A stretch of DNA of 64,000 nucleotides from an uncultured Actinomycetes bacterium (GTDB taxonomy: Bacteria > Actinomycetota > Acidimicrobiia > IMCC26256 > PALSA-610). Both the position numbers and the translations under genes were made by a program. Location: NCBI GenBank assembly GCA_963701825.1, contig CAVPBG010000002.1, forward strand, positions 731,669 to 795,668, written 5' to 3'. Below, piece by piece: positions 1 through 64,000 of the stretch (its first letter is position 1; the number at the start of each line of letters is the position of its first letter). The notes beneath the pieces were generated by a model, which was given only the letters and a program-made list of their open reading frames with translations, searched no databases and was not told the origin of the DNA.

Positions 1-5
1 CTACC

Positions 6-524
6 GTGCGCGCCGTGACCGACGCCGAACCCGCCAACTCGCCCATCAACGCCCTGCTCGCCCGCGTCGGCGGTGGCCTGTTCCAGCAGGCCTTTGTCGT
101 CGAGGACTTCGCCGGCGCGCAGGCGGCGACGCGCGCCACGTTGGGTTGCAGTGAGTTCGTGACGTTGCCCGCGACCGACATCGAATACGACTTCCGCGGC
201 GGGCGGACCACCTGCGCGATCGAGATCGGGTTCGCGCGCAGCGGCAACATCCAGATCGAGTTGCTCCGTCCGGTGCGCGGCGTCGGATTGCACTCCGAGT
301 TCCTGGCGAGCAACGGGCCCGGCGCGCATCATCTCGGCTTCCTGGTCGACGACCTCGACGCCGAGGTCGCGGCGGCGGGGGCGCTTGGGTTCATGCGCCT
401 GCAGGGTGCGACGTTCGGTGCGCTGCGGTTCGCCTACCTCGACACGTTCGATCAGTTCGGGCTCTACGTCGAGCTCGTCGAAGATCCCGAAGCCATGATG
501 ATGGCGCTCATGCCCTGGCGCTGA
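6..524 (+). CDS. VOC (glyoxalase/bleomycin-resistance/dioxygenase fold) family protein
   Basis: 172-aa ORF with balanced composition rather than the Arg/Ala/Pro-rich shadow-ORF type. FVVEDF, IQIELL and HHLGFLVDDLD segments are typical of VOC modules. The GTG at 6 is the first start in the window, so the true start could lie upstream. Confidence 0.75.
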   Translation: MRAVTDAEPANSPINALLARVGGGLFQQAFVVEDFAGAQAATRATLGCSEFVTLPATDIEYDFRGGRTTCAIEIGFARSGNIQIELLRPVRGVGLHSEFLASNGPGAHHLGFLVDDLDAEVAAAGALGFMRLQGATFGALRFAYLDTFDQFGLYVELVEDPEAMMMALMPWR

Positions 525-546
525 CACGCGCGTATTGCTTGATCGG

Positions 547-1824
547 TTACGGCTGGTCGAGTCGGGCGATGCGGTTCGACGCGCTGCGGATCTCGCCCTC
601 GAGCCAACTCGTGAGCCAGAAGTTCGCCCGTCCGTGCTCGGCGAGCAGCTGCTCGTGTGCACTCCGGTATGCCGTCAGCGCGCCGCGATGTTGCGGGTCG
701 GTCGGCGAGCACGAGCTCGCACAGTCGCACCGCGGCGAGTGCGTCGGTCGAGACGAGTGCCTGGCGCACGTGTCGCGACCGCATCGGCCCCGCCCGCCAG
801 ATCGATCAGCTCCGCGGCCGCGAATTCCGGCGCCGCGCCGTAGAGGTCGAGCGTCGAGTGCTGGTGGTACCAGCCCGCGTACGACTCCCAGATGGCGCGG
901 GCACTCCAGTCGATGCGGCCGTACGCCTCGCCGACCTCCAGGTGCTCCGGCAGGCGTGATCTCGCGCATCGCGGTCCACACGTCCTGACCGTCGTTCATC
1001 GCCGCGACCGTCGCGTCGTGCACGTACAGCGTCGCGTCGCGGATGCGTTCGCATTCGGCGCGAACGGTCGCCGCGCCGCGCACCGGTCCGTGATGGCCGA
1101 GCAGGAGCATCTCCGCGTCGAGGTCGATGACCGTCTGCACGGAATCGACGAACGCGAGCGCGCTGCGCATGCGGTCGCCGCGCATCGTGACGAGGTTCGG
1201 GAAGTGGCCGAACAGCGCGGAGAACATGTTGCCGACGAGGGCCACGCCGTCGTCGGGGAGCCACACGACCAGCGAGTCGATCGTCTCGCCGCCGGGCACG
1301 CTGATGAGCTCGAACCGGCGCCCGCCGCACTCGATCAGGTAGCGCTCGGCGAACGTCACGTCGGGTTCTGCGGGCTTGGCGAGCGGCGGGAGCTCGACCT
1401 CGTCGCCGCGCACGAAGTCGGGTTGGCCCATGACGTCCGCGAAGAACGGCAGCGATCGCCGGATACGCAGGCCGTGGATGCGGACGTCGTCGGCCTGGCA
1501 GGTTGCGATGTTGGATTGCGCGACCAGAACGGTCCCGTCCTCGCGGAAACGATCGATGCCACCGATGTGGTCGGTGTGGCTCTGCGTGAGCACGATGTAG
1601 CGCGTCGGCGCGGTCGTGACCGCGTCGTAGTTGCGCTTGTGGGTGCGGCCCTCGAACCACATACCGGTGTTGACCACGACGCGGCCGTCGTCGGTGGTGA
1701 CGAGGTAGCTGCTCGACATGCCGGGCGAGCACCAGATGCCGTGACCCATGTCGATCGCGGCCGGAGCCGACGCCGGTCCGACTGCGAAGAAGTCGGGCTG
1801 GTTGCGTACATAGTCGCTGGTCAC
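547..1824 (-). pseudogene. MBL-fold metallo-hydrolase with alkyl-sulfatase-like C-terminal helical domain; apparent frameshifts
   Basis: HTDHIGG metal motif sits in the 547..1959 frame. A GTG at 1824 is preceded by GGAGA. The sensible protein continues through three frames: MREIT | LPEHLEVGEAYGRIDWSARAIWESYAGWYHQHSTLDLYGAAPEF.. | QALVSTDALAAVRLCELVLADRP | DPQHRGALTAYRSAHEQLLAEHGRANFWL. That implies net +1 shifts near 955, 768 and 700. Confidence 0.75.
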
Positions 1825-1864
1825 GTGATCTCCACGGCTGAGTCGGCTCGGCAATCGACGATAT

Positions 1865-2560
1865 ATGACATCGTGCAAAGATGACGCCGTGAGTCCCGGG
1901 CCGGCGAGCAGCGAGTTCCCCGACGGGTTCTTCGCCCGCGGCGACGAAGGCGACGACACGCATTTCTACGCGTTCCCGCGCTACGTCACCCACATCGACG
2001 ATGGTGCGATCGCCGCGGTCGGCGCGTTGTACGACGAGCTCGGTGTACGCGGCGAGGTGCTCGATCTGATGAGCTCGTGGGTATCGCACTTCCGGGCGCG
2101 TCCCGACGCGCTGACGGTGCTCGGTATGAACGCCGACGAGCTCGCCGCGAATCCGCAGGCGCAGGCGTGGGTCGTGCACGATCTCAACGCGGATCCCGGT
2201 CTGCCGTTCGCCGACGACGCGTTCGATCACGCAACCTGTTGCGTCTCGGTCGACTACCTGACCCGTCCGGTCGACGTGTTCCGCGACGTGGCGCGGGTCG
2301 TACGCACGGGCGGGCTGTTCGTGTGCACTTTTTCGAATCGGCTCTTCCCGACGAAGGCGATCCGGGGCTGGCTGTATTCGCAGGACGCGGCGCACTGCGA
2401 GATCGTCGCGTCGTATTTCGCGAACGCGGGTGGCTTCGAACCCGCGACCTCCCGCCGGTGCGACACCCCGCTCGGCGGCGACCCGCTGTACGCGGTCTGG
2501 GCCCGCGTCGTCCAAAACCCACCAACAGTGGGCACGCTCACGCACCGCAGCGGTACGTGA
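1865..2560 (+). CDS. class I SAM-dependent methyltransferase
   Basis: 231-aa ORF divergent from the MBL gene. VLDLMSSW, VHDLN, CCVSVDYL and GGLFVCTFSN resemble Rossmann-fold methyltransferase motifs I-IV. An alternative GTG start lies near 1889. Confidence 0.85.
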   Translation: MTSCKDDAVSPGPASSEFPDGFFARGDEGDDTHFYAFPRYVTHIDDGAIAAVGALYDELGVRGEVLDLMSSWVSHFRARPDALTVLGMNADELAANPQAQAWVVHDLNADPGLPFADDAFDHATCCVSVDYLTRPVDVFRDVARVVRTGGLFVCTFSNRLFPTKAIRGWLYSQDAAHCEIVASYFANAGGFEPATSRRCDTPLGGDPLYAVWARVVQNPPTVGTLTHRSGT

Positions 2561-2580
2561 GCGTGCCCACTGTTGGTGGG
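2518..2580. terminator. 25-bp perfect inverted repeat (13-nt loop) between convergent genes; likely bidirectional intrinsic terminator or REP-like element
   Basis: Left arm 2518-2542 is cccaccaacagtgggcacgctcacg. Right arm 2556-2580 is its exact reverse complement. The loop is 2543-2555. It overlaps the last 14 codons of 1865..2560 and ends 8 nt before the stop of 2588..3409. There is no U-tract. Confidence 0.6.
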
Positions 2581-2587
2581 CTGGGGG

Positions 2588-3409
2588 TCAGGCCGGGCGG
2601 TGGGCCGCGAAGATCTGGAACGACACCGGGAAGCGTGACAGTCCGCCGGGCAGCCGAAACTGCGCCATGTGTTCGTCGAGGGCCCGCCGCGCGGCCGGGA
2701 TGACGTCGGCGGCGATGCCTATCGAGAGCAGCTGATCGTCGTTGGTGACCGCGTCTTCGGGTTGCTCGACGGTGATGTCGAAGGCGGTGCGCCGGACACC
2801 GGAAAACCCCGCGTCCCGCAGGATGCCTTCGGTCCGAGCCGGGTCGGCCAGCGCGAAGGGTCCCGTCGGCGCTTTGCCCGGGGCGGGCGGCGGCGGGGGA
2901 GCCACGAATGCCGACAGCGCGGCCCCGACGTTCCACGGGTTGCGCGCGGCCGCCTGCCAACAGGCGAACAACAGCCGGCCCTCGGGCCGCAGGTGGCCGG
3001 CGATGTTGCGGAACGCGGGAACCGGTTCGTCGAAGAACATCACGCCGAACTGGCTGAACGCGACGTCGAACGGCGCGCCCGCCACCGAGTCCGACTGCAT
3101 GTCGGCCAACTGGAACTCGAGGTTGGCCGCATTCGCGTCGCGCGCCCGGTCACTCGCCACCTCGAGGAGACGATCCGAGAGATCGGCGCCGGTCACGTGG
3201 CCCAGCGGCCCGACGCGCTCGGCGGCCTCGATCGTCGTACGGCCGCCGCCGCACCCGATGTCGAGCGCGTTCTCGCCCGGCGCGAGCGCCACCGCGTCGA
3301 GCAGGTAGGGCGTGACCGTCGCGGCAAACCGCTCGCGCCGTAGCCAGACTGCGATCCAGTCCTCGTCGTTCCACCGCTCCCGTTCGGCTGCGTTCGCAGA
3401 TGCGTCCAT
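2588..3409 (-). CDS. class I SAM-dependent methyltransferase
   Basis: This is the C-terminal 273 aa of the 981-aa track ORF; only this part looks real. ALDIGCGGG (motif I), GADLS, DVAFSQFGVMFF and GRLLFACW are present. The ATG at 3409 gives MDASANAAERERW; an alternative ATG is at 3469. Confidence 0.85.
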   Translation of the reverse strand: MDASANAAERERWNDEDWIAVWLRRERFAATVTPYLLDAVALAPGENALDIGCGGGRTTIEAAERVGPLGHVTGADLSDRLLEVASDRARDANAANLEFQLADMQSDSVAGAPFDVAFSQFGVMFFDEPVPAFRNIAGHLRPEGRLLFACWQAAARNPWNVGAALSAFVAPPPPPAPGKAPTGPFALADPARTEGILRDAGFSGVRRTAFDITVEQPEDAVTNDDQLLSIGIAADVIPAARRALDEHMAQFRLPGGLSRFPVSFQIFAAHRPA

Positions 3410-3505
3410 CGACGCGCACGCTAGTGCCGTCGTCAGATTCACGGCAGGAAGTAGATATCGCTGCTTCATCGGGGAGACACGCCGGCGATCAGCGCATAGA
3501 CCAGG

Positions 3506-5070
3506 GTGGGCGTAGTGGGTGATTTGCTCGACGCCTATAAGCCGATCGACGCGTGGGACGAGATGTTCGACGCGGAAGGCGAAACGCGGCTCGACTACCG
3601 CGCGCTCTATGAGCATGTGCAAACGCTGTCGAAGCAGGACTTCGACGAGCGGTGCGTCACCCGCGACCGCGTCTTCCGCGACCAGGGCATCACGTTCGCG
3701 CACTCGGGCGAGGAGCGGCCGTTCCCGCTCGACCTCGTCCCCCGGGTCATCTCCGCGACCGAGTGGTCGCTGATCGAGCGGGGTGTCGCGCAGCGTGTGC
3801 GTGCGCTCGAACGATTCCTCGACGACGTGTACGGGCCGGGCGAGATCATGCGGGCGGGGGTCGTTCCCCGGCGGCTCGTCGTCACGTCGTCGCACTTCCA
3901 CCGCGCGGCTTGCGGCGGAATCGCGCCGCCGCGCGGCGTGCGCGTGCACGTGGCCGGCATCGACCTCGTACGCGACGCGGCGGGAAAGATGTGCGTGCTC
4001 GAGGACAACATCCGGATCCCGTCGGGGATCTCGTACGTCGTCGAGAACCGGCGGGCGATGACCCACGTGTTCCCCGAGCTGTTCGCCGCGCACCGCGTGC
4101 AACCCGTTTCCGACTATCCGGCGCGGCTCCTGCAGACGTTGGTCGCAACCGCGCCGCGCGGCGTCGACGACCCGCGCGTCGTGTTGCTGACCCCGGGCGT
4201 GCACAACGCCGCGTACTTCGAGCACTCGTTCCTCGCGCGGCAGATGGGTGTCGAGCTCGTCGAGGGTCGCGACCTCGTGTGCCGCGACAACGTGCTCTAC
4301 ATGCTCACGACCGGCGGTGAGGAGCGCGTCGACGTGGTCTATCGCCGCGTCGACGACGAGTGCCTCGACCCCCTCCACTTCGATCCCACGTCGATGTTGG
4401 GCTGCGCGGGCATCGTCAACGCGGCGCGCGCGGGCAACGTCACGATCGCGAACTTCCTCGGCAACGGTGTGGCCGACGACAAGGCCGTGTATCCGTACGT
4501 GCCCGCGATGATCGAGTTCTATCTCGGTGAGCGGCCGCTGCTCGCGAACGTCGAGACGTTCATGCTCGAAGACGACGAAGTGCGCTCGTGGGCGCTCGAT
4601 CGTCTCGACCAGCTCGTGTGGAAACCGGCCGACGGATCGGGGGGCAAGGGGATCGTCATCGGGCCCCGCGCCGACGCCGAGGCGCTCGAAGCCGTGCGCC
4701 GGGCCGTCGATGCCGCGCCCCGATCGTGGATCGCGCAGGTTCCGGTGGCCCTCTCGACCGCGCCGACGTATGTCGACACGGGCATGCGACCGCGCCACCT
4801 CGACCTGCGCCCGTTCGCGCTCAACGACGGCGAGAACATCTGGGTCGTGCCCGGTGGCCTCACGCGCGTCGCGCTCGAACGAGGGCAGTCTGGTCGTCAA
4901 CTCGAGCCAGGGCGGCGGGCTCGAAGGACACGTGGGTCCTGGCGCCCGACGGCGCGGAGATCGAGCACGAGACGACGGATCTCGACGGCGAGATCGAGTG
5001 CGAGCCCTTGGCGCGCCAGCCGTTCGACATGTTGGTCGGCGCGCCCGAACAGGCGGCCCAGCAACAATGA
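3506..5070 (+). pseudogene. circularly permuted type-2 ATP-grasp protein (COG2308-like); apparent frameshifts
   Basis: About 455 aa are clean in the 3506 frame. The conserved C-terminus is then split across frames: GGLTRVAL | NEGSLVVNSSQGGG | SKDTWVLAPDG...QQQ*. That implies two net +1 shifts near 4878 and 4919. The stop is at 5068-5070. Confidence 0.85.
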
Positions 5071-5083
5071 CCGCCGGACTGCC

Positions 5084-6021
5084 GTGCTGAGCCGCATCGC
5101 GGAATCGCTGTACTGGCTCGGCCGCTATGCGGAGCGGGCGGAGGCGACGGCGCGGATTCTCGACGTCTACTCGCACGCGTTGTTCGAAGACCGCGTCGGC
5201 GGCGAGGAGTCGGCGTGCCGGCGCCTCGTCGAGGCGATGGGTGCCGCGGAAGCGGCTTCCCTCATGGAAGTCGAGACGAACATCGAGTCGTTGGTCGGCT
5301 TCTTCGTCGACGATCCGCGGTTCGCGGGTTCGGTGGTCCGCTCGCTCGAGGCGATGTGGGAGAACGCCCGTGGGGCACGGGAGGCGATGTCGTCGGAGAT
5401 GTGGGGGAGCATCAACACCACCCACAGCGCGCTCGACGCCCGGCGCGGCCGCTCGATGTACGCGCAGCACGGTTTCCTCGGCGTGGGTCCGCGACCGCGC
5501 CGCGATCGTGTCGGGCCTCGCCGACGCCACCATGAGTCACGACGACACCTGGCGCTTCATCGTTCTCGGTCGTTCCCTGGAACGCGTCGATCTGACCGTG
5601 CGTCTGCTCTCGACGCGGCTGGGCGACGCGTGGGGGAGCGCCGGTTGGGTCGCGACCCTGCGCTGCTGCGCCGCGTACGAGTCGTACCTGCGCACGTATC
5701 GCCGTGGTGTCGAAGGATCCAAGGCGCTCGAGTTCCTGCTTGCTCGACCGGTTGTTCCCCCGTTCGGTGTTCCATGCGCTCGGCGCGGCGGAGACGGTCC
5801 TGTTCGATCTCGATCCCGGGTCCGACCGCCACGGCGCGGGCAGCGAACCGCGCCGCGTCGTCGGCCGTGCGTGTGCCGATCTCGAGTTCATCCGCGTCGC
5901 CGAGCTCGAGCGTTCGTTGCCCGAGCACCTGGCCCGGCTCGAACGTGCGTGCTCGCACTCGCACGACGTCATCGCCAAACGGTTCTTCAACAATGCGGTC
6001 GCGATCCGGTGGAGCGCCTGA
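5084..6021 (+). pseudogene. alpha-E domain-containing protein (COG2307-like); apparent frameshifts
   Basis: The GTG at 5084 gives the family-typical N-terminus MLSRIAESLYWLGRYAERAE. The sensible sequence moves frame near 5480 (..YAQHGFL | WVRDRAAIVSGLADATMSHDDTWRF..) and again near 5742 (..ALEFLL | DRLFPRSVFHALGAAE..). It ends at a TGATG overlap with the next gene. Confidence 0.8.
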
Positions 6022-6864
6022 TGGCCTGGCGCCTGTCGATCGAACACGTCACCAGTTACGAATACGAAGGGGAGGTACTCGCGTCGTACAACGAGGCGCG
6101 CATGAGCCCGGCCCGCGACTCGACGCAGATGGTCCTCGACCATCGCGTCGACGTGCGGCCGAGCGTCCCGGTCATGCGCTACGTCGACTACTGGGGCACC
6201 GAAGTGAGCGCGTTCGACGTGCACGAGCCGCACGAACGGCTCATCGTCGCGTCGCGGTCACTGGTCGAAACCATCGCAGCTGTTCCCGATGTCACCGACA
6301 CCGATTGGGAGGTCCTGTCCGATGAAGACGTACGCGACCGCTTCTACGAATACCTTCACTCGTCGGTCCATGTTCCTGTCGACGACGCATTCCGTGAGAC
6401 CGCGTCGGTTATCTCCGAAGGCCGTACCCCGCGCGAGACCGTCGAGGCGGTCAGCGCGTGGGTCCGCGAGAGGCTCGCGTACGAGACCGGCGCGACCGAC
6501 GTCTCGACGAACGCGCGGGCCGCCCTCGAGCTCGGTCGTGGCGTTTGCCAGGACTTCGTCCATGTCGCGCTCGGCGTTGCTGCGGGCGGCCGGAATCCCG
6601 GCGCGGTACGCGTCGGGTTACCTGCACCCCGATGTCGACGCCGCGGTCGATGCGGCCGTCACCGGACAGAGTCACGCCTGGCTCGAAGCGTGGACGGGGT
6701 CCTGGCAACGCGTCGATCCGACCAGCGGCACCGAGGTCGGAGAACGGCACGTGCTCGTCGCGCGCGGGCGCGACTACGCCGACGTCTCGCCGCTCAAAGG
6801 TGTGTACAACGGACCGGCCGCCCGTTCGAGCGAGGTCCGCGTGACGATCCGCCGCGTCGCCTGA
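6021..6864 (+). pseudogene. transglutaminase-like cysteine peptidase family protein (COG1305-like); apparent frameshift
   Basis: MAWRLSIEHVTSYEYEG is a typical N-terminal Bact_transglu_N start. The catalytic region GRGVCQDFVH | ..ALLRAAGIPARYASGYLHPD...SHAWLEAW is split by one net +1 shift near 6562. Confidence 0.8.
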
Positions 6865-6877
6865 CGCCGCGCCGTCA

Positions 6878-8389
6878 TCAGACTTTGACGTTCGCCGCCT
6901 CGGCCAGGATCGGGGCGCGGTCGACCGGTAGCAGGTAACCCTTCGCGATGGCCGCGTCCGTCGCCGTGGTGAACTTCGAGAGATAGTCCGCCTCGGTCGG
7001 GTAGAGCCGGGCCAGCGTCGCCGCGCTGAACGGCTTGGTGCTGCCGAACAAGGCGCACAGCGTCTTGGTGCCCTTGGGCGCATCGCCCGACAACGTCGCG
7101 ACGGGAACGTCGTTCGCGCCGGTCCGCACCCCGCCGATGGCGTTGCCCATTGCGTCACGTTGGACGACCGGCGCACCCTTCACGAGCGCGACCTGCATGC
7201 GCGGTGCGCTGGGCGGCGGCGTGCTCGTGCGCACCCACGTGTCGAGGTGAGTGAGCGCGGCGGCCACGAGGTAGTGCGTCGGCGCGGTGTTGACCGTGCC
7301 CGTGCACCCGAGCACTGTCGTGAGAATCGACGCGTTCCCGCCGACGATGTATGCGTCGGCATGCGCGGCGCCCGCGATGTCCCAGAGCCGGATGTTCGGC
7401 CCGTCCGGTTGGCGGGCGCGGAAATATCCCAGCTCCGCTTCGTCGGTTTCCGTCTCGAAGAGGAACACGGGCACGTCGATGTCGTCGCGGATCCGGATCC
7501 CACCGGTGAGCGCGCCCTGCGCGCTGCCTCCGCCGCCCGCGAGCGGGGTCGCGCCGCCGCCCCGGCTGTACACGAAGAAGCCGTCGAAGATGCGCGCGCC
7601 GGGTTGGATCGCGTCGATGTACGTGGTGAGCTCGAATGCCGATTGCGACTCACCGATGGCCAGCACCCGTGCGGGTCGCAACCCGTCGAGCTGCGCGCTC
7701 GCGCCCGGCGCGCGCAGTGCGCGTGCGGCCTGGGAGAAGATGTCGAGCGCGTACTGGTCGCCGGGGTGGTGCAGCGATCCGTAGCGGGCCGGGTCGGTGC
7801 CGACGAGCCCACCCATGGGCGCGCCCGCGATCGGAAGCAGGCCGCCGCCGCCGGACACCCCGACCTTCTGCACGGAGACCCCGACCCAGCCGTAGCCGGC
7901 ACGCGTCAGCTCGTTGCCCGCGTACGCGAAGACGGGATCGGTGTCGGAACCGGCGGTGACGTTCAACCACTCGACGAGCAGCGTCCCGTTGAATTTCTTC
8001 GCGCTGGTCGGCACGCGCACGATGATGCGCGTGCGGTACGCCGCAGTGCTCTGCGGGGCGACGGTCCACTTGCCGTCGCTTCCCTGCGCGCCGGCACTCT
8101 TGTACGCGGTTGCGTTCCCGGTCGCGAAGTACTCGTTGTCCGAGTAGCCCAGCTTGGTCAGGTCGACCGGCACCGATTCCGTCAACGCGATGCCCTTGCC
8201 GCCCGTGATCGGTCCGCTGAGCACCGCGGCCGGACCGGGCGCCATCGGGGCGCGCGCGGTCGGCGTGGTCGTGCCCGCGGGCGCGGTCGTCACCGACGGG
8301 CTTGTCGTGTGCGACGACGACGAACACCCGGCGAACACCAGGATCGCACCGAGGGCGCAGGCAACGGTGACGTGAATATGGCGGCTCAT
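6878..8389 (-). CDS. lipoprotein, alpha/beta hydrolase domain protein (Ser nucleophile GESQS)
   Basis: The ATG at 8389 gives MSRHIHVTVACALGAILVFAGCSSS, a lipobox (FAGC). The 503-aa ORF is intact and has a GESQSA nucleophile-elbow-like motif. The 73 aa upstream in the track ORF look spurious. Confidence 0.8.
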   Translation of the reverse strand: MSRHIHVTVACALGAILVFAGCSSSSHTTSPSVTTAPAGTTTPTARAPMAPGPAAVLSGPITGGKGIALTESVPVDLTKLGYSDNEYFATGNATAYKSAGAQGSDGKWTVAPQSTAAYRTRIIVRVPTSAKKFNGTLLVEWLNVTAGSDTDPVFAYAGNELTRAGYGWVGVSVQKVGVSGGGGLLPIAGAPMGGLVGTDPARYGSLHHPGDQYALDIFSQAARALRAPGASAQLDGLRPARVLAIGESQSAFELTTYIDAIQPGARIFDGFFVYSRGGGATPLAGGGGSAQGALTGGIRIRDDIDVPVFLFETETDEAELGYFRARQPDGPNIRLWDIAGAAHADAYIVGGNASILTTVLGCTGTVNTAPTHYLVAAALTHLDTWVRTSTPPPSAPRMQVALVKGAPVVQRDAMGNAIGGVRTGANDVPVATLSGDAPKGTKTLCALFGSTKPFSAATLARLYPTEADYLSKFTTATDAAIAKGYLLPVDRAPILAEAANVKV

Positions 8390-8420
8390 CCGGCGGAGTC
8401 TGGCATGCGGGCGTCGTAGC

Positions 8421-8843
8421 GTGGGGGCGATGGACGAAACCGAGATGCGGCGCCGGTTCGCGGCCGCGCCGGTCGCGCGGCTCGCCACGGTGACGCCGGG
8501 CGGGCGGCCCCACCTCGTTCCGTGTTGCTTCGCGCTCGTCGACAACGCCGTGTACTCCGCCGTAGACGCCAAGCCGAAGTCGACCACGGCGCTGCGCCGG
8601 CTCGACAACCTGCGGGCGCATCCGGAGGCCGCGCTCCTGGTCGATCACTACTCCGACGACTGGTCGTCCCTCTGGTGGATCCGCGCCGACGGAGACGGCC
8701 GCGTCCTCGAATCCGGCGCCGAGCACGACGCCGCCATCTCCCAGCTCACCCGCAAGTATCCGATCTACGAGACCGACCCGCCGCCGGGTGCGGTGATCGC
8801 GATTCACGTGCGCACATGGCACGGATGGTCGGCCCGATCCTGA
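8421..8843 (+). CDS. PPOX-class (pyridoxamine 5'-phosphate oxidase-like) F420-dependent oxidoreductase family protein
   Basis: ARLATVTPGGRPHLVPCCFAL...LWWIRADG resembles split-barrel PPOX/F420-dependent proteins. An alternative ATG start is at 8430. Confidence 0.75.
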   Translation: MGAMDETEMRRRFAAAPVARLATVTPGGRPHLVPCCFALVDNAVYSAVDAKPKSTTALRRLDNLRAHPEAALLVDHYSDDWSSLWWIRADGDGRVLESGAEHDAAISQLTRKYPIYETDPPPGAVIAIHVRTWHGWSARS

Positions 8844-8876
8844 CGATTTCGGGTCGGAGGCGCGTCCGGTGCCACG

Positions 8877-9881
8877 GTGGCGCCCCCTACGCTGGAAGCG
8901 GTGACCGACGACGCCGATTCCGATCTCGAGACCATCCCGCTGCGGCCGTGGACCGGGACGCACGGCCCCGGGGGGCCGCCCGCGTCGCCGTACGAAACGT
9001 CGTCGCCGTCGGAGCCGTCGGAGCCGTCGGCACCGCGCGGTAGCCGCGACTCACTCGTCGCGCTTGTTGCCGCGATCGTGGTGGTCTCCTTGGTCGTCGG
9101 CTTCGCCGTCGCAACCCTCGTCCTGAACGGACGCGACTCCAGCTCGAGCAGCTTGTCGACCGACCCGAGCATCACCACGCCGAACTCGCTCCCGAACTTT
9201 CCGTTCCTGCCCCTCACGCCGACGACGACGCCGTCGTCGACGACCCCGCCTTCGACGACACCTTCGACCACACCCCGACCGGCCGATCCCGACGAAGCGT
9301 TTCTCGGTGGGCTCCTCGTGCAGCAGAAGGATGTTCCGGTGGCCGACATCGTGCAGTTGCTCGATCAGGGCACCGATCTCGGAGTGGCCACTCTCGATCT
9401 CTGCAACGGAACCTTTCCGAGTGAGGCGTTGCGTACCGCGCGGCGCCAGGTCGCGGTCACGAACGGCACCGGCACGGTGTTGAGCACGGAGGCGGTGCTG
9501 TACGGCGCGGCGTCGGGTGGTGCCCAAGCGCTGGCCGAACTGAAGTCGGTCACCGCGCATTGCCCGGCGACTCCGGTTCCGAGCCCCGTCGGTGAGCGCA
9601 CGGTCGCCACCGACTTCGGGCCCACGCCCGACGGTGCCTGGCCGCACACCGCCTCGGTCGACCGTCTCGCGTACGACTTCGTCACCGTCGATCCGAGCAC
9701 GGCTACGCCGGCACACAACGTCGCGGTCTACCTCCGCCGTGGGCGGGTGCTGATGGGCATCTACTTCCCGCAACCCGACGGACCGCAGGTTGCGGTGGAG
9801 GGGCACACGACGATCCCCGGGATCGTCGGCGTGTTCGAAGCGCGCATGGCGAACCTGCCGGCGTCCCTCGTCAACGGCTGA
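8877..9881 (+). CDS. membrane-anchored hypothetical protein with Ser/Thr/Pro-rich linker
   Basis: A single TM helix (LVALVAAIVVVSLVVGFAVATLVL) is followed by a TTPSSTTPPSTTPSTTP linker and a globular C-terminal domain. I recognise no family. Confidence 0.65.
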   Translation: MAPPTLEAVTDDADSDLETIPLRPWTGTHGPGGPPASPYETSSPSEPSEPSAPRGSRDSLVALVAAIVVVSLVVGFAVATLVLNGRDSSSSSLSTDPSITTPNSLPNFPFLPLTPTTTPSSTTPPSTTPSTTPRPADPDEAFLGGLLVQQKDVPVADIVQLLDQGTDLGVATLDLCNGTFPSEALRTARRQVAVTNGTGTVLSTEAVLYGAASGGAQALAELKSVTAHCPATPVPSPVGERTVATDFGPTPDGAWPHTASVDRLAYDFVTVDPSTATPAHNVAVYLRRGRVLMGIYFPQPDGPQVAVEGHTTIPGIVGVFEARMANLPASLVNG

Positions 9882-9912
9882 CGGCCGCGGCCAAAGGTGT
9901 CACGATGTCGGC

Positions 9913-10773
9913 ATGCAACCGGCACCCGCCCGGGCCCTCTGGCAATGCATCGAGCCGTATCACGCGGTCACGTACTTCACCGAGGAGGCACGCACCGCGT
10001 TCGAGGACGTGGGACTGCGCGGGTTCTGGCGGGGATACTTCGCGGGCCGGGCGGCGCCGATGGGCAAGGTCGGCACCGGCGCGGTGGTCGCGACGTTCTA
10101 CGGCTTCCACCCCGACTTCGTCGCGCGGGCGATCCCTTCGGTCTGGGACATCGTCGAACCCGCCGACGCGATCGCGGCGCGCCAACTCGGAGCCGAACGC
10201 GCGCTGCGCCGGATCTTCGACGTGGAGGTCGCGGGAATCGTGCGCGCGGCCCGGCTCGTGTTGCAGGCGACCGACGGTTGCGACCCGTTCGCACGTCCGC
10301 TGTTCGCCGCGAATCACGACCTCGAATGGCCGACCGAGCCGCACGTCGCGCTCTGGCACGGCTGCACGTTGTTACGTGAGCATCGCGGCGACGGTCACAT
10401 CGCGTCGTTGTACGCGGCCGATGTCGATCCGTGCGAAGCGCACGTGTTGCGCCTCGCGGTCACCGAAGTCGACCGCTCGACCATCGCCCCGTTCCGCGGT
10501 TGGGACGACGAAGACTGGGCCGCGGCGACCGGGCGCTTGATCGATCGGGGCTGGCTCGACGACGACGGGCGCGCCACTGCGGTCGGGGTCGACGCGCACA
10601 CCGCGATCGAAGTCGACACCGATCGCATGGCCGAGGGGCCGACGCGCGCGCTGGGCGAAGACGCACTCGCCGAGCTCATCGGCATCATGCGCCCGTACGC
10701 GGCGGTGCTCGCGTCGACGGGAACGATTCCGTTCCCGAACCCGATCGGCGTACCGCCCGCGCCGGCCCACTGA
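9913..10773 (+). CDS. SCO6745-like (SalK-like) conserved actinobacterial protein
   Basis: The ATG at 9913 gives MQPAPARALWQCIEPYHAVTYFTEEAR..GLRGFWRGYFAGRAAPMG. I recall this N-terminal pattern from the SCO6745 family. The assignment is from memory only. Confidence 0.7.
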   Translation: MQPAPARALWQCIEPYHAVTYFTEEARTAFEDVGLRGFWRGYFAGRAAPMGKVGTGAVVATFYGFHPDFVARAIPSVWDIVEPADAIAARQLGAERALRRIFDVEVAGIVRAARLVLQATDGCDPFARPLFAANHDLEWPTEPHVALWHGCTLLREHRGDGHIASLYAADVDPCEAHVLRLAVTEVDRSTIAPFRGWDDEDWAAATGRLIDRGWLDDDGRATAVGVDAHTAIEVDTDRMAEGPTRALGEDALAELIGIMRPYAAVLASTGTIPFPNPIGVPPAPAH

Positions 10774-10969
10774 GGTCATCGTTGCTGGCGCAAGCATGCG
10801 CAATATTTGCGTGAACGTTGACTTCAGCCGCGTCGTGTTTTCACCGTTACTGGCGTATGCTCCGCCCACCGGTCCGGCGATGCCCGACCCGGTGTCTGGC
10901 GACCCTCCTGTTACCGGGGCTGGTGGGAGCACGACCGCTGCACCACCGCTTCCTGAGAACTGAGACGCC

Positions 10970-11914
10970 ATGACAACGTTGCTGGATCCGCCTGGCCCTT
11001 CTCCCCGCGCGCCGGAAACGCCCCCGAGCCGCGCCAGTGTTCGCGCCGGCCGTCTGGTGACCGGTCTCCTCATGATCAGCCCGCCGATCGCGCTCGCGAT
11101 CGCGGTGCCGCTCCTGTGGGGGCACGCCGTCACGCTGCTCGACCTCATCCTGGCCGCCGCGTTCTACGTCGTGACCGGCCTCGGCATCGCGGTCGGCTAT
11201 CACCGCCTCTTCACGCACCGGAGCTTCAAGTCGGTGCGCTGGCTCAAGATCCTGCTCGCCTCGACGGGCTCGATGGCCGTCGAGGGTTCGGTCGTCGGTT
11301 GGGTCGCGATCCACCGCCGCCATCACGTCTTCAGCGACAAGCCCGGCGATCCGCACTCGCCGCACGAATACGGTCCCGGTCCCGGCGCGCAGTTCCGCGG
11401 CTTCATCCACGCGCACGTCGGCTGGTTGTTCAAGGTCGACCCCACTTCGGCCGAGCGGTACGCGCCTGATCTGCTCGCCGACGAAGACACGATGATCATC
11501 AGCCGGCTCTTCCCGATCTTCGCGATCGCGTCGCTCGCGGCGCCGTTCTTCTTGGGCTGGACGATCACCGGCGCGCTCAGCGGTGCACTCACCGCCTTCT
11601 TGTGGGCGGGCCTGGCGCGCATGATGCTGCTGCACCACGTCACGTGGAGCGTCAACTCGATCTGCCACATGTTCGGCAGCCAGCCCGCGACGCAGAAGGA
11701 CGAGAGCACCAACTTCGCGCCGCTCGGCATCATCTCCTTCGGCGAGGCGTGGCACAACTTCCACCACGCGTTCCCGCGCTCGGCGCGTCACGGCGCACTC
11801 CCGCATCAGGTCGACCCGGCCGCCGCGGTCATCCGCCTCTTCGAGCGGGCCGGATGGGCCACCGACGTGCGTTGGCCGACCGAAGCACAACTCGCAGTCT
11901 GCAGTTCGGGGTAG
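10970..11914 (+). CDS. acyl-CoA (stearoyl-CoA-type) fatty acid desaturase
   Basis: Three His boxes are present (HRLFTHRSF, HRRHHVFSD, HNFHHAF), along with TM segments. The 314-aa ORF is intact. Confidence 0.9.
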   Translation: MTTLLDPPGPSPRAPETPPSRASVRAGRLVTGLLMISPPIALAIAVPLLWGHAVTLLDLILAAAFYVVTGLGIAVGYHRLFTHRSFKSVRWLKILLASTGSMAVEGSVVGWVAIHRRHHVFSDKPGDPHSPHEYGPGPGAQFRGFIHAHVGWLFKVDPTSAERYAPDLLADEDTMIISRLFPIFAIASLAAPFFLGWTITGALSGALTAFLWAGLARMMLLHHVTWSVNSICHMFGSQPATQKDESTNFAPLGIISFGEAWHNFHHAFPRSARHGALPHQVDPAAAVIRLFERAGWATDVRWPTEAQLAVCSSG

Positions 11915-11918
11915 AGCT

Positions 11919-12596
11919 GTGTGCTTTTCCCCCGACGCCGACGCGGTCGTCGGGGGAATCGTGGTTGTCATCGGCGCGGACGCGCTCCGCCACGTGCGGG
12001 AACCGAAACAGATCCTCCTGGCGTCGCTGCCGCTGTTGTTCGGGCTGCACCAGCTCGACGAGGCGTTCGTGTGGTGGGGTCTGCAGGGCCGCGTGTCGGA
12101 GTCGCTCGAACGGATCGGCATCTGGGTCTACCTCCTCTTCGCGTTGGCCGCGTTACCGATGCTCGTGCCCCTCGCGGTCTTCGCGATCGAACGTTCACCC
12201 GGGCGTAAGCGTCTGATCGGCGCGCTGGCGATGCTGGGGATCGCGGTCGGCGTGTCGCTCGGTGTCGCGTTGTTCCGCGGGTCGGTGAACGCGGCGATCG
12301 CGAGTCATCACATCGCGTACGACGTGAGCGCGTTGAGCCAGGGCCGCGATCTCACGGGGTTGTACGTCGTCGCCGCGTGCGGCGCGCTCGTCGCGTGCAG
12401 CTACCGCGACATCTCGATGCTCGGGTTGTTGAACCTCGTCGCGGTACCGATCCTCATGTGGTTGACCGTCAGCGGGTTCATCTCGTTGTGGTGCTTCTGG
12501 GCCGCGATCGTGAGTGTCGTGATCGACTTCCACCTGCGCCGCGCGGCCCGCGCCACGGATAGGTCACGCGCTCGTGTCGTAACGCACGTAACGTGA
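11919..12596 (+). CDS. polytopic membrane protein (DUF6629-like)
   Basis: 225-aa ORF with about 6 hydrophobic helices, starting 5 nt after the desaturase stop. The family name is from memory and carries low certainty. Confidence 0.7.
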   Translation: MCFSPDADAVVGGIVVVIGADALRHVREPKQILLASLPLLFGLHQLDEAFVWWGLQGRVSESLERIGIWVYLLFALAALPMLVPLAVFAIERSPGRKRLIGALAMLGIAVGVSLGVALFRGSVNAAIASHHIAYDVSALSQGRDLTGLYVVAACGALVACSYRDISMLGLLNLVAVPILMWLTVSGFISLWCFWAAIVSVVIDFHLRRAARATDRSRARVVTHVT

Positions 12597-12600
12597 TCGG

Positions 12601-13821
12601 GTGCGGGTTCTCCTGGTCGGCGCGGGTGGAGTCGGAGCGGCGCTGGCGAAGGCCGCGGCGGAATCCGACGTTCTGGAGCGGGTCGTCGTCACCGATCTCG
12701 ATCTCACGCGCGCGCAAGCCGCGGTCGAGCGCTGCTCCGATGCGAGATTCGTCGCGTACGCGCTCGACGCGTCGGATGCCGGTGCCATCTCGGAACTCGC
12801 GCGCCAGGAGCGGGCCGATGTCGTCGTCAACGCGTGTGATCCGCGGCTGAACCCTGCGATATTCGCAGCCGCGTTCGACGCGGGTTGCAACTACCTCGAC
12901 ATGGCGATGACGCTGTCCGAGCCGCACCCCGAACGGCCCTACGAGATCCCGGGTGTGCTCCTCGGGGCCGAGCAATTCGCCGCCGACGCACGCTGGCAGG
13001 AGCGGGGACTCCTCGCGTTGGTGGGCATGGGCGTGGAGCCCGGCCTCTCCGACGTGTTCGCCCGGTACGCGGCCGATCACCTGTTCTCCGAGGTCGACCA
13101 GGTCGGCGTGCGTGACGGCAGCGACCTCGTCATCGAGGGCTTCGACTTCGCGCCGACGTTCTCGGTGTGGACGACCATCGAGGAGTGCCTCAACCCGCCC
13201 CTCGTGTGGGAGCAGGACCGGGGGGTGTTCACCACTGCGCCGTTCTCCGAGCCCGAGACCTTCGTGTTCCCGGCCGGGATCGGACCCCTCGAATGCGTCA
13301 ACGTCGAGCACGAAGAGGTGCTGCTGATCCCGCGCCACGTCGCGTGCCGGCGCGTCACGTTCAAGTACGGGCTCGGCGACGAGTTCATCGAGGTGTTGCG
13401 CGTGTTGGCCAAGACCGGGCTCGCGTCGACGGCACCGGTGCGGGTACGCGGGGTCGACGTGTCGCCCCGCGACCTCGTCGCCGCGGTGCTCCCCGATCCC
13501 GCGTCGCTCGGCGATCGTATGCACGGGCGTACGTGCGCGGGTACGTGGGTGACGGGCACGGGCGTCGACGGCACGGCGCGCGAGGTGTACCTGTACCACG
13601 TGTCCGACAACGCCGAGACGATGGCGCGCCACGATGCGCAGGCCGTCGTGTGGCAAACCGCGATCAACCCGGTGGTCGCGCTCGAGCTGATGGCCACAGG
13701 AGTGTGGAGCGGCGCCGGAGTGCACGGCCCCGAAGCCTTCGACGCGGTCCCGTTCCTCGACCGCCTCCGCGCCCGCGGCGAGGAGTGGCACCTCGACGAC
13801 CGCCAGTCGTCGTCCGCGTAG
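12601..13821 (+). CDS. saccharopine dehydrogenase family NAD(P)-binding protein
   Basis: MRVLLVGAGGVGAALA Rossmann start. The length (406 aa) and C-terminal domain match Sacchrp_dh proteins. The ORF is intact. Confidence 0.85.
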   Translation: MRVLLVGAGGVGAALAKAAAESDVLERVVVTDLDLTRAQAAVERCSDARFVAYALDASDAGAISELARQERADVVVNACDPRLNPAIFAAAFDAGCNYLDMAMTLSEPHPERPYEIPGVLLGAEQFAADARWQERGLLALVGMGVEPGLSDVFARYAADHLFSEVDQVGVRDGSDLVIEGFDFAPTFSVWTTIEECLNPPLVWEQDRGVFTTAPFSEPETFVFPAGIGPLECVNVEHEEVLLIPRHVACRRVTFKYGLGDEFIEVLRVLAKTGLASTAPVRVRGVDVSPRDLVAAVLPDPASLGDRMHGRTCAGTWVTGTGVDGTAREVYLYHVSDNAETMARHDAQAVVWQTAINPVVALELMATGVWSGAGVHGPEAFDAVPFLDRLRARGEEWHLDDRQSSSA

Positions 13822-13830
13822 GGTTTCGTC

Positions 13831-14319
13831 ATGGACTGGCATCTCGCGCAGATCAACATCGCCCGGCTGCGGGCGCCGATCGACGACCCGCTCGTAGCCG
13901 AGTTCGTCGCCGGCCTCGAACCCGTGAATCGGCTCGCCGACGAGAGCGCCGGTTTCGTGTGGCGCCTCCAGACCGAGGACGGGAACGCCACCGCGGTGCG
14001 CCCGTATGCCGACGAATTGATCATTGTGAACATGTCGGTGTGGGACTCGCTCGAGCACCTTGCCGACTTCGTGTACCGCAGCGCGCACACGGAATTCTTG
14101 CGGGGCAAGCGGGCCTGGTTCGAGCGGATGGCCGACGCGCATGCCGCGTTGTGGTGGATCGCCGCCGGTACAGAACCATCCGTCGAGGAAGGCGCGGCCC
14201 GGCTCGAAATGTTGCGCTCGAGAGGACCGTCGACCGACGCGTTCACGTTCGGCCACCCGTTCGCAGCGCCCGGCACCGTCGAGGTCGACGTCGACGATCG
14301 CAACACCTGCCCGGCCTGA
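13831..14319 (+). CDS. DUF3291 domain-containing protein
   Basis: HLAQINIARLRAPIDDPLVAEF...SAGFVWRL is the characteristic DUF3291 N-terminus. Confidence 0.8.
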   Translation: MDWHLAQINIARLRAPIDDPLVAEFVAGLEPVNRLADESAGFVWRLQTEDGNATAVRPYADELIIVNMSVWDSLEHLADFVYRSAHTEFLRGKRAWFERMADAHAALWWIAAGTEPSVEEGAARLEMLRSRGPSTDAFTFGHPFAAPGTVEVDVDDRNTCPA

Positions 14320-14372
14320 TCCACACCCCGAAATCCAGTCACGCCAGTTCGTTCGACTGTATGGTCTATGTG

Positions 14373-14400
14373 TAAGGCTGGGCTTATAAGGCTAGACTTA
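14373..14400. promoter_or_regulatory. tandem 14-bp pseudo-palindromic boxes (candidate MarR operator)
   Basis: TAAGGCTGGGCTTA (14373-14386) is directly followed by TAAGGCTAGACTTA (14387-14400). Each has TAAG...CTTA inverted ends. The junction forms the palindrome CTTATAAG (14383-14390). The boxes sit 4 nt upstream of the marR-like ATG, in the only AT-rich stretch locally. Confidence 0.35.
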
Positions 14401-14404
14401 CTAT

Positions 14405-14854
14405 ATGCAGGACGACCCGGAAGCGAACCCGGATATTCGTGAAGTCGCGGCGGCGCTGCGGGTGAGCATCGGGCTCTTCGTCCGCCGGCTGCGCCAGACC
14501 GGACCCGACGGCGAGCTCACCTTCCCGGAAACGTCGGCGCTCGCCCGCCTCGACCGGTGCGGGCCGACCACGGCGACCGCGCTGGCCAAGCTCGAACAGA
14601 TCAGCCCGCAGTCGATGGGCGCCACCCTCGCCGCGATCGAAGCGCGCGGGCTCGTCGAGCGCATCCCCGACCCGGCCGACGGTCGGCGCGTCGTCGTATC
14701 GGTGACCGAATCCGGATTGGAGGTGCTGCGCAGCCGTCGCAACGCGCGCACCGATCTCCTGGCCGACGCGCTCTCGAGCGGCTTCAGCAAAGCCGAGCTC
14801 AAACGACTCCTGGCCGCGGCACCGTTGATCGAGCGCCTGGCCCAATCCATCTGA
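14405..14854 (+). CDS. MarR family transcriptional regulator
   Basis: 149 aa. A winged-helix core (TSALARLDRCGPTTATALAKLEQISPQSMGATLAAIEARGLVERIPDPADGRRVVV) is present. The stop overlaps the MFS start (ATGA at 14852-14856). Confidence 0.9.
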   Translation: MQDDPEANPDIREVAAALRVSIGLFVRRLRQTGPDGELTFPETSALARLDRCGPTTATALAKLEQISPQSMGATLAAIEARGLVERIPDPADGRRVVVSVTESGLEVLRSRRNARTDLLADALSSGFSKAELKRLLAAAPLIERLAQSI

Positions 14855-16126
14855 TGGCGATCGAGGAACACGACAGCACCGCAATTGCCGACGTCGGCGC
14901 ACCGGGCTTCGTCCGGCGGACCTTCATGTCGTTGCACTCGCGCAACTTCCGGTTGTTCTTCATCGGCCAGACCGTTTCCAACACCGGCAACTGGCTCACG
15001 ATGGTCGCCCTCACCTTGCTCGTGCTGGAGCGCACCAAGAGCGGTGTCGCGGTCGGCTTGCTCTCGGCCTGCCAATTCGGCCCGATCCTGCTGGTGTCGG
15101 CGTGGGCGGGCGTGCTCGTCGATCGGTTCAAGAAGCGCAACCTGCTCTACGTGACGCAGATCCTCGAGATGGCGCAGTCGTTCGTGCTGGCCGCGCTCGC
15201 GTTCATGCACAACGCGCCGCTGCCCGCGTTCTTCATCACTGCCGCGGTCGGTGGCTGCCTCCTCGCGGTCGACAACCCGGTGCGGCGTTCGTTCGTCAAC
15301 GAGATGGTGCAGGCCGACGAAGTCCCGAACGCGGTCACGCTCTACAGCGCGATGGTGAACATCTCCCGTATCGCGGGGCCGCTCATCGCGGGCGCGCTCA
15401 TCTCGACCGTGGGCTACGGATGGTGCTTCACCGTCGACGCGATCTCGTATGTCACGGTCCTCGTCGCACTCGGCATGATGCGGACGGCCGAGCTCCGGCT
15501 GATACCGGTCACGCCCCGCGCGCCGGGCCAGATCCGGGCGGGCGTGAAATACATCCTCTCGGTCCCCGAGCTCTGGGTGACGTTCGTGATCCTGCTGCTC
15601 GTCGGGACGATCAGTTACAACTTCAGCGTCGTGTTCCCGCTGTTCGTCGTGCGGGGGCTGCACGGCGGTACGTCCGGCTTCACGATCGTGTACGCGGCCT
15701 TCAGCGTGGGCGGTCTCGTGGGCGCGCTCGCCGTCGCCCGGCGCTTGACGATCAGCATCCGCACGGTCGTGTCGGGCGCGGCGCTGCTCGGTGTGTCGAT
15801 GCTCGTGTTGTCGATCGTCCCGAACGTGTGGCTGGCCGTTGTGGTCGCGCTCGCAGTCGGCGCGGCGAGCGTGGCGTACATGACCGCCACGACGGCCATC
15901 GCGCAGATCCGGACCGATCAGCAGATGATCGGCCGCGTGCTCGCGATCCAGACGGTCTTGCTCATCGGTACGACACCGATCGGCGGCCCGATCCTCGGGC
16001 TCATCTCCGACGCGATCGGCGCCCGCCGCGCCGGTCGTGATCGGGGGTATCGGGGCGCTCGGCGCGGCCGCGTTCGGCCTGATCGCGGCTCGCCGCATCG
16101 AAGCGAAATCCCGGGCGCTGGCCTGA
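14854..16126 (+). pseudogene. MFS transporter (EntS/MFS_3-like); apparent frameshift near 3' end
   Basis: About 12 TM helices are seen from MAIEEHD. After ..GLISDAIGAR the frame turns Arg-rich. Shifting +1 near 16027 restores a final TM helix, APVVIGGIGALGAAAFGLIAARRIEAKSRALA*, with a stop at 16124-16126. Confidence 0.85.
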
Positions 16127-16153
16127 GCGCGGAGGCGCGGCCAGAATGCCGGC

Positions 16154-16642
16154 GTGCCGGGTGACACCTGTGAGCTGTGCGAGCACGCCGTGCAGCGAGA
16201 AGCGGGCAACGATCCGTTCGCGATCGCGCGCCTCTCGACCGGCTACGTCGCGTTGGCCGCGACGCAGCACTTCCGCGGCTACACGTTCTTCATCGCCAAG
16301 CCGTGCGTGCCCGAGATCTTCGAGCTTCCGCCCGACGAACGCGCCACGCACCTGCACGAGATGACGGAGGTCGCGCACGCGTTGTATCGCGCCTTCAGTC
16401 CACGGAAGATGAACTACGAAGCGCTGGGGAACAGCGTGCCGCACCTGCACTGGCATCTCGCGCCGCGCTACGACACCGATCCGCACGGGCGCGGACCGAT
16501 CTGGGAAGACCCCGAATTCATGCGCATCTTCATGCAAGGCGGATTGCCACCCGACGAACACAGCGACGAGTCGCGCCGCGCGATCTTGCGTGAGCTCCGC
16601 GCCGCCGACGTGACGATCGAGCGGGAGTACCTCGACGCCTGA
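16154..16642 (+). CDS. HIT (histidine triad) family protein
   Basis: The histidine triad HLHWHLAPR is present. 162 aa, intact. Confidence 0.85.
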   Translation: MPGDTCELCEHAVQREAGNDPFAIARLSTGYVALAATQHFRGYTFFIAKPCVPEIFELPPDERATHLHEMTEVAHALYRAFSPRKMNYEALGNSVPHLHWHLAPRYDTDPHGRGPIWEDPEFMRIFMQGGLPPDEHSDESRRAILRELRAADVTIEREYLDA

Positions 16643-16719
16643 TCCGGCCGTCAGGCCCGGTCCGTACGGTTTCCCCGCAGGACCGACAAGCCATATGTGA
16701 CACGCGTCGCCCGCTCTCA

Positions 16720-16750
16720 ATCGAGTCTCGATGCCTGCCGTTAACAGGCA
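16720..16750. promoter_or_regulatory. two abutting palindromes upstream of secreted-protein gene (candidate operator)
   Basis: ATCGAGtCTCGAT (16720-16732) is a perfect 6+1+6 palindrome. TGCCTGccgttaaCAGGCA (16732-16750) has 6-bp arms. They lie 20-50 nt upstream of the GTG at 16771 and the GAGGGGGA RBS. Confidence 0.25.
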
Positions 16751-16770
16751 AACGCGATCGAGGGGGACCG

Positions 16771-19155
16771 GTGTTGCGCAGTCGAGTTTGGTTGGCGCGA
16801 GTCGCGGTCGGGGTTCTGGTCACGGTCGCGCCGCTCGCGGTCGCCCAGACGAGCGGTGCGACCGGTGAACCGCCCGACGCCCCCGCCGGATCCGCGAACA
16901 CGTTTCAGCTCAATGCGCTGCACGACGGCTACTCGGCGGATCAGCTGTCGCTTCCGCTCGGGAAGCTGTGGTCCGTCGACCTCGGTGCGCAGGTCGGCTA
17001 CCCGCTGATCGTCAACGGCCGCGTCTTCGTCACGACGTCGACCCCCGGCGGTTCGTACGGCACGGAGCTGTGGGCGCTCGACGCCGCCGACGGATCCGTC
17101 GATTGGGGACCCATCGCGCTGGGCGGAACGTATGACTTCGCCGGCATCGCGGCCGACGACGCCAATGTCTATGCGGTCACGTTCGACGGTTTCCTGCGCG
17201 CCATCGATCAGACGACCGGCAGCCTCTCATGGTCGGAGAATCTTCCCGGCCAATCGTCGTTCACATCGCCGCCAACGGTACGGGGCGGAACTCTGTACGT
17301 AGGCGGCGCCGGCGTCGGGGGCACGCTGTACGCAGTCGACACCGCCGGCGGCGCGATCGACTGGACTGGTTCCGTAGAGAACGGTGATCACAGCTCCCCG
17401 GTGGTGACTGACGATGGCGTCTACGTGTCGTATGCGTGCGACGTGTCCTACAAGTTCGATCCCACGACCGGCGCAAACCTCTGGACGCACACGACAGGCT
17501 GCGAGGGCGGCGGCGGCAGCACCTCCGTGCTCCACGGCAGCAGCCTCTACGTCCGCGGCGAAGCAACCTCACCCGTGATCCTGGCGACGGACACCGGCGC
17601 GCAGACGGGAGCCTTCACCTCGAGTACCGCGCCTGCATTCTCGGCCGACCGCATGTTCACCATGTCGGCCGGCGATCTGCGCTCGATCGACGTTGATACC
17701 AGTCAAGTGAAGTGGACGCAGGCCGGCGACGGCCATCTCGTTACCGCGCCGCTCGTCATCGGGAACGACGTCGCCGTTGGCTCCGCGACCGGTGAGGTCT
17801 ATCTCTACGACGCGACGACCGGCACGGTGCTCTGGTCGGACAACGCCGGAAGCCCGATCCTCGCGCCCGACGAGCACAATGCGGTGACCGTGACGGCCAT
17901 GGCCGAATCCAACGGCATGTTGGTCGTGCCCGCGACGAACACACTGGTTGCGTATACCGCGAACAGCGTCTCGATTTCGGCGTCGACCGGCGCGTTCGGA
18001 AATCAGCGCGTCGGTACGTACGGTGCCACCAAGATCTTCACGGTTGCGAACCACGGCACGAGCGGCGTGTTCCTGAAGAACATCGCGATCGCAGGCGCGA
18101 ACCCCATCGACTACTTCGGTGCGACGGACTGTTTCCCGGTGAGCCGACCGCGGTTCCTGGCCGCGGGTGCGTCCTGCCGTGTCGCGCTCGCCTTCGCGCC
18201 GATCAAGCTCGGCGCGCTCGGGGCCAGCCTGGTGGTGACGTCGACCGCCGGCGGTCCACCCGACACCGTTGCCCTCTCCGGAACGGGCACCGAGGGGTAC
18301 TTCCTCGCGGGCCGAAATGGCGAGGTCGGAACATTCGGTGACGCGGTCTTCCACGGCGACGCGACCAAGTTCCGGCTCGCGGCGCCGATCATCTCGCTGG
18401 CCACGACTCCGAACGGTGCCGGCTACTGGTTGTTGGCCCGCGACGGCGGCATCTTCAGCTTCGGGAACGCGCAGTTCTACGGCTCGACGGGCGGCCTGCG
18501 GCTGAACAAGCCGATCGTGGCGATGGCGCCTACCCCGGACGGCAAGGGTTACTGGCTCGTCGGTTCCGACGGCGGCATCTTCAGCTTCGGCGACGCGCGC
18601 TTCTACGGCTCGGCCGGCGCCATCCATCTCAAGCGGCCGATCGTCGGCGCGGCGTCGACACCCGACGGCAAGGGCTACTGGCTGATCGCCGACGATGGCG
18701 GCGTGTTCGCCTACGGCGACGCGGTGTTCTACGGATCGACCGGGTCGACGCACACGACGGCGCCCATCGGCCGGATCGTCGCGACGCCGTCGACGCACGG
18801 TTACTGGCTGCTCGCGACCGACGGCCATGTGTATCCGTTCGGCGACGCGCATTCCTACGGTTCGCCGCCCGCGGGTTCGCACATCGTCGGCCTGGCCTCG
18901 ACCCCCGACGGGCACGGCTACTGGGAGGTGTCGAGCACCGGCGTCATCTTCGCCTACGGCGATGCGCACTCGTACGGGAGCTTGCCGAAGGGCATCACCG
19001 ACGTGATCGGCATCGCGGCAACCGCGCCATCACTCCCGCCCGGACTGATCAGCGCGGTTCGCGCCGCGGCGCGGAGCCGGGTTCCCGGATCGTTGTCGTC
19101 GTTGCCGCCCGTGCTTTCAGATGCGCGCCCACGCCTCGGTGAGGACCGTCCGTAG
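16771..19155 (+). CDS. secreted multidomain protein: PQQ-like (BamB-type) beta-propeller + choice-of-anchor-D/ASH-like Ig domain + 6 x ~42-aa GYWL-DGG-F-FGDA repeat propeller
   Basis: Signal peptide MLRSRVWLARVAVGVLVTVAPLAVAQTS. Repeated ..LYA.D..TG...W motifs occur in the N-terminal half. FGNQRVGT..TVANHGTSGV..AGASC resembles choice-of-anchor D. Six repeats start at 18295, 18421, 18547, 18673, 18799 and 18916. The 3' end overlaps the convergent aminotransferase gene by 39 nt. Confidence 0.85.
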   Translation: MLRSRVWLARVAVGVLVTVAPLAVAQTSGATGEPPDAPAGSANTFQLNALHDGYSADQLSLPLGKLWSVDLGAQVGYPLIVNGRVFVTTSTPGGSYGTELWALDAADGSVDWGPIALGGTYDFAGIAADDANVYAVTFDGFLRAIDQTTGSLSWSENLPGQSSFTSPPTVRGGTLYVGGAGVGGTLYAVDTAGGAIDWTGSVENGDHSSPVVTDDGVYVSYACDVSYKFDPTTGANLWTHTTGCEGGGGSTSVLHGSSLYVRGEATSPVILATDTGAQTGAFTSSTAPAFSADRMFTMSAGDLRSIDVDTSQVKWTQAGDGHLVTAPLVIGNDVAVGSATGEVYLYDATTGTVLWSDNAGSPILAPDEHNAVTVTAMAESNGMLVVPATNTLVAYTANSVSISASTGAFGNQRVGTYGATKIFTVANHGTSGVFLKNIAIAGANPIDYFGATDCFPVSRPRFLAAGASCRVALAFAPIKLGALGASLVVTSTAGGPPDTVALSGTGTEGYFLAGRNGEVGTFGDAVFHGDATKFRLAAPIISLATTPNGAGYWLLARDGGIFSFGNAQFYGSTGGLRLNKPIVAMAPTPDGKGYWLVGSDGGIFSFGDARFYGSAGAIHLKRPIVGAASTPDGKGYWLIADDGGVFAYGDAVFYGSTGSTHTTAPIGRIVATPSTHGYWLLATDGHVYPFGDAHSYGSPPAGSHIVGLASTPDGHGYWEVSSTGVIFAYGDAHSYGSLPKGITDVIGIAATAPSLPPGLISAVRAAARSRVPGSLSSLPPVLSDARPRLGEDRP

Positions 19156-20466
19156 CACCTGTTCGATGTAGTCGAACTCGGGCTGACCGATGATGAGCGG
19201 CGGCGCGAGTTGCACGACGGGATCACCGCGGTCGTCGGCCCGGCAGATGAGGCCCGCGTCGTACAACGCGCGGGAGAGGAAGCCGCGCAGCAGGCGCTCG
19301 CTCTCGTCGGCATTGAACGTCGTTTTGGTTGCCTTGTCCTTGACGAGCTCGATGCCGTAGAAGTAGCCCGCGCCCCGCACGTCGCCGACGATCGGGAGGT
19401 CGCGCAGCTTGTCGAGCGTGGCCTTGAACGCACCTTCGTTGGCGCGCACGTGTTCGTTCAGGCCTTCGCGTTCCATGAGGTCGAGGTTCGCGAGCGCAAC
19501 CGCGCAACTCACGGGATGGCCACCGAACGTGATGCCGTGCAGGAACGTCTTCGCGTCGCGCAGGAACGGCTCGACGATATACGGACGGGCGATGAGGCCG
19601 CCGAGGGGGGAGTAGCCCGACGTGATGCCCTTGGCCATCGTGAGGATGTCGGGCTGGTACTCGTACCGCTGCGAACCGAACCAGTATCCGAGCCGACCGA
19701 ACGCGCAGATCGTCTCGTCGGAGACGAGCAGCACGCCGGTGTCGTCGCAGATCTCGCGCACCCGCTGGAAGTAGCCCTCGGGGGGCGGGAAGCAGCCCCC
19801 CGAGTTCTGTACGGGCTCGAGGAACACCGCCGCGACCGACTCCGGGCCTTCCATCTCGATCGCGAGTGCGATCGCCTCCGCGGGGTCGATCGGCGCGGGC
19901 CGGTACGAGTTCGTGTTCGGCACGCGGATCGCGCCGGGCATCAGCGGCTCGAACGGGTGCTTGATCGCGGGGACGCCCGTGATCGACAGCGCGCCCAGGG
20001 TTGCGCCGTGGTACGCGATGTGGCGGCCGATCACCTTGTAACGGTTGGGCTGGCCGATCGCCTGGAAGTACTGGCGGGCGAGCTTCCACGCCGACTCGAC
20101 GGCTTCACTCCCACCGGTCGTGAAGAACACGCGCTCGAGATCGCCGGGCGCGAGGTCGGCGAGCCGTTCCGCGAGCTGGATCGCGCCGGTGTGGGCGTAG
20201 CTCCACACGGGGAAGTACGCGAGCTTCCGCGCTTGTTCCGCGGCCGCGTCGGCGAGCTCGTTGCGACCGTGACCGACCTGCGACACGAACAGCCCCGCGA
20301 GCCCGTCGAGGTAGCGCTTGCCGTTCTGGTCGTAGACCCACGCGCCTTCGCCCCGCACGATCACGGGGACCTCGGCGTTCGGATCCGACGACATCGGCGT
20401 GAAGTGCATCCACAAGTAGCGCTGCGCGGCAGCAGTGAGCGTCTCGGACGATGTCGTGGTCATCAC
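19117..20466 (-). CDS. class-III (omega) aminotransferase, putrescine/GABA--pyruvate aminotransferase-like
   Basis: 449 aa, intact. FTTGGSEAVE, the DE(T)ICAFGR.G motif and the TMAKG PLP-lysine context are present. It is adjacent to Lrp and aminobutyraldehyde dehydrogenase genes. Confidence 0.9.
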   Translation of the reverse strand: MMTTTSSETLTAAAQRYLWMHFTPMSSDPNAEVPVIVRGEGAWVYDQNGKRYLDGLAGLFVSQVGHGRNELADAAAEQARKLAYFPVWSYAHTGAIQLAERLADLAPGDLERVFFTTGGSEAVESAWKLARQYFQAIGQPNRYKVIGRHIAYHGATLGALSITGVPAIKHPFEPLMPGAIRVPNTNSYRPAPIDPAEAIALAIEMEGPESVAAVFLEPVQNSGGCFPPPEGYFQRVREICDDTGVLLVSDETICAFGRLGYWFGSQRYEYQPDILTMAKGITSGYSPLGGLIARPYIVEPFLRDAKTFLHGITFGGHPVSCAVALANLDLMEREGLNEHVRANEGAFKATLDKLRDLPIVGDVRGAGYFYGIELVKDKATKTTFNADESERLLRGFLSRALYDAGLICRADDRGDPVVQLAPPLIIGQPEFDYIEQVLRTVLTEAWARI

Positions 20467-20945
20467 GTTCCCCAGGAGTAGGTCTGCTTCTCGAGCCGGA
20501 GGTAGACGAACGTCTCCGTAGAGCGGATGCCGGGAATCGAGCGGATCTGGGTGTTGATCACTTCGAGCAGGTGCTCGTCGTCGCGTGCGGTCAGCTCGAC
20601 GAGCAGGTCGTAGGTGCCCGAGCAGATCACCACGTAGTCGATCTCGTGGTTGGCGCTGAGCTTGGCCGCGAGCTCGCGTACGTCGCCGTCGACCTTCACG
20701 CCGACCATCGCCTGGCGGTGGAATCCGACCCGCAGGGGATCGGTCACCGCGACGATCTGCATCACGCCCGCATCGAGGAGGCGCTGCACCCGTTGGCGTA
20801 CCGCGGCCTCCGAGAGCCCGATCGTCTTTGCAATCGAGGTGTAGGCGCGGCGACCATCGCGTTGCAGCTCCCGGATGATCTGCATCGCGACGTCGTCGAG
20901 CAGCGGACCGGGGGTGCGAATATCGTCGTCAGAAACCTGAGCCAC
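20463..20945 (-). CDS. Lrp/AsnC family transcriptional regulator
   Basis: An HTH (YTSIAKTIGLSEAAVRQRVQRL) is followed by an RAM/AsnC_trans_reg domain. It overlaps the aminotransferase start by 4 nt. Confidence 0.9.
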   Translation of the reverse strand: MAQVSDDDIRTPGPLLDDVAMQIIRELQRDGRRAYTSIAKTIGLSEAAVRQRVQRLLDAGVMQIVAVTDPLRVGFHRQAMVGVKVDGDVRELAAKLSANHEIDYVVICSGTYDLLVELTARDDEHLLEVINTQIRSIPGIRSTETFVYLRLEKQTYSWGT

Positions 20946-21034
20946 AACGAACTACTTGCATCGACAGCTGTACATCTGCGGATAATAGCGTGAACAGGCG
21001 AATCATCCCACCTGTCCCGCCGAGAGGGGTTCCG

Positions 21035-22459
21035 ATGGAAGTCGTGCAGAACGTGGTCAACGGCAAGCCGGTCGACGCCCGCGACGGCGCCACGACCCCG
21101 CTCGTCGACCCGTGTACCGGCGAGACCTACGGCAGCGCGCCCCGATCGAGCGCGGCCGATGTCGACGACGCGTTCCGCGTCGCCGACGCCGCGTTCGACG
21201 GCTGGCGGTCGGCGACCCCGTCGGAGCGCAGCCTGGCGTTGTTGCGCATGGCCGACGCGCTCGAGGCCGACGCCGATCGTTTCGTCGACGCCGAGTGCCG
21301 CAGCACGGGCAAGCCCCGCGCCCTGATGGTCGCCGACGAGATTCCGCCCGCGGTCGACCAACTCCGGTTCTTTGCCGGCGCGGCGCGCATGCTCGAAGGA
21401 CGTAGCGCGGGCGAGTACATGGCCGGGCTGACGTCGTTCATTCGCCGCGAGCCGATCGGTGTGGTCGCGCAGGTCTCGCCGTGGAACTACCCCCTGATGA
21501 TGGCGATCTGGAAGATCGGGCCCGCGCTCGCGGCCGGCAACACGGTCGTGTTGAAGCCCGCGGAGAGCACGCCCGAAACCACGGCGATGCTCGCCACCCT
21601 TGCGGCGGAGTTCCTCCCCGCGGGGGTCTTCAACGTCGTGTGCGGCGATCGCGACAGCGGACGTGCGTTGGTCGCGCACCCGACTCCCGGTCTGGTGTCG
21701 ATCACCGGCAGCGTGCGTGCGGGCATGGAGGTGGCCGCGGCCGCGGCCACCGACCTGAAGCGCGTACACCTCGAGCTCGGCGGCAACGCGCCCATCATCG
21801 TGTGTGACGACGCCGACCTGGAAGCGGCGGCGGCCGGCATCGCGGGCGCGGGCTTCTACAACGCGGGACAGGACTGCACCGCCGCGACGCGTGTACTCGC
21901 CTCCGCGGCGATCCACGATCGATTCGTCGACATGCTCGTGGCCGAGGCCGGCAACAAGAAGGTCGGCGGCCTCGACATGGCCGACGCCGATCTCGGTCCG
22001 CTGAACAACGAGAGCCAGCTCGAACGAGTGCAGGGCCTCGTGAGTCGGGTCCCGTCGCACGCCGAAGTGCTGAGCGGCGGCGGCCGGGTCGGCGCCGCGG
22101 GTTATTTCTTCGCGCCGACGGTCGTCGCCGGCCTGAAGCAGGAAGACGAGATCGTGCAGCAGGAGGTGTTCGGCCCCGTGATCACGGTCCAACGTTTCAC
22201 CGAGCTCGGCGACGCGGTGCGGGACGCGAACGGGACCGAGTACGGGCTGTCGTCGAGCGTGTGGACCCGCGATCACGCCAACGCGATGCGCCTCTCCGCC
22301 GCGCTCGACTTCGGGTGCGTGTGGATCAACACGCACATCCCGTTGGTGGCCGAGATGCCGCACGGCGGCTTCAAGCACTCGGGCTACGGCAAGGATCTCT
22401 CCATGTACGCGCTCGACGACTACACGCGCGTCAAGCACGTGATGAGCTCGATCGAATAG
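21035..22459 (+). CDS. NAD-dependent aldehyde dehydrogenase (gamma-aminobutyraldehyde dehydrogenase-like)
   Basis: VSPWNYP, ELGGNAP and GQDCTAATR (catalytic Cys) motifs are present. The ATG at 21035 is preceded by GAGAGGGG. The track ORF starts 45 nt earlier. Confidence 0.9.
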   Translation: MEVVQNVVNGKPVDARDGATTPLVDPCTGETYGSAPRSSAADVDDAFRVADAAFDGWRSATPSERSLALLRMADALEADADRFVDAECRSTGKPRALMVADEIPPAVDQLRFFAGAARMLEGRSAGEYMAGLTSFIRREPIGVVAQVSPWNYPLMMAIWKIGPALAAGNTVVLKPAESTPETTAMLATLAAEFLPAGVFNVVCGDRDSGRALVAHPTPGLVSITGSVRAGMEVAAAAATDLKRVHLELGGNAPIIVCDDADLEAAAAGIAGAGFYNAGQDCTAATRVLASAAIHDRFVDMLVAEAGNKKVGGLDMADADLGPLNNESQLERVQGLVSRVPSHAEVLSGGGRVGAAGYFFAPTVVAGLKQEDEIVQQEVFGPVITVQRFTELGDAVRDANGTEYGLSSSVWTRDHANAMRLSAALDFGCVWINTHIPLVAEMPHGGFKHSGYGKDLSMYALDDYTRVKHVMSSIE

Positions 22460-22465
22460 CGCGTT

Positions 22466-23758
22466 TCAGCCGCGGATCGCGGCGTCAAGCACGTCGAGGC
22501 CCTCTTCGAGCAGCGCGTCGTCGAGGACGAGCGGGGGCAGCAGGCGCACGACGTTGCCGAGCGTGCCCGCGGTCAACACGATCACGCCTTGGCTGTGACA
22601 CGTCGCGCAGATCTGCTTGGCGCGATCGGCGTCGGGTGTGCCGTCGTCGTGCACGAGCTCGATCGCGACCATCGCACCCCGGCCGCGCACGTCGCCCACG
22701 CCCGTCGTGGCTTGTTGCGTCGCGGCCAGTCGTTCGATCATGCGCGTTCCGAGCTGTTGCGCGTGCTCGACGAGCCCTTCCTTCTCGATCACCTCGATCG
22801 TGGCCAGCGCGGCCGCGCACGACACGGGGTTGCCGCCGAACGTGCTGCCGAGGCCGCCCGCGTGCACCGCCTCCATGATCTCGGCCCGCCCGGTCACGCC
22901 CGCGATCGGCATGCCCCCGCCGAGGCCCTTGGCGGTGGTGACGAGATCGGGCACGACGCCTTCGTGCTCGCTCGCGAACCACGCGCCCGTCCGGCCGAAG
23001 CCCGTCTGCACCTCGTCGGCCACGAACACGACTCCGTGGGCCCGGCACCACTGCGCGAGCCCGGCGAACCAGCCCGGCTCCGGCACCACGAACCCGCCTT
23101 CACCGGCGATGGGCTCGACCACCACGCAGGCAACCTGGCTGGGGTCGACGCTCGCCTCCATCCAGGCGAGAGTGTCGGCGAGTGCGCCGGTGCCGCGGAA
23201 CGGGTAGGAGAACGGCGCCCGGTAGATCTCGGGTGCATACGGGCCGAACGACTTCTTGTAGGGGACGACCTTGGCGGTGAGGGAGAGGCCGAGCAGTGTG
23301 CGGCCGTGGAAGGCCTGGTCGAAGGCGATGACGGCGGAGCGGCCGGTGGCCGAGCGGGCGATCTTCACCGCGTTCTCGACCGCTTCCGCGCCCGAGTTCA
23401 CGAGCAACGAGCGCTTCTCGTGAGTGCCGGGCGTGCGCTCGGCGAGCTGCTCGCACACGGCGACGTAATCTTCGTACGGCGTCACCTGGAAACACGTGTG
23501 CACGAACCGCGCGGCCTGCTCGGCGATCGCGGCCGAGACCGCGGGGTGCGCGTGCCCGACGTTCACGACCGCGATGCCCGCGCCGAGATCGATGAGGCGA
23601 TTCCCGTCGACGTCTTCGACGATGCCGCCCTGCGCGCGCTGCACGAAGACGGGAAGCGTCGTGCCGACTCCCGCGGGCACCGCCTGCGTGCGCCGTTCCC
23701 ACAGCGCCCGCGAACGGGGGCCCGGGATCTCGGTGACGATCTTGCGCTGCTGTTCCAT
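22466..23758 (-). CDS. gabT: 4-aminobutyrate--2-oxoglutarate transaminase
   Basis: 430 aa, intact. The sequence is GabT-like throughout (NSGAEAVENAVKIAR, FHGRT, DEVQTGFGRTG, TTAKGLGGG). Confidence 0.85.
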   Translation of the reverse strand: MEQQRKIVTEIPGPRSRALWERRTQAVPAGVGTTLPVFVQRAQGGIVEDVDGNRLIDLGAGIAVVNVGHAHPAVSAAIAEQAARFVHTCFQVTPYEDYVAVCEQLAERTPGTHEKRSLLVNSGAEAVENAVKIARSATGRSAVIAFDQAFHGRTLLGLSLTAKVVPYKKSFGPYAPEIYRAPFSYPFRGTGALADTLAWMEASVDPSQVACVVVEPIAGEGGFVVPEPGWFAGLAQWCRAHGVVFVADEVQTGFGRTGAWFASEHEGVVPDLVTTAKGLGGGMPIAGVTGRAEIMEAVHAGGLGSTFGGNPVSCAAALATIEVIEKEGLVEHAQQLGTRMIERLAATQQATTGVGDVRGRGAMVAIELVHDDGTPDADRAKQICATCHSQGVIVLTAGTLGNVVRLLPPLVLDDALLEEGLDVLDAAIRG

Positions 23759-23825
23759 GCGGCCTCCCGCCGAGCAGGTGTGACCGAAACGCTACCCGTC
23801 TTCCGAATTCCGACCACCAGCAGGA

Positions 23826-24131
23826 GTGACAATGCGCAAATATTCGGTTCGGCCCGCGATCACCCTGCGGGGACGAAAGTTCAAGGGCCTCCGGGGCTTC
23901 GCGGGCAAGCCGTTCCACCCGCCGCTGACCGACATCCCGATCGGCGCCTACATCATCGCGGCGGCGTTCGACGTGGTCTCGGTGATCGCCGCGCTCGTCA
24001 GTTCGGGCGCGACCTACGGCGGCAGCCTGGTCTTCGACTACGGGTTCAACGTCGAGACTGCGGGTGACAGCCCGGTGTGGCACACGTCGGAGACCGACGT
24101 GTTCCCCGGCGACCACGGGGACGCGAACTAG
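23826..24131 (+). CDS. DUF2231-like membrane protein remnant (apparent internal in-frame deletion)
   Basis: The N-terminus (RGRKFKGLRGFAGKPFHPPLTDIPIGAYIIAAAFDVVSVIA) and C-terminus (GATYGGSLVFDYGFNVE) match the ends of roughly 190-aa DUF2231 proteins as I remember them. Only 101 aa are encoded, so the middle TM helices seem to be missing. Confidence 0.55.
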   Translation: MTMRKYSVRPAITLRGRKFKGLRGFAGKPFHPPLTDIPIGAYIIAAAFDVVSVIAALVSSGATYGGSLVFDYGFNVETAGDSPVWHTSETDVFPGDHGDAN

Positions 24132-24616
24132 GCGGGTGCGAACGGATCGGCGGGGAAGGCGAACACTTCACCGCGGCCGCTGCGCGCCAGCGACTGGTAG
24201 TCGCGGCGGGCGAACCACCAGCGGCCGTCGACGCGGCGGTAGTCGTCCTGGTAGACGCCGAAGGCCTGAGTGGAGTGGCCCGAGGCCGCGTCCTGGCGGA
24301 GCTCGCAGATGTAGAGGCGCGCGGTGGCCCGATCCGGGTCGCCGCCCGCGCGCAGCGCAACCCGCGTGCTGAGCGGGACGAACTCGAAGAACTCGAAGCG
24401 TTCGACGGCGGTGCCGATGAAGTCGCCGACCGCTTGCGGGCCGGTCATCGCGATCACTGCGTTCGTGACGGTATCGACGCGCACCGGCGCGTCGGGCAGG
24501 AACATGTCGTGGAACTCGGCCCACGCCCGGCGCGTCACCGCGTCGGCGTACGCGTTCTGCAGACGCGTGATCGCGACGTAGTCGATCGTGTCGCGCAGTT
24601 CTTCGTCGTCGGGCAT
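24128..24616 (-). CDS. nuclear transport factor 2 (SnoaL-like) family protein
   Basis: The ATG at 24616 gives MPDDEELRDTIDYVAITRLQNAYADAV, a typical SnoaL_4 start. 162 aa. The upstream part of the 298-aa track ORF is Arg-rich and spurious. Confidence 0.8.
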   Translation of the reverse strand: MPDDEELRDTIDYVAITRLQNAYADAVTRRAWAEFHDMFLPDAPVRVDTVTNAVIAMTGPQAVGDFIGTAVERFEFFEFVPLSTRVALRAGGDPDRATARLYICELRQDAASGHSTQAFGVYQDDYRRVDGRWWFARRDYQSLARSGRGEVFAFPADPFAPA

Positions 24617-24621
24617 CCGGA

Positions 24622-25107
24622 TCAGGCGCCGGGACGGGTGAAGTCGCGGTTCGGGTGCTTGGGCGGGATCGCTTCGGCCGCGACCTTGGCCTTGCTTTCC
24701 TTCATGTCCTCGAACACATGCACCATGTTGAGGAGGTCCTCCTCGTAGGAGAACTTGCCGTTGCCCGCGTACACGAGCGTCGACACGCCCGACTGCACGT
24801 ACGGCCGGCCGTCGGCACGCTTCCCCGGCAACACCTGCGTCCATTTGATGACGACGAGGTCGCCGTCGATCATGTAGAAGTCGACCGGGAACTTCCAGTC
24901 CTCGAAGCCGCTCATCGCGTCGCCGAACACCGTGGCGAGCATCTCCTCGATGCCCTGCACTCGCCCCCACGCGGGATCGATGAAGACCGCGTCGTCGGTG
25001 AAGTACTGCGCCAGCGCGCTCCACTTGTCGCCGCCGGCATCGATGACCTCGCGCGTCTTGACGTAGCGCTTGACCGTCGCTTCGACTTCCTCGCGGGGAT
25101 GGGGCAT
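24622..25107 (-). CDS. nuclear transport factor 2 (SnoaL-like) family protein
   Basis: 161-aa intact ORF with NTF2-like pattern (VKRYV...FTDDAVFIDPAWGRVQG). It lies directly upstream of its paralogue. Confidence 0.8.
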   Translation of the reverse strand: MPHPREEVEATVKRYVKTREVIDAGGDKWSALAQYFTDDAVFIDPAWGRVQGIEEMLATVFGDAMSGFEDWKFPVDFYMIDGDLVVIKWTQVLPGKRADGRPYVQSGVSTLVYAGNGKFSYEEDLLNMVHVFEDMKESKAKVAAEAIPPKHPNRDFTRPGA

Positions 25108-25141
25108 GGGCGGCCTTCCTGAGAGTGGTGGTGTCGGGAAT

Positions 25142-28019
25142 CTATGCCGTCGGCGCGTCGGTGATCACGGCGACGATCTCGTCGCCGTAGCGCTCGAGCT
25201 TGGTCGGGCCGATGCCGGTGCAGCGGGCGAGCTCGTCCAGCGACTCGGGGCGGCGGTCGGCGATGCCCTCCAGGTGCGCGTCGCTGAGCACGATGTACGC
25301 GGGGACACGGTCGCTGGCGGCGCGTTGCTTGCGCCAGGACTTGAGCGCATCGACGAGCTCCGGCGACGCGTGGGTCACGTCGGTGCCGCGGCCCCGCATC
25401 AGCTGCGCGCGCCGGCCGTCGAGCTCGACCCGCTCGCCGTAGGGAATGACGATTCGGGTGCCGTTGGCGTCTTCGAGCACCGCCGCGTCGACCCGCATCT
25501 CGACGATCGAGCCCGTCGACCCTGCGAACGAGATCGAGAGGCCGAGCTCGGCGTCGATGGTGTTGCGCGCCCGCGGTGTGGTGACCGCGGGCTCCATGGC
25601 GGCGCGGGCGCGCGCCACACGCACCGATTCGGGCGGCGCCGGTTCGAGGAGCTCGTCGAGGAACGGTCGGCGGGCCGTCTCGTCGGCGATCACCTTCACC
25701 GCGGTATCGCCGCGCGTGATGGCGACGTGGAAGATACGGCGTTCCTCTTCGAGATCGTCGGCCAGCGCGTGCGGCATGAGCCCGTCGTGCGCGCCGAGCA
25801 CGACGACGTACGGCCACTCCATTCCCTTCACGCGATGCACGGTCGACAGCGCCACGCCCGCGCTGCTCGCCGGTTCGTTGGTCGCGCGCAATCGGGTGCG
25901 GAGCCAGGGCTCGAACGACGCGGGGTCGGGCTCGAACGTGGCGACCGCGATGAGGGCGTTCAGATCGTCGCGGTGACTCGCGTCCGGGGTCTTGCCCGAG
26001 AGGTCGAGGGTCGCGAGCGCGGCGCCGAGGCCCACATCGTCGCGGATGCGCGTCAGGAGCTTGTCGGTGGTGGCGCCGCTGTCGAAGGCGCGGCCCAAGC
26101 CGTCGAGATCGTCGCAGAACATCTCGAACTTGGTCGCGGCCATGCCGGTGAGGCCGTCGATCTCGCGTCGGAGCTGCGTCATCGTCCACTGCCGCTTGCG
26201 TTCGAGGCGTTGCAAGACCTCGCGCCGCAACGAACGACTCGGCCGGCGCGCGGCAAGCGCAAGGTCGGCGCCGTGGAAGCCGGTGGAGTTGCCGGCCGCG
26301 AGCGCCAGCCGGAGGTAGGCGAGCGCGGTGCGCGTGCCGGTGCGGTTCAACACCGCGATGCTGACGGGCGTCCAGCTCGGAACGTCGGCTTCGCCCAACA
26401 GGAGTTGCGCGGGGAGCAACACCGAGTTCACGCGCCCGAGCACCGCGATGTCGGTCGGCGCCGCGCCGGCCGCGAGCCACGCCACGACCTGGTCGGCGGC
26501 CGCGTGCGCGACGCGCTCGGGCGCGGCCGTCTCGACCGCGAGCGCGTCGGGCCCGCTCGGCGCCTTGGCCGCGACGATCGCCTTGTCGATCCGGCGCCGG
26601 TTGTACGAGAGCAGATTGCGCGTGGCCGACACGACCGCTTCCGGGCAGCGGTAGTTCGTCGACAGCGCGTGGTGTGTGCCGCCGGGGAAGTAGCGGTCGT
26701 AGTTGATGAGGAACTCGGGATCGGCACCCGCGTAGCCGTAGATCACCTGGTCGTCGTCGCCGACGCCGAAGACGTCGTACGCGGGCGCGGCGACGAGGCG
26801 CAGCAGGAGCAGTTGCGCGGGAGTCAGGTCTTGGAACTCGTCGACCAGCAAGTGGCGCGCTTCTTGTTGGAACGCGCGGCGGATGTCGGGTGCGTGCAGC
26901 AACACTTCGATCGCGCCGTAGATCTGCTCGTCGTGGTCGATCGCGTGATCGGCGTGCAGCTTGTCGCGGTACTCGTCGAACATCGCGCCGAAACCGGCGA
27001 CGTCGTCGCGTTGGGCCTCGACCACGTTCGGGTCGATGAGCCCGAGTCGAACCTCGCTCAATGCTTCGAGATACGGCGCGTACATGTCGGTGTTCGCCCT
27101 CGGCTTCACCGGCACGAGGGTTTCGATGCGCCGCCGCATCTCCCATTCGTCGATGAGGTTGGTGTTGCCGCCCGCGCGGCGGAGCACGTCGTTGCCGAGG
27201 GAGTGCAGCGTGCGGATCCGGCGCCGGGCCGCGTCGCGAATCTCGCCGAGCCGTTCCTGCATCGTGTCCTTGGCCCGCACGTTGTACGCGACCGCGGTGA
27301 TCGACTTCGGGCTCCAACCACGATCGACGAGCAGACGGAAGCGTTCGGTCAGCACGCGGGTCTTGCCCGAACCCGCGGGCGCGATGACCCGCGCCGCGCC
27401 CGCGTCGTGCACAACTGCGGCGAGCTGATCTGCGGCAAGCTCCGCGTCGGTGGTGACCGTGCGATCGGGATCGAGCGTGCGCTGTTCGAGGTTGTTGCGA
27501 TGGATGAGGACGTGACCGTCGGGCACCGCGGTGGCGCCCGCGCGGCCCGCCGTCGCACCAGGCGGGCGTGCCGTCGGCGAGCACGATGTCGGCCGTGTCG
27601 CCGGTCGTCGCGCCGAGGCGCTGCGCTTCGAGCGTGGGACCCCAGGCCATGCGGCCGACGCGGTCGTCGTAGTTGTTGGCCCGCGTGAGGAAGTAGAGGC
27701 GTTCGCGCCGGAACTCGAAACGAGGGGAGAGGGCCCACGGCGCCGGGCCGAGCTCCATCTCGGGCGCGCGCAGATCGTCGACCGAGCACTGCAGCTCCAC
27801 CACGACCGGGCTGCGCTGCGACCACTTCTCGTGCAACGCGTCGACGGCGGCCGACGGTGCGCGGAGTGTCGCGTCGTCGATCACCACCCGATCCGCGCCC
27901 GCCCAGTGTTCGGGCGCGGGCGCGCCGGCCGCGACGATCACGCCCCGCCCGAGGCGGGTGATCACCTCCGCGTCAGGAAGCTCGGCCACGCCCCGCATCA
28001 TGCCCGAGCCGTGAGACAC
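25142..28019 (-). pseudogene. UvrD/Rep-family ATP-dependent DNA helicase with ~165-aa N-terminal extension and C-terminal HRDC domain; apparent frameshift
   Basis: Walker A APAGSGKTRVL, LLVDEFQD, TNYRC, STVHRVKGMEWPYVVV and FHVAITRG are present. The C-terminus, ELVDALKSWRKQRAASDRVPAYIVLSDAHLEGIA..LARCTGIGPTKLERYG, is HRDC-like. The N-terminal extension (MSHGSG..TPAWCDGGPR) is in the 28019 frame and joins the helicase frame by a net +1 shift near 27540. Confidence 0.85.
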
Positions 28020-28040
28020 CCCTGAGGGTGTCCGACCTTC

Positions 28041-29238
28041 CTAGCCGAGCTCGTTGCCGACGATGGAGACGAACGAGACCATCTCGCCGGGGTAGCCGCC
28101 GAGGTTGTGGGTGAGGGCCAGACCCCGGTCGGCATGCGCGATCGTGCGCTCGGCCGGCGCTTCGCCGCGCAGCTGCAGCCACGCCTCGAACACCATGCGC
28201 AGACCGGAGGCGCCGACCGGGTGGCCGAAGCTCTTCAGGCCGCCGTCGGGGTTCACCGGGAGTGCGCCTTCGAGGTCGAACGTGCCGTCGAGCACTTCCT
28301 TCCACGCGGTGCCGCGCTCGGCAAACTGCAGGTCTTCGTAGATGAGGAGCTCGGCGGGCGTGAAGCAGTCGTGCACCTCGGCCATCGCGAGTTGCTCGCG
28401 CGGGTTCGTGATGCCGGCCTGCGCGTACGCGTCGCGTCCGGTGGCGGCGATCTCGGGGAACGTCGTGTAGTCGTAATCCGGGTCGGCGTTGCCCGAGCAG
28501 TTGCCGGCGACGAGCGACAGCGCCTTGATGTAGATCGGCTTGTCGGTGTACTTCAACGCGTCTTCGGCGCGCACGATGATCGCGGCGGCGGAACCGTCGG
28601 CCACACCCGAGCAGTCGTAGACGCCGAGCCCGCCGGCCATGAGCGGCGCGTTGCAGATGGTCTCCATCGAGACCTCTTTGCGGAACTGCGCCCGCGGGTT
28701 ACGCGCACCGTTGTAGTGGTTCTTCCACGCGATGCGGGCGAGGACCTCGCGCATCTGCGCCTCATCGAGGCCGTACTTCTTGCCGTAGCCGGGCGAGCAC
28801 ATTGCGAACATCGCCGCCGCGGTCAGCGTGCGGCCGGTGCCGTCGGTCGGTGTCTTGGCCGCGCCGACGAGCCCTTGGTAGCCGCTGTCCTTGACCTTCT
28901 CGACGCCGATCGCCATCGCCACGTCGTACGCGCCGCTCGCCACGGAGTAGGCCGCGTTGCGCAACGCTTCCGATGCAGTCGCGCAGAAGTTCTCGACGTG
29001 GGTCACCGGCTTGTCGTGCAACTGCAGTGGGCGGGCGAGCGCCATGCCGCTCATGCCCGACATTGCGGTACCGAGCCAGTACGCGTCGATGTCTTCCTTC
29101 TTGAGCCCGGCCGACGGCCAAGGTGGCTTCGTTGGCGTCGACGAGGAGATCGTCGGTGCCCTTGTTCCAGTGCTCACCGAACGGCGTGCAACCCATGCCG
29201 ACGATGGCAACGCGGTCTTTGATGCCGTGCGAACCCAT
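28041..29238 (-). pseudogene. SCP-x/Ltp-type thiolase-like protein; apparent frameshift
   Basis: The N-terminus MGSHGIKDRVAIVGMGCTPFGEHWNKGTDDLLVDANEATLA (29238 frame) joins AGLKKEDIDAYWLGTAMSG... (29210 frame) by a net +1 shift near 29112. NFCATASEAL (active-site Cys), CSGVADGSAA and THNLGG are present. Confidence 0.85.
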
Positions 29239-29265
29239 GTGTGTTCTCCTTCGTTCCGCCCTGTC

Positions 29266-30677
29266 TCAGCGGACCGGGCGGGCCTTCCAGAAGTAGTTGT
29301 GGATCTCGTCCGAGGTGAAGAGCTTGCGGAACGTCATCTCGACGCGGTCACCGATCTTCAGCGTGTCGGCGTCGACGTCGGTGAGCTCGACCGGGAGCCG
29401 ACCACCGCCGTCCCAGTCGACGACCGCGAACGCGACCGGCGGACTCGGCGAGTACGCGATGCGGTCGATGGTGAGCAGCGCGATCGTGCCCTGCACGTCG
29501 GCCATCGGCGCGGGCGTCATGTCGTCGACCGCGTCGCCGACGCGCGAGACGCGGGCGGGCGGCATGTGCAGCTCGCCGCTCGTGCGGTCGCGGGAACCGA
29601 CGAACGCGTACTTCCATTCCTCGGTGCGGCCCGACACCGATGCCGAGATGCGATCGGGCTCCGGGCGCCGGGGCGGTTCGATGCGCACTTCGCCGCGCCA
29701 GCAGAGGAACTTTCCGTACGTGATGTCGGAGGCACCGTTCGATCTGGGCCGCGACCAGTGCGGGCCGGCGCGGTACGACGTGACCGCCTTCGTGGCGCGG
29801 AACAACATGACATCGGCGCCGTCGGCGAGCACGACCAGCGCGATCACCTGACCGGGTTCGGCGCTCTCGAGCGTGTCTGCGAGGAGCAGCGCCGCGTGCG
29901 CGCGTACCGGTGTTGCCGACCGTCGTGGCGCGATCGTCGACCAGGGCTTCCTTGGCCGTACCGAGCCGGCCGCTGATGGCGCGAGCCGCCCGGGCGTGCA
30001 TGCCGGTGACGATGACGCGTTGGATCTGGTCGGCGGAGAGATCCGTCGACTTCAGTGCCGCGTTCCAGGCCTGCTCGACCAGCGGGCCGTACTTGATCTC
30101 GCCGAAGCGCTCTTCCCAGGCCCGCGACCGCGTCGAGCCCGGAGTGCGCCAACGCTCGAGGAACTCCTCGGTCGTGCTCGCGCCGCCGAGGTATTCGGCG
30201 ATGACGGGGCCGTTCGAATCGTCGCCGATGAGCAGCGCGCCCGCGCCGTCGCCGGTGGCCGACTCGTCGCCACTCGTGGGGAGTCCGCCGCGCTGGTCGG
30301 AGGTGACGAGCAACACGGTGCCGCCACCGGTCGAGCGCGGTGCGCAGCGCGCCGATCGAAGACCGGAGCGCGCCGCCGAAGTCGAAGGCGGCGACGTCGG
30401 TGTCGAGTCGCAACGCCGCGTGCAGCGTCGACGCGTTGTTCTTGTCGAGGTACGCCGGCGACGCGGTCGAGAACCAGAGCGCGTCGGGCGCGGTACCACC
30501 GGGGGCGCTGCGCAGCGCGAGCCGCGCCGCCTCGACACCCATAGTGGTGGTGTCCTCGTCGTAGGACGCGACCGAACGGGTTCCCTTGCCGCCGCCGCTC
30601 CCGAAGGTCTTGGCGATCTCGGACCGTTGAAGGCGCCGGAAGGGCACGTAGCCGCCGGCGCTGATGATGCCTCGCAT
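29266..30677 (-). pseudogene. HMG-CoA synthase/KAS-III-like protein fused to C-terminal DUF35 OB-fold domain; apparent frameshifts
   Basis: Three frame segments are involved: MRGIISAGGYVPFRRL...GALRSSIGALRTAL | GGGTVLLVTSDQRGG...TTVGNTG | AHAALLLADTLESAEPGQVIALVVLADGADV...OB-fold (GTIALLTIDRIAYSP..VELTDVDADTLKIGDRVEMTF). The net +1 shifts are near 30340 and 29900. Confidence 0.75.
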
Positions 30678-30740
30678 GGCCCGGAGTCTATGACGCCGAT
30701 GTCAGCTCCACGAAAGCCGTGCTTGCCGCCGAACGTCGCT

Positions 30741-31901
30741 TCAGGTGGCGCACTGCCGGAGCCAACCGGCTTTGGAGATCTCTTGCGTGTCCAGCGCGAT
30801 CTCCGCGGCAGCGGGGCAGAGATACGTGGCCGGCCCGAGGTGTATCCGGAGTTCGGGTAGCCACGAATCGGGTCCGTTCAGTCCGTGAACCGCCTGCACG
30901 AGACCCGGGCTCCAGAACGTGTCGGAGAGTGTCTTTCCGACGTGCCAGGCGAAGCTGTCGCGAGCCGACTTGGCCGGTCGCGTCGACGGCGCGTAGGAGA
31001 AGGCGGCGTCAATGGTGTTCTCGGCCGTGCTGAACGTCAACGCGGTGAGCTTCGGATCGGCTTGCGCGCCCAGCTGCGCCGCGAGGTGTGCTTGATCACC
31101 ATCGAAGACAGCCTTGTTGCCGGCGACGGCATCCGACTCGCCGACCGGCCCCAGCGTCGTCGTGGTGGTCGTGTTCGGATAAAGGTTGTCGCCGGGTAAG
31201 AGCCGTTGCACCTCGTCGCTCGGCGGCGCCACGATTGCGGCAGTTTCCGTTCCCCAAATGAGCGTGAGGTCGGTGTCCTGCTCGCCGGGATGCAGTTCGG
31301 AAGCAGTATCGAGCTCTCCCATCTGTCCGTTCGAGTCGATCGACGCGGTGAAGATCTCGGTCGCCTTCGATGTGAGGCCGGGGAGTCGAAACTCGATCTT
31401 TGTCGGTCCGTCGCCTTCGGTGCTGATGACGCGCACCGCGGTGATGGGATGCCTCAGGAGTTGATCCAGCACGGTGAATACGAAACCGGGCTGCACACTG
31501 ATGACGCTCGGGATGGGGAGCTCGTGTGTCGTGCGTGCACCCGCAAATGCCACCCAGTTGGCGCTCGGGTTGAGGCGTTCTGGTCGCGCGACTGCAGAAC
31601 CGATAGCGACGTAGGTCGATCCACTCACGAATCGGGTTTCGAACGGCGGATAGGTAGCGGGATCCTTTGCATCGGATGTAACGATGGACGCGTCGCGCGC
31701 TCGGGGTTCGATCACGCCGGTGAACGTGACCAGATCGGTTCCGGACTCGCTCAACGACCCGCGCAACGCGGCACCTTCAGCCGACGAAGCGCGCTTCGCC
31801 GCCGATCGCAATTGATCGACCGGGCTGACGCTGAATCGCTGCGACGCGCAGCCCACCGTGACCAGGGCAACCGCGACCAAGAGCGCGCACAGTTGCTTCA
31901 T
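30741..31901 (-). CDS. lipoprotein, hypothetical
   Basis: MKQLCALLVAVALVTVGCAS is a lipobox signal. 386 aa, intact, with no recognised domain. GC is visibly lower than in the neighbours. Confidence 0.75.
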   Translation of the reverse strand: MKQLCALLVAVALVTVGCASQRFSVSPVDQLRSAAKRASSAEGAALRGSLSESGTDLVTFTGVIEPRARDASIVTSDAKDPATYPPFETRFVSGSTYVAIGSAVARPERLNPSANWVAFAGARTTHELPIPSVISVQPGFVFTVLDQLLRHPITAVRVISTEGDGPTKIEFRLPGLTSKATEIFTASIDSNGQMGELDTASELHPGEQDTDLTLIWGTETAAIVAPPSDEVQRLLPGDNLYPNTTTTTTLGPVGESDAVAGNKAVFDGDQAHLAAQLGAQADPKLTALTFSTAENTIDAAFSYAPSTRPAKSARDSFAWHVGKTLSDTFWSPGLVQAVHGLNGPDSWLPELRIHLGPATYLCPAAAEIALDTQEISKAGWLRQCAT

Positions 31902-31962
31902 TGTGATCGAACCACGTCGACATGATGGCCCACTGCGTCAGGGGTTACCGCAATGCGGGTGG

Positions 31963-32484
31963 TTAGGACGCAGTGCTGCGCGCGACGAGGTCGGACAGGT
32001 GCTGCAGCGAGTTGGCGAGGTGGTCGGGCACGAACGGCGGGAATTGGAGGTACTCGCGCACCTCGGCCGGGACTGCGGACCAGTCGTAGGTCAGCGTCAC
32101 CGTCGTGCGCGACGGGCCGGTCGGCTCGAGGTCGTAACGCCAGGTCCATTCGCCGAAGCTGAGCTCTCCGGTCTCGGGCGACTCATTCCCGGGCTTCCAC
32201 GCGATCGCTCGTGGCTCGTCGAACACCTCGACCAGGTTGGCGATCTTGTAGTCCTTGTCGGGGTGGTTCGGGTGGTGCATCGCCATGCGGAACACCTGGC
32301 CGGCCGCGGTGATGCGATCGCCGTCGAGGGAATCGCGCACCCAGCCGGTGCCGTCGATCGCGGCATGGGCCGACGGGTCGGCCAGCACGGCGAATACCGC
32401 CTCGGGGGAGGCTTCGATCGTTATGGACGCGTTGACGCTCTCGTTTGTCATACCCGTAAGACTGCTTACCGGGTCGGAACTCAT
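31963..32484 (-). CDS. SRPBCC (polyketide cyclase/dehydrase-like) family protein
   Basis: SVNASITIEASPEAVFAVLADP is a typical SRPBCC start. The start is either the ATG at 32484 (MSSDP) or the ATG at 32451 (MTNES). Confidence 0.8.
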   Translation of the reverse strand: MSSDPVSSLTGMTNESVNASITIEASPEAVFAVLADPSAHAAIDGTGWVRDSLDGDRITAAGQVFRMAMHHPNHPDKDYKIANLVEVFDEPRAIAWKPGNESPETGELSFGEWTWRYDLEPTGPSRTTVTLTYDWSAVPAEVREYLQFPPFVPDHLANSLQHLSDLVARSTAS

Positions 32485-32489
32485 CGCGC

Positions 32490-33581
32490 CTATCCGTCGC
32501 GGGCGCGGGGTTGGGCGTCGTGCTTGTGTTCTTCGTCGTGGTGGTGCCAGCAGTAGAGCTTCATGTTGTCGAGGTCGGTGCGACCGTTGTGGGGTGAGCC
32601 GTACGGTCGCATGTGGTGGGCTTCGCAGCGGCTGGGGGGTTGGGTGCAGCCGGGGGCTTGGCAGTGGCCGTCGCGCAGTACCAATGCTTTCCACTGCGCC
32701 GCGGTCGCGGTACGTGTCGCGTGGCCGACGTCGAGGATCTCGGATTTGCCGGCCACGACGACGCGGGTGATGTCGCAGTCGCACATGATCCGCTCGAGCG
32801 TCGTGGCGGACAGACCGCGGTTCTGGCGCCGTTCGCTGCGGATGATGTCGAGCAGTTCGGGGGTGGCGCCGGGGTGTTCGTCGGCGTGGATCACATAGGT
32901 GACGTGGGGACGGGTGCCGTGCGCGGTGCCGACGTCACCGTGATTCAACGACTGGCGGAACAGGTTCGTCACGGCATCCGCGCGCCGTTGCGCGACGGTT
33001 CGGGCGTCGTCGGGGCGCAGGTCACGCTTCATCTCCGCGTTGATTGCGGCTTCGTGGATGTCGGCGGATTCGGGATCGAACAGCCCGTTCACGTTCAACA
33101 GATTGTCGAGACTCCGGGAGGCGTGGTAGCGGCGCCGGTCGTGAAGCTCGGCTTCGGACTTGGTACCACCGTCACCGTCGATCGCGTCGGTCACCCGCCG
33201 GACCACTCCGTGTAACACGCCCGGCCTCTCGATCAGCGCGACCCCGACGAGTGCGTCTTCGACCGGCGACATCTCCGCGGCGCGCTTACGGGTGAACGCG
33301 GTCGCGATCGTGCGGGCATGCTCGACCGAGATGTCGCCGGCACGCAACGCATCCGCAACGACGGGCAACTGTTCGAGTTTGCGGGCCAGGTGCACATGCC
33401 CGTGTGCGACGCCGGCATCCATCCGACACAGCGCCCCGACGGCCGAGCCCGCGCTCGCGAATCCGTCGGTGGCCCATTCGCCGGAGTGGTGGTACTCGGC
33501 GAGCTGTTCGAGCCAGGCCGCCTGAATGGCTTCGACCTCGCACCGCGCCTTGGCGAGCAACTCGCCCAGAGGGGAACACAT
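32490..33581 (-). CDS. DUF222 domain / HNH endonuclease signature protein (13E12-repeat-type)
   Basis: N-terminal DUF222-like helices are followed by a C-terminal HNH region, RDGHCQAPGC...CEAHHMRPY...NMKLYCWHHHDEEH. 363 aa, intact. Confidence 0.85.
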   Translation of the reverse strand: MCSPLGELLAKARCEVEAIQAAWLEQLAEYHHSGEWATDGFASAGSAVGALCRMDAGVAHGHVHLARKLEQLPVVADALRAGDISVEHARTIATAFTRKRAAEMSPVEDALVGVALIERPGVLHGVVRRVTDAIDGDGGTKSEAELHDRRRYHASRSLDNLLNVNGLFDPESADIHEAAINAEMKRDLRPDDARTVAQRRADAVTNLFRQSLNHGDVGTAHGTRPHVTYVIHADEHPGATPELLDIIRSERRQNRGLSATTLERIMCDCDITRVVVAGKSEILDVGHATRTATAAQWKALVLRDGHCQAPGCTQPPSRCEAHHMRPYGSPHNGRTDLDNMKLYCWHHHDEEHKHDAQPRARDG

Positions 33582-33670
33582 GTTCGTATCATAGTCGGAA
33601 AACTCCTATAAACAAAGAGGAAACCGACGACTTCCCGAACACCTTCGTCACCGCGCATGACGAAGGCATC

Positions 33671-34732
33671 ATGGTGTCGATGCCAATGCGAGCGGAGGTG
33701 ATCGCGGGTCGGCTTCGGGACTGGGGCTATCCCGATCTTCCGGTCGAACGGGAAGTGTTCGGGACCACGGATCCCGAAGCGCTCGCGGCCGCGGTGGACG
33801 ATTGGTGCCGTGCGCACCTGGGCGCCGCGATCGAGCGCTACAAGTTCTTCGACTCGAGCAGCGGCAGCGTGCACGGCCTTGTGCTGAGGGACGGGCGTTC
33901 CGTCGTCGTCAAAGGTCATCGCGCCGCCGTCTCGGCCGAGTACCTCGCCGCCGTCGCCGAGATTCAGGCCGCGTTGGCCGATACCGGGTACCCGGCACCG
34001 CGGCCTTTGGCCGGGCCCATCGCCGCGGGAACCGGCCACATCACCGCGGAGGTCATGCTCGCACGCGGACATGACGTCGACGGTCACGATCCGCTCGTGC
34101 GACGCGCGCTCGCCGCCGGTTTGGCGCAGTTCATCGAGCGCTGCGAAAGGCATCGCAGTGTTCTCGAGCGAGTTGCGGCGCCGATGGCAATCGCGCCCGG
34201 CTCCCTGTATCCCACGCCGCACTCGCCGCGTTTCGATTTTGCCGCGACGCAATCGGGTGCGGAATGGATCGACGAGCTCGCGGCCCGGGCGCAGACCCGA
34301 CTACGCGCGGTGCCGACCGTTCGACCCGTCGTCGTGCACGGCGATTGGCGGATCGAGAACGTCTGTGTTCGGGCGAACGAGCTTGTCGCTGTGTACGACT
34401 GGGACAGCGTGTATGTCGCACCGGAAACAACGGCAGTGGCCGCGGCGGCAACGACGTTCAGTGTCGACTGGCGCCAACGCGGCGGCAACCGTTTCCCGGG
34501 TCCACCGGAAATCGGCGCATTCATCTCGGAGTACGAGGTAGCACGCGGCGGCTTCACGTCCGCGGAACGCGACACACTCGTGGCGTCCATGGTCGCCTCA
34601 CTCGCGTACGGCGCGCGCTGCGAACACGCGAACGCGTCACAGCCTTCCTCGTTCGACGACACGCAACGCGGACTCCTCGACAGCATCGGCTCCACCCTGC
34701 TCGAGCACGGTCTCGGATCGTTGTACGACTGA
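33671..34732 (+). CDS. phosphotransferase (aminoglycoside/choline kinase-like fold) family protein
   Basis: The catalytic loop VVHGDWRIENV (HxDxxxxN) and a downstream YDWDS (DxD-like) are present. The ATG at 33671 follows an AT-rich divergent intergenic region. Confidence 0.8.
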   Translation: MVSMPMRAEVIAGRLRDWGYPDLPVEREVFGTTDPEALAAAVDDWCRAHLGAAIERYKFFDSSSGSVHGLVLRDGRSVVVKGHRAAVSAEYLAAVAEIQAALADTGYPAPRPLAGPIAAGTGHITAEVMLARGHDVDGHDPLVRRALAAGLAQFIERCERHRSVLERVAAPMAIAPGSLYPTPHSPRFDFAATQSGAEWIDELAARAQTRLRAVPTVRPVVVHGDWRIENVCVRANELVAVYDWDSVYVAPETTAVAAAATTFSVDWRQRGGNRFPGPPEIGAFISEYEVARGGFTSAERDTLVASMVASLAYGARCEHANASQPSSFDDTQRGLLDSIGSTLLEHGLGSLYD

Positions 34733-34735
34733 AAG

Positions 34736-35950
34736 CTAGGAACGCCCACGCGCGCCGACCGCACGTTTCGCCGCCGCGCCGAGATCGCCTCGGCCGGTCA
34801 CTTCGATGTGGTCGAACTCCAGCCACGACGCGATCAGGCGTAGCTCCGCCACCAACTCGGCCGCGACCTCGCGCTGATCGACATCAGGCTCGGCCCACGC
34901 GCTCTGGACGAGCAGCGCGCCGTTCGCGCGGTCGGCCTTGAGGTCGACGCGACCGACGAGCGAGTCGCCGAGCAGGAAGGGCAACACGTAGTAGCCGTAT
35001 TGCCGTTTGGGCGGCGGGACGTAGATCTCGATTCGATAGTGGAACCCGAACATGCGCAACGCCCGCTCGCGCCGCCACACGATCGGGTCGAACGGGCTCA
35101 ACACCGCGCGCGCCTCGACTCGACGCGGCATCCGTGCCGAGGCGGGCATATACGCGGGCCGATCCCACCCGTCGACGGCGACGACGAGCAGCCGACCCTC
35201 TTCGATGAGCTCGGCCAGCTGCGGTTTGCACAGCGTCGGTTTGAGCCGGTGATAGTCCGCGAGATCATTGAGCGTGCCGATGCCGTGATACTTGGCCGCG
35301 AGCACGAGCAGCTCCTTGCGCGCGTCTGCTGCCGACAACGCTGGCCGCCCCAACACCGACGGCGGGATGATCCGTTCGGTGAGGTCGTACACCCGCGCGA
35401 AGTCCCGCGGCCGGCGGCGTGCACTGACGCGCCCCAAGTAGAAGAGCGCCTCGAGCGCGCGCTTGCCGTCGTCGTGATCCCACCAACTGCCCTTCTTGCC
35501 GACCCGCGCGTTCAGGTCGCCGGCAACCATGGGCCCTTCGGCAGCGACGCGTCGGTACACCTCTTCGATGTAGCTGCCCTGCGCCTCCATGTACTGCCGG
35601 AAGCCGGGCCACGGATGCGGGTGGCTCATCCGCCAACGGTGCAGCGGGTATTGCTCCATCGGGACGAGGCTGGCCTCGTGCACCCAGTACTCGAACAGCT
35701 CGTCCGCGCGCGTCGCGTCGTCGATCAGCGTGCGCGGGTGCGCGCCGAGCCGGGCGAACAACGGCAACTCCTGGCTCCGCACCAACACGTTGACCGAATC
35801 GATCTGGATGAGCCCGATCCGGTCGAGCACCCGGCGGAGATGACGCCGATCGACGCGCCCGGTCGGGCGCGCATCGGTGAACCCTTGTGCCGCGAGCGCG
35901 ATCCGTTTCGCCTGCGCGTTGGAGAGGGTGACGGCGCGGCGAGTAGTCAG
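34736..35950 (-). CDS. winged-helix DNA-binding, YcaQ-like (DUF1006) DNA glycosylase family protein
   Basis: The conserved N-terminus LSNAQAKRIALAAQGF...GLIQIDSVNVL is present and the body is full-length. No ATG, GTG or TTG precedes the conserved N-terminus. The 5' end given here is a CTG overlapping the EthD stop, so the start is uncertain. Confidence 0.75.
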   Translation of the reverse strand: MTTRRAVTLSNAQAKRIALAAQGFTDARPTGRVDRRHLRRVLDRIGLIQIDSVNVLVRSQELPLFARLGAHPRTLIDDATRADELFEYWVHEASLVPMEQYPLHRWRMSHPHPWPGFRQYMEAQGSYIEEVYRRVAAEGPMVAGDLNARVGKKGSWWDHDDGKRALEALFYLGRVSARRRPRDFARVYDLTERIIPPSVLGRPALSAADARKELLVLAAKYHGIGTLNDLADYHRLKPTLCKPQLAELIEEGRLLVVAVDGWDRPAYMPASARMPRRVEARAVLSPFDPIVWRRERALRMFGFHYRIEIYVPPPKRQYGYYVLPFLLGDSLVGRVDLKADRANGALLVQSAWAEPDVDQREVAAELVAELRLIASWLEFDHIEVTGRGDLGAAAKRAVGARGRS

Positions 35951-36234
35951 CCGACGATCTCGGCGGTCTGAATCACCGGCGCGATCGACGTGTAGTTCGC
36001 GACGTCGGCCATCACGTCGCCGGTTCCGGCGGCACCCAACGCGGCGTTGAACGCGTCGACGGAATCGAAGGTGAAGTGCACCGCGGCGACATACGGACCG
36101 TCGATGCCCTTGTCGATCTCGGTCGAGACCGGGCTCCACGTCTTCACCGCGAGCGGCACGTGCTGGTTGCGGTAGTAGTCGTGGTCGAAGGTTGCGCCTT
36201 CGGTGGTCGGATAGAAGACGCTGAATCGCATCAT
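35947..36234 (-). CDS. EthD family reductase
   Basis: 95 aa. MMRFSVFYPTTEGATFDHDYYRNQHVPL is the typical EthD start. Confidence 0.8.
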   Translation of the reverse strand: MMRFSVFYPTTEGATFDHDYYRNQHVPLAVKTWSPVSTEIDKGIDGPYVAAVHFTFDSVDAFNAALGAAGTGDVMADVANYTSIAPVIQTAEIVG

Positions 36235-36331
36235 CGTGGTCGCCTCTCGTCACGAATTGCCGGGGATGGTTCGCCAATTATGTCCGGTCCCGCCTTCGGC
36301 TGCCGGGGTGGGCGATCCCTAATCTGCACGG

Positions 36332-37581
36332 ATGCGGCTCGGAGACATCGCGAACGAAGAAGCACAGCAGTACGGCAAGCCGCTCGACGGCGTGCGCGTG
36401 CTCGCGGCGGAGCAGATGCAGGCGTTGCCGTACGCGACGCAACTCCTCGCCCGGCTCGGCGCCGAGGTCGTCAAGGTCGAGCACCCGGTGCACGGTGAGT
36501 CGGGGCGGGCGTCGTCGCCGGCCATGCTCGATCCCGACGGCCGCAAGGTCGGCGCCACCTACCTGCGCAACAACTTCAACAAGCGCAGCGTCGGGATCGA
36601 CCTGAAGCTGCCCGAAGGCCGCGAGCTCTTCCTCGCCCTCGTGCCGAAGTTCGACGTCGTCGCCGAGAACTTCAAGCCCGGAACCATGGACCGCATGGGT
36701 CTCGGTTACGACGTGATCTCGAAGACCGATCCCCGCGCCATCTACGTGTCGATCTCGGGCTTCGGCAACACCGTCGAGACGCCGTACCGCGACTGGCCCG
36801 CGTACGCGTCGATCGTCGAGGCGATGTCGGGTATCTACGACTACCGCCATCCCGACGAGCCGCCGGTGACGATTCCCGTCGGCGCGTTGGGCGACATCAG
36901 CTCCGCGCTGTTCGGCGTGATCGGGATCCTGGCCGCGCTGCGCCACCGTGATCACACCGGGGTCGGTCAGTACGTCGACATCGCGATGTTCGACGCGATG
37001 GTTGCCATGACCGACATCGTCACCAACTTCTGGTCGCTGGGCGTGCGTCCCGAACCGGGCAAGGGGCTCGAGGTCATCTGCGAAGGGTTCCGTGCGTCCG
37101 ACGGTTTCGTCGTCGCGCAGATCGTGCGCGAGCACCAGTTCTGGAACCTGGGCGACCTCGTCGGGCATCCGGAATGGCGCGACGATCCGCGCTTCTCGAC
37201 GCGCGCGGGATGGGCGGCCGCGTCTCGAGTCGGAGATCCGGCCCGCGGTCGACGCGTGGGCGGCGCAAGCACACCAAGCTCGAAGCGGCGCGCGCGCTCA
37301 CCGAGGCGGGGGTGGTCGCGGGCCCGAGCAACCACGCCTCCGACGTGATCACCGATCCGCACGTCGCCGCCCGCCACATGCTCGTCGAGATGCCGCGCAC
37401 CGACGGTGTCTCCGACCCGGTGCTCGTCCCGGGCAATCCGGTCAAGCTCTCGAAGATGAGCGAAGGCCCCGAGACACGCGTGCCGTGGGTGGGGGAGCAC
37501 ACCGCCGCGGTGTTGGCCGCGGAGCTCGGCCTGACCGACGCCGATCTCGCCGGTCTCCGCGAACGCGGCGTCATTTCCTGA
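36332..37581 (+). pseudogene. family III CoA transferase (CaiB/BaiF-like); apparent frameshifts
   Basis: GVRVLAAEQMQALPYATQLLARLGAEVVKVE and DVVAENFKPGTMDRMGLGY are present. The C-terminus is split: ..RFSTRAGWAA | RLESEIRPAVDAWAAQ | HTKLEAARALTEAGVVAGPSN...GVIS*. The net +1 shifts are near 37220 and 37270. Confidence 0.85.
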
Positions 37582-37620
37582 CTAGGCGGCCGCCGGGTCG
37601 GCTCTCGTACAATCCGGCGC

Positions 37621-38827
37621 ATGGACTTCGATTTCTCGCCCGAGCAGCGCGCCTTCGAACAAGAGGTCATCGAGTTCCTCGACGAGCACGACGACCCCGA
37701 CGTGTTCGACCTGACCCGCGAGAACATGGCGCAGATCGTCGACACGCCCAAGCGCCGCGCCTTCATGGCAGGCCTGGGCGAGCGGGGTTGGCTCGGCCTC
37801 ACCTGGCCGAAGGAGTACGGCGGCTCCGAGGGCGAGGGCGTCTACGAGTACCTCCTCAACGAGCAGCTCGCGGCGCGCGGCGGCCCGCAGATCGGCAAGG
37901 GCGTCGGCATCATCGGCAAGACGCTCATCAAGGAGGCGAGCGAGCAGATGAAGCAGGAGTTCCTGCCGCAGATCCTGCGCAACGACGTGGAGTTCGCGGT
38001 CGGCTACAGCGAGCCGAACGCGGGCTCCGACGCGGCGTCGATGCGGCTCAAGGCCGAGCGCGGCGAACGCGACGGCAAGCCGGGCTGGATCCTCAACGGC
38101 CAGAAGACGTGGACCACCTCCGCGCACTTCGCCGAGTGGTACTGGCTCGGCACGCGCACCGATCCCGACAACAAGCACATGGGCATCACGCTCATGCTCG
38201 TGCCGCTCGACCAGCCCGGCGTCACCATCAAGGGCATCTGGACGATGGGCGACGAGCGCACCAACGAGGTCTTCATCGAAGACGTGTTCGTGCCCGACGA
38301 GTACGTGGTCGGCGAGGTCAACCACGGCTTCCAGTACATCTCGCAGGCGCTCGACCTCGAGCGGTTCACGATGTTCACGTTCTCGCCGATCAAGCAGCGC
38401 CTCGACCTGCTGATCGACTACGTGAACACCACGACGCGCGACGGCGTGCCGCTCCGCGACGACCCGGTGGTCCGCCAGCGGATCGCGCAGCTCGTCACCG
38501 ACGCCGAGGTCGCGCGCGTGCTCGGGCTTGAAGGTGGTCGCGGCGTCGATGAAGGGCGAGAAGGTCCCGGGCACGCCGCCGCCGACGGTCGAGTCGTCGA
38601 AGTACAAGCTGTTCGCCACCGAGTTCTCGCGGCGGCTCGCGAGCGCGTCGATGGACATCGGCGGTCCCGGCACGCAGCTGCGCGTGCGCACGAAGACCGC
38701 GCCGATGGAGGGCCGGGCCGAGTCGACGTACCGCTACACCGTGATCGACACGATCGGCGGCGGCGCGTCGGAGATCCAGAAGAACATCATCGCCCGCCGC
38801 GGGCTCGGTCTCCCGAAGAACTTCTGA
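37621..38827 (+). pseudogene. acyl-CoA dehydrogenase (FadE-like); apparent frameshift
   Basis: MDFDFSPEQRAF.., GYSEPNAGSDAAS and QKTWTTSAH are present. The C-terminal helical domain continues in the +1 frame from about 38528 (..EVARVLGL | KVVAASMKGEK...YTVIDTIGGGASEIQKNIIARRGLGLPKNF*). Confidence 0.85.
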
Positions 38828-38831
38828 CGCC

Positions 38832-39992
38832 GTGCTGCAAGGGCGTGACGGTTCTCGATCTCGCGTCGGTCGGCCCGGCCGCGCGCACGTCGCGCTGGCT
38901 GGCCGACTACGGCGCGCGCGTCGTGAAGGTCGGCCCGCCGCCGAAGCAGTCGGGCGTGCAGATCGTGCCGCCGTTCTACGCGTACAGCGGGCACCGCGGC
39001 ATGGAGCGGGTCCTGCTCGACCTGAAATCCGATTCCGGCCGCGACGCGTTCCTCCGCCTGGCCGCGAACGCCGACGTGGTGATCGAGAGCTTCCGGCCCG
39101 GCGTGATGGACCGGCTCGGCATCGGCGACGCGGCGGTGCGCGCCGTGAACCCCGCCATCGTCTACTGCTCGACGAGCGGCTACGGCCAGACCGGTCCGCG
39201 CTCGCAGTGGGCCGGCCACGATCTCAACTACCTCGCGGTCGGCGGCTACCTCGACTGCTCCGGGCCGCGACGCCGACGGTGGTCCCGCGCTGCCCGGGCG
39301 CGACGATCGGCGACGCCGCGGGCGGCGGGATGCAAGCGGTGATCGCGATCCTCGCCGCGCTCGTGCAACGCGCCGCGACCGGCGAGGGCGCGTACCTCGA
39401 CGTCTCGGTCGCCGACGGAGTGGTCGCGCTCATGTCGCTGTACGTCGACGAGTACTTCGCGACCGGCGAGGTGCCGGGTCCGCGCCACAACATTCTCACC
39501 GGCCGCTACGCGTGTTACGACGTGTACCGCTGTGCCGACGACAAGTGGATCGCGGTGGCGGCGATCGAGCCGCACTTCTACGCCAACCTGTGCCGCGCGC
39601 TCGGCTGCGAGCAGTGGCTCGCGCACCAGACCGACGACGCGGTGCAGGACGCGATCCGCGCCGACTTCCGCGCGGCCATCGCCGACTCGGACGCGCGACG
39701 AGTGGGTCGCGCAGCTCGGTCCGGCCGACACGTGTGTGTCGGAGGTGGCGTCGGTTCCCGAGCTCGTGCACGACGCGCACCTGCGGGCCCGCAACGTGTT
39801 CGTCGAGGCGACCGCGCCGGAGCACGGGGAGTTTCGAGCAGGTCGGCTGGGTGCTCGCGGGCATGGACCGCGACCAGCCCGGTCCGGTGGTGCGCGACGC
39901 GACGATCACCGACACCGACGCGCTGCTTGGCAGAGGTCGGCTACTCGGCCGCGGAGATCGCGGCACTACGCGAACAGGGGGTTGCGGCATGA
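38832..39992 (+). pseudogene. family III CoA transferase (alpha-methylacyl-CoA racemase-like); about six apparent frameshifts
   Basis: Sensible segments alternate frames: MLQG | VTVLDLASVGPAAR...GHDLNYLAVGGYLDCSGP | ADGGPALPG | ATIGDAAGGGMQAVIAILAAL...ADFRAAIA | RTRDEWVAQLGPADTCVSEV...EHGEF | EQVGWVLAGMDRDQPG...DALL | AEVGYSAAEIAALREQGVAA*. The shifts are near 38843, 39270, 39297, 39686, 39833 and 39930. Confidence 0.8.
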
Positions 39993-40509
39993 GCGATTCC
40001 GATCTGCCGCCGGACGTCGAGAAGCTGATCGACCAGGTGCAGTACGAGGAGACCGGCGAGTTCCCGGTCGAGCAGCGGCTACATCTGGACGACGTGCTCG
40101 TCGGTCGAGAACGGCAACCCGCTGTTCTGGGACGACGATGTCGCCGACGAGATCACCGACGGCCCGATCGCGCCGCCGACGATGATCTCGGTGTGGTTCC
40201 GGCCGCACCAGTGGGCGCCGGGCCGCACCGAGCCCGCGGTGCCGCTGCAGGTGCACTTCGACCTGAAGCGAGATCTTCGAGCTGCCGGAAGCGGTCATGA
40301 CCGACAACACGATCGTGTTCCACGAGCCCGTCCGCCCCGGCGACCGCTTGCGCACGCGCCAGATCCTGCGCTCGGTCAGCGAGCCGAAGACGACCAAGCT
40401 CGGCACCGGCCGGTTCTGGGTGATCGAGGTCGAGTACCTGAACCAGAGCGACGAGCTCGTCGGCGTCGAGTCGTACACCGGTTTCGGCTACCGCCGAGGT
40501 GAGTCGTGA
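39989..40509 (+). pseudogene. MaoC-like/FAS1-like dehydratase N-type hot-dog subunit (ChsH1-like); apparent frameshifts
   Basis: There is an ATGA overlap with the upstream gene. The segments are MSDSDLPPDVEKLIDQVQYEETGEFPVEQ | GYIWTTCSSVENGNPLFWDDDVADEITDGPIAPPTMISVWF...HFDLKR | IFELPEAVMTDNTIVFHEPVRPGDRL...GFGYRRGES*. The shifts are near 40075 and 40270. Confidence 0.75.
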
Positions 40510-40992
40510 GCACCACGGCGACGACCCTCAAACTCGGCGACGTGAAGGTCGGCGACGCGTTGCCCGAGCTCGCGTACCCCGTGACGGCCACGACGGTCGT
40601 GCTCGGCGCGCTCGCGGCGCGCGACTGGCGCCCGATGCACCACGACTACGACTTCGCGGTGAACCGCAACGGCACGAAGGACATCTTCATGAACACGCCG
40701 AACCAGGCCGCCTGGTTCGAGCGGTATCCTCACCGACTGGTCGGGTCCGACCGGCCGGCTCGGGCGGATGAAGTTCCGCATGAAGGGCTCCGTGTTCCCC
40801 GGCGACACGATGGTGCTGGCGGGCATCGTCGAGTCCGTCGAGACCGACGACGTGGGGTGCGGCTGGGCGAACGTGCTCGTGCGCCTCACCGTCGACGGCG
40901 ACCTCAAGACCGACTGCACCGCGCGTATCGCGCTGCCGACCACCGACGACGACAACCCCTGGACCCGCCGCGGCGACCAGTGGAAACCGTAG
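40506..40992 (+). pseudogene. MaoC family dehydratase hot-dog subunit (ChsH2-like, no DUF35); apparent frameshift
   Basis: MSTTATTLKLGDVKVGDALPEL...RPMHHDYDFA...AAWFERY | LTDWSGPTGRLGRMKFRMKGSVFPGDTM.... There is one net +1 shift near 40727. It overlaps the previous gene by 4 nt. Confidence 0.8.
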
Positions 40993-41010
40993 GGATGTAG
41001 GAGACACACG

Positions 41011-42142
41011 ATGGATCTCGATCTCAACGAAGAGCAGGAGATGCTGCGCGAGATGGTGCGCGGCGTCTGCAGCTCGTACGCGCAACCTCGAGACGGTGCG
41101 CGCGCTCGAGGACGATCCCGTCGGGTACCCGGCCGAGCTGTGGAAGCAGATGGCCGCGCTCGACCTGATCGGGCTGATGGTTCCGGCCGCGTACGGCGGC
41201 TCGGAGATGAGCGCGCTCGAAGGCGCGGTCGTCTACACGGAGCTCGGGCGCGCGCTCGCGCCGTCGCCGCATTTCGTCAGCGCGGTGATGGGCGCGGGCG
41301 TGTTGCTGCGGGCCGGGACCGACGAGCAGAAGCAGTCGTGGCTGCCGCGCATCGTCTCCGGCGACGCGATCGTGACGACGGCCTGGCTCGAGCCCGGCAA
41401 CGGCTTCGGCCCGCGCGGCGTGCAGACGCGGGCCGTCGCCGACGGCGACGGCTTCGTGCTCGACGGCGTGAAGTGGCACGTGCCGTTCGCCAAGGCGGCG
41501 ACCGCGATGATCGTGCTCGCCCGGACCGGTGATGCCGACTCCGACGTCGACCTGTTCCTCGTCGATCCGGATGCGGCCGGGGTCACGCTCGAGCAGCAGC
41601 TGACGATCGCGTCGGACACGCAGTACGAGGTCACGTTGGCGGGCGTGCGCGTGCCGGCCGCGGCTCGCATCGGCGCCGCGGGTACGGGCTGGGCCACGTG
41701 GAACGAGACCATGCTCGACGGTGTCGATCATGCTCGCGGCCCAGGCCGTCGGCGGCGCACGCTACGCGCTCGACATCACCGTGCAGTACGCCAAGGACCG
41801 CGAGCAGTTCGACAAGCCGCTCGGCGCGTTCCAGGCGATCTCGCACTACCTCGCCGACGCGGTGACCGCGGTCGACGGCGCCGAGATGCTCGTGTACGAG
41901 GCCGCGTGGGCGCGCGCCGAACGGCAAGCCCGATCGACCGGCTCGCGCCGATGGCGAAGCTGTTCGCGTGCAAGACCTTCCGCGACGTCACCGCGATGGC
42001 GCAGCAGGTGTTCGGCGGCGTCGGCTTCACGGTCGAGTACGACATCCAGCTCTACTTCCGCCGGGCCAAGCAGCTGCAGATCTCGTGGTGGGACGACCGC
42101 GCGCTCGAGGAGCTCGTCGCGGGATCGGTGTTCGGCAGCTAG
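41011..42142 (+). pseudogene. acyl-CoA dehydrogenase (FadE-like); three to four apparent frameshifts
   Basis: MDLDLNEEQEMLREMVRGVCSSYA | NLETVRALEDDPVGYPAELW...TWNETMLDGV | IMLAAQAVGGARYALDITVQYAKDREQF...EAAWARAE | ..PIDRLAPMAKLFACKTF...WWDDRALEELVAGSVFGS*. The shifts are near 41081, 41725 and 41920-41930. The last is either one -1 event or two +1 events. Confidence 0.8.
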
Positions 42143-42150
42143 GGCCGATC

Positions 42151-42744
42151 GTGGCCGCCCGGCTCGCCCGGATCGACGACGCTGATGCGATCACCGAGAC
42201 GATCGCGACCGCGTTCTTCAACGATCCGCTGTGGAGTTGGGCCTTCAACGACGAGACGCGGCGAGCCGAGCAATACCGCGTGTGGTGGCGCGTCTTCGTC
42301 GACTCGTCCTATCGCAACCAGTTCACGTGGGTCACGCCCCAATGCGAGTCGGTCGCGGTCTGGGTGCCGCCGGGCGGCTCCGAGATCACGCCGGCCGAGG
42401 AACGGCACCTCGTGGATCTGGTCGGTGAGTTCATGGCGGGCGATCACGCCAACGCCGTGTTGGCGCTGCTCGACCGCTTCGAGGCCGCGCACCCGCACGC
42501 CGAGCCCCACTACTACCTGAGCATCGTCGCCACGCACGACGACCACCGCGGACGCGGGACGGGTGAAGCGCTGCTCGCGGAGAACCTGACACGCGTCGAC
42601 GCCGAACACATGCCCGCGTATCTCGAGTCGAGCAATCCCGCGAACGTGAAACGGTACCGACGTCTGGGCTTCGAACCGATCGGTGAAATCTCGGTGCCCG
42701 ACGGGCTCCCCGCGGTGACCACGATGTGGCGCAGCGCCCGCTGA
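42151..42744 (+). CDS. GNAT family N-acetyltransferase
   Basis: The GTG at 42151 gives MAARLARIDDADAITETIATAFFNDPLWSW. The acetyl-CoA motif HRGRGTGEALL is present. Intact. Confidence 0.8.
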   Translation: MAARLARIDDADAITETIATAFFNDPLWSWAFNDETRRAEQYRVWWRVFVDSSYRNQFTWVTPQCESVAVWVPPGGSEITPAEERHLVDLVGEFMAGDHANAVLALLDRFEAAHPHAEPHYYLSIVATHDDHRGRGTGEALLAENLTRVDAEHMPAYLESSNPANVKRYRRLGFEPIGEISVPDGLPAVTTMWRSAR

Positions 42745-42762
42745 GGCGCGGCGCGCGCGGCA

Positions 42763-43995
42763 CTACTCCGGGTCCTGCGACTGCACCCAGCGCCCGCCCT
42801 GCCAGGTCGCGCGCCAGTTCGTGAACACGTTGCCGTTCCAGTAGCGCAGGGTCGTGGCGTCGCGGCGGAACCAACCGGGCGGGCTCTGACCGGGCTTGGG
42901 GATCACCATCGGCGCCTCATCGGCGGTTGCAGTCGTGGCGGCCGCGGCGGGCGTGTTCACCGCCAGGCCGCCGGTGAGCGGCTGGGCCGTGCGGATGTCG
43001 GCCGACTGGCTGATGGCCTGCAGATCGACCGGAACTCCGGTGATGGTCTCGTCGACCGGACCACGGCCGTCGGGGTCGAGGCCTTCGAGCTTGCGCAGGA
43101 TCGCGATGCGTTCCGCGAGTGGCGGGTGCGAATCGAACATGCGGTTGAGCTTGGCGTGCCGGTCGTCGCCATTGCCGCGCAGCGGCGCGACGAGCCAGAG
43201 GTGCGCGGTCGCGCGCGAGACGTGGTGCACCACGGTGTGGTCGGCCTCGAGCTTCTCGAGCGCCTTGCGAATGCCATCGGGGGAGACCAGCTCGGCCGCG
43301 CTCACGTCGGCGAGCTCCTCACGGTGACGGGAGATCGCCATCGAGAGAACGCGCGCCCCGAACGCGAGAACACCGGCAAGCGCGGCGATCGCGATGAGCA
43401 CGATCGCGCCGTCGTCCTTGTCGTCGCCCCAATCGGCGAACCAACTGGCGCGGGCCGCGATCTCCGCGACGGCGACGAGGATCCCGACGGTTGTGACGGC
43501 CAGCGTCGTGACCTGCACGTCGCGATTGCGGATGTGCGACATCTCGTGCGCGAGCACTCCCTCGAGCTCGCGCCGCGACATGAGGTTCAACAGCCCGGTC
43601 GTGACGGCGACACCGGCGCGCTCCGGCGAGCGCCCGAACGCGAACGCGTTGGGAGCCGGGTCGTCGACGATGTACACCTTCGGCTGCGGGAGACCGGTGC
43701 GGATGCACAGACCCTCGATGACGTCGTACAGCACCTTGGCCTGTTCGGGACCGACCTCCACCGCGTGCGTCAGGGCAATCGTGGCCCGCACCGCCAACAG
43801 CCAGCCCACGATGTCGACGACGAAGGCGATCGAGACACCGACGAGGATCCCGACCGGCACCGAGCGCGTGGCCAGGATCCCGATCACGGCCCCGAGCACG
43901 CCGACGAACAGGAATTCCGTCGTCAACATGACCATCGACGTACGCCGATTCTGGGCGATCAGCTCGACGTGGGTTTGCGGGGAAGCGGTGCTCAC
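42763..43995 (-). CDS. M48 family (HtpX-like) zinc metalloprotease with C-terminal Trp-rich DUF2510-like tail
   Basis: TM helices are present, along with the HEMSH zinc motif and a downstream EELAD. The C-terminal segment PPGWFRRDATTLRYWNGNVFTNW resembles DUF2510. 410 aa, intact. Confidence 0.85.
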   Translation of the reverse strand: MSTASPQTHVELIAQNRRTSMVMLTTEFLFVGVLGAVIGILATRSVPVGILVGVSIAFVVDIVGWLLAVRATIALTHAVEVGPEQAKVLYDVIEGLCIRTGLPQPKVYIVDDPAPNAFAFGRSPERAGVAVTTGLLNLMSRRELEGVLAHEMSHIRNRDVQVTTLAVTTVGILVAVAEIAARASWFADWGDDKDDGAIVLIAIAALAGVLAFGARVLSMAISRHREELADVSAAELVSPDGIRKALEKLEADHTVVHHVSRATAHLWLVAPLRGNGDDRHAKLNRMFDSHPPLAERIAILRKLEGLDPDGRGPVDETITGVPVDLQAISQSADIRTAQPLTGGLAVNTPAAAATTATADEAPMVIPKPGQSPPGWFRRDATTLRYWNGNVFTNWRATWQGGRWVQSQDPE

Positions 43996-44096
43996 AGACC
44001 CTCATCGTCGCGCGGAAATGGGCCTGTGCCTGACCTGTGGGCAGATCGCGGGCCGTGGGATCCCCGGCCGTCGCGCGCGGGGTTCCTAGGGTTTGT

Positions 44097-44122
44097 GGAA
44101 CCGGGAAGTGCCTCCGAACGTT
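44097..44122 (+). promoter_or_regulatory. candidate ECF-sigma-type promoter (GGAAC-N17-CGTT)
   Basis: GGAAC lies at 44097-44101 and CGTT at 44119-44122, about 70 nt upstream of the mauE-like ATG. This is a motif match only. A GGTTCC..GGAACC inverted repeat overlaps the -35 element. Confidence 0.3.
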
Positions 44123-44191
44123 TACATCTCGCACCCATGGGAACGACGAAGCGAAGCGGATCCAGCACTCAGGGCGGCGGAAGGTGACGTG

Positions 44192-44740
44192 ATGCCCGCT
44201 CTCCACGTCGCCCATCTGATTTCGGGACCCTTCCTCGCCGCGTGTGCCGTGCTCGTGATCGCGGGCGCGGGCAAGGTCCGGCGACCTCGGCCGGCCCGGG
44301 CCGCGGCGCGCGCCGCGGGACTTCGCCTACCGAGCGCGGCAATCGTCGCGCTGGCGCTCGTCGAGATCGGGGCCGGCCTCGGCGGCGCCGCCTTCGGGGG
44401 CCGGGTCGCATGGCTCGTCGCGGCTTGCTACGTGCTGCTCACATTCGTCGCCGTCCGCCTGCTGCGCCGCGCGCCGACGACTCCGTGCGCGTGCCTGGGC
44501 TCGTCGACCGCGGTCGTCACTCCGGTCCATGTCGTGATCGACATCGTGGGCGCGGGTGTTGCCGTCGCCGCGACCGCGGGGGGATCGCCGTTGAACGGCA
44601 TCGCGGGCCATTGGCTCGAAGGCGCGATCTTCCTCGCGCTCGTGGCGTGTTGCGTCCAGCTCACGACCCTCACGCTCGGGGCGATGGCCGATCTCACCAC
44701 GGCCGTCAAGACGGGCGCAGTCGAAGGAGGTACCGCGTGA
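44192..44740 (+). CDS. MauE/DoxX family redox-associated membrane protein
   Basis: The ATG at 44192 gives MPALHVAHLISGPFLAACAVLVIAG. There are 4-5 TM helices and a PCACLG Cys pair. This is the first gene of a coupled four-gene set. Confidence 0.8.
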   Translation: MPALHVAHLISGPFLAACAVLVIAGAGKVRRPRPARAAARAAGLRLPSAAIVALALVEIGAGLGGAAFGGRVAWLVAACYVLLTFVAVRLLRRAPTTPCACLGSSTAVVTPVHVVIDIVGAGVAVAATAGGSPLNGIAGHWLEGAIFLALVACCVQLTTLTLGAMADLTTAVKTGAVEGGTA

Positions 44741-45462
44741 CCACGGCGATACTCGTGATCGAAACTGCCGTTGTCGCGGTGTTGACGCTGCTCGTGGCCG
44801 GCCTCTTGCGCAGCCACGCGGAGATCCTGCGGCGCCTGCACGCGCTCGGCGCGGGTCTGGATCTCGACGACCCCGTTGCCGGTTCGGGAACGAGCACGAC
44901 TCGGCCCGTCGACCTGCGCGCGTCCGAGGCCGGCTTCGTCACTGCGGTCGACCTGGCCGGTTCGGGATTGCGCGACGACGCGTTGCACGTGCCCGTCGTC
45001 GGTGTCGCGCACCGCACGCTGATCGCGTTCCTGTCGAGTGGCTGCCTCACGTGTCAGACCTTCTGGGAGGCGTTCGCCGACGTGCGCGGGCTTGGCCTGC
45101 CCGACGACGTCCGGCTCGTCGTCGTGACGAAGGACGGCGCCGAGGAGAGCACCTCGGTGTTGCGGCGGCTCGCGCCGGCCGGAGTGCCCGTCGTGATGTC
45201 GAGCGCGGGCTGGGCCGACTACCAGGTTCCAGGTTCGCCGTACTTCGTGCTCGTCGACGGGACCGAAGGCCGCGTGCGCGGCGAGGGTACGGGCGCGCAC
45301 TGGGATCAGGTGAAGAATCTCCTGCGCCAGGCCGACGATGATGCGAGCGACAGCTCGCGCGAAGTGCGCATCGACCGCGAGCTCCTCGCGCACGGCATCG
45401 CGCCGGGCGATCCGAGTCTCTACCGGACCGCAGAACAGATCGTGTCCGAGTCGAGCGCGTGA
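44737..45462 (+). CDS. membrane-anchored thioredoxin-fold protein (MauD/TlpA-like, CxxC)
   Basis: There is a GTGA overlap with the mauE-like stop, preceded by GAAGGAGG. An N-terminal TM helix is present, then LIAFLSSGCLTCQTFWEAF (CxxC), and later SPYFVLVDG, which is typical of a thioredoxin fold. Confidence 0.75.
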   Translation: MTTAILVIETAVVAVLTLLVAGLLRSHAEILRRLHALGAGLDLDDPVAGSGTSTTRPVDLRASEAGFVTAVDLAGSGLRDDALHVPVVGVAHRTLIAFLSSGCLTCQTFWEAFADVRGLGLPDDVRLVVVTKDGAEESTSVLRRLAPAGVPVVMSSAGWADYQVPGSPYFVLVDGTEGRVRGEGTGAHWDQVKNLLRQADDDASDSSREVRIDRELLAHGIAPGDPSLYRTAEQIVSESSA

Positions 45463-45472
45463 CCAGGGGCTC

Positions 45473-45925
45473 ATGACGAAACTCGCGGCGCACGGCCTCG
45501 CGATCGGGCTGCCGATCGGGTGGGAGGGGCGCATTCAACGGCGCGCGATCACGACCGCGGCGGAGCGCACGTACGCGGTCGTGCACCTCGCCAACTTCGC
45601 GCTACCGGAACAGCGCGACGACTTCGGCGGTGGGGTCACGCCCGCGATGCGTTCGCCCGACGTGTTCGTCGTGCTGTTCGAGTACGGGCCGGAGTCACTC
45701 GGTTCGCCGTTGTTCGCCCCGGAGGGGATTCCCCGCGTCCGCGCCGACATGTTCGGTTCGAAACGCCTGCAGCGCCCACTGCCGGGGCAGCTCGGTTGTC
45801 AACGCTTCTTCACCGTCAACGGCCGACCGTTCTGTCTCTACGTGGTCGCCGGGAGCCGGGCGTCGTTGCCGCGCATCATCGCCCAGGTCAACGCCGCGCT
45901 CGCGGGCCTGGATATCGAACCGTGA
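45473..45925 (+). CDS. hypothetical protein (no signal peptide, no recognised domain)
   Basis: 150-aa ORF. It starts 10 nt after the previous stop and ends in a GTGA overlap with the next gene. Its composition is protein-like. Confidence 0.6.
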   Translation: MTKLAAHGLAIGLPIGWEGRIQRRAITTAAERTYAVVHLANFALPEQRDDFGGGVTPAMRSPDVFVVLFEYGPESLGSPLFAPEGIPRVRADMFGSKRLQRPLPGQLGCQRFFTVNGRPFCLYVVAGSRASLPRIIAQVNAALAGLDIEP

Positions 45926-47328
45926 CCCTGACCGAGCTGCCGAGCGCCGCGCGCACAGAGCCGGGCCGCCGCCTTTCCGATCGGGCGGTCGCGCGCGTGA
46001 CCGCCCGCTTCGGTCGGCGGAGTCCGGTGACCCGGCGGAGCTTTCTCGTGCGCACCGCGATCTTCGCCTCGGCGTTGGTAGTCAACCCGCTGCGTTACAT
46101 CCTCCGGCCGGGCACGGCGTACGCGTCGTTGTGCGGCGGCGATCCGTCGTGCGGTTCGGGCTGGACCGCGTTCTGTTGCACGGTGAACGGCGGGCAGAAC
46201 ACGTGCCCACCGGGGTCGGCGCCCGCGGGTTGGTGGAAGGCTGACAACTCGTCGTTCTGCAACTCCGGTCCGCGGTTCTACATCGACTGCAACGCGTCGT
46301 GCGGCGGGTGCGGATGCGGTGGGAGCGGCCTGTGCGGAGGGGGCTGCGGCGGCTGCAACTGTCACTGCGCGGGCGGCGAGTGCGACGACCGCGTGACGTG
46401 CTGCAACGAGTTTCGCTATGGGCAATGCCATCAAGAGTTGGCGTGTGTGGGCCCGATCGTGTGTCGCGTGGTCACCTGCGTCGCGCCCTGGGACTTCGAC
46501 GCCACCTGCACGACCACGAGCGCAACCGCGAACGCCACGGCGTTGCACGACGTGCCGTGCCTGCACGAGTTCAGCTCGTCGGTGCTCGCGTTCGGTGCCG
46601 CGGCCGACCACGGTGCGCCGAAGGGTCCGCTGTCGGTGCCCATCGTCGGCATCGAAGCGACTCGGAGCGGTTCCGGCTACTGGCTCGTGGCGCGCGACGG
46701 CGGGGTCTTCTCGTTCGGCGACGCACCGTTCCACGGATCGCTCGGCGGGCAGCACTTGAGTCAGCCCATCGTCGACATCGCCCGCACGCCGAACGACGGC
46801 TATTGGTTGGTCGCCTCGGATGGGGGAGTGTTCTCGTTCGGCGACGCGCGCTTCTTCGGCTCGACCGGCGCCATCCGTCTCAATCAGCCGATCGTCGGGA
46901 TGGCCGCGACGCCGACGGGTCGGGGCTACTGGTTGGTTGCGTCGGACGGCGGCATCTTCTGTTTCGGCGACGCGCGCTTCTTGGGTTCGATGGGCGGCGA
47001 ACATCTCAATCGGCCCATCGTGGGGATGGCGGCGACGCCGACCGGTCATGGCTATTGGTTGGTCGCGTCGGATGGTGGCGTGTTCTGTTTCGGCGATGCG
47101 CGCTTCGCCGGTTCGTCGGGCGGTATCCACCTGAACCGGCCGGTGGTCGGCATGGCCGCGACGCCGACGGGCAAGGGCTACTGGTTCGTCGCGGCCGACG
47201 GCGGCATCTCCGCGTTCGGCGACGCGCACTTCCTGGGTGGCGGGAACACGCGGCTGCACGCGGGGAGCGCGACCGATCTCGCAGCGCGGCCCGATGGTCG
47301 TGGCTACTGGATCGCCACCGATACGTAG
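45922..47328 (+). CDS. Tat-signal, Cys-rich (24 Cys, MADH-light-chain-like?) domain fused to ~6-blade GYWL-DGG-F-FGDA repeat propeller
   Basis: A twin-arginine motif (TRRSFLVRTAIFASALVV) is followed by about 150 aa with 24 Cys, including NTCPPGS and CGGCGCGGSGLCGGGCGGCNCHC. Repeats then start at 46675, 46798, 46924, 47050, 47176 and 47302. Confidence 0.85.
   Translation: MTLTELPSAARTEPGRRLSDRAVARVTARFGRRSPVTRRSFLVRTAIFASALVVNPLRYILRPGTAYASLCGGDPSCGSGWTAFCCTVNGGQNTCPPGSAPAGWWKADNSSFCNSGPRFYIDCNASCGGCGCGGSGLCGGGCGGCNCHCAGGECDDRVTCCNEFRYGQCHQELACVGPIVCRVVTCVAPWDFDATCTTTSATANATALHDVPCLHEFSSSVLAFGAAADHGAPKGPLSVPIVGIEATRSGSGYWLVARDGGVFSFGDAPFHGSLGGQHLSQPIVDIARTPNDGYWLVASDGGVFSFGDARFFGSTGAIRLNQPIVGMAATPTGRGYWLVASDGGIFCFGDARFLGSMGGEHLNRPIVGMAATPTGHGYWLVASDGGVFCFGDARFAGSSGGIHLNRPVVGMAATPTGKGYWFVAADGGISAFGDAHFLGGGNTRLHAGSATDLAARPDGRGYWIATDT
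46675..47310 (+). repeat. intragenic tandem DNA repeat, period 126 bp (one 123-bp unit), about 5 copies
   Basis: GGCTA(C/T)TGG unit starts at 46675, 46798, 46924, 47050, 47176 and 47302. Units 2-4 are near-identical at nucleotide level, for example ggctattggttggtcgc(c/g)tcggatgg. Confidence 0.75.
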
Positions 47329-47356
47329 GTTTACGGCTCGTCGCCTGACTTCGAGA

Positions 47357-48349
47357 TCAGTGACCGTGCGCCCGGGCCGACACCGAGCGCACGACCGCAC
47401 GCCCGATCGTGTCGGTGGCGCGGCCGAGCGTCGAAAGGTTCGGCCGTAGCCGCACGCCCCAGAGCGCATCGCGTACGGCGGCCCGGCGCCGACCGCCCGC
47501 GAGATGGTTGGCGGCGTTGCCCAAGGCGTAGTCGGAGAGCACGATGCGCGCCGCGGCGCGCGCCCACTCCCGGGTCGGCGGGTCGTCGACGCGGGCCACG
47601 TTGATCTCGATCGCGCGTAACACGTCACGGACGTACTCCGACGATTGTTGGACCAGCGCGCTGTCGGACGCGCCGTGCCGGCGGTAGTACGCGTGCGGCT
47701 GCGCGACCCATCCGATCGGGCCCGCAGTGCTGAGGCGTGTCCACATCTCCCAGTCGTTGGCGTGCACGAGCGTGGGGTCGAAGCCCCCCACGGCCTCGTA
47801 GGCCCAGCGCGCGACGGCCGTCGAGGCGAAGTTGCACGGATGCCGGGCCGCGATCGTCGCCGTCGGATCGTGCAACAGCTCGTCATCGACGGATACGACC
47901 GGTGAGACACCGAACCATTCGCCGCGCTCGTCGATCCAGATCGCCTGGCCTCCGACCGCGGCGCACTCTGGGTGGCGGTCGATCACGCCGCGGTAACTCT
48001 CGTAGAAGTCGGGTTGCACCGCATCGTCCGCGTGCAGGATGTGGACCCACGATCCGGTCGCGCGGCGCACACACTCGGTGAAGTTGGCGGGCGCGCCGAG
48101 ATTGCGCGAGTTCGTGTGGAACTGCACCCGAGGTGCGAAGCGTCCCGCGAGCGCCGTGACGTCGGCCGCGTCGCCGTCGTTCACAACCTCGATCTGCATG
48201 TCGGACGGGCCGATCCCGGCGGCGAGGACGCTCTCGATCGCGACGCGCAACAATTCGGGATCGGTCCGATAGGTCGGGATCATCACCGACCAGAACGGTC
48301 GCGCGACGTCGTCGGGGACAGCGGCGATGATCGGGAGCCCGGCACTCAT
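47357..48349 (-). CDS. family 2 glycosyltransferase (GT-A fold)
   Basis: The ATG at 48349 gives MSAGLPIIAAVPDDVARPFWSVMIPTYRTD. VVNDGD and ILHADD (DxD) are present. An ATGA overlap joins it to the upstream gene. The N-terminal 293 aa of the 623-aa track ORF are spurious. Confidence 0.85.
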   Translation of the reverse strand: MSAGLPIIAAVPDDVARPFWSVMIPTYRTDPELLRVAIESVLAAGIGPSDMQIEVVNDGDAADVTALAGRFAPRVQFHTNSRNLGAPANFTECVRRATGSWVHILHADDAVQPDFYESYRGVIDRHPECAAVGGQAIWIDERGEWFGVSPVVSVDDELLHDPTATIAARHPCNFASTAVARWAYEAVGGFDPTLVHANDWEMWTRLSTAGPIGWVAQPHAYYRRHGASDSALVQQSSEYVRDVLRAIEINVARVDDPPTREWARAAARIVLSDYALGNAANHLAGGRRRAAVRDALWGVRLRPNLSTLGRATDTIGRAVVRSVSARAHGH

Positions 48350-49620
48350 GCGGGCCGCCCCAGGGCGAGACCGTCGCGCACGGAGTCGGCGATGCCCTGG
48401 AATCGCCACCGGCCGTAGCGGCCGATCGGGTGCACGGACCGCTTGACGAGTCGCCTGCACGCGTCGGCGACCCACGTCGAGTCCGGGCGGCACCACGTGT
48501 ACGCCACCTCGATCCACGTGGCATCGACGACATCGATCTCGCCGATGTATCCGATCTCCCGAAGCTCGGCGAGCGCGGCCGCGACGTACGCAGACTCGGC
48601 GTCGGCTGACGGACGCGCGCCGGCGGGATACGCGCGCTCGACGTACAGCGCGACGCGAGCGCGGCCGCCGCGCCCGGCCGGGAGAAAGCAGCGGTCGACG
48701 TTGCTGTAGAAGCCGACGCGATGAAAGCCCGATGCCGAAACCGGAACGTAGACCCACTGCGCGTCGGGGCACCGCGGGCCGCGCTCGGCGCCGATGTTCA
48801 CGACGAGCACCGAGGTGTACGGATCGGCCGGAACGTCGACCGTCGTTCCCGAGAGACGCAGCGTGTCGGTGAGCGGCAGCGTCGAGACGAGAGTGTCGTA
48901 GCCGAGCACGCGGCCGTCGGCGCACGTCACGAGCTTCTCGGCGGTCGAGATCGACACCACGCGCGCTTCGTACTCGACGCGGTTGCACTGCTCTGCGAGG
49001 GCGCGGGTCATGGCGTCGAGGCCGGCGCGCGGGTAGCGGAACGACGCGTTGTAGCCCGCGGTCGCGGCACCGACCCCGGGCGACTTGTAGCCGTCTTGCG
49101 GCGCCACCGCACGATAAAGACCCGCGGTGTACAGCTCGTGGAAAGGGAAGAAGAACGCGTCGCAGAGTGTCGGACCGAACTGGGTGAGCAGCCAGTCCCG
49201 CAACGTGCGCGCCGCTGACGCGTGACACTTCGGCTCGGCCGCGAGCAGCGCCACGATCTCGGGGCCGAGATCGCCGACGTGATGCTGTATCGGGAACGGC
49301 ACGAGGAGGTCGCGGTCGAGGAAGTGGACGGCCGAATCGCGCTCGTACGACGTGAGCGGGCTGCAGGCGTCGAGCAACGCGAGTACTTCGCGATCACCGC
49401 CGAAGATCCAATGCCCGCCGCCCCGCTCGAAGCGGTAGCCGTCGACCGAATAGGAACGGCTCAAGCCGCCGGGGCCCGACTCCGCTTCGAGGACCAATCC
49501 GCCGGTCGCGAGTCCGGCGGCGAGACCGGTGACGCCGCCGCCCAGGATCACGGTCGCCAACGCGGCCTCAGAACCGAATCGGCTTCGGGAACGCTTCTTC
49601 CACGATGTCGCGGTACTCAT
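48346..49620 (-). CDS. FAD/NAD(P)-binding oxidoreductase (amine-oxidase / UDP-galactopyranose-mutase-like fold)
   Basis: ATVILGGGVTGLAAGLA dinucleotide-binding motif, about 400 aa. A more likely start is the TTG at 49560 (MATVILGGG), 8 nt after the upstream stop. The coordinate given here is the longest ORF. Confidence 0.8.
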   Translation of the reverse strand: MSTATSWKKRSRSRFGSEAALATVILGGGVTGLAAGLATGGLVLEAESGPGGLSRSYSVDGYRFERGGGHWIFGGDREVLALLDACSPLTSYERDSAVHFLDRDLLVPFPIQHHVGDLGPEIVALLAAEPKCHASAARTLRDWLLTQFGPTLCDAFFFPFHELYTAGLYRAVAPQDGYKSPGVGAATAGYNASFRYPRAGLDAMTRALAEQCNRVEYEARVVSISTAEKLVTCADGRVLGYDTLVSTLPLTDTLRLSGTTVDVPADPYTSVLVVNIGAERGPRCPDAQWVYVPVSASGFHRVGFYSNVDRCFLPAGRGGRARVALYVERAYPAGARPSADAESAYVAAALAELREIGYIGEIDVVDATWIEVAYTWCRPDSTWVADACRRLVKRSVHPIGRYGRWRFQGIADSVRDGLALGRPA

Positions 49621-50425
49621 GGATCTGGCGAGCCGGCAAGCGGAACGGCGTCTTCGTGTCGTGGTCGTACCGTGCGAACAGCTTCAGGTAACGCTCGACG
49701 TAATCGCGGTCGCGATCGTCCATGAGCGGCTCGCACTCCGGGATGACGATGCTGTGATAGCGGATCAGCCAGGCGATGTGATCGGGCACATGCTCGACGA
49801 GCCGGCTGTAGCCGAACTCATCGTGATTCCACTGCAGGGTCGCGTGGTCGAGACCGATGGCGGGTGTGGGTGTCGTCGTCGGCGTCGGAGGGATCGGTCG
49901 CGTCATGCACACGACATTGGCCGGGTCTTCACCGAACAGGAGCAAGACCTTGCCGATGTCGTGCACGAGCGCCGCGAGCACGAGGTCGGGATCGGTGACG
50001 CGGTCGTGCTCCATCGCGTCGAGCATCTGCAACACGTGAAATTGTTGGCTCGCGCCGAAGAGGCGCCCGTCGCTGGGATCGATGCACTGCGCGAGGAGCT
50101 CGACGAGCTCCCAGACCCGGACGTCGCCCAAAACGGGTGCTTCGTACTTGTGCCGCAGCCTGGCCACGGTCTCGGCGTCTTGACGCTCGTGCCGGTCCTC
50201 GATGACCTGCGCCCGCTCGAAGTACGCAGTCATCTGTTCGGCGATCGCGGTCGGTACGCGCGACTCAGGGTGCGGATCGAGCGCCGAGTCGGACGGCAGC
50301 CGGCGCAATTCGTATCCTCGACGCGTCAACGCCGACCGGAGCGCTTCCTTGGCGCGGTTGCGGGACCGGCTCGCGTACTCCACGCGCGCAGTCTCGCACA
50401 TGGTGTGACGGGGCGTCCGCGCCAC
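49568..50425 (-). CDS. inositol oxygenase (MIOX)-like HD-domain di-iron oxygenase family protein
   Basis: LVHDIGK, LQWNHDEFGY, LIRYHS and RYDHDTK match the MIOX ligand-bearing motifs (LHDLGK, WGHDEY, IRFHS, KYDLY). The start is uncertain, with alternatives downstream. Confidence 0.8.
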   Translation of the reverse strand: MARTPRHTMCETARVEYASRSRNRAKEALRSALTRRGYELRRLPSDSALDPHPESRVPTAIAEQMTAYFERAQVIEDRHERQDAETVARLRHKYEAPVLGDVRVWELVELLAQCIDPSDGRLFGASQQFHVLQMLDAMEHDRVTDPDLVLAALVHDIGKVLLLFGEDPANVVCMTRPIPPTPTTTPTPAIGLDHATLQWNHDEFGYSRLVEHVPDHIAWLIRYHSIVIPECEPLMDDRDRDYVERYLKLFARYDHDTKTPFRLPARQIHEYRDIVEEAFPKPIRF

Positions 50426-50441
50426 TCGCTAGGGTCGGAAC

Positions 50442-51872
50442 ATGGCCGGATCTGGCGACGCGATCGTGATCCCGAATCTGCTCCGGGCGCGTTCGAGCGA
50501 CGAGTACGCGCCGCTGCCGTGGTCGGCCGCCGACCGAGAAGCGATCGCACGTTTCGGCATGGCGACGGCAGTTGTCGCACCGCGACTGTCGCAGTCGGCC
50601 GGTGAGTATGCCGTCGACCGCCGCGGAACCGCGGCGTCATTGCGGGCGATCGACGCCGCGCACGGCGGCGGCTTCTACGCGGTACCGGCTGCGGCCGTCG
50701 ACGATCTGGAAGCGGCCGAGTCGACCTTCGCGGGCCGCGGTCCCGTCGTCGACGTGCAGACCCATCTCGTCGATCCCGCGCGCTGGACCGGCCCGGGCGC
50801 CGACGCGCTCGCGGGCTTCCTGCGCATGGCCGATCCCGACCGTTGGAGCGACGCGATCGACCCGACCACGATCGACGGCGCGGCGTGGGCCGCGTGCGTG
50901 TTCGGTGCGTCGGAGACCGCGGTGGCGTTGCTGACGTCGACGCCCGGCCGCGCGGACGTCAACGTGTTGACCAATCGTCAGATCGCGGCGGCGCGCGACG
51001 TCGTCGAGCGTTATGCGGGAACGGGCCGGGTTCTGACGCACACGATCGTGCACCCCAATCTCGGCCCGAGCGAGCTCGACGCGATGGTCGATTGGAGTGC
51101 CACGCTGCGACCTTCGGGATGGAAGTGCTACACGCTGTGGGGACCGCCGACGAAGGCCTCGCCCACCGGCGGTTGGTTCTTCGACGACGAAGAGGTCGGG
51201 TTCCCGTTCCTCGAGCGCGTGCGGGCGCTCGGCCCGCGCGTCGTCGCAACGCACAAGGGGATCGGCGGCCCGATTCCCGAAGCGTCGGTCGCGGCTGCGT
51301 CGCCGCGCGACATCGGCCCGGCCGCGGCGGCCTTCCCCGACATCACGTTCGTCGTGTACCACTCCGGCTACGAGCGGAATCCGCACGGGCAGGAGGGCGC
51401 CTACGACCCGGAAGCGACGACACCGGCCGCGGAACTGCAGGGCGTCGACCGGCTCGTGCGCAGCCTGGCCGATGCGGGAATCGGTCAGCACGGCAACGTG
51501 TACGCCGAGCTCGGCACGACGTGGTTCTTGATGTTGCGCCGACCGGCGGAAGCGGCGCACGTACTCGGGAAGCTGCTGGTGGCGCTGGGCCCGGAACGCA
51601 TCGTCTGGGGTACGGATTGTGCGTGGTACGGATCGCCGCAGCCGTTGATCGACGCGTTCCGAGCCTTCGTGATCCCCGAGGAGATGCAGGCCCGCTTCGG
51701 GTACCCGGCTCTCACCGCGGCGATGAAGGAGCGCATCCTCAGCGCCAACGCGCAGGAGCTGTACGGCTGTGTCGCGGAGCCGCGCGTCGACGGCATCTGG
51801 GCCGCGAACGCGGGCGCTGAACTGCGCCGGGCGATCGCGGGGGCCGAGCTTGCGCCCGGCGCCCCGAACTGA
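50442..51872 (+). CDS. amidohydrolase family (TIM-barrel metal-dependent hydrolase) protein
   Basis: 476 aa, intact. VDVQTHLVDP (HxH-like), VVATHKGI, VVYHSG and IVWGTDC (the Asp of strand 8) are present. Confidence 0.8.
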   Translation: MAGSGDAIVIPNLLRARSSDEYAPLPWSAADREAIARFGMATAVVAPRLSQSAGEYAVDRRGTAASLRAIDAAHGGGFYAVPAAAVDDLEAAESTFAGRGPVVDVQTHLVDPARWTGPGADALAGFLRMADPDRWSDAIDPTTIDGAAWAACVFGASETAVALLTSTPGRADVNVLTNRQIAAARDVVERYAGTGRVLTHTIVHPNLGPSELDAMVDWSATLRPSGWKCYTLWGPPTKASPTGGWFFDDEEVGFPFLERVRALGPRVVATHKGIGGPIPEASVAAASPRDIGPAAAAFPDITFVVYHSGYERNPHGQEGAYDPEATTPAAELQGVDRLVRSLADAGIGQHGNVYAELGTTWFLMLRRPAEAAHVLGKLLVALGPERIVWGTDCAWYGSPQPLIDAFRAFVIPEEMQARFGYPALTAAMKERILSANAQELYGCVAEPRVDGIWAANAGAELRRAIAGAELAPGAPN

Positions 51873-52705
51873 CAACGATTCCGTCATCCCGACCATTCGC
51901 CGCGAACGGCATCGACCTCTACTACGAGCGCAGTGGGAGCGGTCCGCGCCTGCTGTTCCTCAACGGCTCCGGTTCGACGCTCGCCGGTTCCGCGCTCTTG
52001 ATCGCGCCGATCGCCAAGCGCTTCGATCTTCTCGCGCACGATCAGCGCGGTCTCGGTCGCACCGAGATCCCGCCCGGCCCGTATTCGATGGCGGACTATG
52101 CCGCCGACGCGCGGGCGCTGCTCGATGCAGTCGGCTGGGAACGGTGCCGGGTTGTCGGGGTGAGCTTCGGTGGGATGGTCGCGCAGGAGCTCGCGGTGAC
52201 CGCGCCCGAACGGGTCGAGCGGTTGGCGTTGTGTTGCACCTCGCCCGGCGGCGCGGGTGGCGCGTCCTATCCGCTCCAGGATCTTGCCCTGCTCCCGGCG
52301 GCGGAGCGAGCCGAGCTCGGGGTTCGGCTGCTCGACACGCGCTTCGACGCCGACTGGCTCGCGTCGCATCCCGCCGACCGCGGGCTGGCCGAGATGATGG
52401 CGGCGCGCCGGGCCGACGCCGACAAGAACGCGGAAGAGCTCCGCGGTGAGGCCGAACAGCTGCGGTCTCGGGCGCGACACGACGTGACCGACCGGCTCGG
52501 GCGCATCAGCTGCCCGACCCTCGTCGCCTGCGGCAAGTACGACGGCATCGCGCCGGTCGCGAACAGCGAAGCGATCGCGGCTCGGGTGCCGCACGCCGAG
52601 CTCCGCACGTACGAAGGCGGCCACGCGTTCTTCGCCCAGGACGCACGCGCGTTTCCCGACATCCTCGACTTCCTGGCGATCGACTCGGAGTCGGCGCGCC
52701 GGTGA
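51850..52705 (+). pseudogene. alpha/beta hydrolase; apparent frameshift at extreme 5' end
   Basis: ANGIDLYYERSGSGPRLLFLNGSGS...GVSFGGMVA (GxSxG) and a C-terminal GGHAFF are present. The conserved N-terminus has no in-frame start. A TTG at 51850 in the -1 register (..DSVIPTI) joins via a net +1 shift near 51898. The start assignment is tentative. Confidence 0.7.
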
Positions 52706-53493
52706 CGGGCTCCGAAGGCCCCCCGCTCGAGTACCTCCAGTCGTTCGACGGCCGGCGCATCGCGTACACGGTTTCCGGTCAGGGACCCGACGTGCTGCTC
52801 GTCCACGGATTCGCATCGGACCACACCGGCAATTGGGTGCGTCCCGGCATCTTCGACGCGCTCCTCGCAACGGGCCGGCGCGTCATCGCCTACGACGCCC
52901 GCGGTCACGGCGCGTCGGATCATCCCCACGAGGTCGACGCGTACGAGCACAACGCGATGGTGCGTGACGCACAGGTATTGCTCGACCGGCTCGCGGTGAC
53001 CCTGGTCGACGTCGTCGGCTACTCGATGGGCGCGATCGTCTCCTCGCGTCTCGTTCCCCACGAACCGCGCGCCCGATCGCTCGTGTTGGGTGGCATCGGT
53101 GGCCGCCTGGCGCGCGGCCGCGGTGCAGACCGGCGGGCGCGCACCGCGGCCGCGTTGGAGAAGCGCGCCGCGGCCGCGATCGACGGGCCCGCGGACAGAC
53201 CGATCGATCGCGCCTTTCGCCGTTTCGCGGAGCGGAGCGGGAACGATCTGCAAGCGTTGGCCGCAGTGCAACGCGCGGCCGCCGCAGGAACGCCCGGCGA
53301 CTTCCGATCGATCCGGGTTCCGACGCTCGTGGTGGCGGGCGCCGACGATCGCCTGGCCGGTTCACCGCCGGAGCTCGCCGCTCTCATTCCCGGCGCGGAG
53401 TCGCGGGTGATCGCGGGTAATCACCTCACTGCGGTCGGACCCGGACTCGCCGCGGCGATCGTCGCGTTCCTCGCGCGTGTCTCGCCCGTCTGA
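52702..53493 (+). CDS. alpha/beta hydrolase
   Basis: LLVHGFASD and GYSMGA (GxSxG) are present, as is a C-terminal GNHL. It overlaps the previous gene by 4 nt. Intact. Confidence 0.85.
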   Translation: MTGSEGPPLEYLQSFDGRRIAYTVSGQGPDVLLVHGFASDHTGNWVRPGIFDALLATGRRVIAYDARGHGASDHPHEVDAYEHNAMVRDAQVLLDRLAVTLVDVVGYSMGAIVSSRLVPHEPRARSLVLGGIGGRLARGRGADRRARTAAALEKRAAAAIDGPADRPIDRAFRRFAERSGNDLQALAAVQRAAAAGTPGDFRSIRVPTLVVAGADDRLAGSPPELAALIPGAESRVIAGNHLTAVGPGLAAAIVAFLARVSPV

Positions 53494-53497
53494 CTGA

Positions 53498-53869
53498 TCA
53501 GTCCGCGTCGAGGAGCGCGACCAGCTTCGGCGGCGCGACACACGTGTACGCGTCGACGAGGATCTGTTCGATCTCCTTCCAGTCGACCTTGCGGTCGATG
53601 CGCACGCCGATCCAGCCGCGGTGCCCGACGTACGCGGGCACGTAGAAGCGGTCGGGTTCCTCGTCGACCAGCTGGCCCTGCACGCCGGGCGGCGCCGCGC
53701 AGACAAGCCCGAGCCGCTGGTCGTTGTGGTGGTTGTCCCACACGGTCGCGAAGGTCTTCTTGTCGCGGATGAAGAACGTCGGGGCGCCGTGGCTCAGCCG
53801 CTCGTTCACCTCCGGAAAGCGCAGGCAGAGGTCTCGTACGGCCTGGATCGGATCACGCGGGGCGGCCAT
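53498..53869 (-). CDS. MmcQ/YjbR family DNA-binding protein
   Basis: The ATG at 53869 gives MAAPRDPIQAVRDLCLRFPEVNERLSHGAPTFFIRDKKTFA, a typical YjbR pattern. 123 aa. Confidence 0.8.
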   Translation of the reverse strand: MAAPRDPIQAVRDLCLRFPEVNERLSHGAPTFFIRDKKTFATVWDNHHNDQRLGLVCAAPPGVQGQLVDEEPDRFYVPAYVGHRGWIGVRIDRKVDWKEIEQILVDAYTCVAPPKLVALLDAD

Positions 53870-53960
53870 CGCACCATTTTGCCTTCCCGGCGGCTTCGAC
53901 CGCGAGTGCGGTGGCGGTGGCGGCGGGAAACCGGTGTCGCGGGCATAGGTTGGCCCGCAC

Positions 53961-54728
53961 ATGGCAACCGAGAGTGGTTCAACTGCGCGCGGCCGGGTGC
54001 GGGTCGAGCCCGGCGCCAAGCGGGTCCGGGTGTACGTGGCGGGCGTCGCGATCGCCGACACGCTCCACCCGCTGTACGTGTGGGAGGCGCCCTTTTACCC
54101 CGCGTACTACGTGCCCGCGGCCGACGTCCGCACCGATCTGCTGGTCGCCACATCGACCGTCACGCATTCGCCGAGCCGCGGTGACGCGGTTCACTTCACG
54201 GTGACGGTCGCCGGGATCGAGAGAGTCGATGCCGCGTGGCAATACCGCGAGTCGCCGATCGAGGAGTTGCGCGATCACATCCGCTTCGACTGGGACGCGA
54301 TGGACGCGTGGTTCGAAGAGGACGAAGAGGTGTTCACCCACCCGCGGAGTCCGTACGTGCGCATCGACATCCTGCCGACGTCGCGCCCGGTTCGCGTCGA
54401 AGCGAACGGCGTCGTGCTCGCCGACTCGCCCCGCGCGCTCGTGCTGTTCGAGACAGGACTACCGCCGCGTTGGTACATCCCGAAGGTCGACGTGCGCATG
54501 GATCTCCTCGACCACACCGACGAGGTGAGCCACTGTCCGTACAAGGGGCAGGCCGAGTACTGGTCGGCGCGGGTCGGCAGCACGGTGGAGGAGAACATCG
54601 TGTGGTCGTACCGGACACCGCTGCCCGAGAGCCGGCGCGTGGCCGGGTACCTTGCCTTCTTCGACGAGCGCGTCGACATCTTCGTCGACGGCGTGCGTCA
54701 GGAACGGCCGAAGACGCGATTCAGCTGA
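53961..54728 (+). CDS. DUF427 domain-containing protein (two DUF427 repeats)
   Basis: RVRV..G..IADT and CPYKGQAEYWS signatures are present. The domain is duplicated (..THSPSRGDAVHF and ..SHCPYKGQAEYW). Confidence 0.85.
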   Translation: MATESGSTARGRVRVEPGAKRVRVYVAGVAIADTLHPLYVWEAPFYPAYYVPAADVRTDLLVATSTVTHSPSRGDAVHFTVTVAGIERVDAAWQYRESPIEELRDHIRFDWDAMDAWFEEDEEVFTHPRSPYVRIDILPTSRPVRVEANGVVLADSPRALVLFETGLPPRWYIPKVDVRMDLLDHTDEVSHCPYKGQAEYWSARVGSTVEENIVWSYRTPLPESRRVAGYLAFFDERVDIFVDGVRQERPKTRFS

Positions 54729-54738
54729 GGGGGCAACC

Positions 54739-55563
54739 GTGAGGTTCGGTTTGGACATCGCACAGCAGCGCATGCCGTGGAGCGAAGTCGCGGGGCGCGC
54801 CCAGTTCGCCGACGGGCTCGGCTTCGACGGGATCTGGGGCTTCGACCACTTCCAACCGATGTACGGCGACGGGCCGGGCGAATGCTTCGAAGGCATGACC
54901 ACGCTCGCGGCCTGGAGCGGTATCACCGAGAACGTCCGGCTGGGCCTGCTGATCGCGGGCATGACGTATCGCCACCCCGCGGTCTACGCCGCAGAGGCGA
55001 TCACGATCGATCACGCTTCCGGCGGTCGGCTCGAGCTCGCGTACGGCGCGGCGTGGTTCGACAAAGAGCACGTCGAGCTCGGCATTCCGTTCCCGGCGTT
55101 GAAGGAACGCATCGATGCATTCGAGGAGGCGGTGCAGATCGTGCGCGGTCTGCTCACCACCGACGGATTCACGTTCGACGGCGAACACTTCCAGGTGCAC
55201 GACGCGACCCTCCGGCCCCGGCCGGTGCAACAGCCGCATCCGCCGATCTGGATCGGCGCGTCGGGCGAGAAGCGCATGATGCCGATCGCGGCGCGCTACG
55301 CCGATGTGTGGCACTCCTGGGGCACGCCCGAATCGATGACCAAGAAGTCGAAACGGATGACCGCCCACGCGGAGGCCGCGGGGCGCGATCCGGCCGAGAT
55401 CGCGCGGGCGTCGTCACTGTCGCTCGAGGACGATCTCGACACCATCGCGACGAACATCGAGGCGTGGGAGAGGGCCGGGATCGGGTACCTCGTGTGCGGC
55501 TGGCCGCCCGAGGGCCGCACCACCGTCGAGCAGTTCGCCCGGCGTTTTCTCAGCGCCCCCTGA
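54739..55563 (+). CDS. LLM-class F420-dependent oxidoreductase
   Basis: The GTG at 54739 (RBS GAGGGGG) gives MRFGLDIAQQRMPWSEV...GFDGIWGFDHF. The TIM-barrel luciferase-like pattern continues to the end. Confidence 0.85.
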   Translation: MRFGLDIAQQRMPWSEVAGRAQFADGLGFDGIWGFDHFQPMYGDGPGECFEGMTTLAAWSGITENVRLGLLIAGMTYRHPAVYAAEAITIDHASGGRLELAYGAAWFDKEHVELGIPFPALKERIDAFEEAVQIVRGLLTTDGFTFDGEHFQVHDATLRPRPVQQPHPPIWIGASGEKRMMPIAARYADVWHSWGTPESMTKKSKRMTAHAEAAGRDPAEIARASSLSLEDDLDTIATNIEAWERAGIGYLVCGWPPEGRTTVEQFARRFLSAP

Positions 55564-55592
55564 GGAGACGACCCGGCTGTTAGCGTCGCCCC

Positions 55593-57842
55593 GTGGTTCG
55601 CAGCGGGGCGCCGAGCAACAGCTCCGACGTACGTGAGGCCGAGGGCGAGCCCGAGGTTCCGCCGGTCGTCGTGCCCGAACAGACCGGCGCGCGTCCGTTG
55701 GATCGCGTGTGGCGCTTCACGGGCTGGCTGGCGTTTCTGACGTTCATCGTGCACGTGCTCGCCGCGAACCGGATGCACGTCCCGATCATCCAGGGCGACG
55801 AAGCGGGCTACCTCGGCAACGCGCGCTACATCGTCTCGGGGATCGGCCGCACCCACGCCGGGTACGCGGCGGGGTACAGCCTGCTGCTCGTACTGCCCAC
55901 GCTGCTCAGCCACGATCCGCTGACCGTGTACCACCTCGCGCTCGGGGTGAACGCGCTGTTGGCCGCGAGCCTGCCGGTGCTCGCGGTGTTCCTCGCCCGG
56001 CGGGTGTTCCCGCGCGCTTCGACGACTGCGCTCGTCGTGACCGCGCTGCTGGTCGTGTTGTATCCGGGCTGGTCGACGATCGCGAACATGGCGCTCTCCG
56101 AGAATGCGCTGGTGCCGACGGTGCTGGCCACCGCGTGCGTGATCGCGGTGGCGCGCCACTCGACCTTCCGGTGGTGCGTGGCCGGCGCGCTCGCGAGCTA
56201 TACCTGCGCGGTCAATCCGCGCGGCATTCTCGTCGTGGTCGCGTTCGCCATCGCGGTCGTCATCGCGACCGAGCCCTGGAAGCGACGCGCGCCGGCGATC
56301 CCCGCGCTCGCGGTGGCATTCGTGGGGACCGTCGCGGGCCGCGTGCTCAACATCGCGGTGGCCGGTACCAGCCACGTGGCCGGGGTGAAGGGCGACGCCG
56401 GCGGCCAAGCCCTGAAGCCGTTGCTCCATCCGCACCTCTGGAACGACGCGGCCGCGAACATCCTCGGCCGCGTCGCGTACACCAGCATCGCGACCTTTGG
56501 CGTAGCGATCGCCGGGGCGTTGGTGCTGGCCTTCGCGCTCGCCCGCCGTCCACCGGCCGCGGCCGCGGCCGACGCCTTGTTCCCGGTCGCCGCGTTCGCA
56601 CTACCCGCCCTGGTGCTGACGCTGGTCGTCAGTGCGTTGAGCGCGGTGCAGGTGCCGCTCACGGGAGTCGACTATCTCGTCTACGGGCGTTATGTCGACG
56701 GAGTCCTGGCGCCGGTGCTCATCGTCGGTGCGGCGTGGCTCTTCGAGCAGACGCCGGCCCTCGCCCGGCGCGCCGAGATCACCCGCGCGCTCGTGGTCGG
56801 CGCACTCTTGGCGGTCGTGGTGTTGGCGTTTGCGTTGATACGCCCACCCGCGATCAAAGGTGCGGGACTGAACATCGCGAACGTCCTCGCGCTGCGCATC
56901 TACGTCGTGCATCTGCACTGGTCGCTGCCCGCCGTGTTGCTCGCCGGGGTGGCGCTCACCACGGTGGCCCTGGTTCTCGTCGCGGTCGACCGCCGGCTCG
57001 GCGCCGCGTTCATGCTGACCTTCCTCGCGTTCTCGTCGTGGACCGCGTACAACGACTACGCGGTGCACGATTCGGCCGGGCGCGCGGCGCAGCACGTTTT
57101 GGTCGAAGGCATCGAGCGACTACACGCACTCGGCGTAGATACCTCGTGTGTCATCCGCGACGACGCGACCCCACTGTCGTTGTGGCACATCGCGAACTAC
57201 GAATTCTTCGTACCCGCCTCCGCGTTCCCCGACCCGACGCCGCCGGCGCCGCAATGCGGGCCGCTCATCGTGTCGGCCGACGCGGATGTCGACTCCCGTT
57301 TCCCGGGCGCGCGACCGGTGTCGTTCGAGAACGACATCCCCCTGGGTCTCTGGGTGATCCTGCCCCGTGTTCCCGAACCGGCCCGGGTGGTGATCCTGCA
57401 ACACGGACTCGTGGGCCCGGTGCCGGTGACCGGCGCGCTGCCCGAGGCCGCCTACCGGTCGTCGATCCATGTCGTGCCCGACGCCGCCGGCCGGGGTGGC
57501 CTGCGGCTGCATCTGAGCGTGGTTCATGTCGGCGCGGGCGCGCCGTGGCCCGGTTCGTTGAGCGCGATCCAACCCAAGGGTGTCGGGATCGTCCGCTTCA
57601 TCGTGACGGTCGAGGACACCGCGGGCCAGGTTCGTTACACGGCTCGGTGTCCCGTGCCGCGGACGATGCTGCCGAGTGACGAGACGACGAGCGAGTGCGT
57701 CGTGCAGTTCACGAGCGGCGGCCGCCCGTCGGAGTTGCCGCCCGGCCGGTACAGCGTGCGGGTCGGCCTGATCCAAGAGGGCGTCACGGCGTTCTCGACG
57801 AAGGGCGACGCGAGCGGCGTCACGTCGGTCACAATTCACTAG
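55593..57842 (+). CDS. large polytopic membrane protein, GT-C-type (ArnT/PMT-like) glycosyltransferase candidate with C-terminal extracytoplasmic domain
   Basis: About 13 TM helices are seen. The first loop carries QGDEAGYLGNARY (a DE..Y motif, as in GT-C enzymes). The soluble tail is about 240 aa. 749 aa, intact. Confidence 0.7.
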   Translation: MVRSGAPSNSSDVREAEGEPEVPPVVVPEQTGARPLDRVWRFTGWLAFLTFIVHVLAANRMHVPIIQGDEAGYLGNARYIVSGIGRTHAGYAAGYSLLLVLPTLLSHDPLTVYHLALGVNALLAASLPVLAVFLARRVFPRASTTALVVTALLVVLYPGWSTIANMALSENALVPTVLATACVIAVARHSTFRWCVAGALASYTCAVNPRGILVVVAFAIAVVIATEPWKRRAPAIPALAVAFVGTVAGRVLNIAVAGTSHVAGVKGDAGGQALKPLLHPHLWNDAAANILGRVAYTSIATFGVAIAGALVLAFALARRPPAAAAADALFPVAAFALPALVLTLVVSALSAVQVPLTGVDYLVYGRYVDGVLAPVLIVGAAWLFEQTPALARRAEITRALVVGALLAVVVLAFALIRPPAIKGAGLNIANVLALRIYVVHLHWSLPAVLLAGVALTTVALVLVAVDRRLGAAFMLTFLAFSSWTAYNDYAVHDSAGRAAQHVLVEGIERLHALGVDTSCVIRDDATPLSLWHIANYEFFVPASAFPDPTPPAPQCGPLIVSADADVDSRFPGARPVSFENDIPLGLWVILPRVPEPARVVILQHGLVGPVPVTGALPEAAYRSSIHVVPDAAGRGGLRLHLSVVHVGAGAPWPGSLSAIQPKGVGIVRFIVTVEDTAGQVRYTARCPVPRTMLPSDETTSECVVQFTSGGRPSELPPGRYSVRVGLIQEGVTAFSTKGDASGVTSVTIH

Positions 57843-58396
57843 TGCGCAGACTCGTGACGATCGCCATCGCAGTGGTGATCGCCGTGATCGTGTTGGCCGG
57901 CGGTATCGCGGTGTTCCGTCACGAGACCGCGACCGTTGCGAGTGACGAGACCGCATTGCGCAAGGACACACGGTGCCCGGCGTCGACGCCTGATGCGTGT
58001 GTCAGCGCGGCGGCCGCGGCCTTCGGGCTCCCGGTGAGCGCGATGCCGGGCATCTCGATCCCGGCCGGGTTCACGTACCGATCCGGCTCGGTCGGACGCG
58101 ACGGCGCGGGCGTGCCGAACGCGGCCTTCGACTTTGCGGTCGGGCCCGACACGTTTACGTTGCGCGTGGCGGCGCGCGGGTCGTTCTCGACCCAAGCGGT
58201 GAACCAGATGAAGTCATGGACCGTCACCGAAGGCCGGGCCGGCCGTCAGTACCGCGAGGTCGGCGATCGCGCCGGCGTCGCGTCGCTCGTCTATATCGAC
58301 CCGACGTTCGTGTACTCGGTGGACACGGCCCAAGGCGACCTCACCGCGTCGGCCCAACTCACGCCCGCCACGCAGATCCTCGACGCCATCCACTGA
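57842..58396 (+). CDS. membrane-anchored hypothetical protein
   Basis: The GTG at 57842 overlaps the upstream TAG. A single TM helix (LVTIAIAVVIAVIVLAGGIAVF) is present. I recognise no domain. Confidence 0.6.
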   Translation: MRRLVTIAIAVVIAVIVLAGGIAVFRHETATVASDETALRKDTRCPASTPDACVSAAAAAFGLPVSAMPGISIPAGFTYRSGSVGRDGAGVPNAAFDFAVGPDTFTLRVAARGSFSTQAVNQMKSWTVTEGRAGRQYREVGDRAGVASLVYIDPTFVYSVDTAQGDLTASAQLTPATQILDAIH

Positions 58397-58412
58397 GGCC
58401 TTCCGCCAATTT

Positions 58413-58979
58413 GTGGCCGCCGCTGTCAACCGGGTGGCCCCGTCCTGCGTGGAAGGATGGATGGCAAGCATCACCGTGGCGCGCGATGCAGGCGGGGGAG
58501 TGGTCGAGTCCGATTTCGACGAGATGTTTCCCGAGCTGTTTCGGGCCGCCTATCGGGTCGCGTATCGGCTGCTCGGTTCGCGCGAGGACGCCGCGGACTG
58601 TGCGCAGGAAGCCTGCGCGCGGGCGTGCACGCGGTGGGACGAGCTCGCGCGGTCCGGTAGCCCGGTGCCCTGGGTGGTTCGCGTTAGCGGGAATCTCGCG
58701 ATCGATCGTTGGCGGCGTGATCGTCGCACGGCGCCCACCGATCCGGGGCGCGCCGACGCCTCCGGTCTTGATGCGGAACGAGTCGACCTCTGGCGTGCGC
58801 TCGAAGGGTTGTCGCGCCGCCAGCGTGAGGTTGTGGTGCTGCGCTATCTGGCCGACGTGTCGGAAGCGGAGACCGCAGTGCTGCTCGGGTGCTCGATCGG
58901 CTCGGTGAAGACGCACGCGTCGCGTGGCCTCGCCGCGTTGCGAACCGCGCTGACGATCGACGACGAGGAGCTCCGATGA
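58413..58979 (+). CDS. ECF-type RNA polymerase sigma-70 family factor
   Basis: Region 2 (FRAAYRVAYRLLGSREDAADCAQEACARA) and the region 4 HTH (LSRRQREVVVLRYLADVSEAETAVLLGCSIGSVKTHASRG) are present. An alternative ATG start is at 58461. Confidence 0.85.
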   Translation: MAAAVNRVAPSCVEGWMASITVARDAGGGVVESDFDEMFPELFRAAYRVAYRLLGSREDAADCAQEACARACTRWDELARSGSPVPWVVRVSGNLAIDRWRRDRRTAPTDPGRADASGLDAERVDLWRALEGLSRRQREVVVLRYLADVSEAETAVLLGCSIGSVKTHASRGLAALRTALTIDDEELR

Positions 58980-59881
58980 GATTCGCCGATCTCGACGACG
59001 CCGCCCCGCCGGAACCCGACCGCGATGTGCTGCTGCGCGTACGACGGCGCAGTGAGAGTTTGCGGAATCGTCGCCGGCTCCGAATCGCGTCGGTCGTGGC
59101 CTTCGTCGTTGGCGTCGCTCTGGGAGTCGGCGACCTGGCGTTGCACTCCCGCACCCCGGGCCACCGCGTCGCGGTCGGCGGCACTGCACCGTCCCGGCCG
59201 GTCGACATCGCCGGCACATGGACCCCCCGCACCGTCGCCGGCTACGCCGGGCCGATCGACAACTTTGCCTGGCATACAACACCGTTCCTGCGCTTCGACG
59301 GCGTGCACACGTGGAACGGCGCCGACGGCTGCAACAGCATCGGCGGCTCGTACACGCTGCAACCCGACGGCGAGTTCCGAACCGCCGGCGCGGAGGGCGG
59401 GACGCTGGTGCTGTGTAGCGGCCCGACTTTTCCGACCGTCGCGATCTTGCACAACACGACGAGAATCGAACGCACGCCCGAACAGCTGACGTTCATCGGC
59501 GCCCACGGCAAAGTCGTCGCGACCTACGCGCTCGTGCCGAACCAGTCTCAATCGCGCGACTGGGCCGGCGAAGTGAACGACGTTCGCAAGGATGGGCGCA
59601 GCGCGTACGTGTCACAGTCGATCGATGTCGTGAAGCCGGGTACCTACACGCTTGTGTTCGGCCCGCTCAGTCAGGTCGACGACGCGCGCTTTGCGAAGGC
59701 TGGGAACGTCAATGGTGCTGTCGGTGAAAGCGAGGCGGACGACCTGACCTTCGACGGACGGCCGGAACAATGGAACGCCGTGCGCGTGGTTGTAGACGGA
59801 AAGTCGTACCTGCAGATGCCTTATTCCGTCACCGCAGTTCGCACTCGGTACGACGGCTTCCGCGTGCTGCTGCAGTTCTGA
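58976..59881 (+). CDS. putative anti-sigma factor: single-pass membrane protein with META (HslJ-like) domain
   Basis: There is an ATGA overlap with the sigma gene. A cytoplasmic segment, a TM helix (IASVVAFVVGVALGV), and then IAGTWTP..FDGVHTWNGADGCNSIGGSYTL (META motif) follow. Confidence 0.7.
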   Translation: MRFADLDDAAPPEPDRDVLLRVRRRSESLRNRRRLRIASVVAFVVGVALGVGDLALHSRTPGHRVAVGGTAPSRPVDIAGTWTPRTVAGYAGPIDNFAWHTTPFLRFDGVHTWNGADGCNSIGGSYTLQPDGEFRTAGAEGGTLVLCSGPTFPTVAILHNTTRIERTPEQLTFIGAHGKVVATYALVPNQSQSRDWAGEVNDVRKDGRSAYVSQSIDVVKPGTYTLVFGPLSQVDDARFAKAGNVNGAVGESEADDLTFDGRPEQWNAVRVVVDGKSYLQMPYSVTAVRTRYDGFRVLLQF

Positions 59882-59885
59882 GGCG

Positions 59886-61114
59886 TTAAATCCGGTCGAG
59901 CTCCAGCATCTTGATCGCGTTGCCGCGCAGGACCTTGTAGGCGATGTCGTCGTCGAAGTCGGCGAGCATCTTCTCGACGTACTCCTTCGAGTTCGGCCAC
60001 GTCGTGTCGGTGTGCGGGTAGTCGGTCTCGAAGCAGATGTTGTCCTCGCCGACCTCGGCGAGCGAGTGCAGGCCGTGGTGGTCGGCGGTGAAGCACCCGA
60101 AGATGCGGCCGTAGTAGTAGGTCGACGGCGGCTCCGGGATCCGCTCCTTCGAGTGCTGCCAGCGTCGTGCTGCTCCCACACCGTGTCGGCCCGCTCGAGC
60201 GCGTACGGGATCCAGCCGATCTGGCCCTCGGAGTACGCGAGCTTCAGCTTCGGGAACTCGATGAGCTTGCCCGAGAACAACCAGTCGGCCAGCGACGCCA
60301 TCGAGTTGTTGAACGCGAGCGTCCCGCCGACCCCGCCCGGCGCGTCGGGCGACGCGGCCGGGTTCGTCGACGACGAGCCGATGTGCATGCACAGCGTCAC
60401 GCCGGTGTCGTTGCACACCTGGAACACCGGGTCCCATTCGCCGCTGTGGATCGTCGGCAGCTTCAAGTGGTGGGGCAGCTCACTGAAACAGAACGCCCGC
60501 ACACCGCGATCGGCGTTGCGCTGGATCTCCTGCGGCCGCGAGCTCGACGTCCCAGAGCGGCATGATGCAGAGCGGGATGTTCACGCCGCCCGACGGCGCG
60601 CACCACTCCTCGACCATCCAGTCGTTGTACGCCTTCACGCACGCGAGCCCGAGCTCTTTGTCGTCGGCTCTCGTAGAACGTCTGCCCGCAAAAGCGCGGG
60701 AACGTCGGGAACGGCAGCGAGCCGTCGATCCAGTTGCGCTCGAAGTCCTTGACCATGCGGGCGTCGCGGTCGTAACAGCCCGGGCGCATCTCGTCGTAGG
60801 TGAGCGCCTCCATGACCATCTTCGAGCGGTCGAACTTCGACGAGGTCGCCGCCCGGCGTGGCCTCGAGCGGGATCGCGACGAACCGCTTGTGCACGTAGA
60901 TCAGCCGGTCCTCGAAGTACCAGGCGTCGCCCCACAGGCCCTCGGGGTCTTCGGTGTTGACGTACTTCGCGCCGGGCTTGTGCGCGAACGCGCCCCACTG
61001 CTTGCGCTCGACCCGCGGGCCCTGCTCGCGGTACTTCTCCGGCAGCCACGTCTGCCACACGTGCGCGGGCTCGACGACGTGGTCGTCGACACTGATGATC
61101 TTGGGCAGGTCCAT
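59886..61114 (-). pseudogene. amidohydrolase-2 (ACMSD/decarboxylase-like) family protein; about four apparent frameshifts
   Basis: MDLPKIISVDDHVVEP..VAIPLEATPGGDLVE | FDRSKMVMEALTYDEMRPGCYD..FCGQTFYE | ADDKELGLACVKAYNDWMVEEW..LWDVELAAA | EIQRNADRGVRAFCFSELPHH..CMHIGSSS..ERADTVWEQHDA | WQHSKERIPEPPSTYYYGRIFGCF..ETDYPHTD..*. The shifts are near 60838, 60670 and 60533 (all +1) and 60163 (-1). Confidence 0.8.
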
Positions 61115-61158
61115 TCCCTGACGTTAGCGTCAGGTTGGCGGCCGGGCCAGGGTTCCGC

Positions 61159-62421
61159 TTACGGGCACACCTTCACGTCGATGTTCGCCAGCCCCGTCGG
61201 CGCGTACTTGTCAGGGTTGGCGCCGCCGGCGAAGCGGTCGGTGATCCAGTGCACCATGTCGGCCGCCGACGGTTTGATCACGCCCGCGTGCGACTGGCCC
61301 GGGTACACCCAACGCTCGAGGTCCTGACCGAGGCTGCAGAGGTGGGTGGCGAGGATCTGCGTCGACACGACCGGGATCTGCTCGTCGTTGCCGCCCTGGA
61401 TCATGAGCAGCGGTACCGGGCTCTTGGCCGTGAACTGCTGCGGGTCGTTCTTCTCGAGCGCGATCTTCCAGAGCGGGATCGTGAAGGGGTCGCCCTTGGT
61501 GAGGGAGGCGGTGTCGACGTTGCCGAGCTGCTTGGACAGATAGTCGGAGCAGCCCTTGTCGAGATCGGGAACGTAGGTCATGCCTTTCGGCGTCAGCACC
61601 TGGTCGAGCGGCGCGGCGGCGTCGCCGTACGCGGCGTTGAGGCCGCCCGCGGCCATCAGCAGGTAATAACGGTAGGGGCTCGTCTTCAAGAAGGCGTAGA
61701 TGAGGTTGAACTGCGACGGCGGCGCACCGGCCACGACGCCCTTCATGTGCAGCTCGGGCGCGTACGTCGGTCCGATGTGGAGCGTGAACATCGCGGTCTG
61801 GCCACCCTCGCTGTGCCCCCACACGACGTAGTCGTCGCTCGCGTGCGCGGCGGGCAGGTTGCGCGCGGCGCGCACGATGTCGATCGTGTTGCGGGCCGCG
61901 CTGTCGCCCGCGATGTACGGCAACAGTCCGGGCGTGCCCTCACCCTGGTAGTCGCTGGCGGTGACCTCCCAGCCCTGGGCGAGCAGTGTGTTGACGAGCG
62001 GAACCGCGTTCGTCGGATCGAGCGAAGGCGAGCAGATGTCGGCCATGCCGTTCGTGCCGTGACCCCACGTCACGACCGGGTAGCCGGTGGCGGGCGCGGT
62101 GGTCTTCGGCACGATCACGAGACCGGTGACGGGGGTCGGCTTGTTGTCGACGGTCGTCGACACGTAGAGCACCCGGTAGACCGTGCCGTCGACGGCGGCG
62201 TCGGGCACGACCGCGGACTTGATCAGGGCTCCGGGCTGGGTCGGGATCGGCTCGGAGAACGAATAGAACGCCGGCAGACCCGCGGGCGCGGGCACGATCG
62301 ACGTGCTGGTCGTGGGCGGGGCCGAGGTGGGGGTCGGGGCCGAGGTCTTCGCGGAGGAGGAACAGGCCGCGATCACGAGCGTGGCGGCGGTGACGGCGAT
62401 CAGGAGCTTGGGGGCGCGCAT
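61159..62421 (-). CDS. secretory lipase (LIP family) lipoprotein
   Basis: The ATG at 62421 gives MRAPKLLIAVTAATLVIAACSS, a lipobox. GHSEGG is the nucleophile elbow. The protein resembles the LIP family throughout. Intact. Confidence 0.85.
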   Translation of the reverse strand: MRAPKLLIAVTAATLVIAACSSSAKTSAPTPTSAPPTTSTSIVPAPAGLPAFYSFSEPIPTQPGALIKSAVVPDAAVDGTVYRVLYVSTTVDNKPTPVTGLVIVPKTTAPATGYPVVTWGHGTNGMADICSPSLDPTNAVPLVNTLLAQGWEVTASDYQGEGTPGLLPYIAGDSAARNTIDIVRAARNLPAAHASDDYVVWGHSEGGQTAMFTLHIGPTYAPELHMKGVVAGAPPSQFNLIYAFLKTSPYRYYLLMAAGGLNAAYGDAAAPLDQVLTPKGMTYVPDLDKGCSDYLSKQLGNVDTASLTKGDPFTIPLWKIALEKNDPQQFTAKSPVPLLMIQGGNDEQIPVVSTQILATHLCSLGQDLERWVYPGQSHAGVIKPSAADMVHWITDRFAGGANPDKYAPTGLANIDVKVCP

Positions 62422-62494
62422 CGGCGCAGCGTACGCAAGGAAGGCGTCAGGCGCGGGCCATTCACGCGCCCGGCCTTCCGCGTAGGCTCCGGCC

Positions 62495-63631
62495 GTGGAG
62501 CTCGACCTTCCCCTGTATCGCCGTGGCGTGCTTGCGTGCCAACACCTCGAACGCGCCATCGCGGCCAAGGTGATCGACGCGGGACGATTCACGATCCCGC
62601 ACGAGAACATCCAACCCGCGAGCCTCGACCTCCGGCTCGGTGAGGTCGCGTACCGCATTCGCTGCAGCTTCCTGCCCGGGCAGGAATCGGTCGAGCGGCG
62701 CGTGAAGGACTACATCATCGACGAGCTCGACCTCCGCAAGGACGGCGTGGTCCTCGAGAGCAAGCGGCCGTATCTCATCCCGTTGAAGGAACGGCTGTCG
62801 CTGCCGGAGAAGGTGCGGGGCAAGGCGAATCCGAAGAGCTCGACCGGGCGCATCGACGTGTTCACGCGCGTCATCACCGATCACAGCTACCGCTTCGACG
62901 AGATCGCCGCTGGTTACGACGGCCCCTTGTATCTCGAAGTGGTTCCGTTGTCGTTCCCGGTGCGCGTGCGTGAAGACCTGTCGTTGAACCAGCTCCGTTT
63001 GTCGGTCGGGTCCGCGCTGTTGACCGACGACGACGTGCGCGCGTTCCACAACGGCGATCCGTTGTTGTTCAACCGCGGAGAACCGGTCCCCGAATCGAAG
63101 TTGGCCTTCGGCGGAGGGTTGTTCCTCGGCCTCGACCTGCACGGCGACGCCGGTGGGTTCGTGGGGCACCGGGCGCGCGACAACGCGCCGCTGCTCGACG
63201 TGGCCAAGAGCGCGGAAGTGCCCGTCGATCCGGAACCGTTCTGGGAATCGGTGAAGCACGAAGAAGGCGATCGGGTGGTGCTCACGCCCCAGCGTTTCTA
63301 TCTGTTGATGAGCAACGAAGCGGTGTGCATCCCGCCGACGCTCGCGTCGGAGATGACGGCGTACGACCCCACGAGTGGTGAGCTGCGTACGCACTATGCG
63401 GGCTTCTTCGATCCCGGCTTCGGATTCGATCCCGGCGGGCACTCGGTCGGGTCGCGGGCCGCGCTCGAAGTGCGCGCCCACGACGTGCCGTTCATGATCG
63501 AGCACGGCCAACGCGTCTGCAAGCTGACGTTCGAGCAGATGTTGGAAGCGCCCGACCGCCTCTACGGGCAGGGCATCGGCTCGAACTACCAGGGTCAGCG
63601 CGAGACGCTGAGCAAGCACTTCGCGCGGTAG
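62495..63631 (+). CDS. 2'-deoxycytidine 5'-triphosphate deaminase-like protein (long, two-lobed DCD family)
   Basis: 378 aa. PASLDLRLG, GKANPKSSTGRIDVF and a second lobe (..AYDPTSGELRTHYAGFFDPGFG) are as in the roughly 360-aa DCD (PF06559-type) proteins. Confidence 0.8.
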   Translation: MELDLPLYRRGVLACQHLERAIAAKVIDAGRFTIPHENIQPASLDLRLGEVAYRIRCSFLPGQESVERRVKDYIIDELDLRKDGVVLESKRPYLIPLKERLSLPEKVRGKANPKSSTGRIDVFTRVITDHSYRFDEIAAGYDGPLYLEVVPLSFPVRVREDLSLNQLRLSVGSALLTDDDVRAFHNGDPLLFNRGEPVPESKLAFGGGLFLGLDLHGDAGGFVGHRARDNAPLLDVAKSAEVPVDPEPFWESVKHEEGDRVVLTPQRFYLLMSNEAVCIPPTLASEMTAYDPTSGELRTHYAGFFDPGFGFDPGGHSVGSRAALEVRAHDVPFMIEHGQRVCKLTFEQMLEAPDRLYGQGIGSNYQGQRETLSKHFAR

Positions 63632-63645
63632 CGCGGTCTCGCGCT
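63630..63645. terminator. short GC hairpin between convergent genes (weak terminator candidate)
   Basis: AGCGCG-gtct-CGCGCT, a 6-bp stem with a 4-nt loop. It overlaps the TAG of 62495..63631 and the stop of the downstream convergent gene. There is no U-tract. Confidence 0.3.
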
Positions 63646-64000
63646 TACGCGGGCTCGGTCTGTTCGTTGCCGTCGCGGTTGTGCTGCGCGACGAGCGCGT
63701 CGAGCACTTCGCCGACGTGGTCGACGATGGCGAGATGTCCTTCGTCCGGCCACTGCAGGACCGTCGCGCCGGGTATGCGCCGGGCGAGCTCGACGGTGTG
63801 GTGCACGGGGACGATCTCGTCGGTGGTCGCGTGCCAACAGCACACGGGGACGGCGATCTCCTCGACCGGGAAACCCCACGGCCGGCCGAGCGCGGCGTAG
63901 TCGTCGACGACTCCGCTCGAACCGTGCGCGCAGGATTGTGTGAACACCGCGAGCGCGGCGCGTGCGGAGGGGAACTCGGCCATCACCATGCGGTCGGGGG
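63645..64000 (-). CDS. alpha/beta hydrolase, C-terminal part (5' end beyond window)
   Basis: The ORF is open to the window edge. PVCCWHATTDEIVPVHH...DEGHLAIVDH is the typical Asp/His end of an alpha/beta hydrolase. Confidence 0.7.
   Translation of the reverse strand, partial: PDRMVMAEFPSARAALAVFTQSCAHGSSGVVDDYAALGRPWGFPVEEIAVPVCCWHATTDEIVPVHHTVELARRIPGATVLQWPDEGHLAIVDHVGEVLDALVAQHNRDGNEQTEPA

Follow-up and report, generated by a model that had tools for sequence, protein, structure and literature searches.

Single-base frame breaks in 13 genes of a soil Acidimicrobiia contig: almost certainly consensus errors from Nanopore-only metagenome assembly

Genomes rich in pseudogenes, such as that of Mycobacterium leprae, carry many adjacent genes with interrupted reading frames. 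In genome decay of this kind the lesions are mixed, selection is relaxed, and the lesions are inherited by close relatives. The window analyzed here, a stretch of 64,000 nucleotides (69% GC) from a soil Acidimicrobiia genome, also contains many neighbouring interrupted frames, but mixed lesions, relaxed selection and inherited lesions were not seen in it.

Single-base indels that split normal genes are known from Nanopore-only assemblies as well (Sereika et al. 2022, PMC9262707; IDEEL test). The window resembles these assemblies in that the damage goes with the technology and disappears once short reads or a reference are used for correction. The indels of those assemblies were described as homopolymer-centred, whereas in the window no run of four or more is involved, insertions outnumber deletions by about 8:1, and the extra bases lie at silent variable codon positions. 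It is also known that Flye merges strains of about 98–99% identity into one consensus, and that indels rank among the chief sources of frameshifts there (Strainberry paper, PMC8302730). Under this strain collapse two alleles stand in the pile-up at SNPs and the effect is regional, which fits the clustering in the window. What the same paper describes is collapsed SNVs and indels in general; a +1 shift made of two alleles in tandem is not among its outcomes. Lastly, the loci of the closest relatives, from metagenome-assembled genomes (MAGs) of Microflora Danica (MFD), share the error signature of the window.

The window was compared with 110 related loci by pairwise DNA alignment and then by MAFFT in blocks. 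Thirty-four single-base frame breaks were found in 13 genes, 33 of them extra bases and one a missing base (Table 1). Each break was private to the window against 3–22 related contigs, or else common only to another Nanopore MAG; at the insertion sites, one base of the window has no counterpart in the relatives. A hidden Markov model of GC3 and stop codons, which uses no homology, recovered phase changes on the same strand at the places of the breaks from composition alone. When the 33 bases were deleted and the one base was added, 13 open reading frames with no internal stop were obtained, and 12 of them showed Pfam domain matches, in most cases from one end to the other, through the break sites. 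These results confirm that the 34 frame breaks are truly present in the sequence as given. The part that could be tested by alignment, with at least two relatives, amounts to about 40.7 kb. Outside it, the phase changes of the model fall at stop codons and at the starts of separate genes, and ten ORFs searched against Pfam gave eight ordinary single-frame matches and two without a match.

Table 1. Genes with frame breaks in the window, the relatives that lack the extra bases, and the properties of the corrected products
Gene	Position	Strand	Breaks	Relatives without the extra base	Corrected ORF or protein
Metallo-beta-lactamase / alkylsulfatase-like	547..1824	-	3 extra: 691, 759, 953	3/3 (Illumina) for each	Stop-free; Lactamase_B + Alkyl_sulf_dimr
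Circularly permuted (CP) ATP-grasp	3506..5070	+	2 extra: 4876/4877, 4917	22/22	CP_ATPgrasp_2, 1-374/374
Alpha-E domain	5084..6021	+	2 extra: 5480, 5738	10/10	Alpha-E, 1-294/294
Transglutaminase-like	6021..6864	+	1 extra: 6573	9/9	Bact_transglu_N + Transglut_core
Thiolase-like	28041..29239	-	1 extra: 29116	13/13	Thiolase_N + Thiolase_C_1
ACP_syn_III_C / OB_ChsH2_C (DUF35-type)	29266..30677	-	5 extra: 29737, 29757, 29772, 29904, 30329	14-16 for each	No stop; Pfam matches
Family III CoA-transferase (first)	36332..37581	+	2 extra: 37222, 37266	12/12	CoA_transf_3, 1-366/366
Acyl-CoA dehydrogenase (first)	37621..38827	+	1 extra: 38524	16/16	Acyl-CoA_dh N, M and C domains complete
Family III CoA-transferase (second)	38832..39992	+	6 extra: 38839, 39262, 39296, 39682, 39825, 39926	15-16 of 16 for each	CoA_transf_3, 1-347/366
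Hotdog / FAS1_DH_region (MaoC-like)	39989..40509	+	2 extra: 40074, 40269	16-18	FAS1_DH_region
Second small gene, adjoining the hotdog gene	40506..40992	+	1 extra: 40726	19/19	Stop-free, GC3 = 0.98; no match in Pfam search
Acyl-CoA dehydrogenase (second)	41011..42142	+	4 extra: 41083, 41726, 41917, 41929	17-19 for each	Acyl-CoA_dh domains complete
Amidohydrolase_2	59886..61114	-	1 missing (after 60163); 3 extra: 60531, 60670, 60841	4/4 for 60670 and 60841	Amidohydro_2, 40-288/289

Frame hopping at these places had been proposed from the sequence-only reading, and it was borne out by three independent checks, namely the composition model, the DNA alignment and the ORF correction. The comparison with orthologues and the frameshift-aware alignment that this reading had called for both went the same way: the relatives are without the extra bases and the short-read orthologues run in a single frame, and in tblastn with the protein of the related locus L035 the CP-ATP-grasp gene was followed only by jumping through frames 2, 3 and 1. 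Similarly, by three-frame translation the hotdog gene tracks the single-frame protein of four Illumina relatives (L010, L003, L011 and L015) only via two +1 hops. The predicted bias toward +1 holds for 33 of the 34 events. The total had been put at about 33, close to our count, while the number of affected genes, given as 16, is too high by our analysis. Two junctions had been read as -1. The one at 60163 is a true one-base deletion, where a T present in 4/4 relatives is missing from the window; the one near 41925 dissolves into two +1 events 12 nt apart (41917 and 41929), which jointly mimic a -1. The counts by region agree at 0.7–0.95 kb (three), 4.9–6.6 kb (five), 37.2–41.9 kb (16, against 15–16 claimed) and 60.1–60.9 kb (four). 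At 29.1–30.3 kb, six were found in place of three; the events at 29737, 29757 and 29772 cancel after 36 nt and are easily overlooked because the frame is then restored. The clustering, which had also been noted, was significant, with a variance/mean ratio of 2.0 for the counts per kb of testable sequence (permutation p = 0.0006), and testable stretches of 13.8 kb and 10.8 kb are free of any event.

Some candidates from the screens were set aside. The pairwise HSP screen missed 759, 38839 and 30329, and its ambiguous calls were resolved by the MAFFT blocks, in which about 20 flags turned out to lie between genes or at gene ends, or to be alignment noise that compensates itself. The rejected flags include 10903/10948, 11918, 12539, 13811, 25112, 26279/26291, 27538, 27739/27758, 27991, 51898, 62488 and 63627. 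At 45963 the flag falls within a hypervariable N-terminal stretch, at 44734 on a ribosome-binding site, and there is no frame break at either. Phase changes of the model at about 5064 and about 6008 are gene boundaries, that at 35951 marks where a small EthD-like gene stops, and several between 44 and 59 kb are gene boundaries as judged by the ORF stops against the model segments. Simple thresholding of ORFs by GC3 was too crude, and the model was used in its place.

The frequency of such events differed with the technology behind the related sequences. At the loci of 12 Nanopore-only MFD MAGs, private one-base insertions number 1.07 per kb (150 insertions against 19 deletions in 140.6 kb, so that insertions are about eight times commoner), while for about 38 short-read contigs from this clade the figure is 0.036 per kb (6 in 167.6 kb). 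The window, with 33 insertions to 4 deletions and 0.82 insertions per kb, shows the same ratio of about 8:1. MFD MAGs are the nearest relatives of the window, with L023 at about 90% and L026 and L028 at about 87–88% DNA identity, and in L028 the rate rises to 5.5 per kb. In L001 and in L002 other genes again are split (UvrD, thiolase and ABC ATPase; UvrD, for example, in L001), and the clusters are placed differently from MAG to MAG, with that of L023 at 43.6–47.0 kb, a region without a cluster in the window. The MFD-LR catalogue consists of Nanopore assemblies alone, built with Flye and given a single round of Medaka 1.8.0 polishing, and its authors checked low-coverage MAGs for Nanopore-associated errors (PMC12313526). 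From its error signature and its relatives, we infer that the window is probably also Nanopore-only and a member of this catalogue. The affected Nanopore-only MAGs are GTDB species representatives, and one of them is a closed 4.7-Mb chromosome.

The extra bases are not placed at random. The two-allele test scored 30 of the 33 insertions of the window, and in 26 of these the relatives show, at one column, the two alleles that stand side by side in the window as the extra base and the base next to it (0.38 expected for simulated random insertion, p = 5e-8); the pattern was not seen at 691, 953, 29757 and 60531. At the other MFD loci it was found in 117 of 139 events against 0.35 expected (p = 4e-33). 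In 23/33 events the partner base occupies codon position 3, and 21/24 wobble cases give synonymous readings, e.g., CTC/CTG and GCC/GCG. The run length at the extra base was 1, 2 and 3 in 18, 10 and 5 cases, respectively, which equals the background. The concentration in homopolymers typical of the classical Nanopore error was thus not observed, with no extra base in a run of at least 4, and this points to a different error mode. Inspection of the flanks of the window events revealed no shared motif. In the blocks examined, the exact insertion column was common to different Nanopore MAGs nine times, where about 1.4 would be expected by a hand estimate for the 37.6–42.1 kb stretch. Extra bases at 39682, 39825, 39926, 41726 and 60531 are common to L026 and that at 41083 to L028, which also carries, a few nt away from 41917 and in another column, an insertion of one base. 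Correction of 60531 is required to join two half-ORFs of the amidohydrolase gene.

The broken genes retain the pattern of purifying selection. Their private substitutions are most frequent at codon position 3, followed by 1 and 2 (0.025, 0.010 and 0.006 per site), in the same order as in the intact genes and at rates that are no higher, and selection on them is not relaxed. Private in-frame indels occur elsewhere, as expected under selection. Together with the technology-specific signature, this pattern supports the earlier preference for assembly or basecalling error over biology. It is almost certain that the breaks arose as consensus errors in Nanopore-only metagenome assembly and are not mutations in the organism.

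As for the cause, the assembly would be of the Nanopore-only type, made with Flye and one round of Medaka, in which the reads beneath the contig would come from two very similar strains in some stretches. On meeting a silent SNP, typically C/G at the third codon position, the polisher may write both alleles in tandem (CTC or CTG to CTCG), and each doubled allele would add one base and shift the frame by +1. The bias would be one-directional because each doubled SNP adds a base, the wobble placement without a homopolymer link would arise because the errors occur at silent strain SNPs, and the clustering would follow from the restriction of the errors to stretches in which strain diversity was collapsed. 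We consider this account as a whole, long-read consensus errors that likely pass through a silent strain SNP written twice, to be probable. Our literature search found no description of an error mode in which both alleles are emitted. By hand count, the order CG exceeds GC by about 15:4 among the events, which counts against the proposed mechanism and is unaccounted for by it. The sharing of columns calls for a further factor, for instance context dependence or the cross-recruitment of reads from relatives that co-occur.

The errors may instead be generic low-coverage Nanopore noise, i.e., random residual indels at drops of depth, with no role for strain variants. The MFD authors tie suspect MAGs to lower coverage (PMC12313526), Sereika et al. 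2022 put near-finished quality at about 40-fold coverage (PMC9262707), local depth could drive the clustering, and a few events (691, 953 and 30329) are plain duplications of the adjacent base. We nevertheless regard this source as unlikely, since random insertions would give the two-allele pattern in 38% of cases and 87% was observed, and noise should prefer neither codon position 3 nor synonymous pairs. Moreover, classical Nanopore errors lie in homopolymers and the window events do not, and recurrence at the same column in different MAGs is not expected from noise. Random single-base insertion after assembly, deliberate or accidental, had been another suggestion of the sequence-only reading, and one-directional changes of this kind do fit a simple script. 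It is very improbable, because random insertion fails the tests of allele, wobble and synonymy, would not be expected to cluster, and leaves the identical signature of the public MFD MAG records, including shared sites, unexplained; the extra bases lie at silent variable sites and match the alleles of relatives much more frequently than random placement would give.

Real, very recent, insertion-biased inactivating mutations in the lineage would agree with the presence of the bases in the given sequence and with their concentration in a few operons. On the other hand, nonsense codons, larger deletions and mixed lesions are missing, 33/34 events are +1 insertions, the purifying-selection pattern is kept, and the same signature marks 12 Nanopore MAG loci that are unrelated, while the short-read contigs essentially lack it. 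Other essential-looking genes are broken in each MAG, such as UvrD in L001, and insertion columns are identical with L026 and L028 despite the distance of these loci; if a frameshift were as old as the split from them, the downstream frame could not have stayed conserved. This reading retains hardly any probability and is close to refuted. Its narrower form, an inactivation focused on lipid/CoA-ester catabolism, which the sequence-only reading had kept as a fallback, was not supported, as the broken set also includes the metallo-beta-lactamase/alkylsulfatase-like gene, the CP-ATP-grasp, Alpha-E and transglutaminase trio, and the amidohydrolase. The perfectly conserved downstream frames would also suit genes expressed despite the extra bases, by programmed +1 ribosomal frameshifting or transcriptional slippage. 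This is barely conceivable: the sites have no common motif, in-frame stop, rare codon or homopolymer run, short-read orthologues are in a single frame, and up to six shifts in one 1.2-kb gene are implausible. More generally, if these soil Acidimicrobiia did carry the extra bases in their DNA, wobble-site insertion-biased mutation or lineage-wide tolerance of +1 shifts by recoding would be needed, and the contrast with short-read contigs would then be a coincidence of sampling; we judge this highly improbable.

The preferred reading, consensus error, means that it would be wrong to take these genes for pseudogenes, and that the real genes of the organism are almost certainly intact. The biological weight of the breaks is accordingly low, as the genes are almost certainly ordinary ones, and their value is as a warning on these public MAGs. 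The same error type runs throughout the examined loci of other Nanopore-only MAGs, at rates up to several per kb; at such rates genes are broken up, pseudogene counts rise and pathways, in this case CoA-ester and lipid catabolism, are obscured. If silent SNPs written as two bases are truly the cause, the errors mark collapsed strain diversity, and haplotype-aware or short-read polishing should remove them; meanwhile, frameshift-aware gene calling is advised.

Frame changes were found where the sequence-only reading had placed them. A composition-only HMM, which takes GC by codon position and stop codons as its inputs and uses no homology, gave same-strand phase changes at these places, and in the DNA alignment exactly one window base per site was absent from 3–22 relatives. 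In total there are 34 events in 13 genes, rather than in the 16 genes previously proposed: 33 with an extra base and one with a base missing. When all of the events were undone, 13 ORFs with zero internal stops were obtained. The corrected ORFs gave mostly end-to-end Pfam matches, with full-length CP_ATPgrasp_2 (1–374/374), Alpha-E (1–294/294) and CoA_transf_3 (1–366/366), complete acyl-CoA dehydrogenase domains, thiolase, Amidohydro_2 and further families; the Pfam scan of one small corrected ORF gave no match. The breaks at 29.1–30.3 kb are present as described, but they comprise six events, not the number counted earlier, and three of them cancel within 36 nt. The single −1 break proposed near 41925 proved to be two +1 events. 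The clustering of the breaks was borne out (variance/mean 2.0, p = 0.0006), and two testable stretches, 13.8 and 10.8 kb long, were free of events. In the parts of the window without relatives, phase changes occurred at gene boundaries only, and ten ORFs checked there gave ordinary single-frame Pfam matches (eight) or none (two).

Positions of the frame breaks, shared insertion columns and other features (window coordinates unless stated)
Feature	Position	Remark
Extra bases, first cluster	691, 759, 953	
Extra bases, second cluster	4876, 4917, 5480, 5738, 6573	
Extra bases, third cluster	29116, 29737, 29757, 29772, 29904, 30329	
Extra bases, fourth cluster, first half	37222, 37266, 38524, 38839, 39262, 39296, 39682, 39825	
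Extra bases, fourth cluster, second half	39926, 40074, 40269, 40726, 41083, 41726, 41917, 41929	
Fifth cluster	60531, 60670, 60841	extra bases; one base missing after 60163
Small corrected ORF	40506–40992	no Pfam match
Insertion columns common to different-sample Nanopore MAGs	38639, 39155, 39682, 39712, 39825, 39927, 40139, 41083, 41726	alignment columns
Insertion columns common to window and L026	39682, 39825, 39926, 41726, 60531	
Insertion column common to window and L028	41083	
794-aa protein	16771–19155	about seven copies of the GYWL..DGG.F..G.A.FYGS unit
ABC transporter operon site	~23.8–24.15 kb	5975–9988 in related loci L001/L002
386-aa ORF	30741–31901	no Pfam match; atypical composition; non-coding by HMM
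APH-family kinase	33404–34732	
AlkZ-like DNA glycosylase	34736–35950	
Small EthD-like gene	35947–36234	
HtpX-like protease	42763–43995	query of the genome scan
749-aa ORF	55593–57842	intact; strong coding composition; no Pfam match

The genome scan with the HtpX-like protease yielded 28 related loci, many of them from MAGs of the Microflora Danica long-read catalogue (MFD), and 80 JGI contigs over 0.5–13.8 kb came from a metagenome scan. The nearest relative is the locus L023 (OY970186.1), with ~90% DNA identity across 32.7–54.8 kb. The GC content is 66–71% throughout the window, and its GABA aminotransferase shows at most 89% identity to database proteins, the named matches being Acidimicrobiia MAGs. 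The segment at 30.7–36.3 kb is absent in most relatives, in which the two flanks adjoin directly, and L023 retains 32.7–36.3 kb; the segment looks like an accessory insertion. The window lacks a four-gene ABC transporter operon that in relatives lies between the GABA aminotransferase and SnoaL-like genes. A repeated C-terminal unit is common to two proteins (18.4–19.0 and 46.6–47.3 kb), and the relatives' DNA cross-matches both regions at 67–76% identity. The region at 55.6–59.9 kb is covered by none of the relatives.

The MFD long-read MAGs are Nanopore-only, with Flye as the assembler and a single round of Medaka 1.8.0 as polishing, and their authors checked low-coverage MAGs for errors associated with Nanopore sequencing (PMC12313526). 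Private single-base indels were counted per sequence within the same alignments. Twelve Nanopore MFD loci (140.6 kb aligned) had 150 private +1 and 19 private −1 indels, or 1.07 insertions per kb; short-read contigs (MEGAHIT, SPAdes and JGI; 167.6 kb) had 6 and 10, or 0.036 per kb; and the window (40.3 kb) had 33 and 4, or 0.82 per kb. The window agrees with the Nanopore signature in insertion rate as well as in direction, in support of the artefact reading that had been preferred over biology. The broken genes differ by MAG (in L001 the split gene is UvrD, in L002 thiolase and an ABC ATPase are split), as do the clusters: that of L023 lies at 43.6–47.0 kb, a stretch that is clean in the window. 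In the broken genes of the window, private substitutions amounted to 0.025 per site at codon position 3, 0.010 at position 1 and 0.006 at position 2, as expected under selection and at rates not above those of intact genes, and evolutionary coding-sequence indels, where present, are multiples of three. From the technology signature, the MAG-specific breaks, the maintained selection and the triplet indels, decay is therefore excluded for practical purposes. The same private +1 insertions occur in public MFD MAGs (L023, L025, L026, L028, L012, L014 and L020) at 0.4–5.5 per kb of aligned genes, with 40 in 7.3 kb in L028; among the affected MAGs are GTDB species representatives and one closed chromosome of 4.7 Mb.

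Classical homopolymer errors were ruled out, because the run length at the extra base was 1, 2 or 3 in 18, 10 and 5 cases, like the background, and never longer. In the alignments, the extra base and its neighbour usually correspond to two alleles of one variable column in the relatives, as in GTC/GTG to GTCG, GCG/GCC to GCGC and CTG/CTC to CTGC. Profile-based scoring, with random insertions simulated in the same genes for comparison, showed that this rule held for 26/30 tested events in the window (versus 0.38 expected, p = 5e-8) and for 117/139 in other MFD loci (versus 0.35 expected, p = 4e-33). The partner base was on codon position 3 in 23/33 events, and 21/24 wobble cases gave synonymous readings. 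The simplest reading of these alignments is that a read pile-up held a silent SNP and the consensus step wrote both alleles, which would produce a +1. Such SNPs would point to collapsed strain diversity, a known behaviour of Flye (PMC8302730). Writing both alleles would explain the +1 bias, the absent homopolymer context and the regional clustering. No description of this error mode was found in the literature searched.

Some observations lie outside this mechanism. Four of the 30 tested events did not fit the rule, and three further events were not scorable by it. In the blocks examined, different Nanopore MAGs shared the exact insertion column in nine pairs, above chance (~1.4 by a hand estimate for the 37.6–42.1 kb stretch only). 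Such insertion hot spots suggest either a further influence of sequence context or cross-recruitment of reads from relatives that co-occur. Among doubled C/G pairs at wobble events, the order CG exceeded GC about fourfold (~15 versus ~4, hand count), which may reflect placement of the second allele by the aligner or polisher.

The frame breaks are almost certainly not a biological feature. They are of practical use as a warning, since this error type is frequent in the loci examined here from Nanopore-only MAGs, which are used as species representatives in GTDB, and the proposed doubling of SNP alleles offers a testable explanation for it.

Follow-up and report, generated by a model that had tools for sequence, protein, structure and literature searches.

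Window positions 36332 to 42142 in an uncultured Acidimicrobiia bacterium (the window being the whole 64-kb stretch of DNA analyzed) hold six co-directional genes on the plus strand, all six of which are broken by frame changes, and the question is whether a whole catabolic module has decayed or whether the breaks arose in assembly. Pfam assignments gave the order already proposed in the original prediction: a CoA-transferase III, an acyl-CoA dehydrogenase (ACAD), a racemase-like CoA-transferase III, two hot-dog hydratase subunits, and a second ACAD. The extra bases are really present in the deposited sequence, and the record carries a frameshifted 573-aa ACAD product (1,694,303-bp contig). 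We conclude that the frame breaks are very probably metagenome-assembly consensus errors and that the six genes are intact in the organism.

The extra bases were located by aligning window positions 36300 to 42200 with five to six orthologous loci and with the closest relative, L085 (Table 1). Each of the 16 events adds a single base (+1) that is missing from five to six orthologues, and no window-specific deletion, in-frame stop, or larger lesion was found across the six genes (~1,900 codons) in comparison with the orthologous loci (sign test on 16 insertions and 0 deletions, 3e-5). Twelve of the 16 bases are private with respect to both L085 and the sister species L081, while three to five appear to be common to the window and L085. 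The alignment confirmed that every gene is broken and bore out the earlier count of 15 to 16 breaks in 5.8 kb, with six in the 1.16-kb gene 3; a close pair of breaks reported in that gene exists as well (39262/39296), but with a spacing of 34 nt instead of ~27 nt. The genes had also been described as joined by 4-nt overlaps, which is the case at two of the five junctions (ATGA at 39989-39992 for genes 3/4 and GTGA at 40506-40509 for genes 4/5) but not at the other three. Deletion of the 16 bases yields six complete open reading frames with no internal stop, and the corrected products of genes 1 to 4 and 6 cover their Pfam models fully or almost fully, the match of gene 5 being partial and below threshold. 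Corrected gene 3 aligns along its entire length (100%) with proteins of 384 aa, at identities of up to 96%.

Table 1. Genes, extra bases, and other features of the window (positions of the 16 extra bases are approximate; extra base in brackets; dN/dS for corrected genes)
Feature	Position	Strand	Observation
Gene 1, CoA-transferase family III	36332..37581	+	415 aa once 2 extra bases are removed; Pfam PF02515, model positions 1-366 of 366 covered, E=1e-91; dN/dS 0.06 vs L081, 0.14 vs L085
Gene 2, acyl-CoA dehydrogenase, ChsE4/FadE26 type	37621..38827	+	401 aa once 1 extra base is removed; three ACAD Pfam domains; dN/dS 0.02 vs L081, 0.06 vs L085
Gene 3, alpha-methylacyl-CoA racemase-like CoA-transferase III	38832..39992	+	384 aa once 6 extra bases are removed; PF02515, E=9e-91
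Gene 4, hot-dog hydratase subunit (PF13452)	39989..40509	+	172 aa once 2 extra bases are removed
Gene 5, MaoC-type hot-dog hydratase subunit	40506..40992	+	161 aa once 1 extra base is removed; PF01575 match partial, 21.8 bits, below the 27-bit cut-off
Gene 6, acyl-CoA dehydrogenase	41011..42142	+	375 aa once 4 extra bases are removed; ACAD Pfam domains
Gene 1 extra C	37224	+	T[C]TC; TTC (Phe) in L081/L082/L085, CTC/CTG (Leu) in L006/L001
Gene 1 extra C	37266	+	GCG[C]AAG; GCG/GCC, synonymous Ala codons
Gene 2 extra G	38524	+	CTC[G]GGC; CTC/CTG, synonymous Leu codons; G/C-run extension equally possible
Gene 3 extra base	38844	+	CAAGGG[C]GTG; GGG in L081, GGC in L085 (Gly), tandem of both in window
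Gene 3 extra base	39262	+	TCC[G]GGCCGC; TCC/TCG or GGG/GGC, each pair synonymous; G/C-run extension equally possible
Gene 3 extra base	39296	+	CCC[G]GGCGCG; CCC/CCG or GGG/GGC; same extra base in L085; G/C-run extension equally possible
Gene 3 extra C	39683	+	ATCGC[C]GAC; GCC/GCG, synonymous Ala codons
Gene 3 extra C	39825	+	GAGCA[C]GGGG; CAC (His) in L010/L006/L001, CAG (Gln) in L081/L082; same extra base in L085
Gene 3 extra C	39926	+	CTG[C]TTG; CTG in L085, CTC in L081
Gene 4 extra base	40074..40076	+	GAGC[A]GCGG; CAG in L085, CGC in L081, CAGC in window
Gene 4 extra base	40271	+	AAGCG[A]GATC; CGA/CGG, synonymous Arg codons; same extra base in L085
Gene 5 extra A	40726	+	GGT[A]TCC; TTC (Phe) in L081/L082/L085, TAC (Tyr) in L010/L006/L001
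Gene 6 extra base	41082..41083	+	TACGC[G]CAAC; GCG in L085/L082, GCC in L081, GCGC in window
Gene 6 extra G	41726	+	GTGTC[G]ATC; GTC in L085, GTG in L081, GTCG in window
Gene 6 extra C	41918	+	GCGCGCGC[C]GAAC; GCG/GCC, synonymous Ala codons
Gene 6 extra A	41933	+	CCCG[A]TCGAC; GTC (Val) in L081/L082/L085, ATC (Ile) in L010/L001
Second artefact patch, thiolase and DUF35/OB-fold genes	29114..30332	-	tblastn frame changes and three-way alignments; six window-specific +1 bases near 29114, 29738, 29757, 29772, 29904, and 30332; Pfam families of the orthologues Thiolase_N, Thiolase_C_1, and OB_ChsH2_C
2-nt CG difference, window vs L085	34304-34305		Only indel in 30.9-35.7 kb

The extra bases are not only window specific and insertion only but also coincide with naturally variable sites, and none occur where close relatives do not differ. 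We infer a mechanism in which reads of at least two closely related populations would have been piled together where their sequences were similar enough, so that at some substitution sites the consensus would emit both alleles in tandem (GTC + GTG -> GTCG), choosing neither, and each such double call would add one base and shift the frame. Double calls would be favored by an error model that penalizes a missing base less than a substitution, and a merging of related strains into a single consensus has been reported for metaFlye (PMC8302730). The contig itself was probably assembled from Nanopore reads alone by a Flye/Medaka-type procedure: sister contigs bear Flye-style names, and a large public soil-MAG catalogue, which includes many Acidimicrobiia relatives, was built with metaFlye and a single Medaka round, Nanopore reads being its only input (PMC12313526). 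Counting against double calls, the three to five bases seemingly common to the window and L085 would require certain polymorphic sites to have been double-called more than once.

Another explanation, which we regard as unlikely, is ordinary random indel noise of long reads where coverage is locally low, with no connection to polymorphism between populations. The breaks are indeed patchy, several sites lie within short G/C runs, and residual indel errors are known from Nanopore-only MAGs when coverage is low (PMC9262707; PMC12313526). Such noise, however, predicts deletions as well as insertions, whereas all 16 events are insertions, and it predicts a preference for homopolymers, whereas homopolymer-extending events (10/39) fell below the 0.51 expected for random insertion (P=0.001). 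It also fits poorly with the identity of the inserted base, which equals the relatives' state at the adjacent site in 13 of 16 cases (null 0.33, P=1e-4), a match replicated on the insertions of L081 (13/24 versus a null of 0.21, P=4e-4) and with the two nearest relatives alone as the reference (5/12 versus 0.07, P=9e-4). For the private insertions of L085, the match is weak (4/20, P=0.055, and 5/32, P=0.2). Further, synonymous pairs are overrepresented among the implied allele pairs (11/16 in the window, null 0.41; 16/23 in L081, null 0.46; combined P=0.001), and the extra bases per 400-bp bin follow the real substitutions between the window and L085 (Spearman 0.80, P=8e-12).

The breaks resemble the indel errors of Nanopore-only genomes and MAGs in that assembly-specific single-base indels fragment intact, conserved ORFs and that sister assemblies are affected elsewhere; long-read consensus indel errors and their effect on gene calling have been described (PMC9262707). 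They differ from classic long-read homopolymer indels in being insertion only, homopolymer depleted, and located at polymorphic, mostly synonymous sites, and the tandem-allele signature was not found in the literature examined on long-read consensus errors. The earlier suggestion that this stretch was assembled from poorer data is supported and can be made more specific: the added bases fall at the relatives' variable sites and look like both alleles in tandem.

The placement of the errors was compared with local divergence along the window. Between 30.9 and 35.7 kb, the window and L085 are 99.8% identical, with zero single-base insertions in either. The intervals 22.6-27.9 and 42.2-43.5 kb are free of extra bases in the window despite a 4 to 6.5% difference from L085; hence, local divergence by itself does not predict where the window's errors fall. 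Similarity to L081 is highest in exactly the two patches verified in the window (92 to 96% identity; flanks 79 to 91%), and we conjecture that similarity to this third population adds to error placement.

Errors of this kind extend beyond the six genes. The block had been called the epicenter of the frame breaks, which is true by count, with 16 in 5.8 kb against ~3 expected from ~33 events in 64 kb (Poisson P=1e-7), but not by density, as the patch at 29.1-30.3 kb is denser (6 breaks in 1.2 kb) and those at 4.9-6.6 and 60.2-60.8 kb are similar. The sister assemblies L081, L082, and L085 each have private +1 insertions, mostly elsewhere than those of the window, and their gene calls are fragmented in line with these insertions. 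L081 has ~35 private +1 bases opposite window positions 42.7-47.0 kb, a region that is unbroken in the window, and L085 has ~22 in the six-gene block and ~33 in 24.1-27.9 kb. The genes affected include unrelated ones, encoding ATP-grasp/transglutaminase and amidohydrolase proteins and, in sister assemblies, UvrD.

Genuine pseudogenisation, with the entire catabolic module of this lineage inactivated by an insertion-biased mutational process, was the other reading offered in the original prediction, and we now consider it very improbable. In its favor, the extra bases stand in the deposited record, all genes of a single functional module are struck, and the closest relative is broken in the same block, seemingly with the common extra bases noted above. 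Many neighboring metabolic genes are likewise interrupted by frameshifts in the reductive pseudogenisation of Mycobacterium leprae. Real gene decay, however, is a mix of deletions, insertions, and stops accompanied by relaxed selection, whereas here there are +1 insertions only, no stops, and dN/dS values well below 1. Bacterial mutation is deletion biased, so that 16 insertions out of 16 are unlike natural decay, and a mutational process would have no information on the base found in relatives at a neighboring site. The dN/dS check proposed for the reconstructed genes was run and gave 0.02 to 0.11 versus L081 and 0.06 to 0.23 versus L085, so the six genes are under purifying selection and are not decaying. 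A lesion common to the window and L085 would have to predate their whole divergence (dS = 0.11-0.24), over which constraint is seen as well. Private amino acid changes number 17 on the window branch and 39 on that of L081, whose copies are intact, and there is thus no excess on the window branch. Finally, the insertions of L085 lie mostly at positions other than those of the window, and L081 shows a comparable patch in unrelated genes.

Least credible of all is the collapse of two paralogous cluster copies within one genome, not two populations, into a mixed consensus: it predicts the same double-call signature, and Acidimicrobiia and actinobacterial genomes often have several ACAD/hydratase clusters, but no second copy was found in the 64-kb window or in the relatives' 21-kb loci, and unrelated genes are affected too.

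With the frame breaks read as consensus errors, the corrected proteins can be compared with known systems. The cholesterol side-chain beta-oxidation enzymes of M. tuberculosis with solved structures include ChsE4-ChsE5 (FadE26-FadE27, 4X28), ChsH1-ChsH2 (4W78/4WNB), and MCR (1X74), to which the T. curvata pair (Tcur3481-Tcur3483, 6WY8) can be added. Gene 2 resembles ChsE4/Tcur3483 (top solved relatives 4X28_A, E=8e-57, and Tcur3483, 6WY8_B), and gene 3 resembles MCR (E=5e-62). Genes 4 and 5 correspond to the two ChsH chains (gene 4 to 4W78_A and 4WNB_A, E=2e-5; gene 5 to 4WNB_B and 4W78_B, E=1.4e-14). Gene 6 matches Tcur3481 (6WY8_A, E=3e-42) and ChsE5 (4X28_D, E=2.5e-36), and a thiolase and a DUF35/OB-fold protein are encoded nearby. 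Unlike in the M. tuberculosis set, the ACAD genes have three others between them, there are two CoA-transferase III genes, DUF35 is separate from the hydratase subunits, hydratase-subunit identities are low, gene 6 scores highest against generic short-chain ACADs, and the host belongs to an Acidimicrobiia lineage.

The resemblance to the mycobacterial igr operon, proposed earlier, holds only at the family level. That operon (Rv3545c-Rv3540c) comprises cyp125, fadE28, fadE29, chsH1, chsH2, and ltp2; the adjacent fadE28-fadE29 encode an alpha2beta2 acyl-CoA dehydrogenase, and the C-terminal DUF35 of ChsH2 binds Ltp2. Both neighborhoods combine two ACADs, a two-subunit MaoC-type hydratase, and an Ltp-type thiolase/DUF35 function, and genes 4 and 5, like chsH1-chsH2, are adjacent and match both chains of the solved hydratase. 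The likeness does not extend to gene organization: the ACAD genes do not lie side by side, the closest ACAD relative of solved structure is ChsE4 rather than an igr protein, genes 4 and 5 encode hot-dog domains only, with OB_ChsH2_C on a separate protein beside the thiolase, and Pfam detected no cyp125/P450 among the six genes. The thiolase gene (28044-29300, minus strand) is 7 kb away, unlike ltp2, and is adjacent in relatives without a 5.6-kb insert, such as L010.

The interest of these breaks is purely technical, and their biological interest is low. For the organism, the corrected operon most likely encodes one beta-oxidation turn of an alpha-methyl-branched acyl-CoA, e.g., a sterol or isoprenoid side chain. 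In such a turn, gene 1 would provide CoA transfer or activation and gene 3 2-methylacyl-CoA racemisation, genes 2 and 6 would carry out dehydrogenation, possibly as a heteromeric ACAD pair, and genes 4 and 5 would form a two-subunit hot-dog hydratase, with cleavage by the nearby thiolase/DUF35 pair.

The six genes encoded between 36332 and 42142 are co-directional, and three-frame translation revealed that each of their proteins carries on in another frame. The frame changes were confirmed by tblastn with ORFs of the syntenic loci L001, L004, and L010 from relatives; a tblastn search of all relatives' stop-free ORFs against the window was usable, if cluttered by off-frame high-GC ORFs (window G+C content, ~69%). 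By aligning the DNA first to five or six orthologous loci and then to two much closer relatives, we resolved each break to one base found in the window only. The 16 extra bases placed in this way agree in number and position with the original prediction, including the six in gene 3, and the same multilocus alignments contained no window-specific deletions in the block coding sequence. The sixth break in gene 3 falls directly after its GTG start, where the window reads GTG CTG CAA GGG C GTG and relatives read ATG CTC GAC GGC GTC. Removal of the 16 bases yields six ORFs with one terminal stop each. The deposited record (NCBI, ENA; 1,694,303-bp contig) carries frameshifted products, among them a 573-aa acyl-CoA dehydrogenase (ACAD) with an out-of-frame tail.

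Genes of the block, with products assigned by Pfam from the corrected proteins
Gene	Product	Coordinates	Strand	Extra bases	Corrected ORF (aa)
1	CoA-transferase family III	36332-37581	+	2	415
2	ACAD	37621-38827	+	1	401
3	CoA-transferase III, alpha-methylacyl-CoA racemase type	38832-39992	+	6	384
4	Hot-dog hydratase subunit	39989-40509	+	2	172
5	Hot-dog hydratase subunit	40506-40992	+	1	161
6	Second ACAD	41011-42142	+	4	375

About 33 frame breaks were found in the whole window by alignments and a codon-model Viterbi segmentation, which was used in place of a GC3 frame plot too noisy for strand calls and which fuses closely paired breaks and so undercounts them. The block holds far more than its share (16 versus 3 expected; P = 1e-7), and it is not unique in having clustered breaks. 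The neighboring thiolase and DUF35 genes (29114-30332) carry six within 1.2 kb, an operon for ATP-grasp, alpha-E, and transglutaminase (4878-6573) carries five, and an amidohydrolase-like gene (60161-60835, minus strand) carries about four, three of them +1. In the three-gene operon, whose ATP-grasp is circularly permuted, the roughly five breaks are +1, and two of them lie 46 nt apart within the conserved motif SLVVNSSQGGG-KDTWVL, their placement being approximate. Single candidate +1 breaks occur at ~952, in a metallo-beta-lactamase-fold-like gene, and at ~27548, in a UvrD-like helicase that is called as four fragments in the genome of the sister species (L084). The window is essentially clean at 10.5-27.5 kb and 42.2-54.8 kb. 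Repeated similarity of 69-76% between 18.4-19.0 kb and 46.6-47.3 kb suggests that a putative repeat-containing protein family is represented twice in the window; 16646-19112 and 47327-50424 are missing from the sister species' genome.

The corrected genes bear the marks of purifying selection. The gene 3 product matches proteins of exactly its own length (384 aa) over 100% of the length, at up to 96% identity. Against L081, the sister species' locus, which is 89% identical in nucleotides over 18.6 kb, dN/dS was 0.02 to 0.11, equal to or below that of intact flanking genes; against L085, the closest relative (96.06% identity over 21 kb), it was 0.06 to 0.23 at a dS of 0.11 to 0.24, with no stops. 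Purifying selection was thus the outcome of the orthologue comparison that the original prediction had proposed. With the related locus L082 as the outgroup, private changes number 17 (amino acid) and 90 (synonymous codon) on the window branch, versus 39 and 155 on the L081 branch, where the genes are mostly intact. It is very improbable that the extra bases are real, as the product of a burst of +1 insertions alone in the lineage of the window and L085, striking conserved catabolic genes so recently that dN/dS is yet untouched. Had the 16 frameshifts been real, the genes would have evolved neutrally for a long time, and stops, deletions, and many nonsynonymous changes would be expected; none were seen. 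The block genes are not decaying, and the insertion-biased mutational process offered earlier as one of two readings is rejected on the low dN/dS and the absence of stops and deletions.

The extra bases also have a characteristic form. Five of 16 in the window and 5 of 23 in L081 extend an existing run, where random insertions would give a fraction of 0.51 (combined P = 0.001); with homopolymer extension depleted, slippage in homopolymers as a sequencing error is rejected. Programmed +1 frameshifting was dismissed, as the 16 sites share no motif and no shift occurs in the orthologues. On comparison with relatives, the extra base and its neighbor together read like two alleles of a substitution: GTC in L085 and GTG in L081 become GTCG in the window, and, in the same order, GCG and GCC become GCGC, GGC and GGG become GGGC, CTG and CTC become CTGC, and CAG and CGC become CAGC; TTC and TAC likewise correspond to TATC. 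The implied pairs are synonymous more often than expected, and the inserted base often equals the base that relatives have at the adjacent site (relatives'-state test). Replication across assemblies is partial, because the latter signal is weak or nonsignificant for the private insertions of L085. The literature that we searched, on pipelines for MAGs from Nanopore reads alone and on the collapse of strains, does not describe this tandem-allele signature.

Tests of the extra bases as tandem alleles
Test	Insertions	Observed	Null	P
Synonymous implied allele pair	Window	11/16	0.41	0.025
Synonymous implied allele pair	L081	16/23	0.46	0.02
Synonymous implied allele pair	Window + L081	27/39	0.44	0.001
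Relatives' state	Window	13/16	0.33	1e-4
Relatives' state	L081	13/24	0.21	4e-4
Relatives' state, two nearest relatives as sole reference	Window	5/12	0.07	9e-4
Relatives' state	L085, private	4/20, 5/32	0.07, 0.10	0.055, 0.2

Sister assemblies, whose contigs have Flye-style names, carry extra bases of their own, and public gene calls on them are fragmented accordingly. L081 (4.69-Mb contig) has ~35 private single extra bases at its positions 13889-18166, opposite 42.7-47.0 kb of the window, where the window ORFs are intact, and further ones are scattered across 10-27 kb; its assembly is overall more error-laden than the window. L082 bears its own private set. L085, a separately deposited assembly (ENA ERZ25039538) compared opposite 22.6-27.9 and 36.3-43.5 kb of the window, has ~22 private extra bases across the six block genes, most of them at positions other than those in the window, and ~33 more in the helicase region at 24.1-27.9 kb. 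Three to five extra bases are apparently common to the window and L085 (39296-9, 39683-92, 39825, 40269-71, and 30332); because dN/dS between the two is low, these are not ancestral lesions.

Extra bases in either assembly track the substitutions, mostly synonymous, that separate the window from L085 (Spearman 0.80, P = 8e-12; 49 bins of 400 bp). At 30.9-35.7 kb, where the two are 99.8% identical while the flanks differ by 3 to 6.5%, neither has a single-base insertion, and the sole indel is one 2-nt CG difference. Both the window and L081 have that CG (34304-34305), which L085 lacks within an otherwise identical stretch, and the difference looks like repeat slippage or an L085 deletion error. 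The two patches verified in the window coincide exactly with its stretches of highest similarity to L081 (92-96%, versus 79-91% between them). A pure divergence rule does not fit everywhere: the window is clean at 22.6-27.9 and 42.2-43.5 kb despite a 4 to 6.5% difference from L085. We also considered whether L085-type and L081-type sequence alternate in the block on a fine scale and rejected such a mosaic, since the three-way site patterns (286/141/106/14) resemble those of an ordinary tree in which every branch has private changes. The ~5-kb stretch at 30900-35700 is accessory, with DUF222/HNH, APH-like, and AlkZ-like genes, and is the part least conserved with L081 (79-87%); recent exchange or a sweep may account for this island, or both consensus sequences may be uncontaminated here alone.

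We infer that the extra bases are consensus double calls. Metagenome reads of closely related populations would be piled up together wherever their sequences are similar enough, and at differing sites a consensus model that penalizes a missing base less than a mismatch could favor a string of two bases, since either read class then fits with a single deletion. Such a mechanism would explain why only insertions occur, why they avoid homopolymers and carry the signature of synonymous SNPs, why they are patchy in a way linked to local divergence and conservation, and why some double calls recur in two assemblies. A large Danish soil MAG catalogue relies exclusively on Nanopore data, processed with metaFlye and a single Medaka round (PMC12313526); for metaFlye, the collapse of strains with ~98.6% identity has been reported (PMC8302730). 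Many Acidimicrobiia relatives belong to that catalogue, of which the window is a candidate member only. The assembly artefact proposed in the original prediction is thus supported and refined, in that the extra bases look like tandem alleles in genes under purifying selection; the frame breaks are not a biological feature.

In a species-level genome collection, the window is closest to uncultured Acidimicrobiia MAGs of the Iamiaceae/Microthrixaceae type, not to mycobacteria. The nearest solved structures are Mycobacterium tuberculosis ChsE4/FadE26 (4X28_A, E = 8e-57) and Thermomonospora curvata Tcur3483 for gene 2, M. tuberculosis alpha-methylacyl-CoA racemase (E = 5e-62) for gene 3, and generic short-chain ACADs, followed by Tcur3481 (E = 3e-42) and ChsE5 (E = 2.5e-36), for gene 6; genes 4 and 5 match the two ChsH1-ChsH2 chains (E = 2e-5 and 1.4e-14). 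By homology, the operon likely acts in beta-oxidation of alpha-methyl-branched acyl-CoA, e.g., a sterol or isoprenoid side chain, and would work like the Chs enzymes. The thiolase and DUF35/OB-fold protein predicted nearby were found at 28.0-30.7 kb; the pair directly adjoins the cluster in relatives without the 5.6-kb stretch (30700-36300) that lies between them here. In more distant relatives lacking it, such as L010, the two parts sit side by side in divergent orientation. The label "igr-like" holds at family level only. By the definition of the igr operon, the block falls outside it, because its ACAD genes are not adjacent, its hydratase subunits are without DUF35, and none of its six genes is cyp125. 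Similarly, the 4-nt overlaps said to join the genes exist at two junctions (ATGA, genes 3/4; GTGA, genes 4/5), whereas the others are gaps of 39, 4, and 18 nt.

Four marks, namely, insertions only, avoidance of homopolymers, apparent tandem alleles of a mostly synonymous SNP, and a density that tracks the local divergence of co-occurring relatives, form a reusable diagnostic by which false pseudogenes in long-read MAGs can be recognized and repaired without reads. The results suggest that conserved genes common to co-occurring relatives face the greatest risk in catalogues of long-read MAGs. An annotator working from the deposited record would score all six genes as pseudogenes and could conclude that a catabolic pathway has been lost. 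The biological importance of the breaks is low: the cluster is an ordinary, intact lipid/sterol-type side-chain beta-oxidation operon, of a kind present in many of the Acidimicrobiia MAGs that we retrieved.
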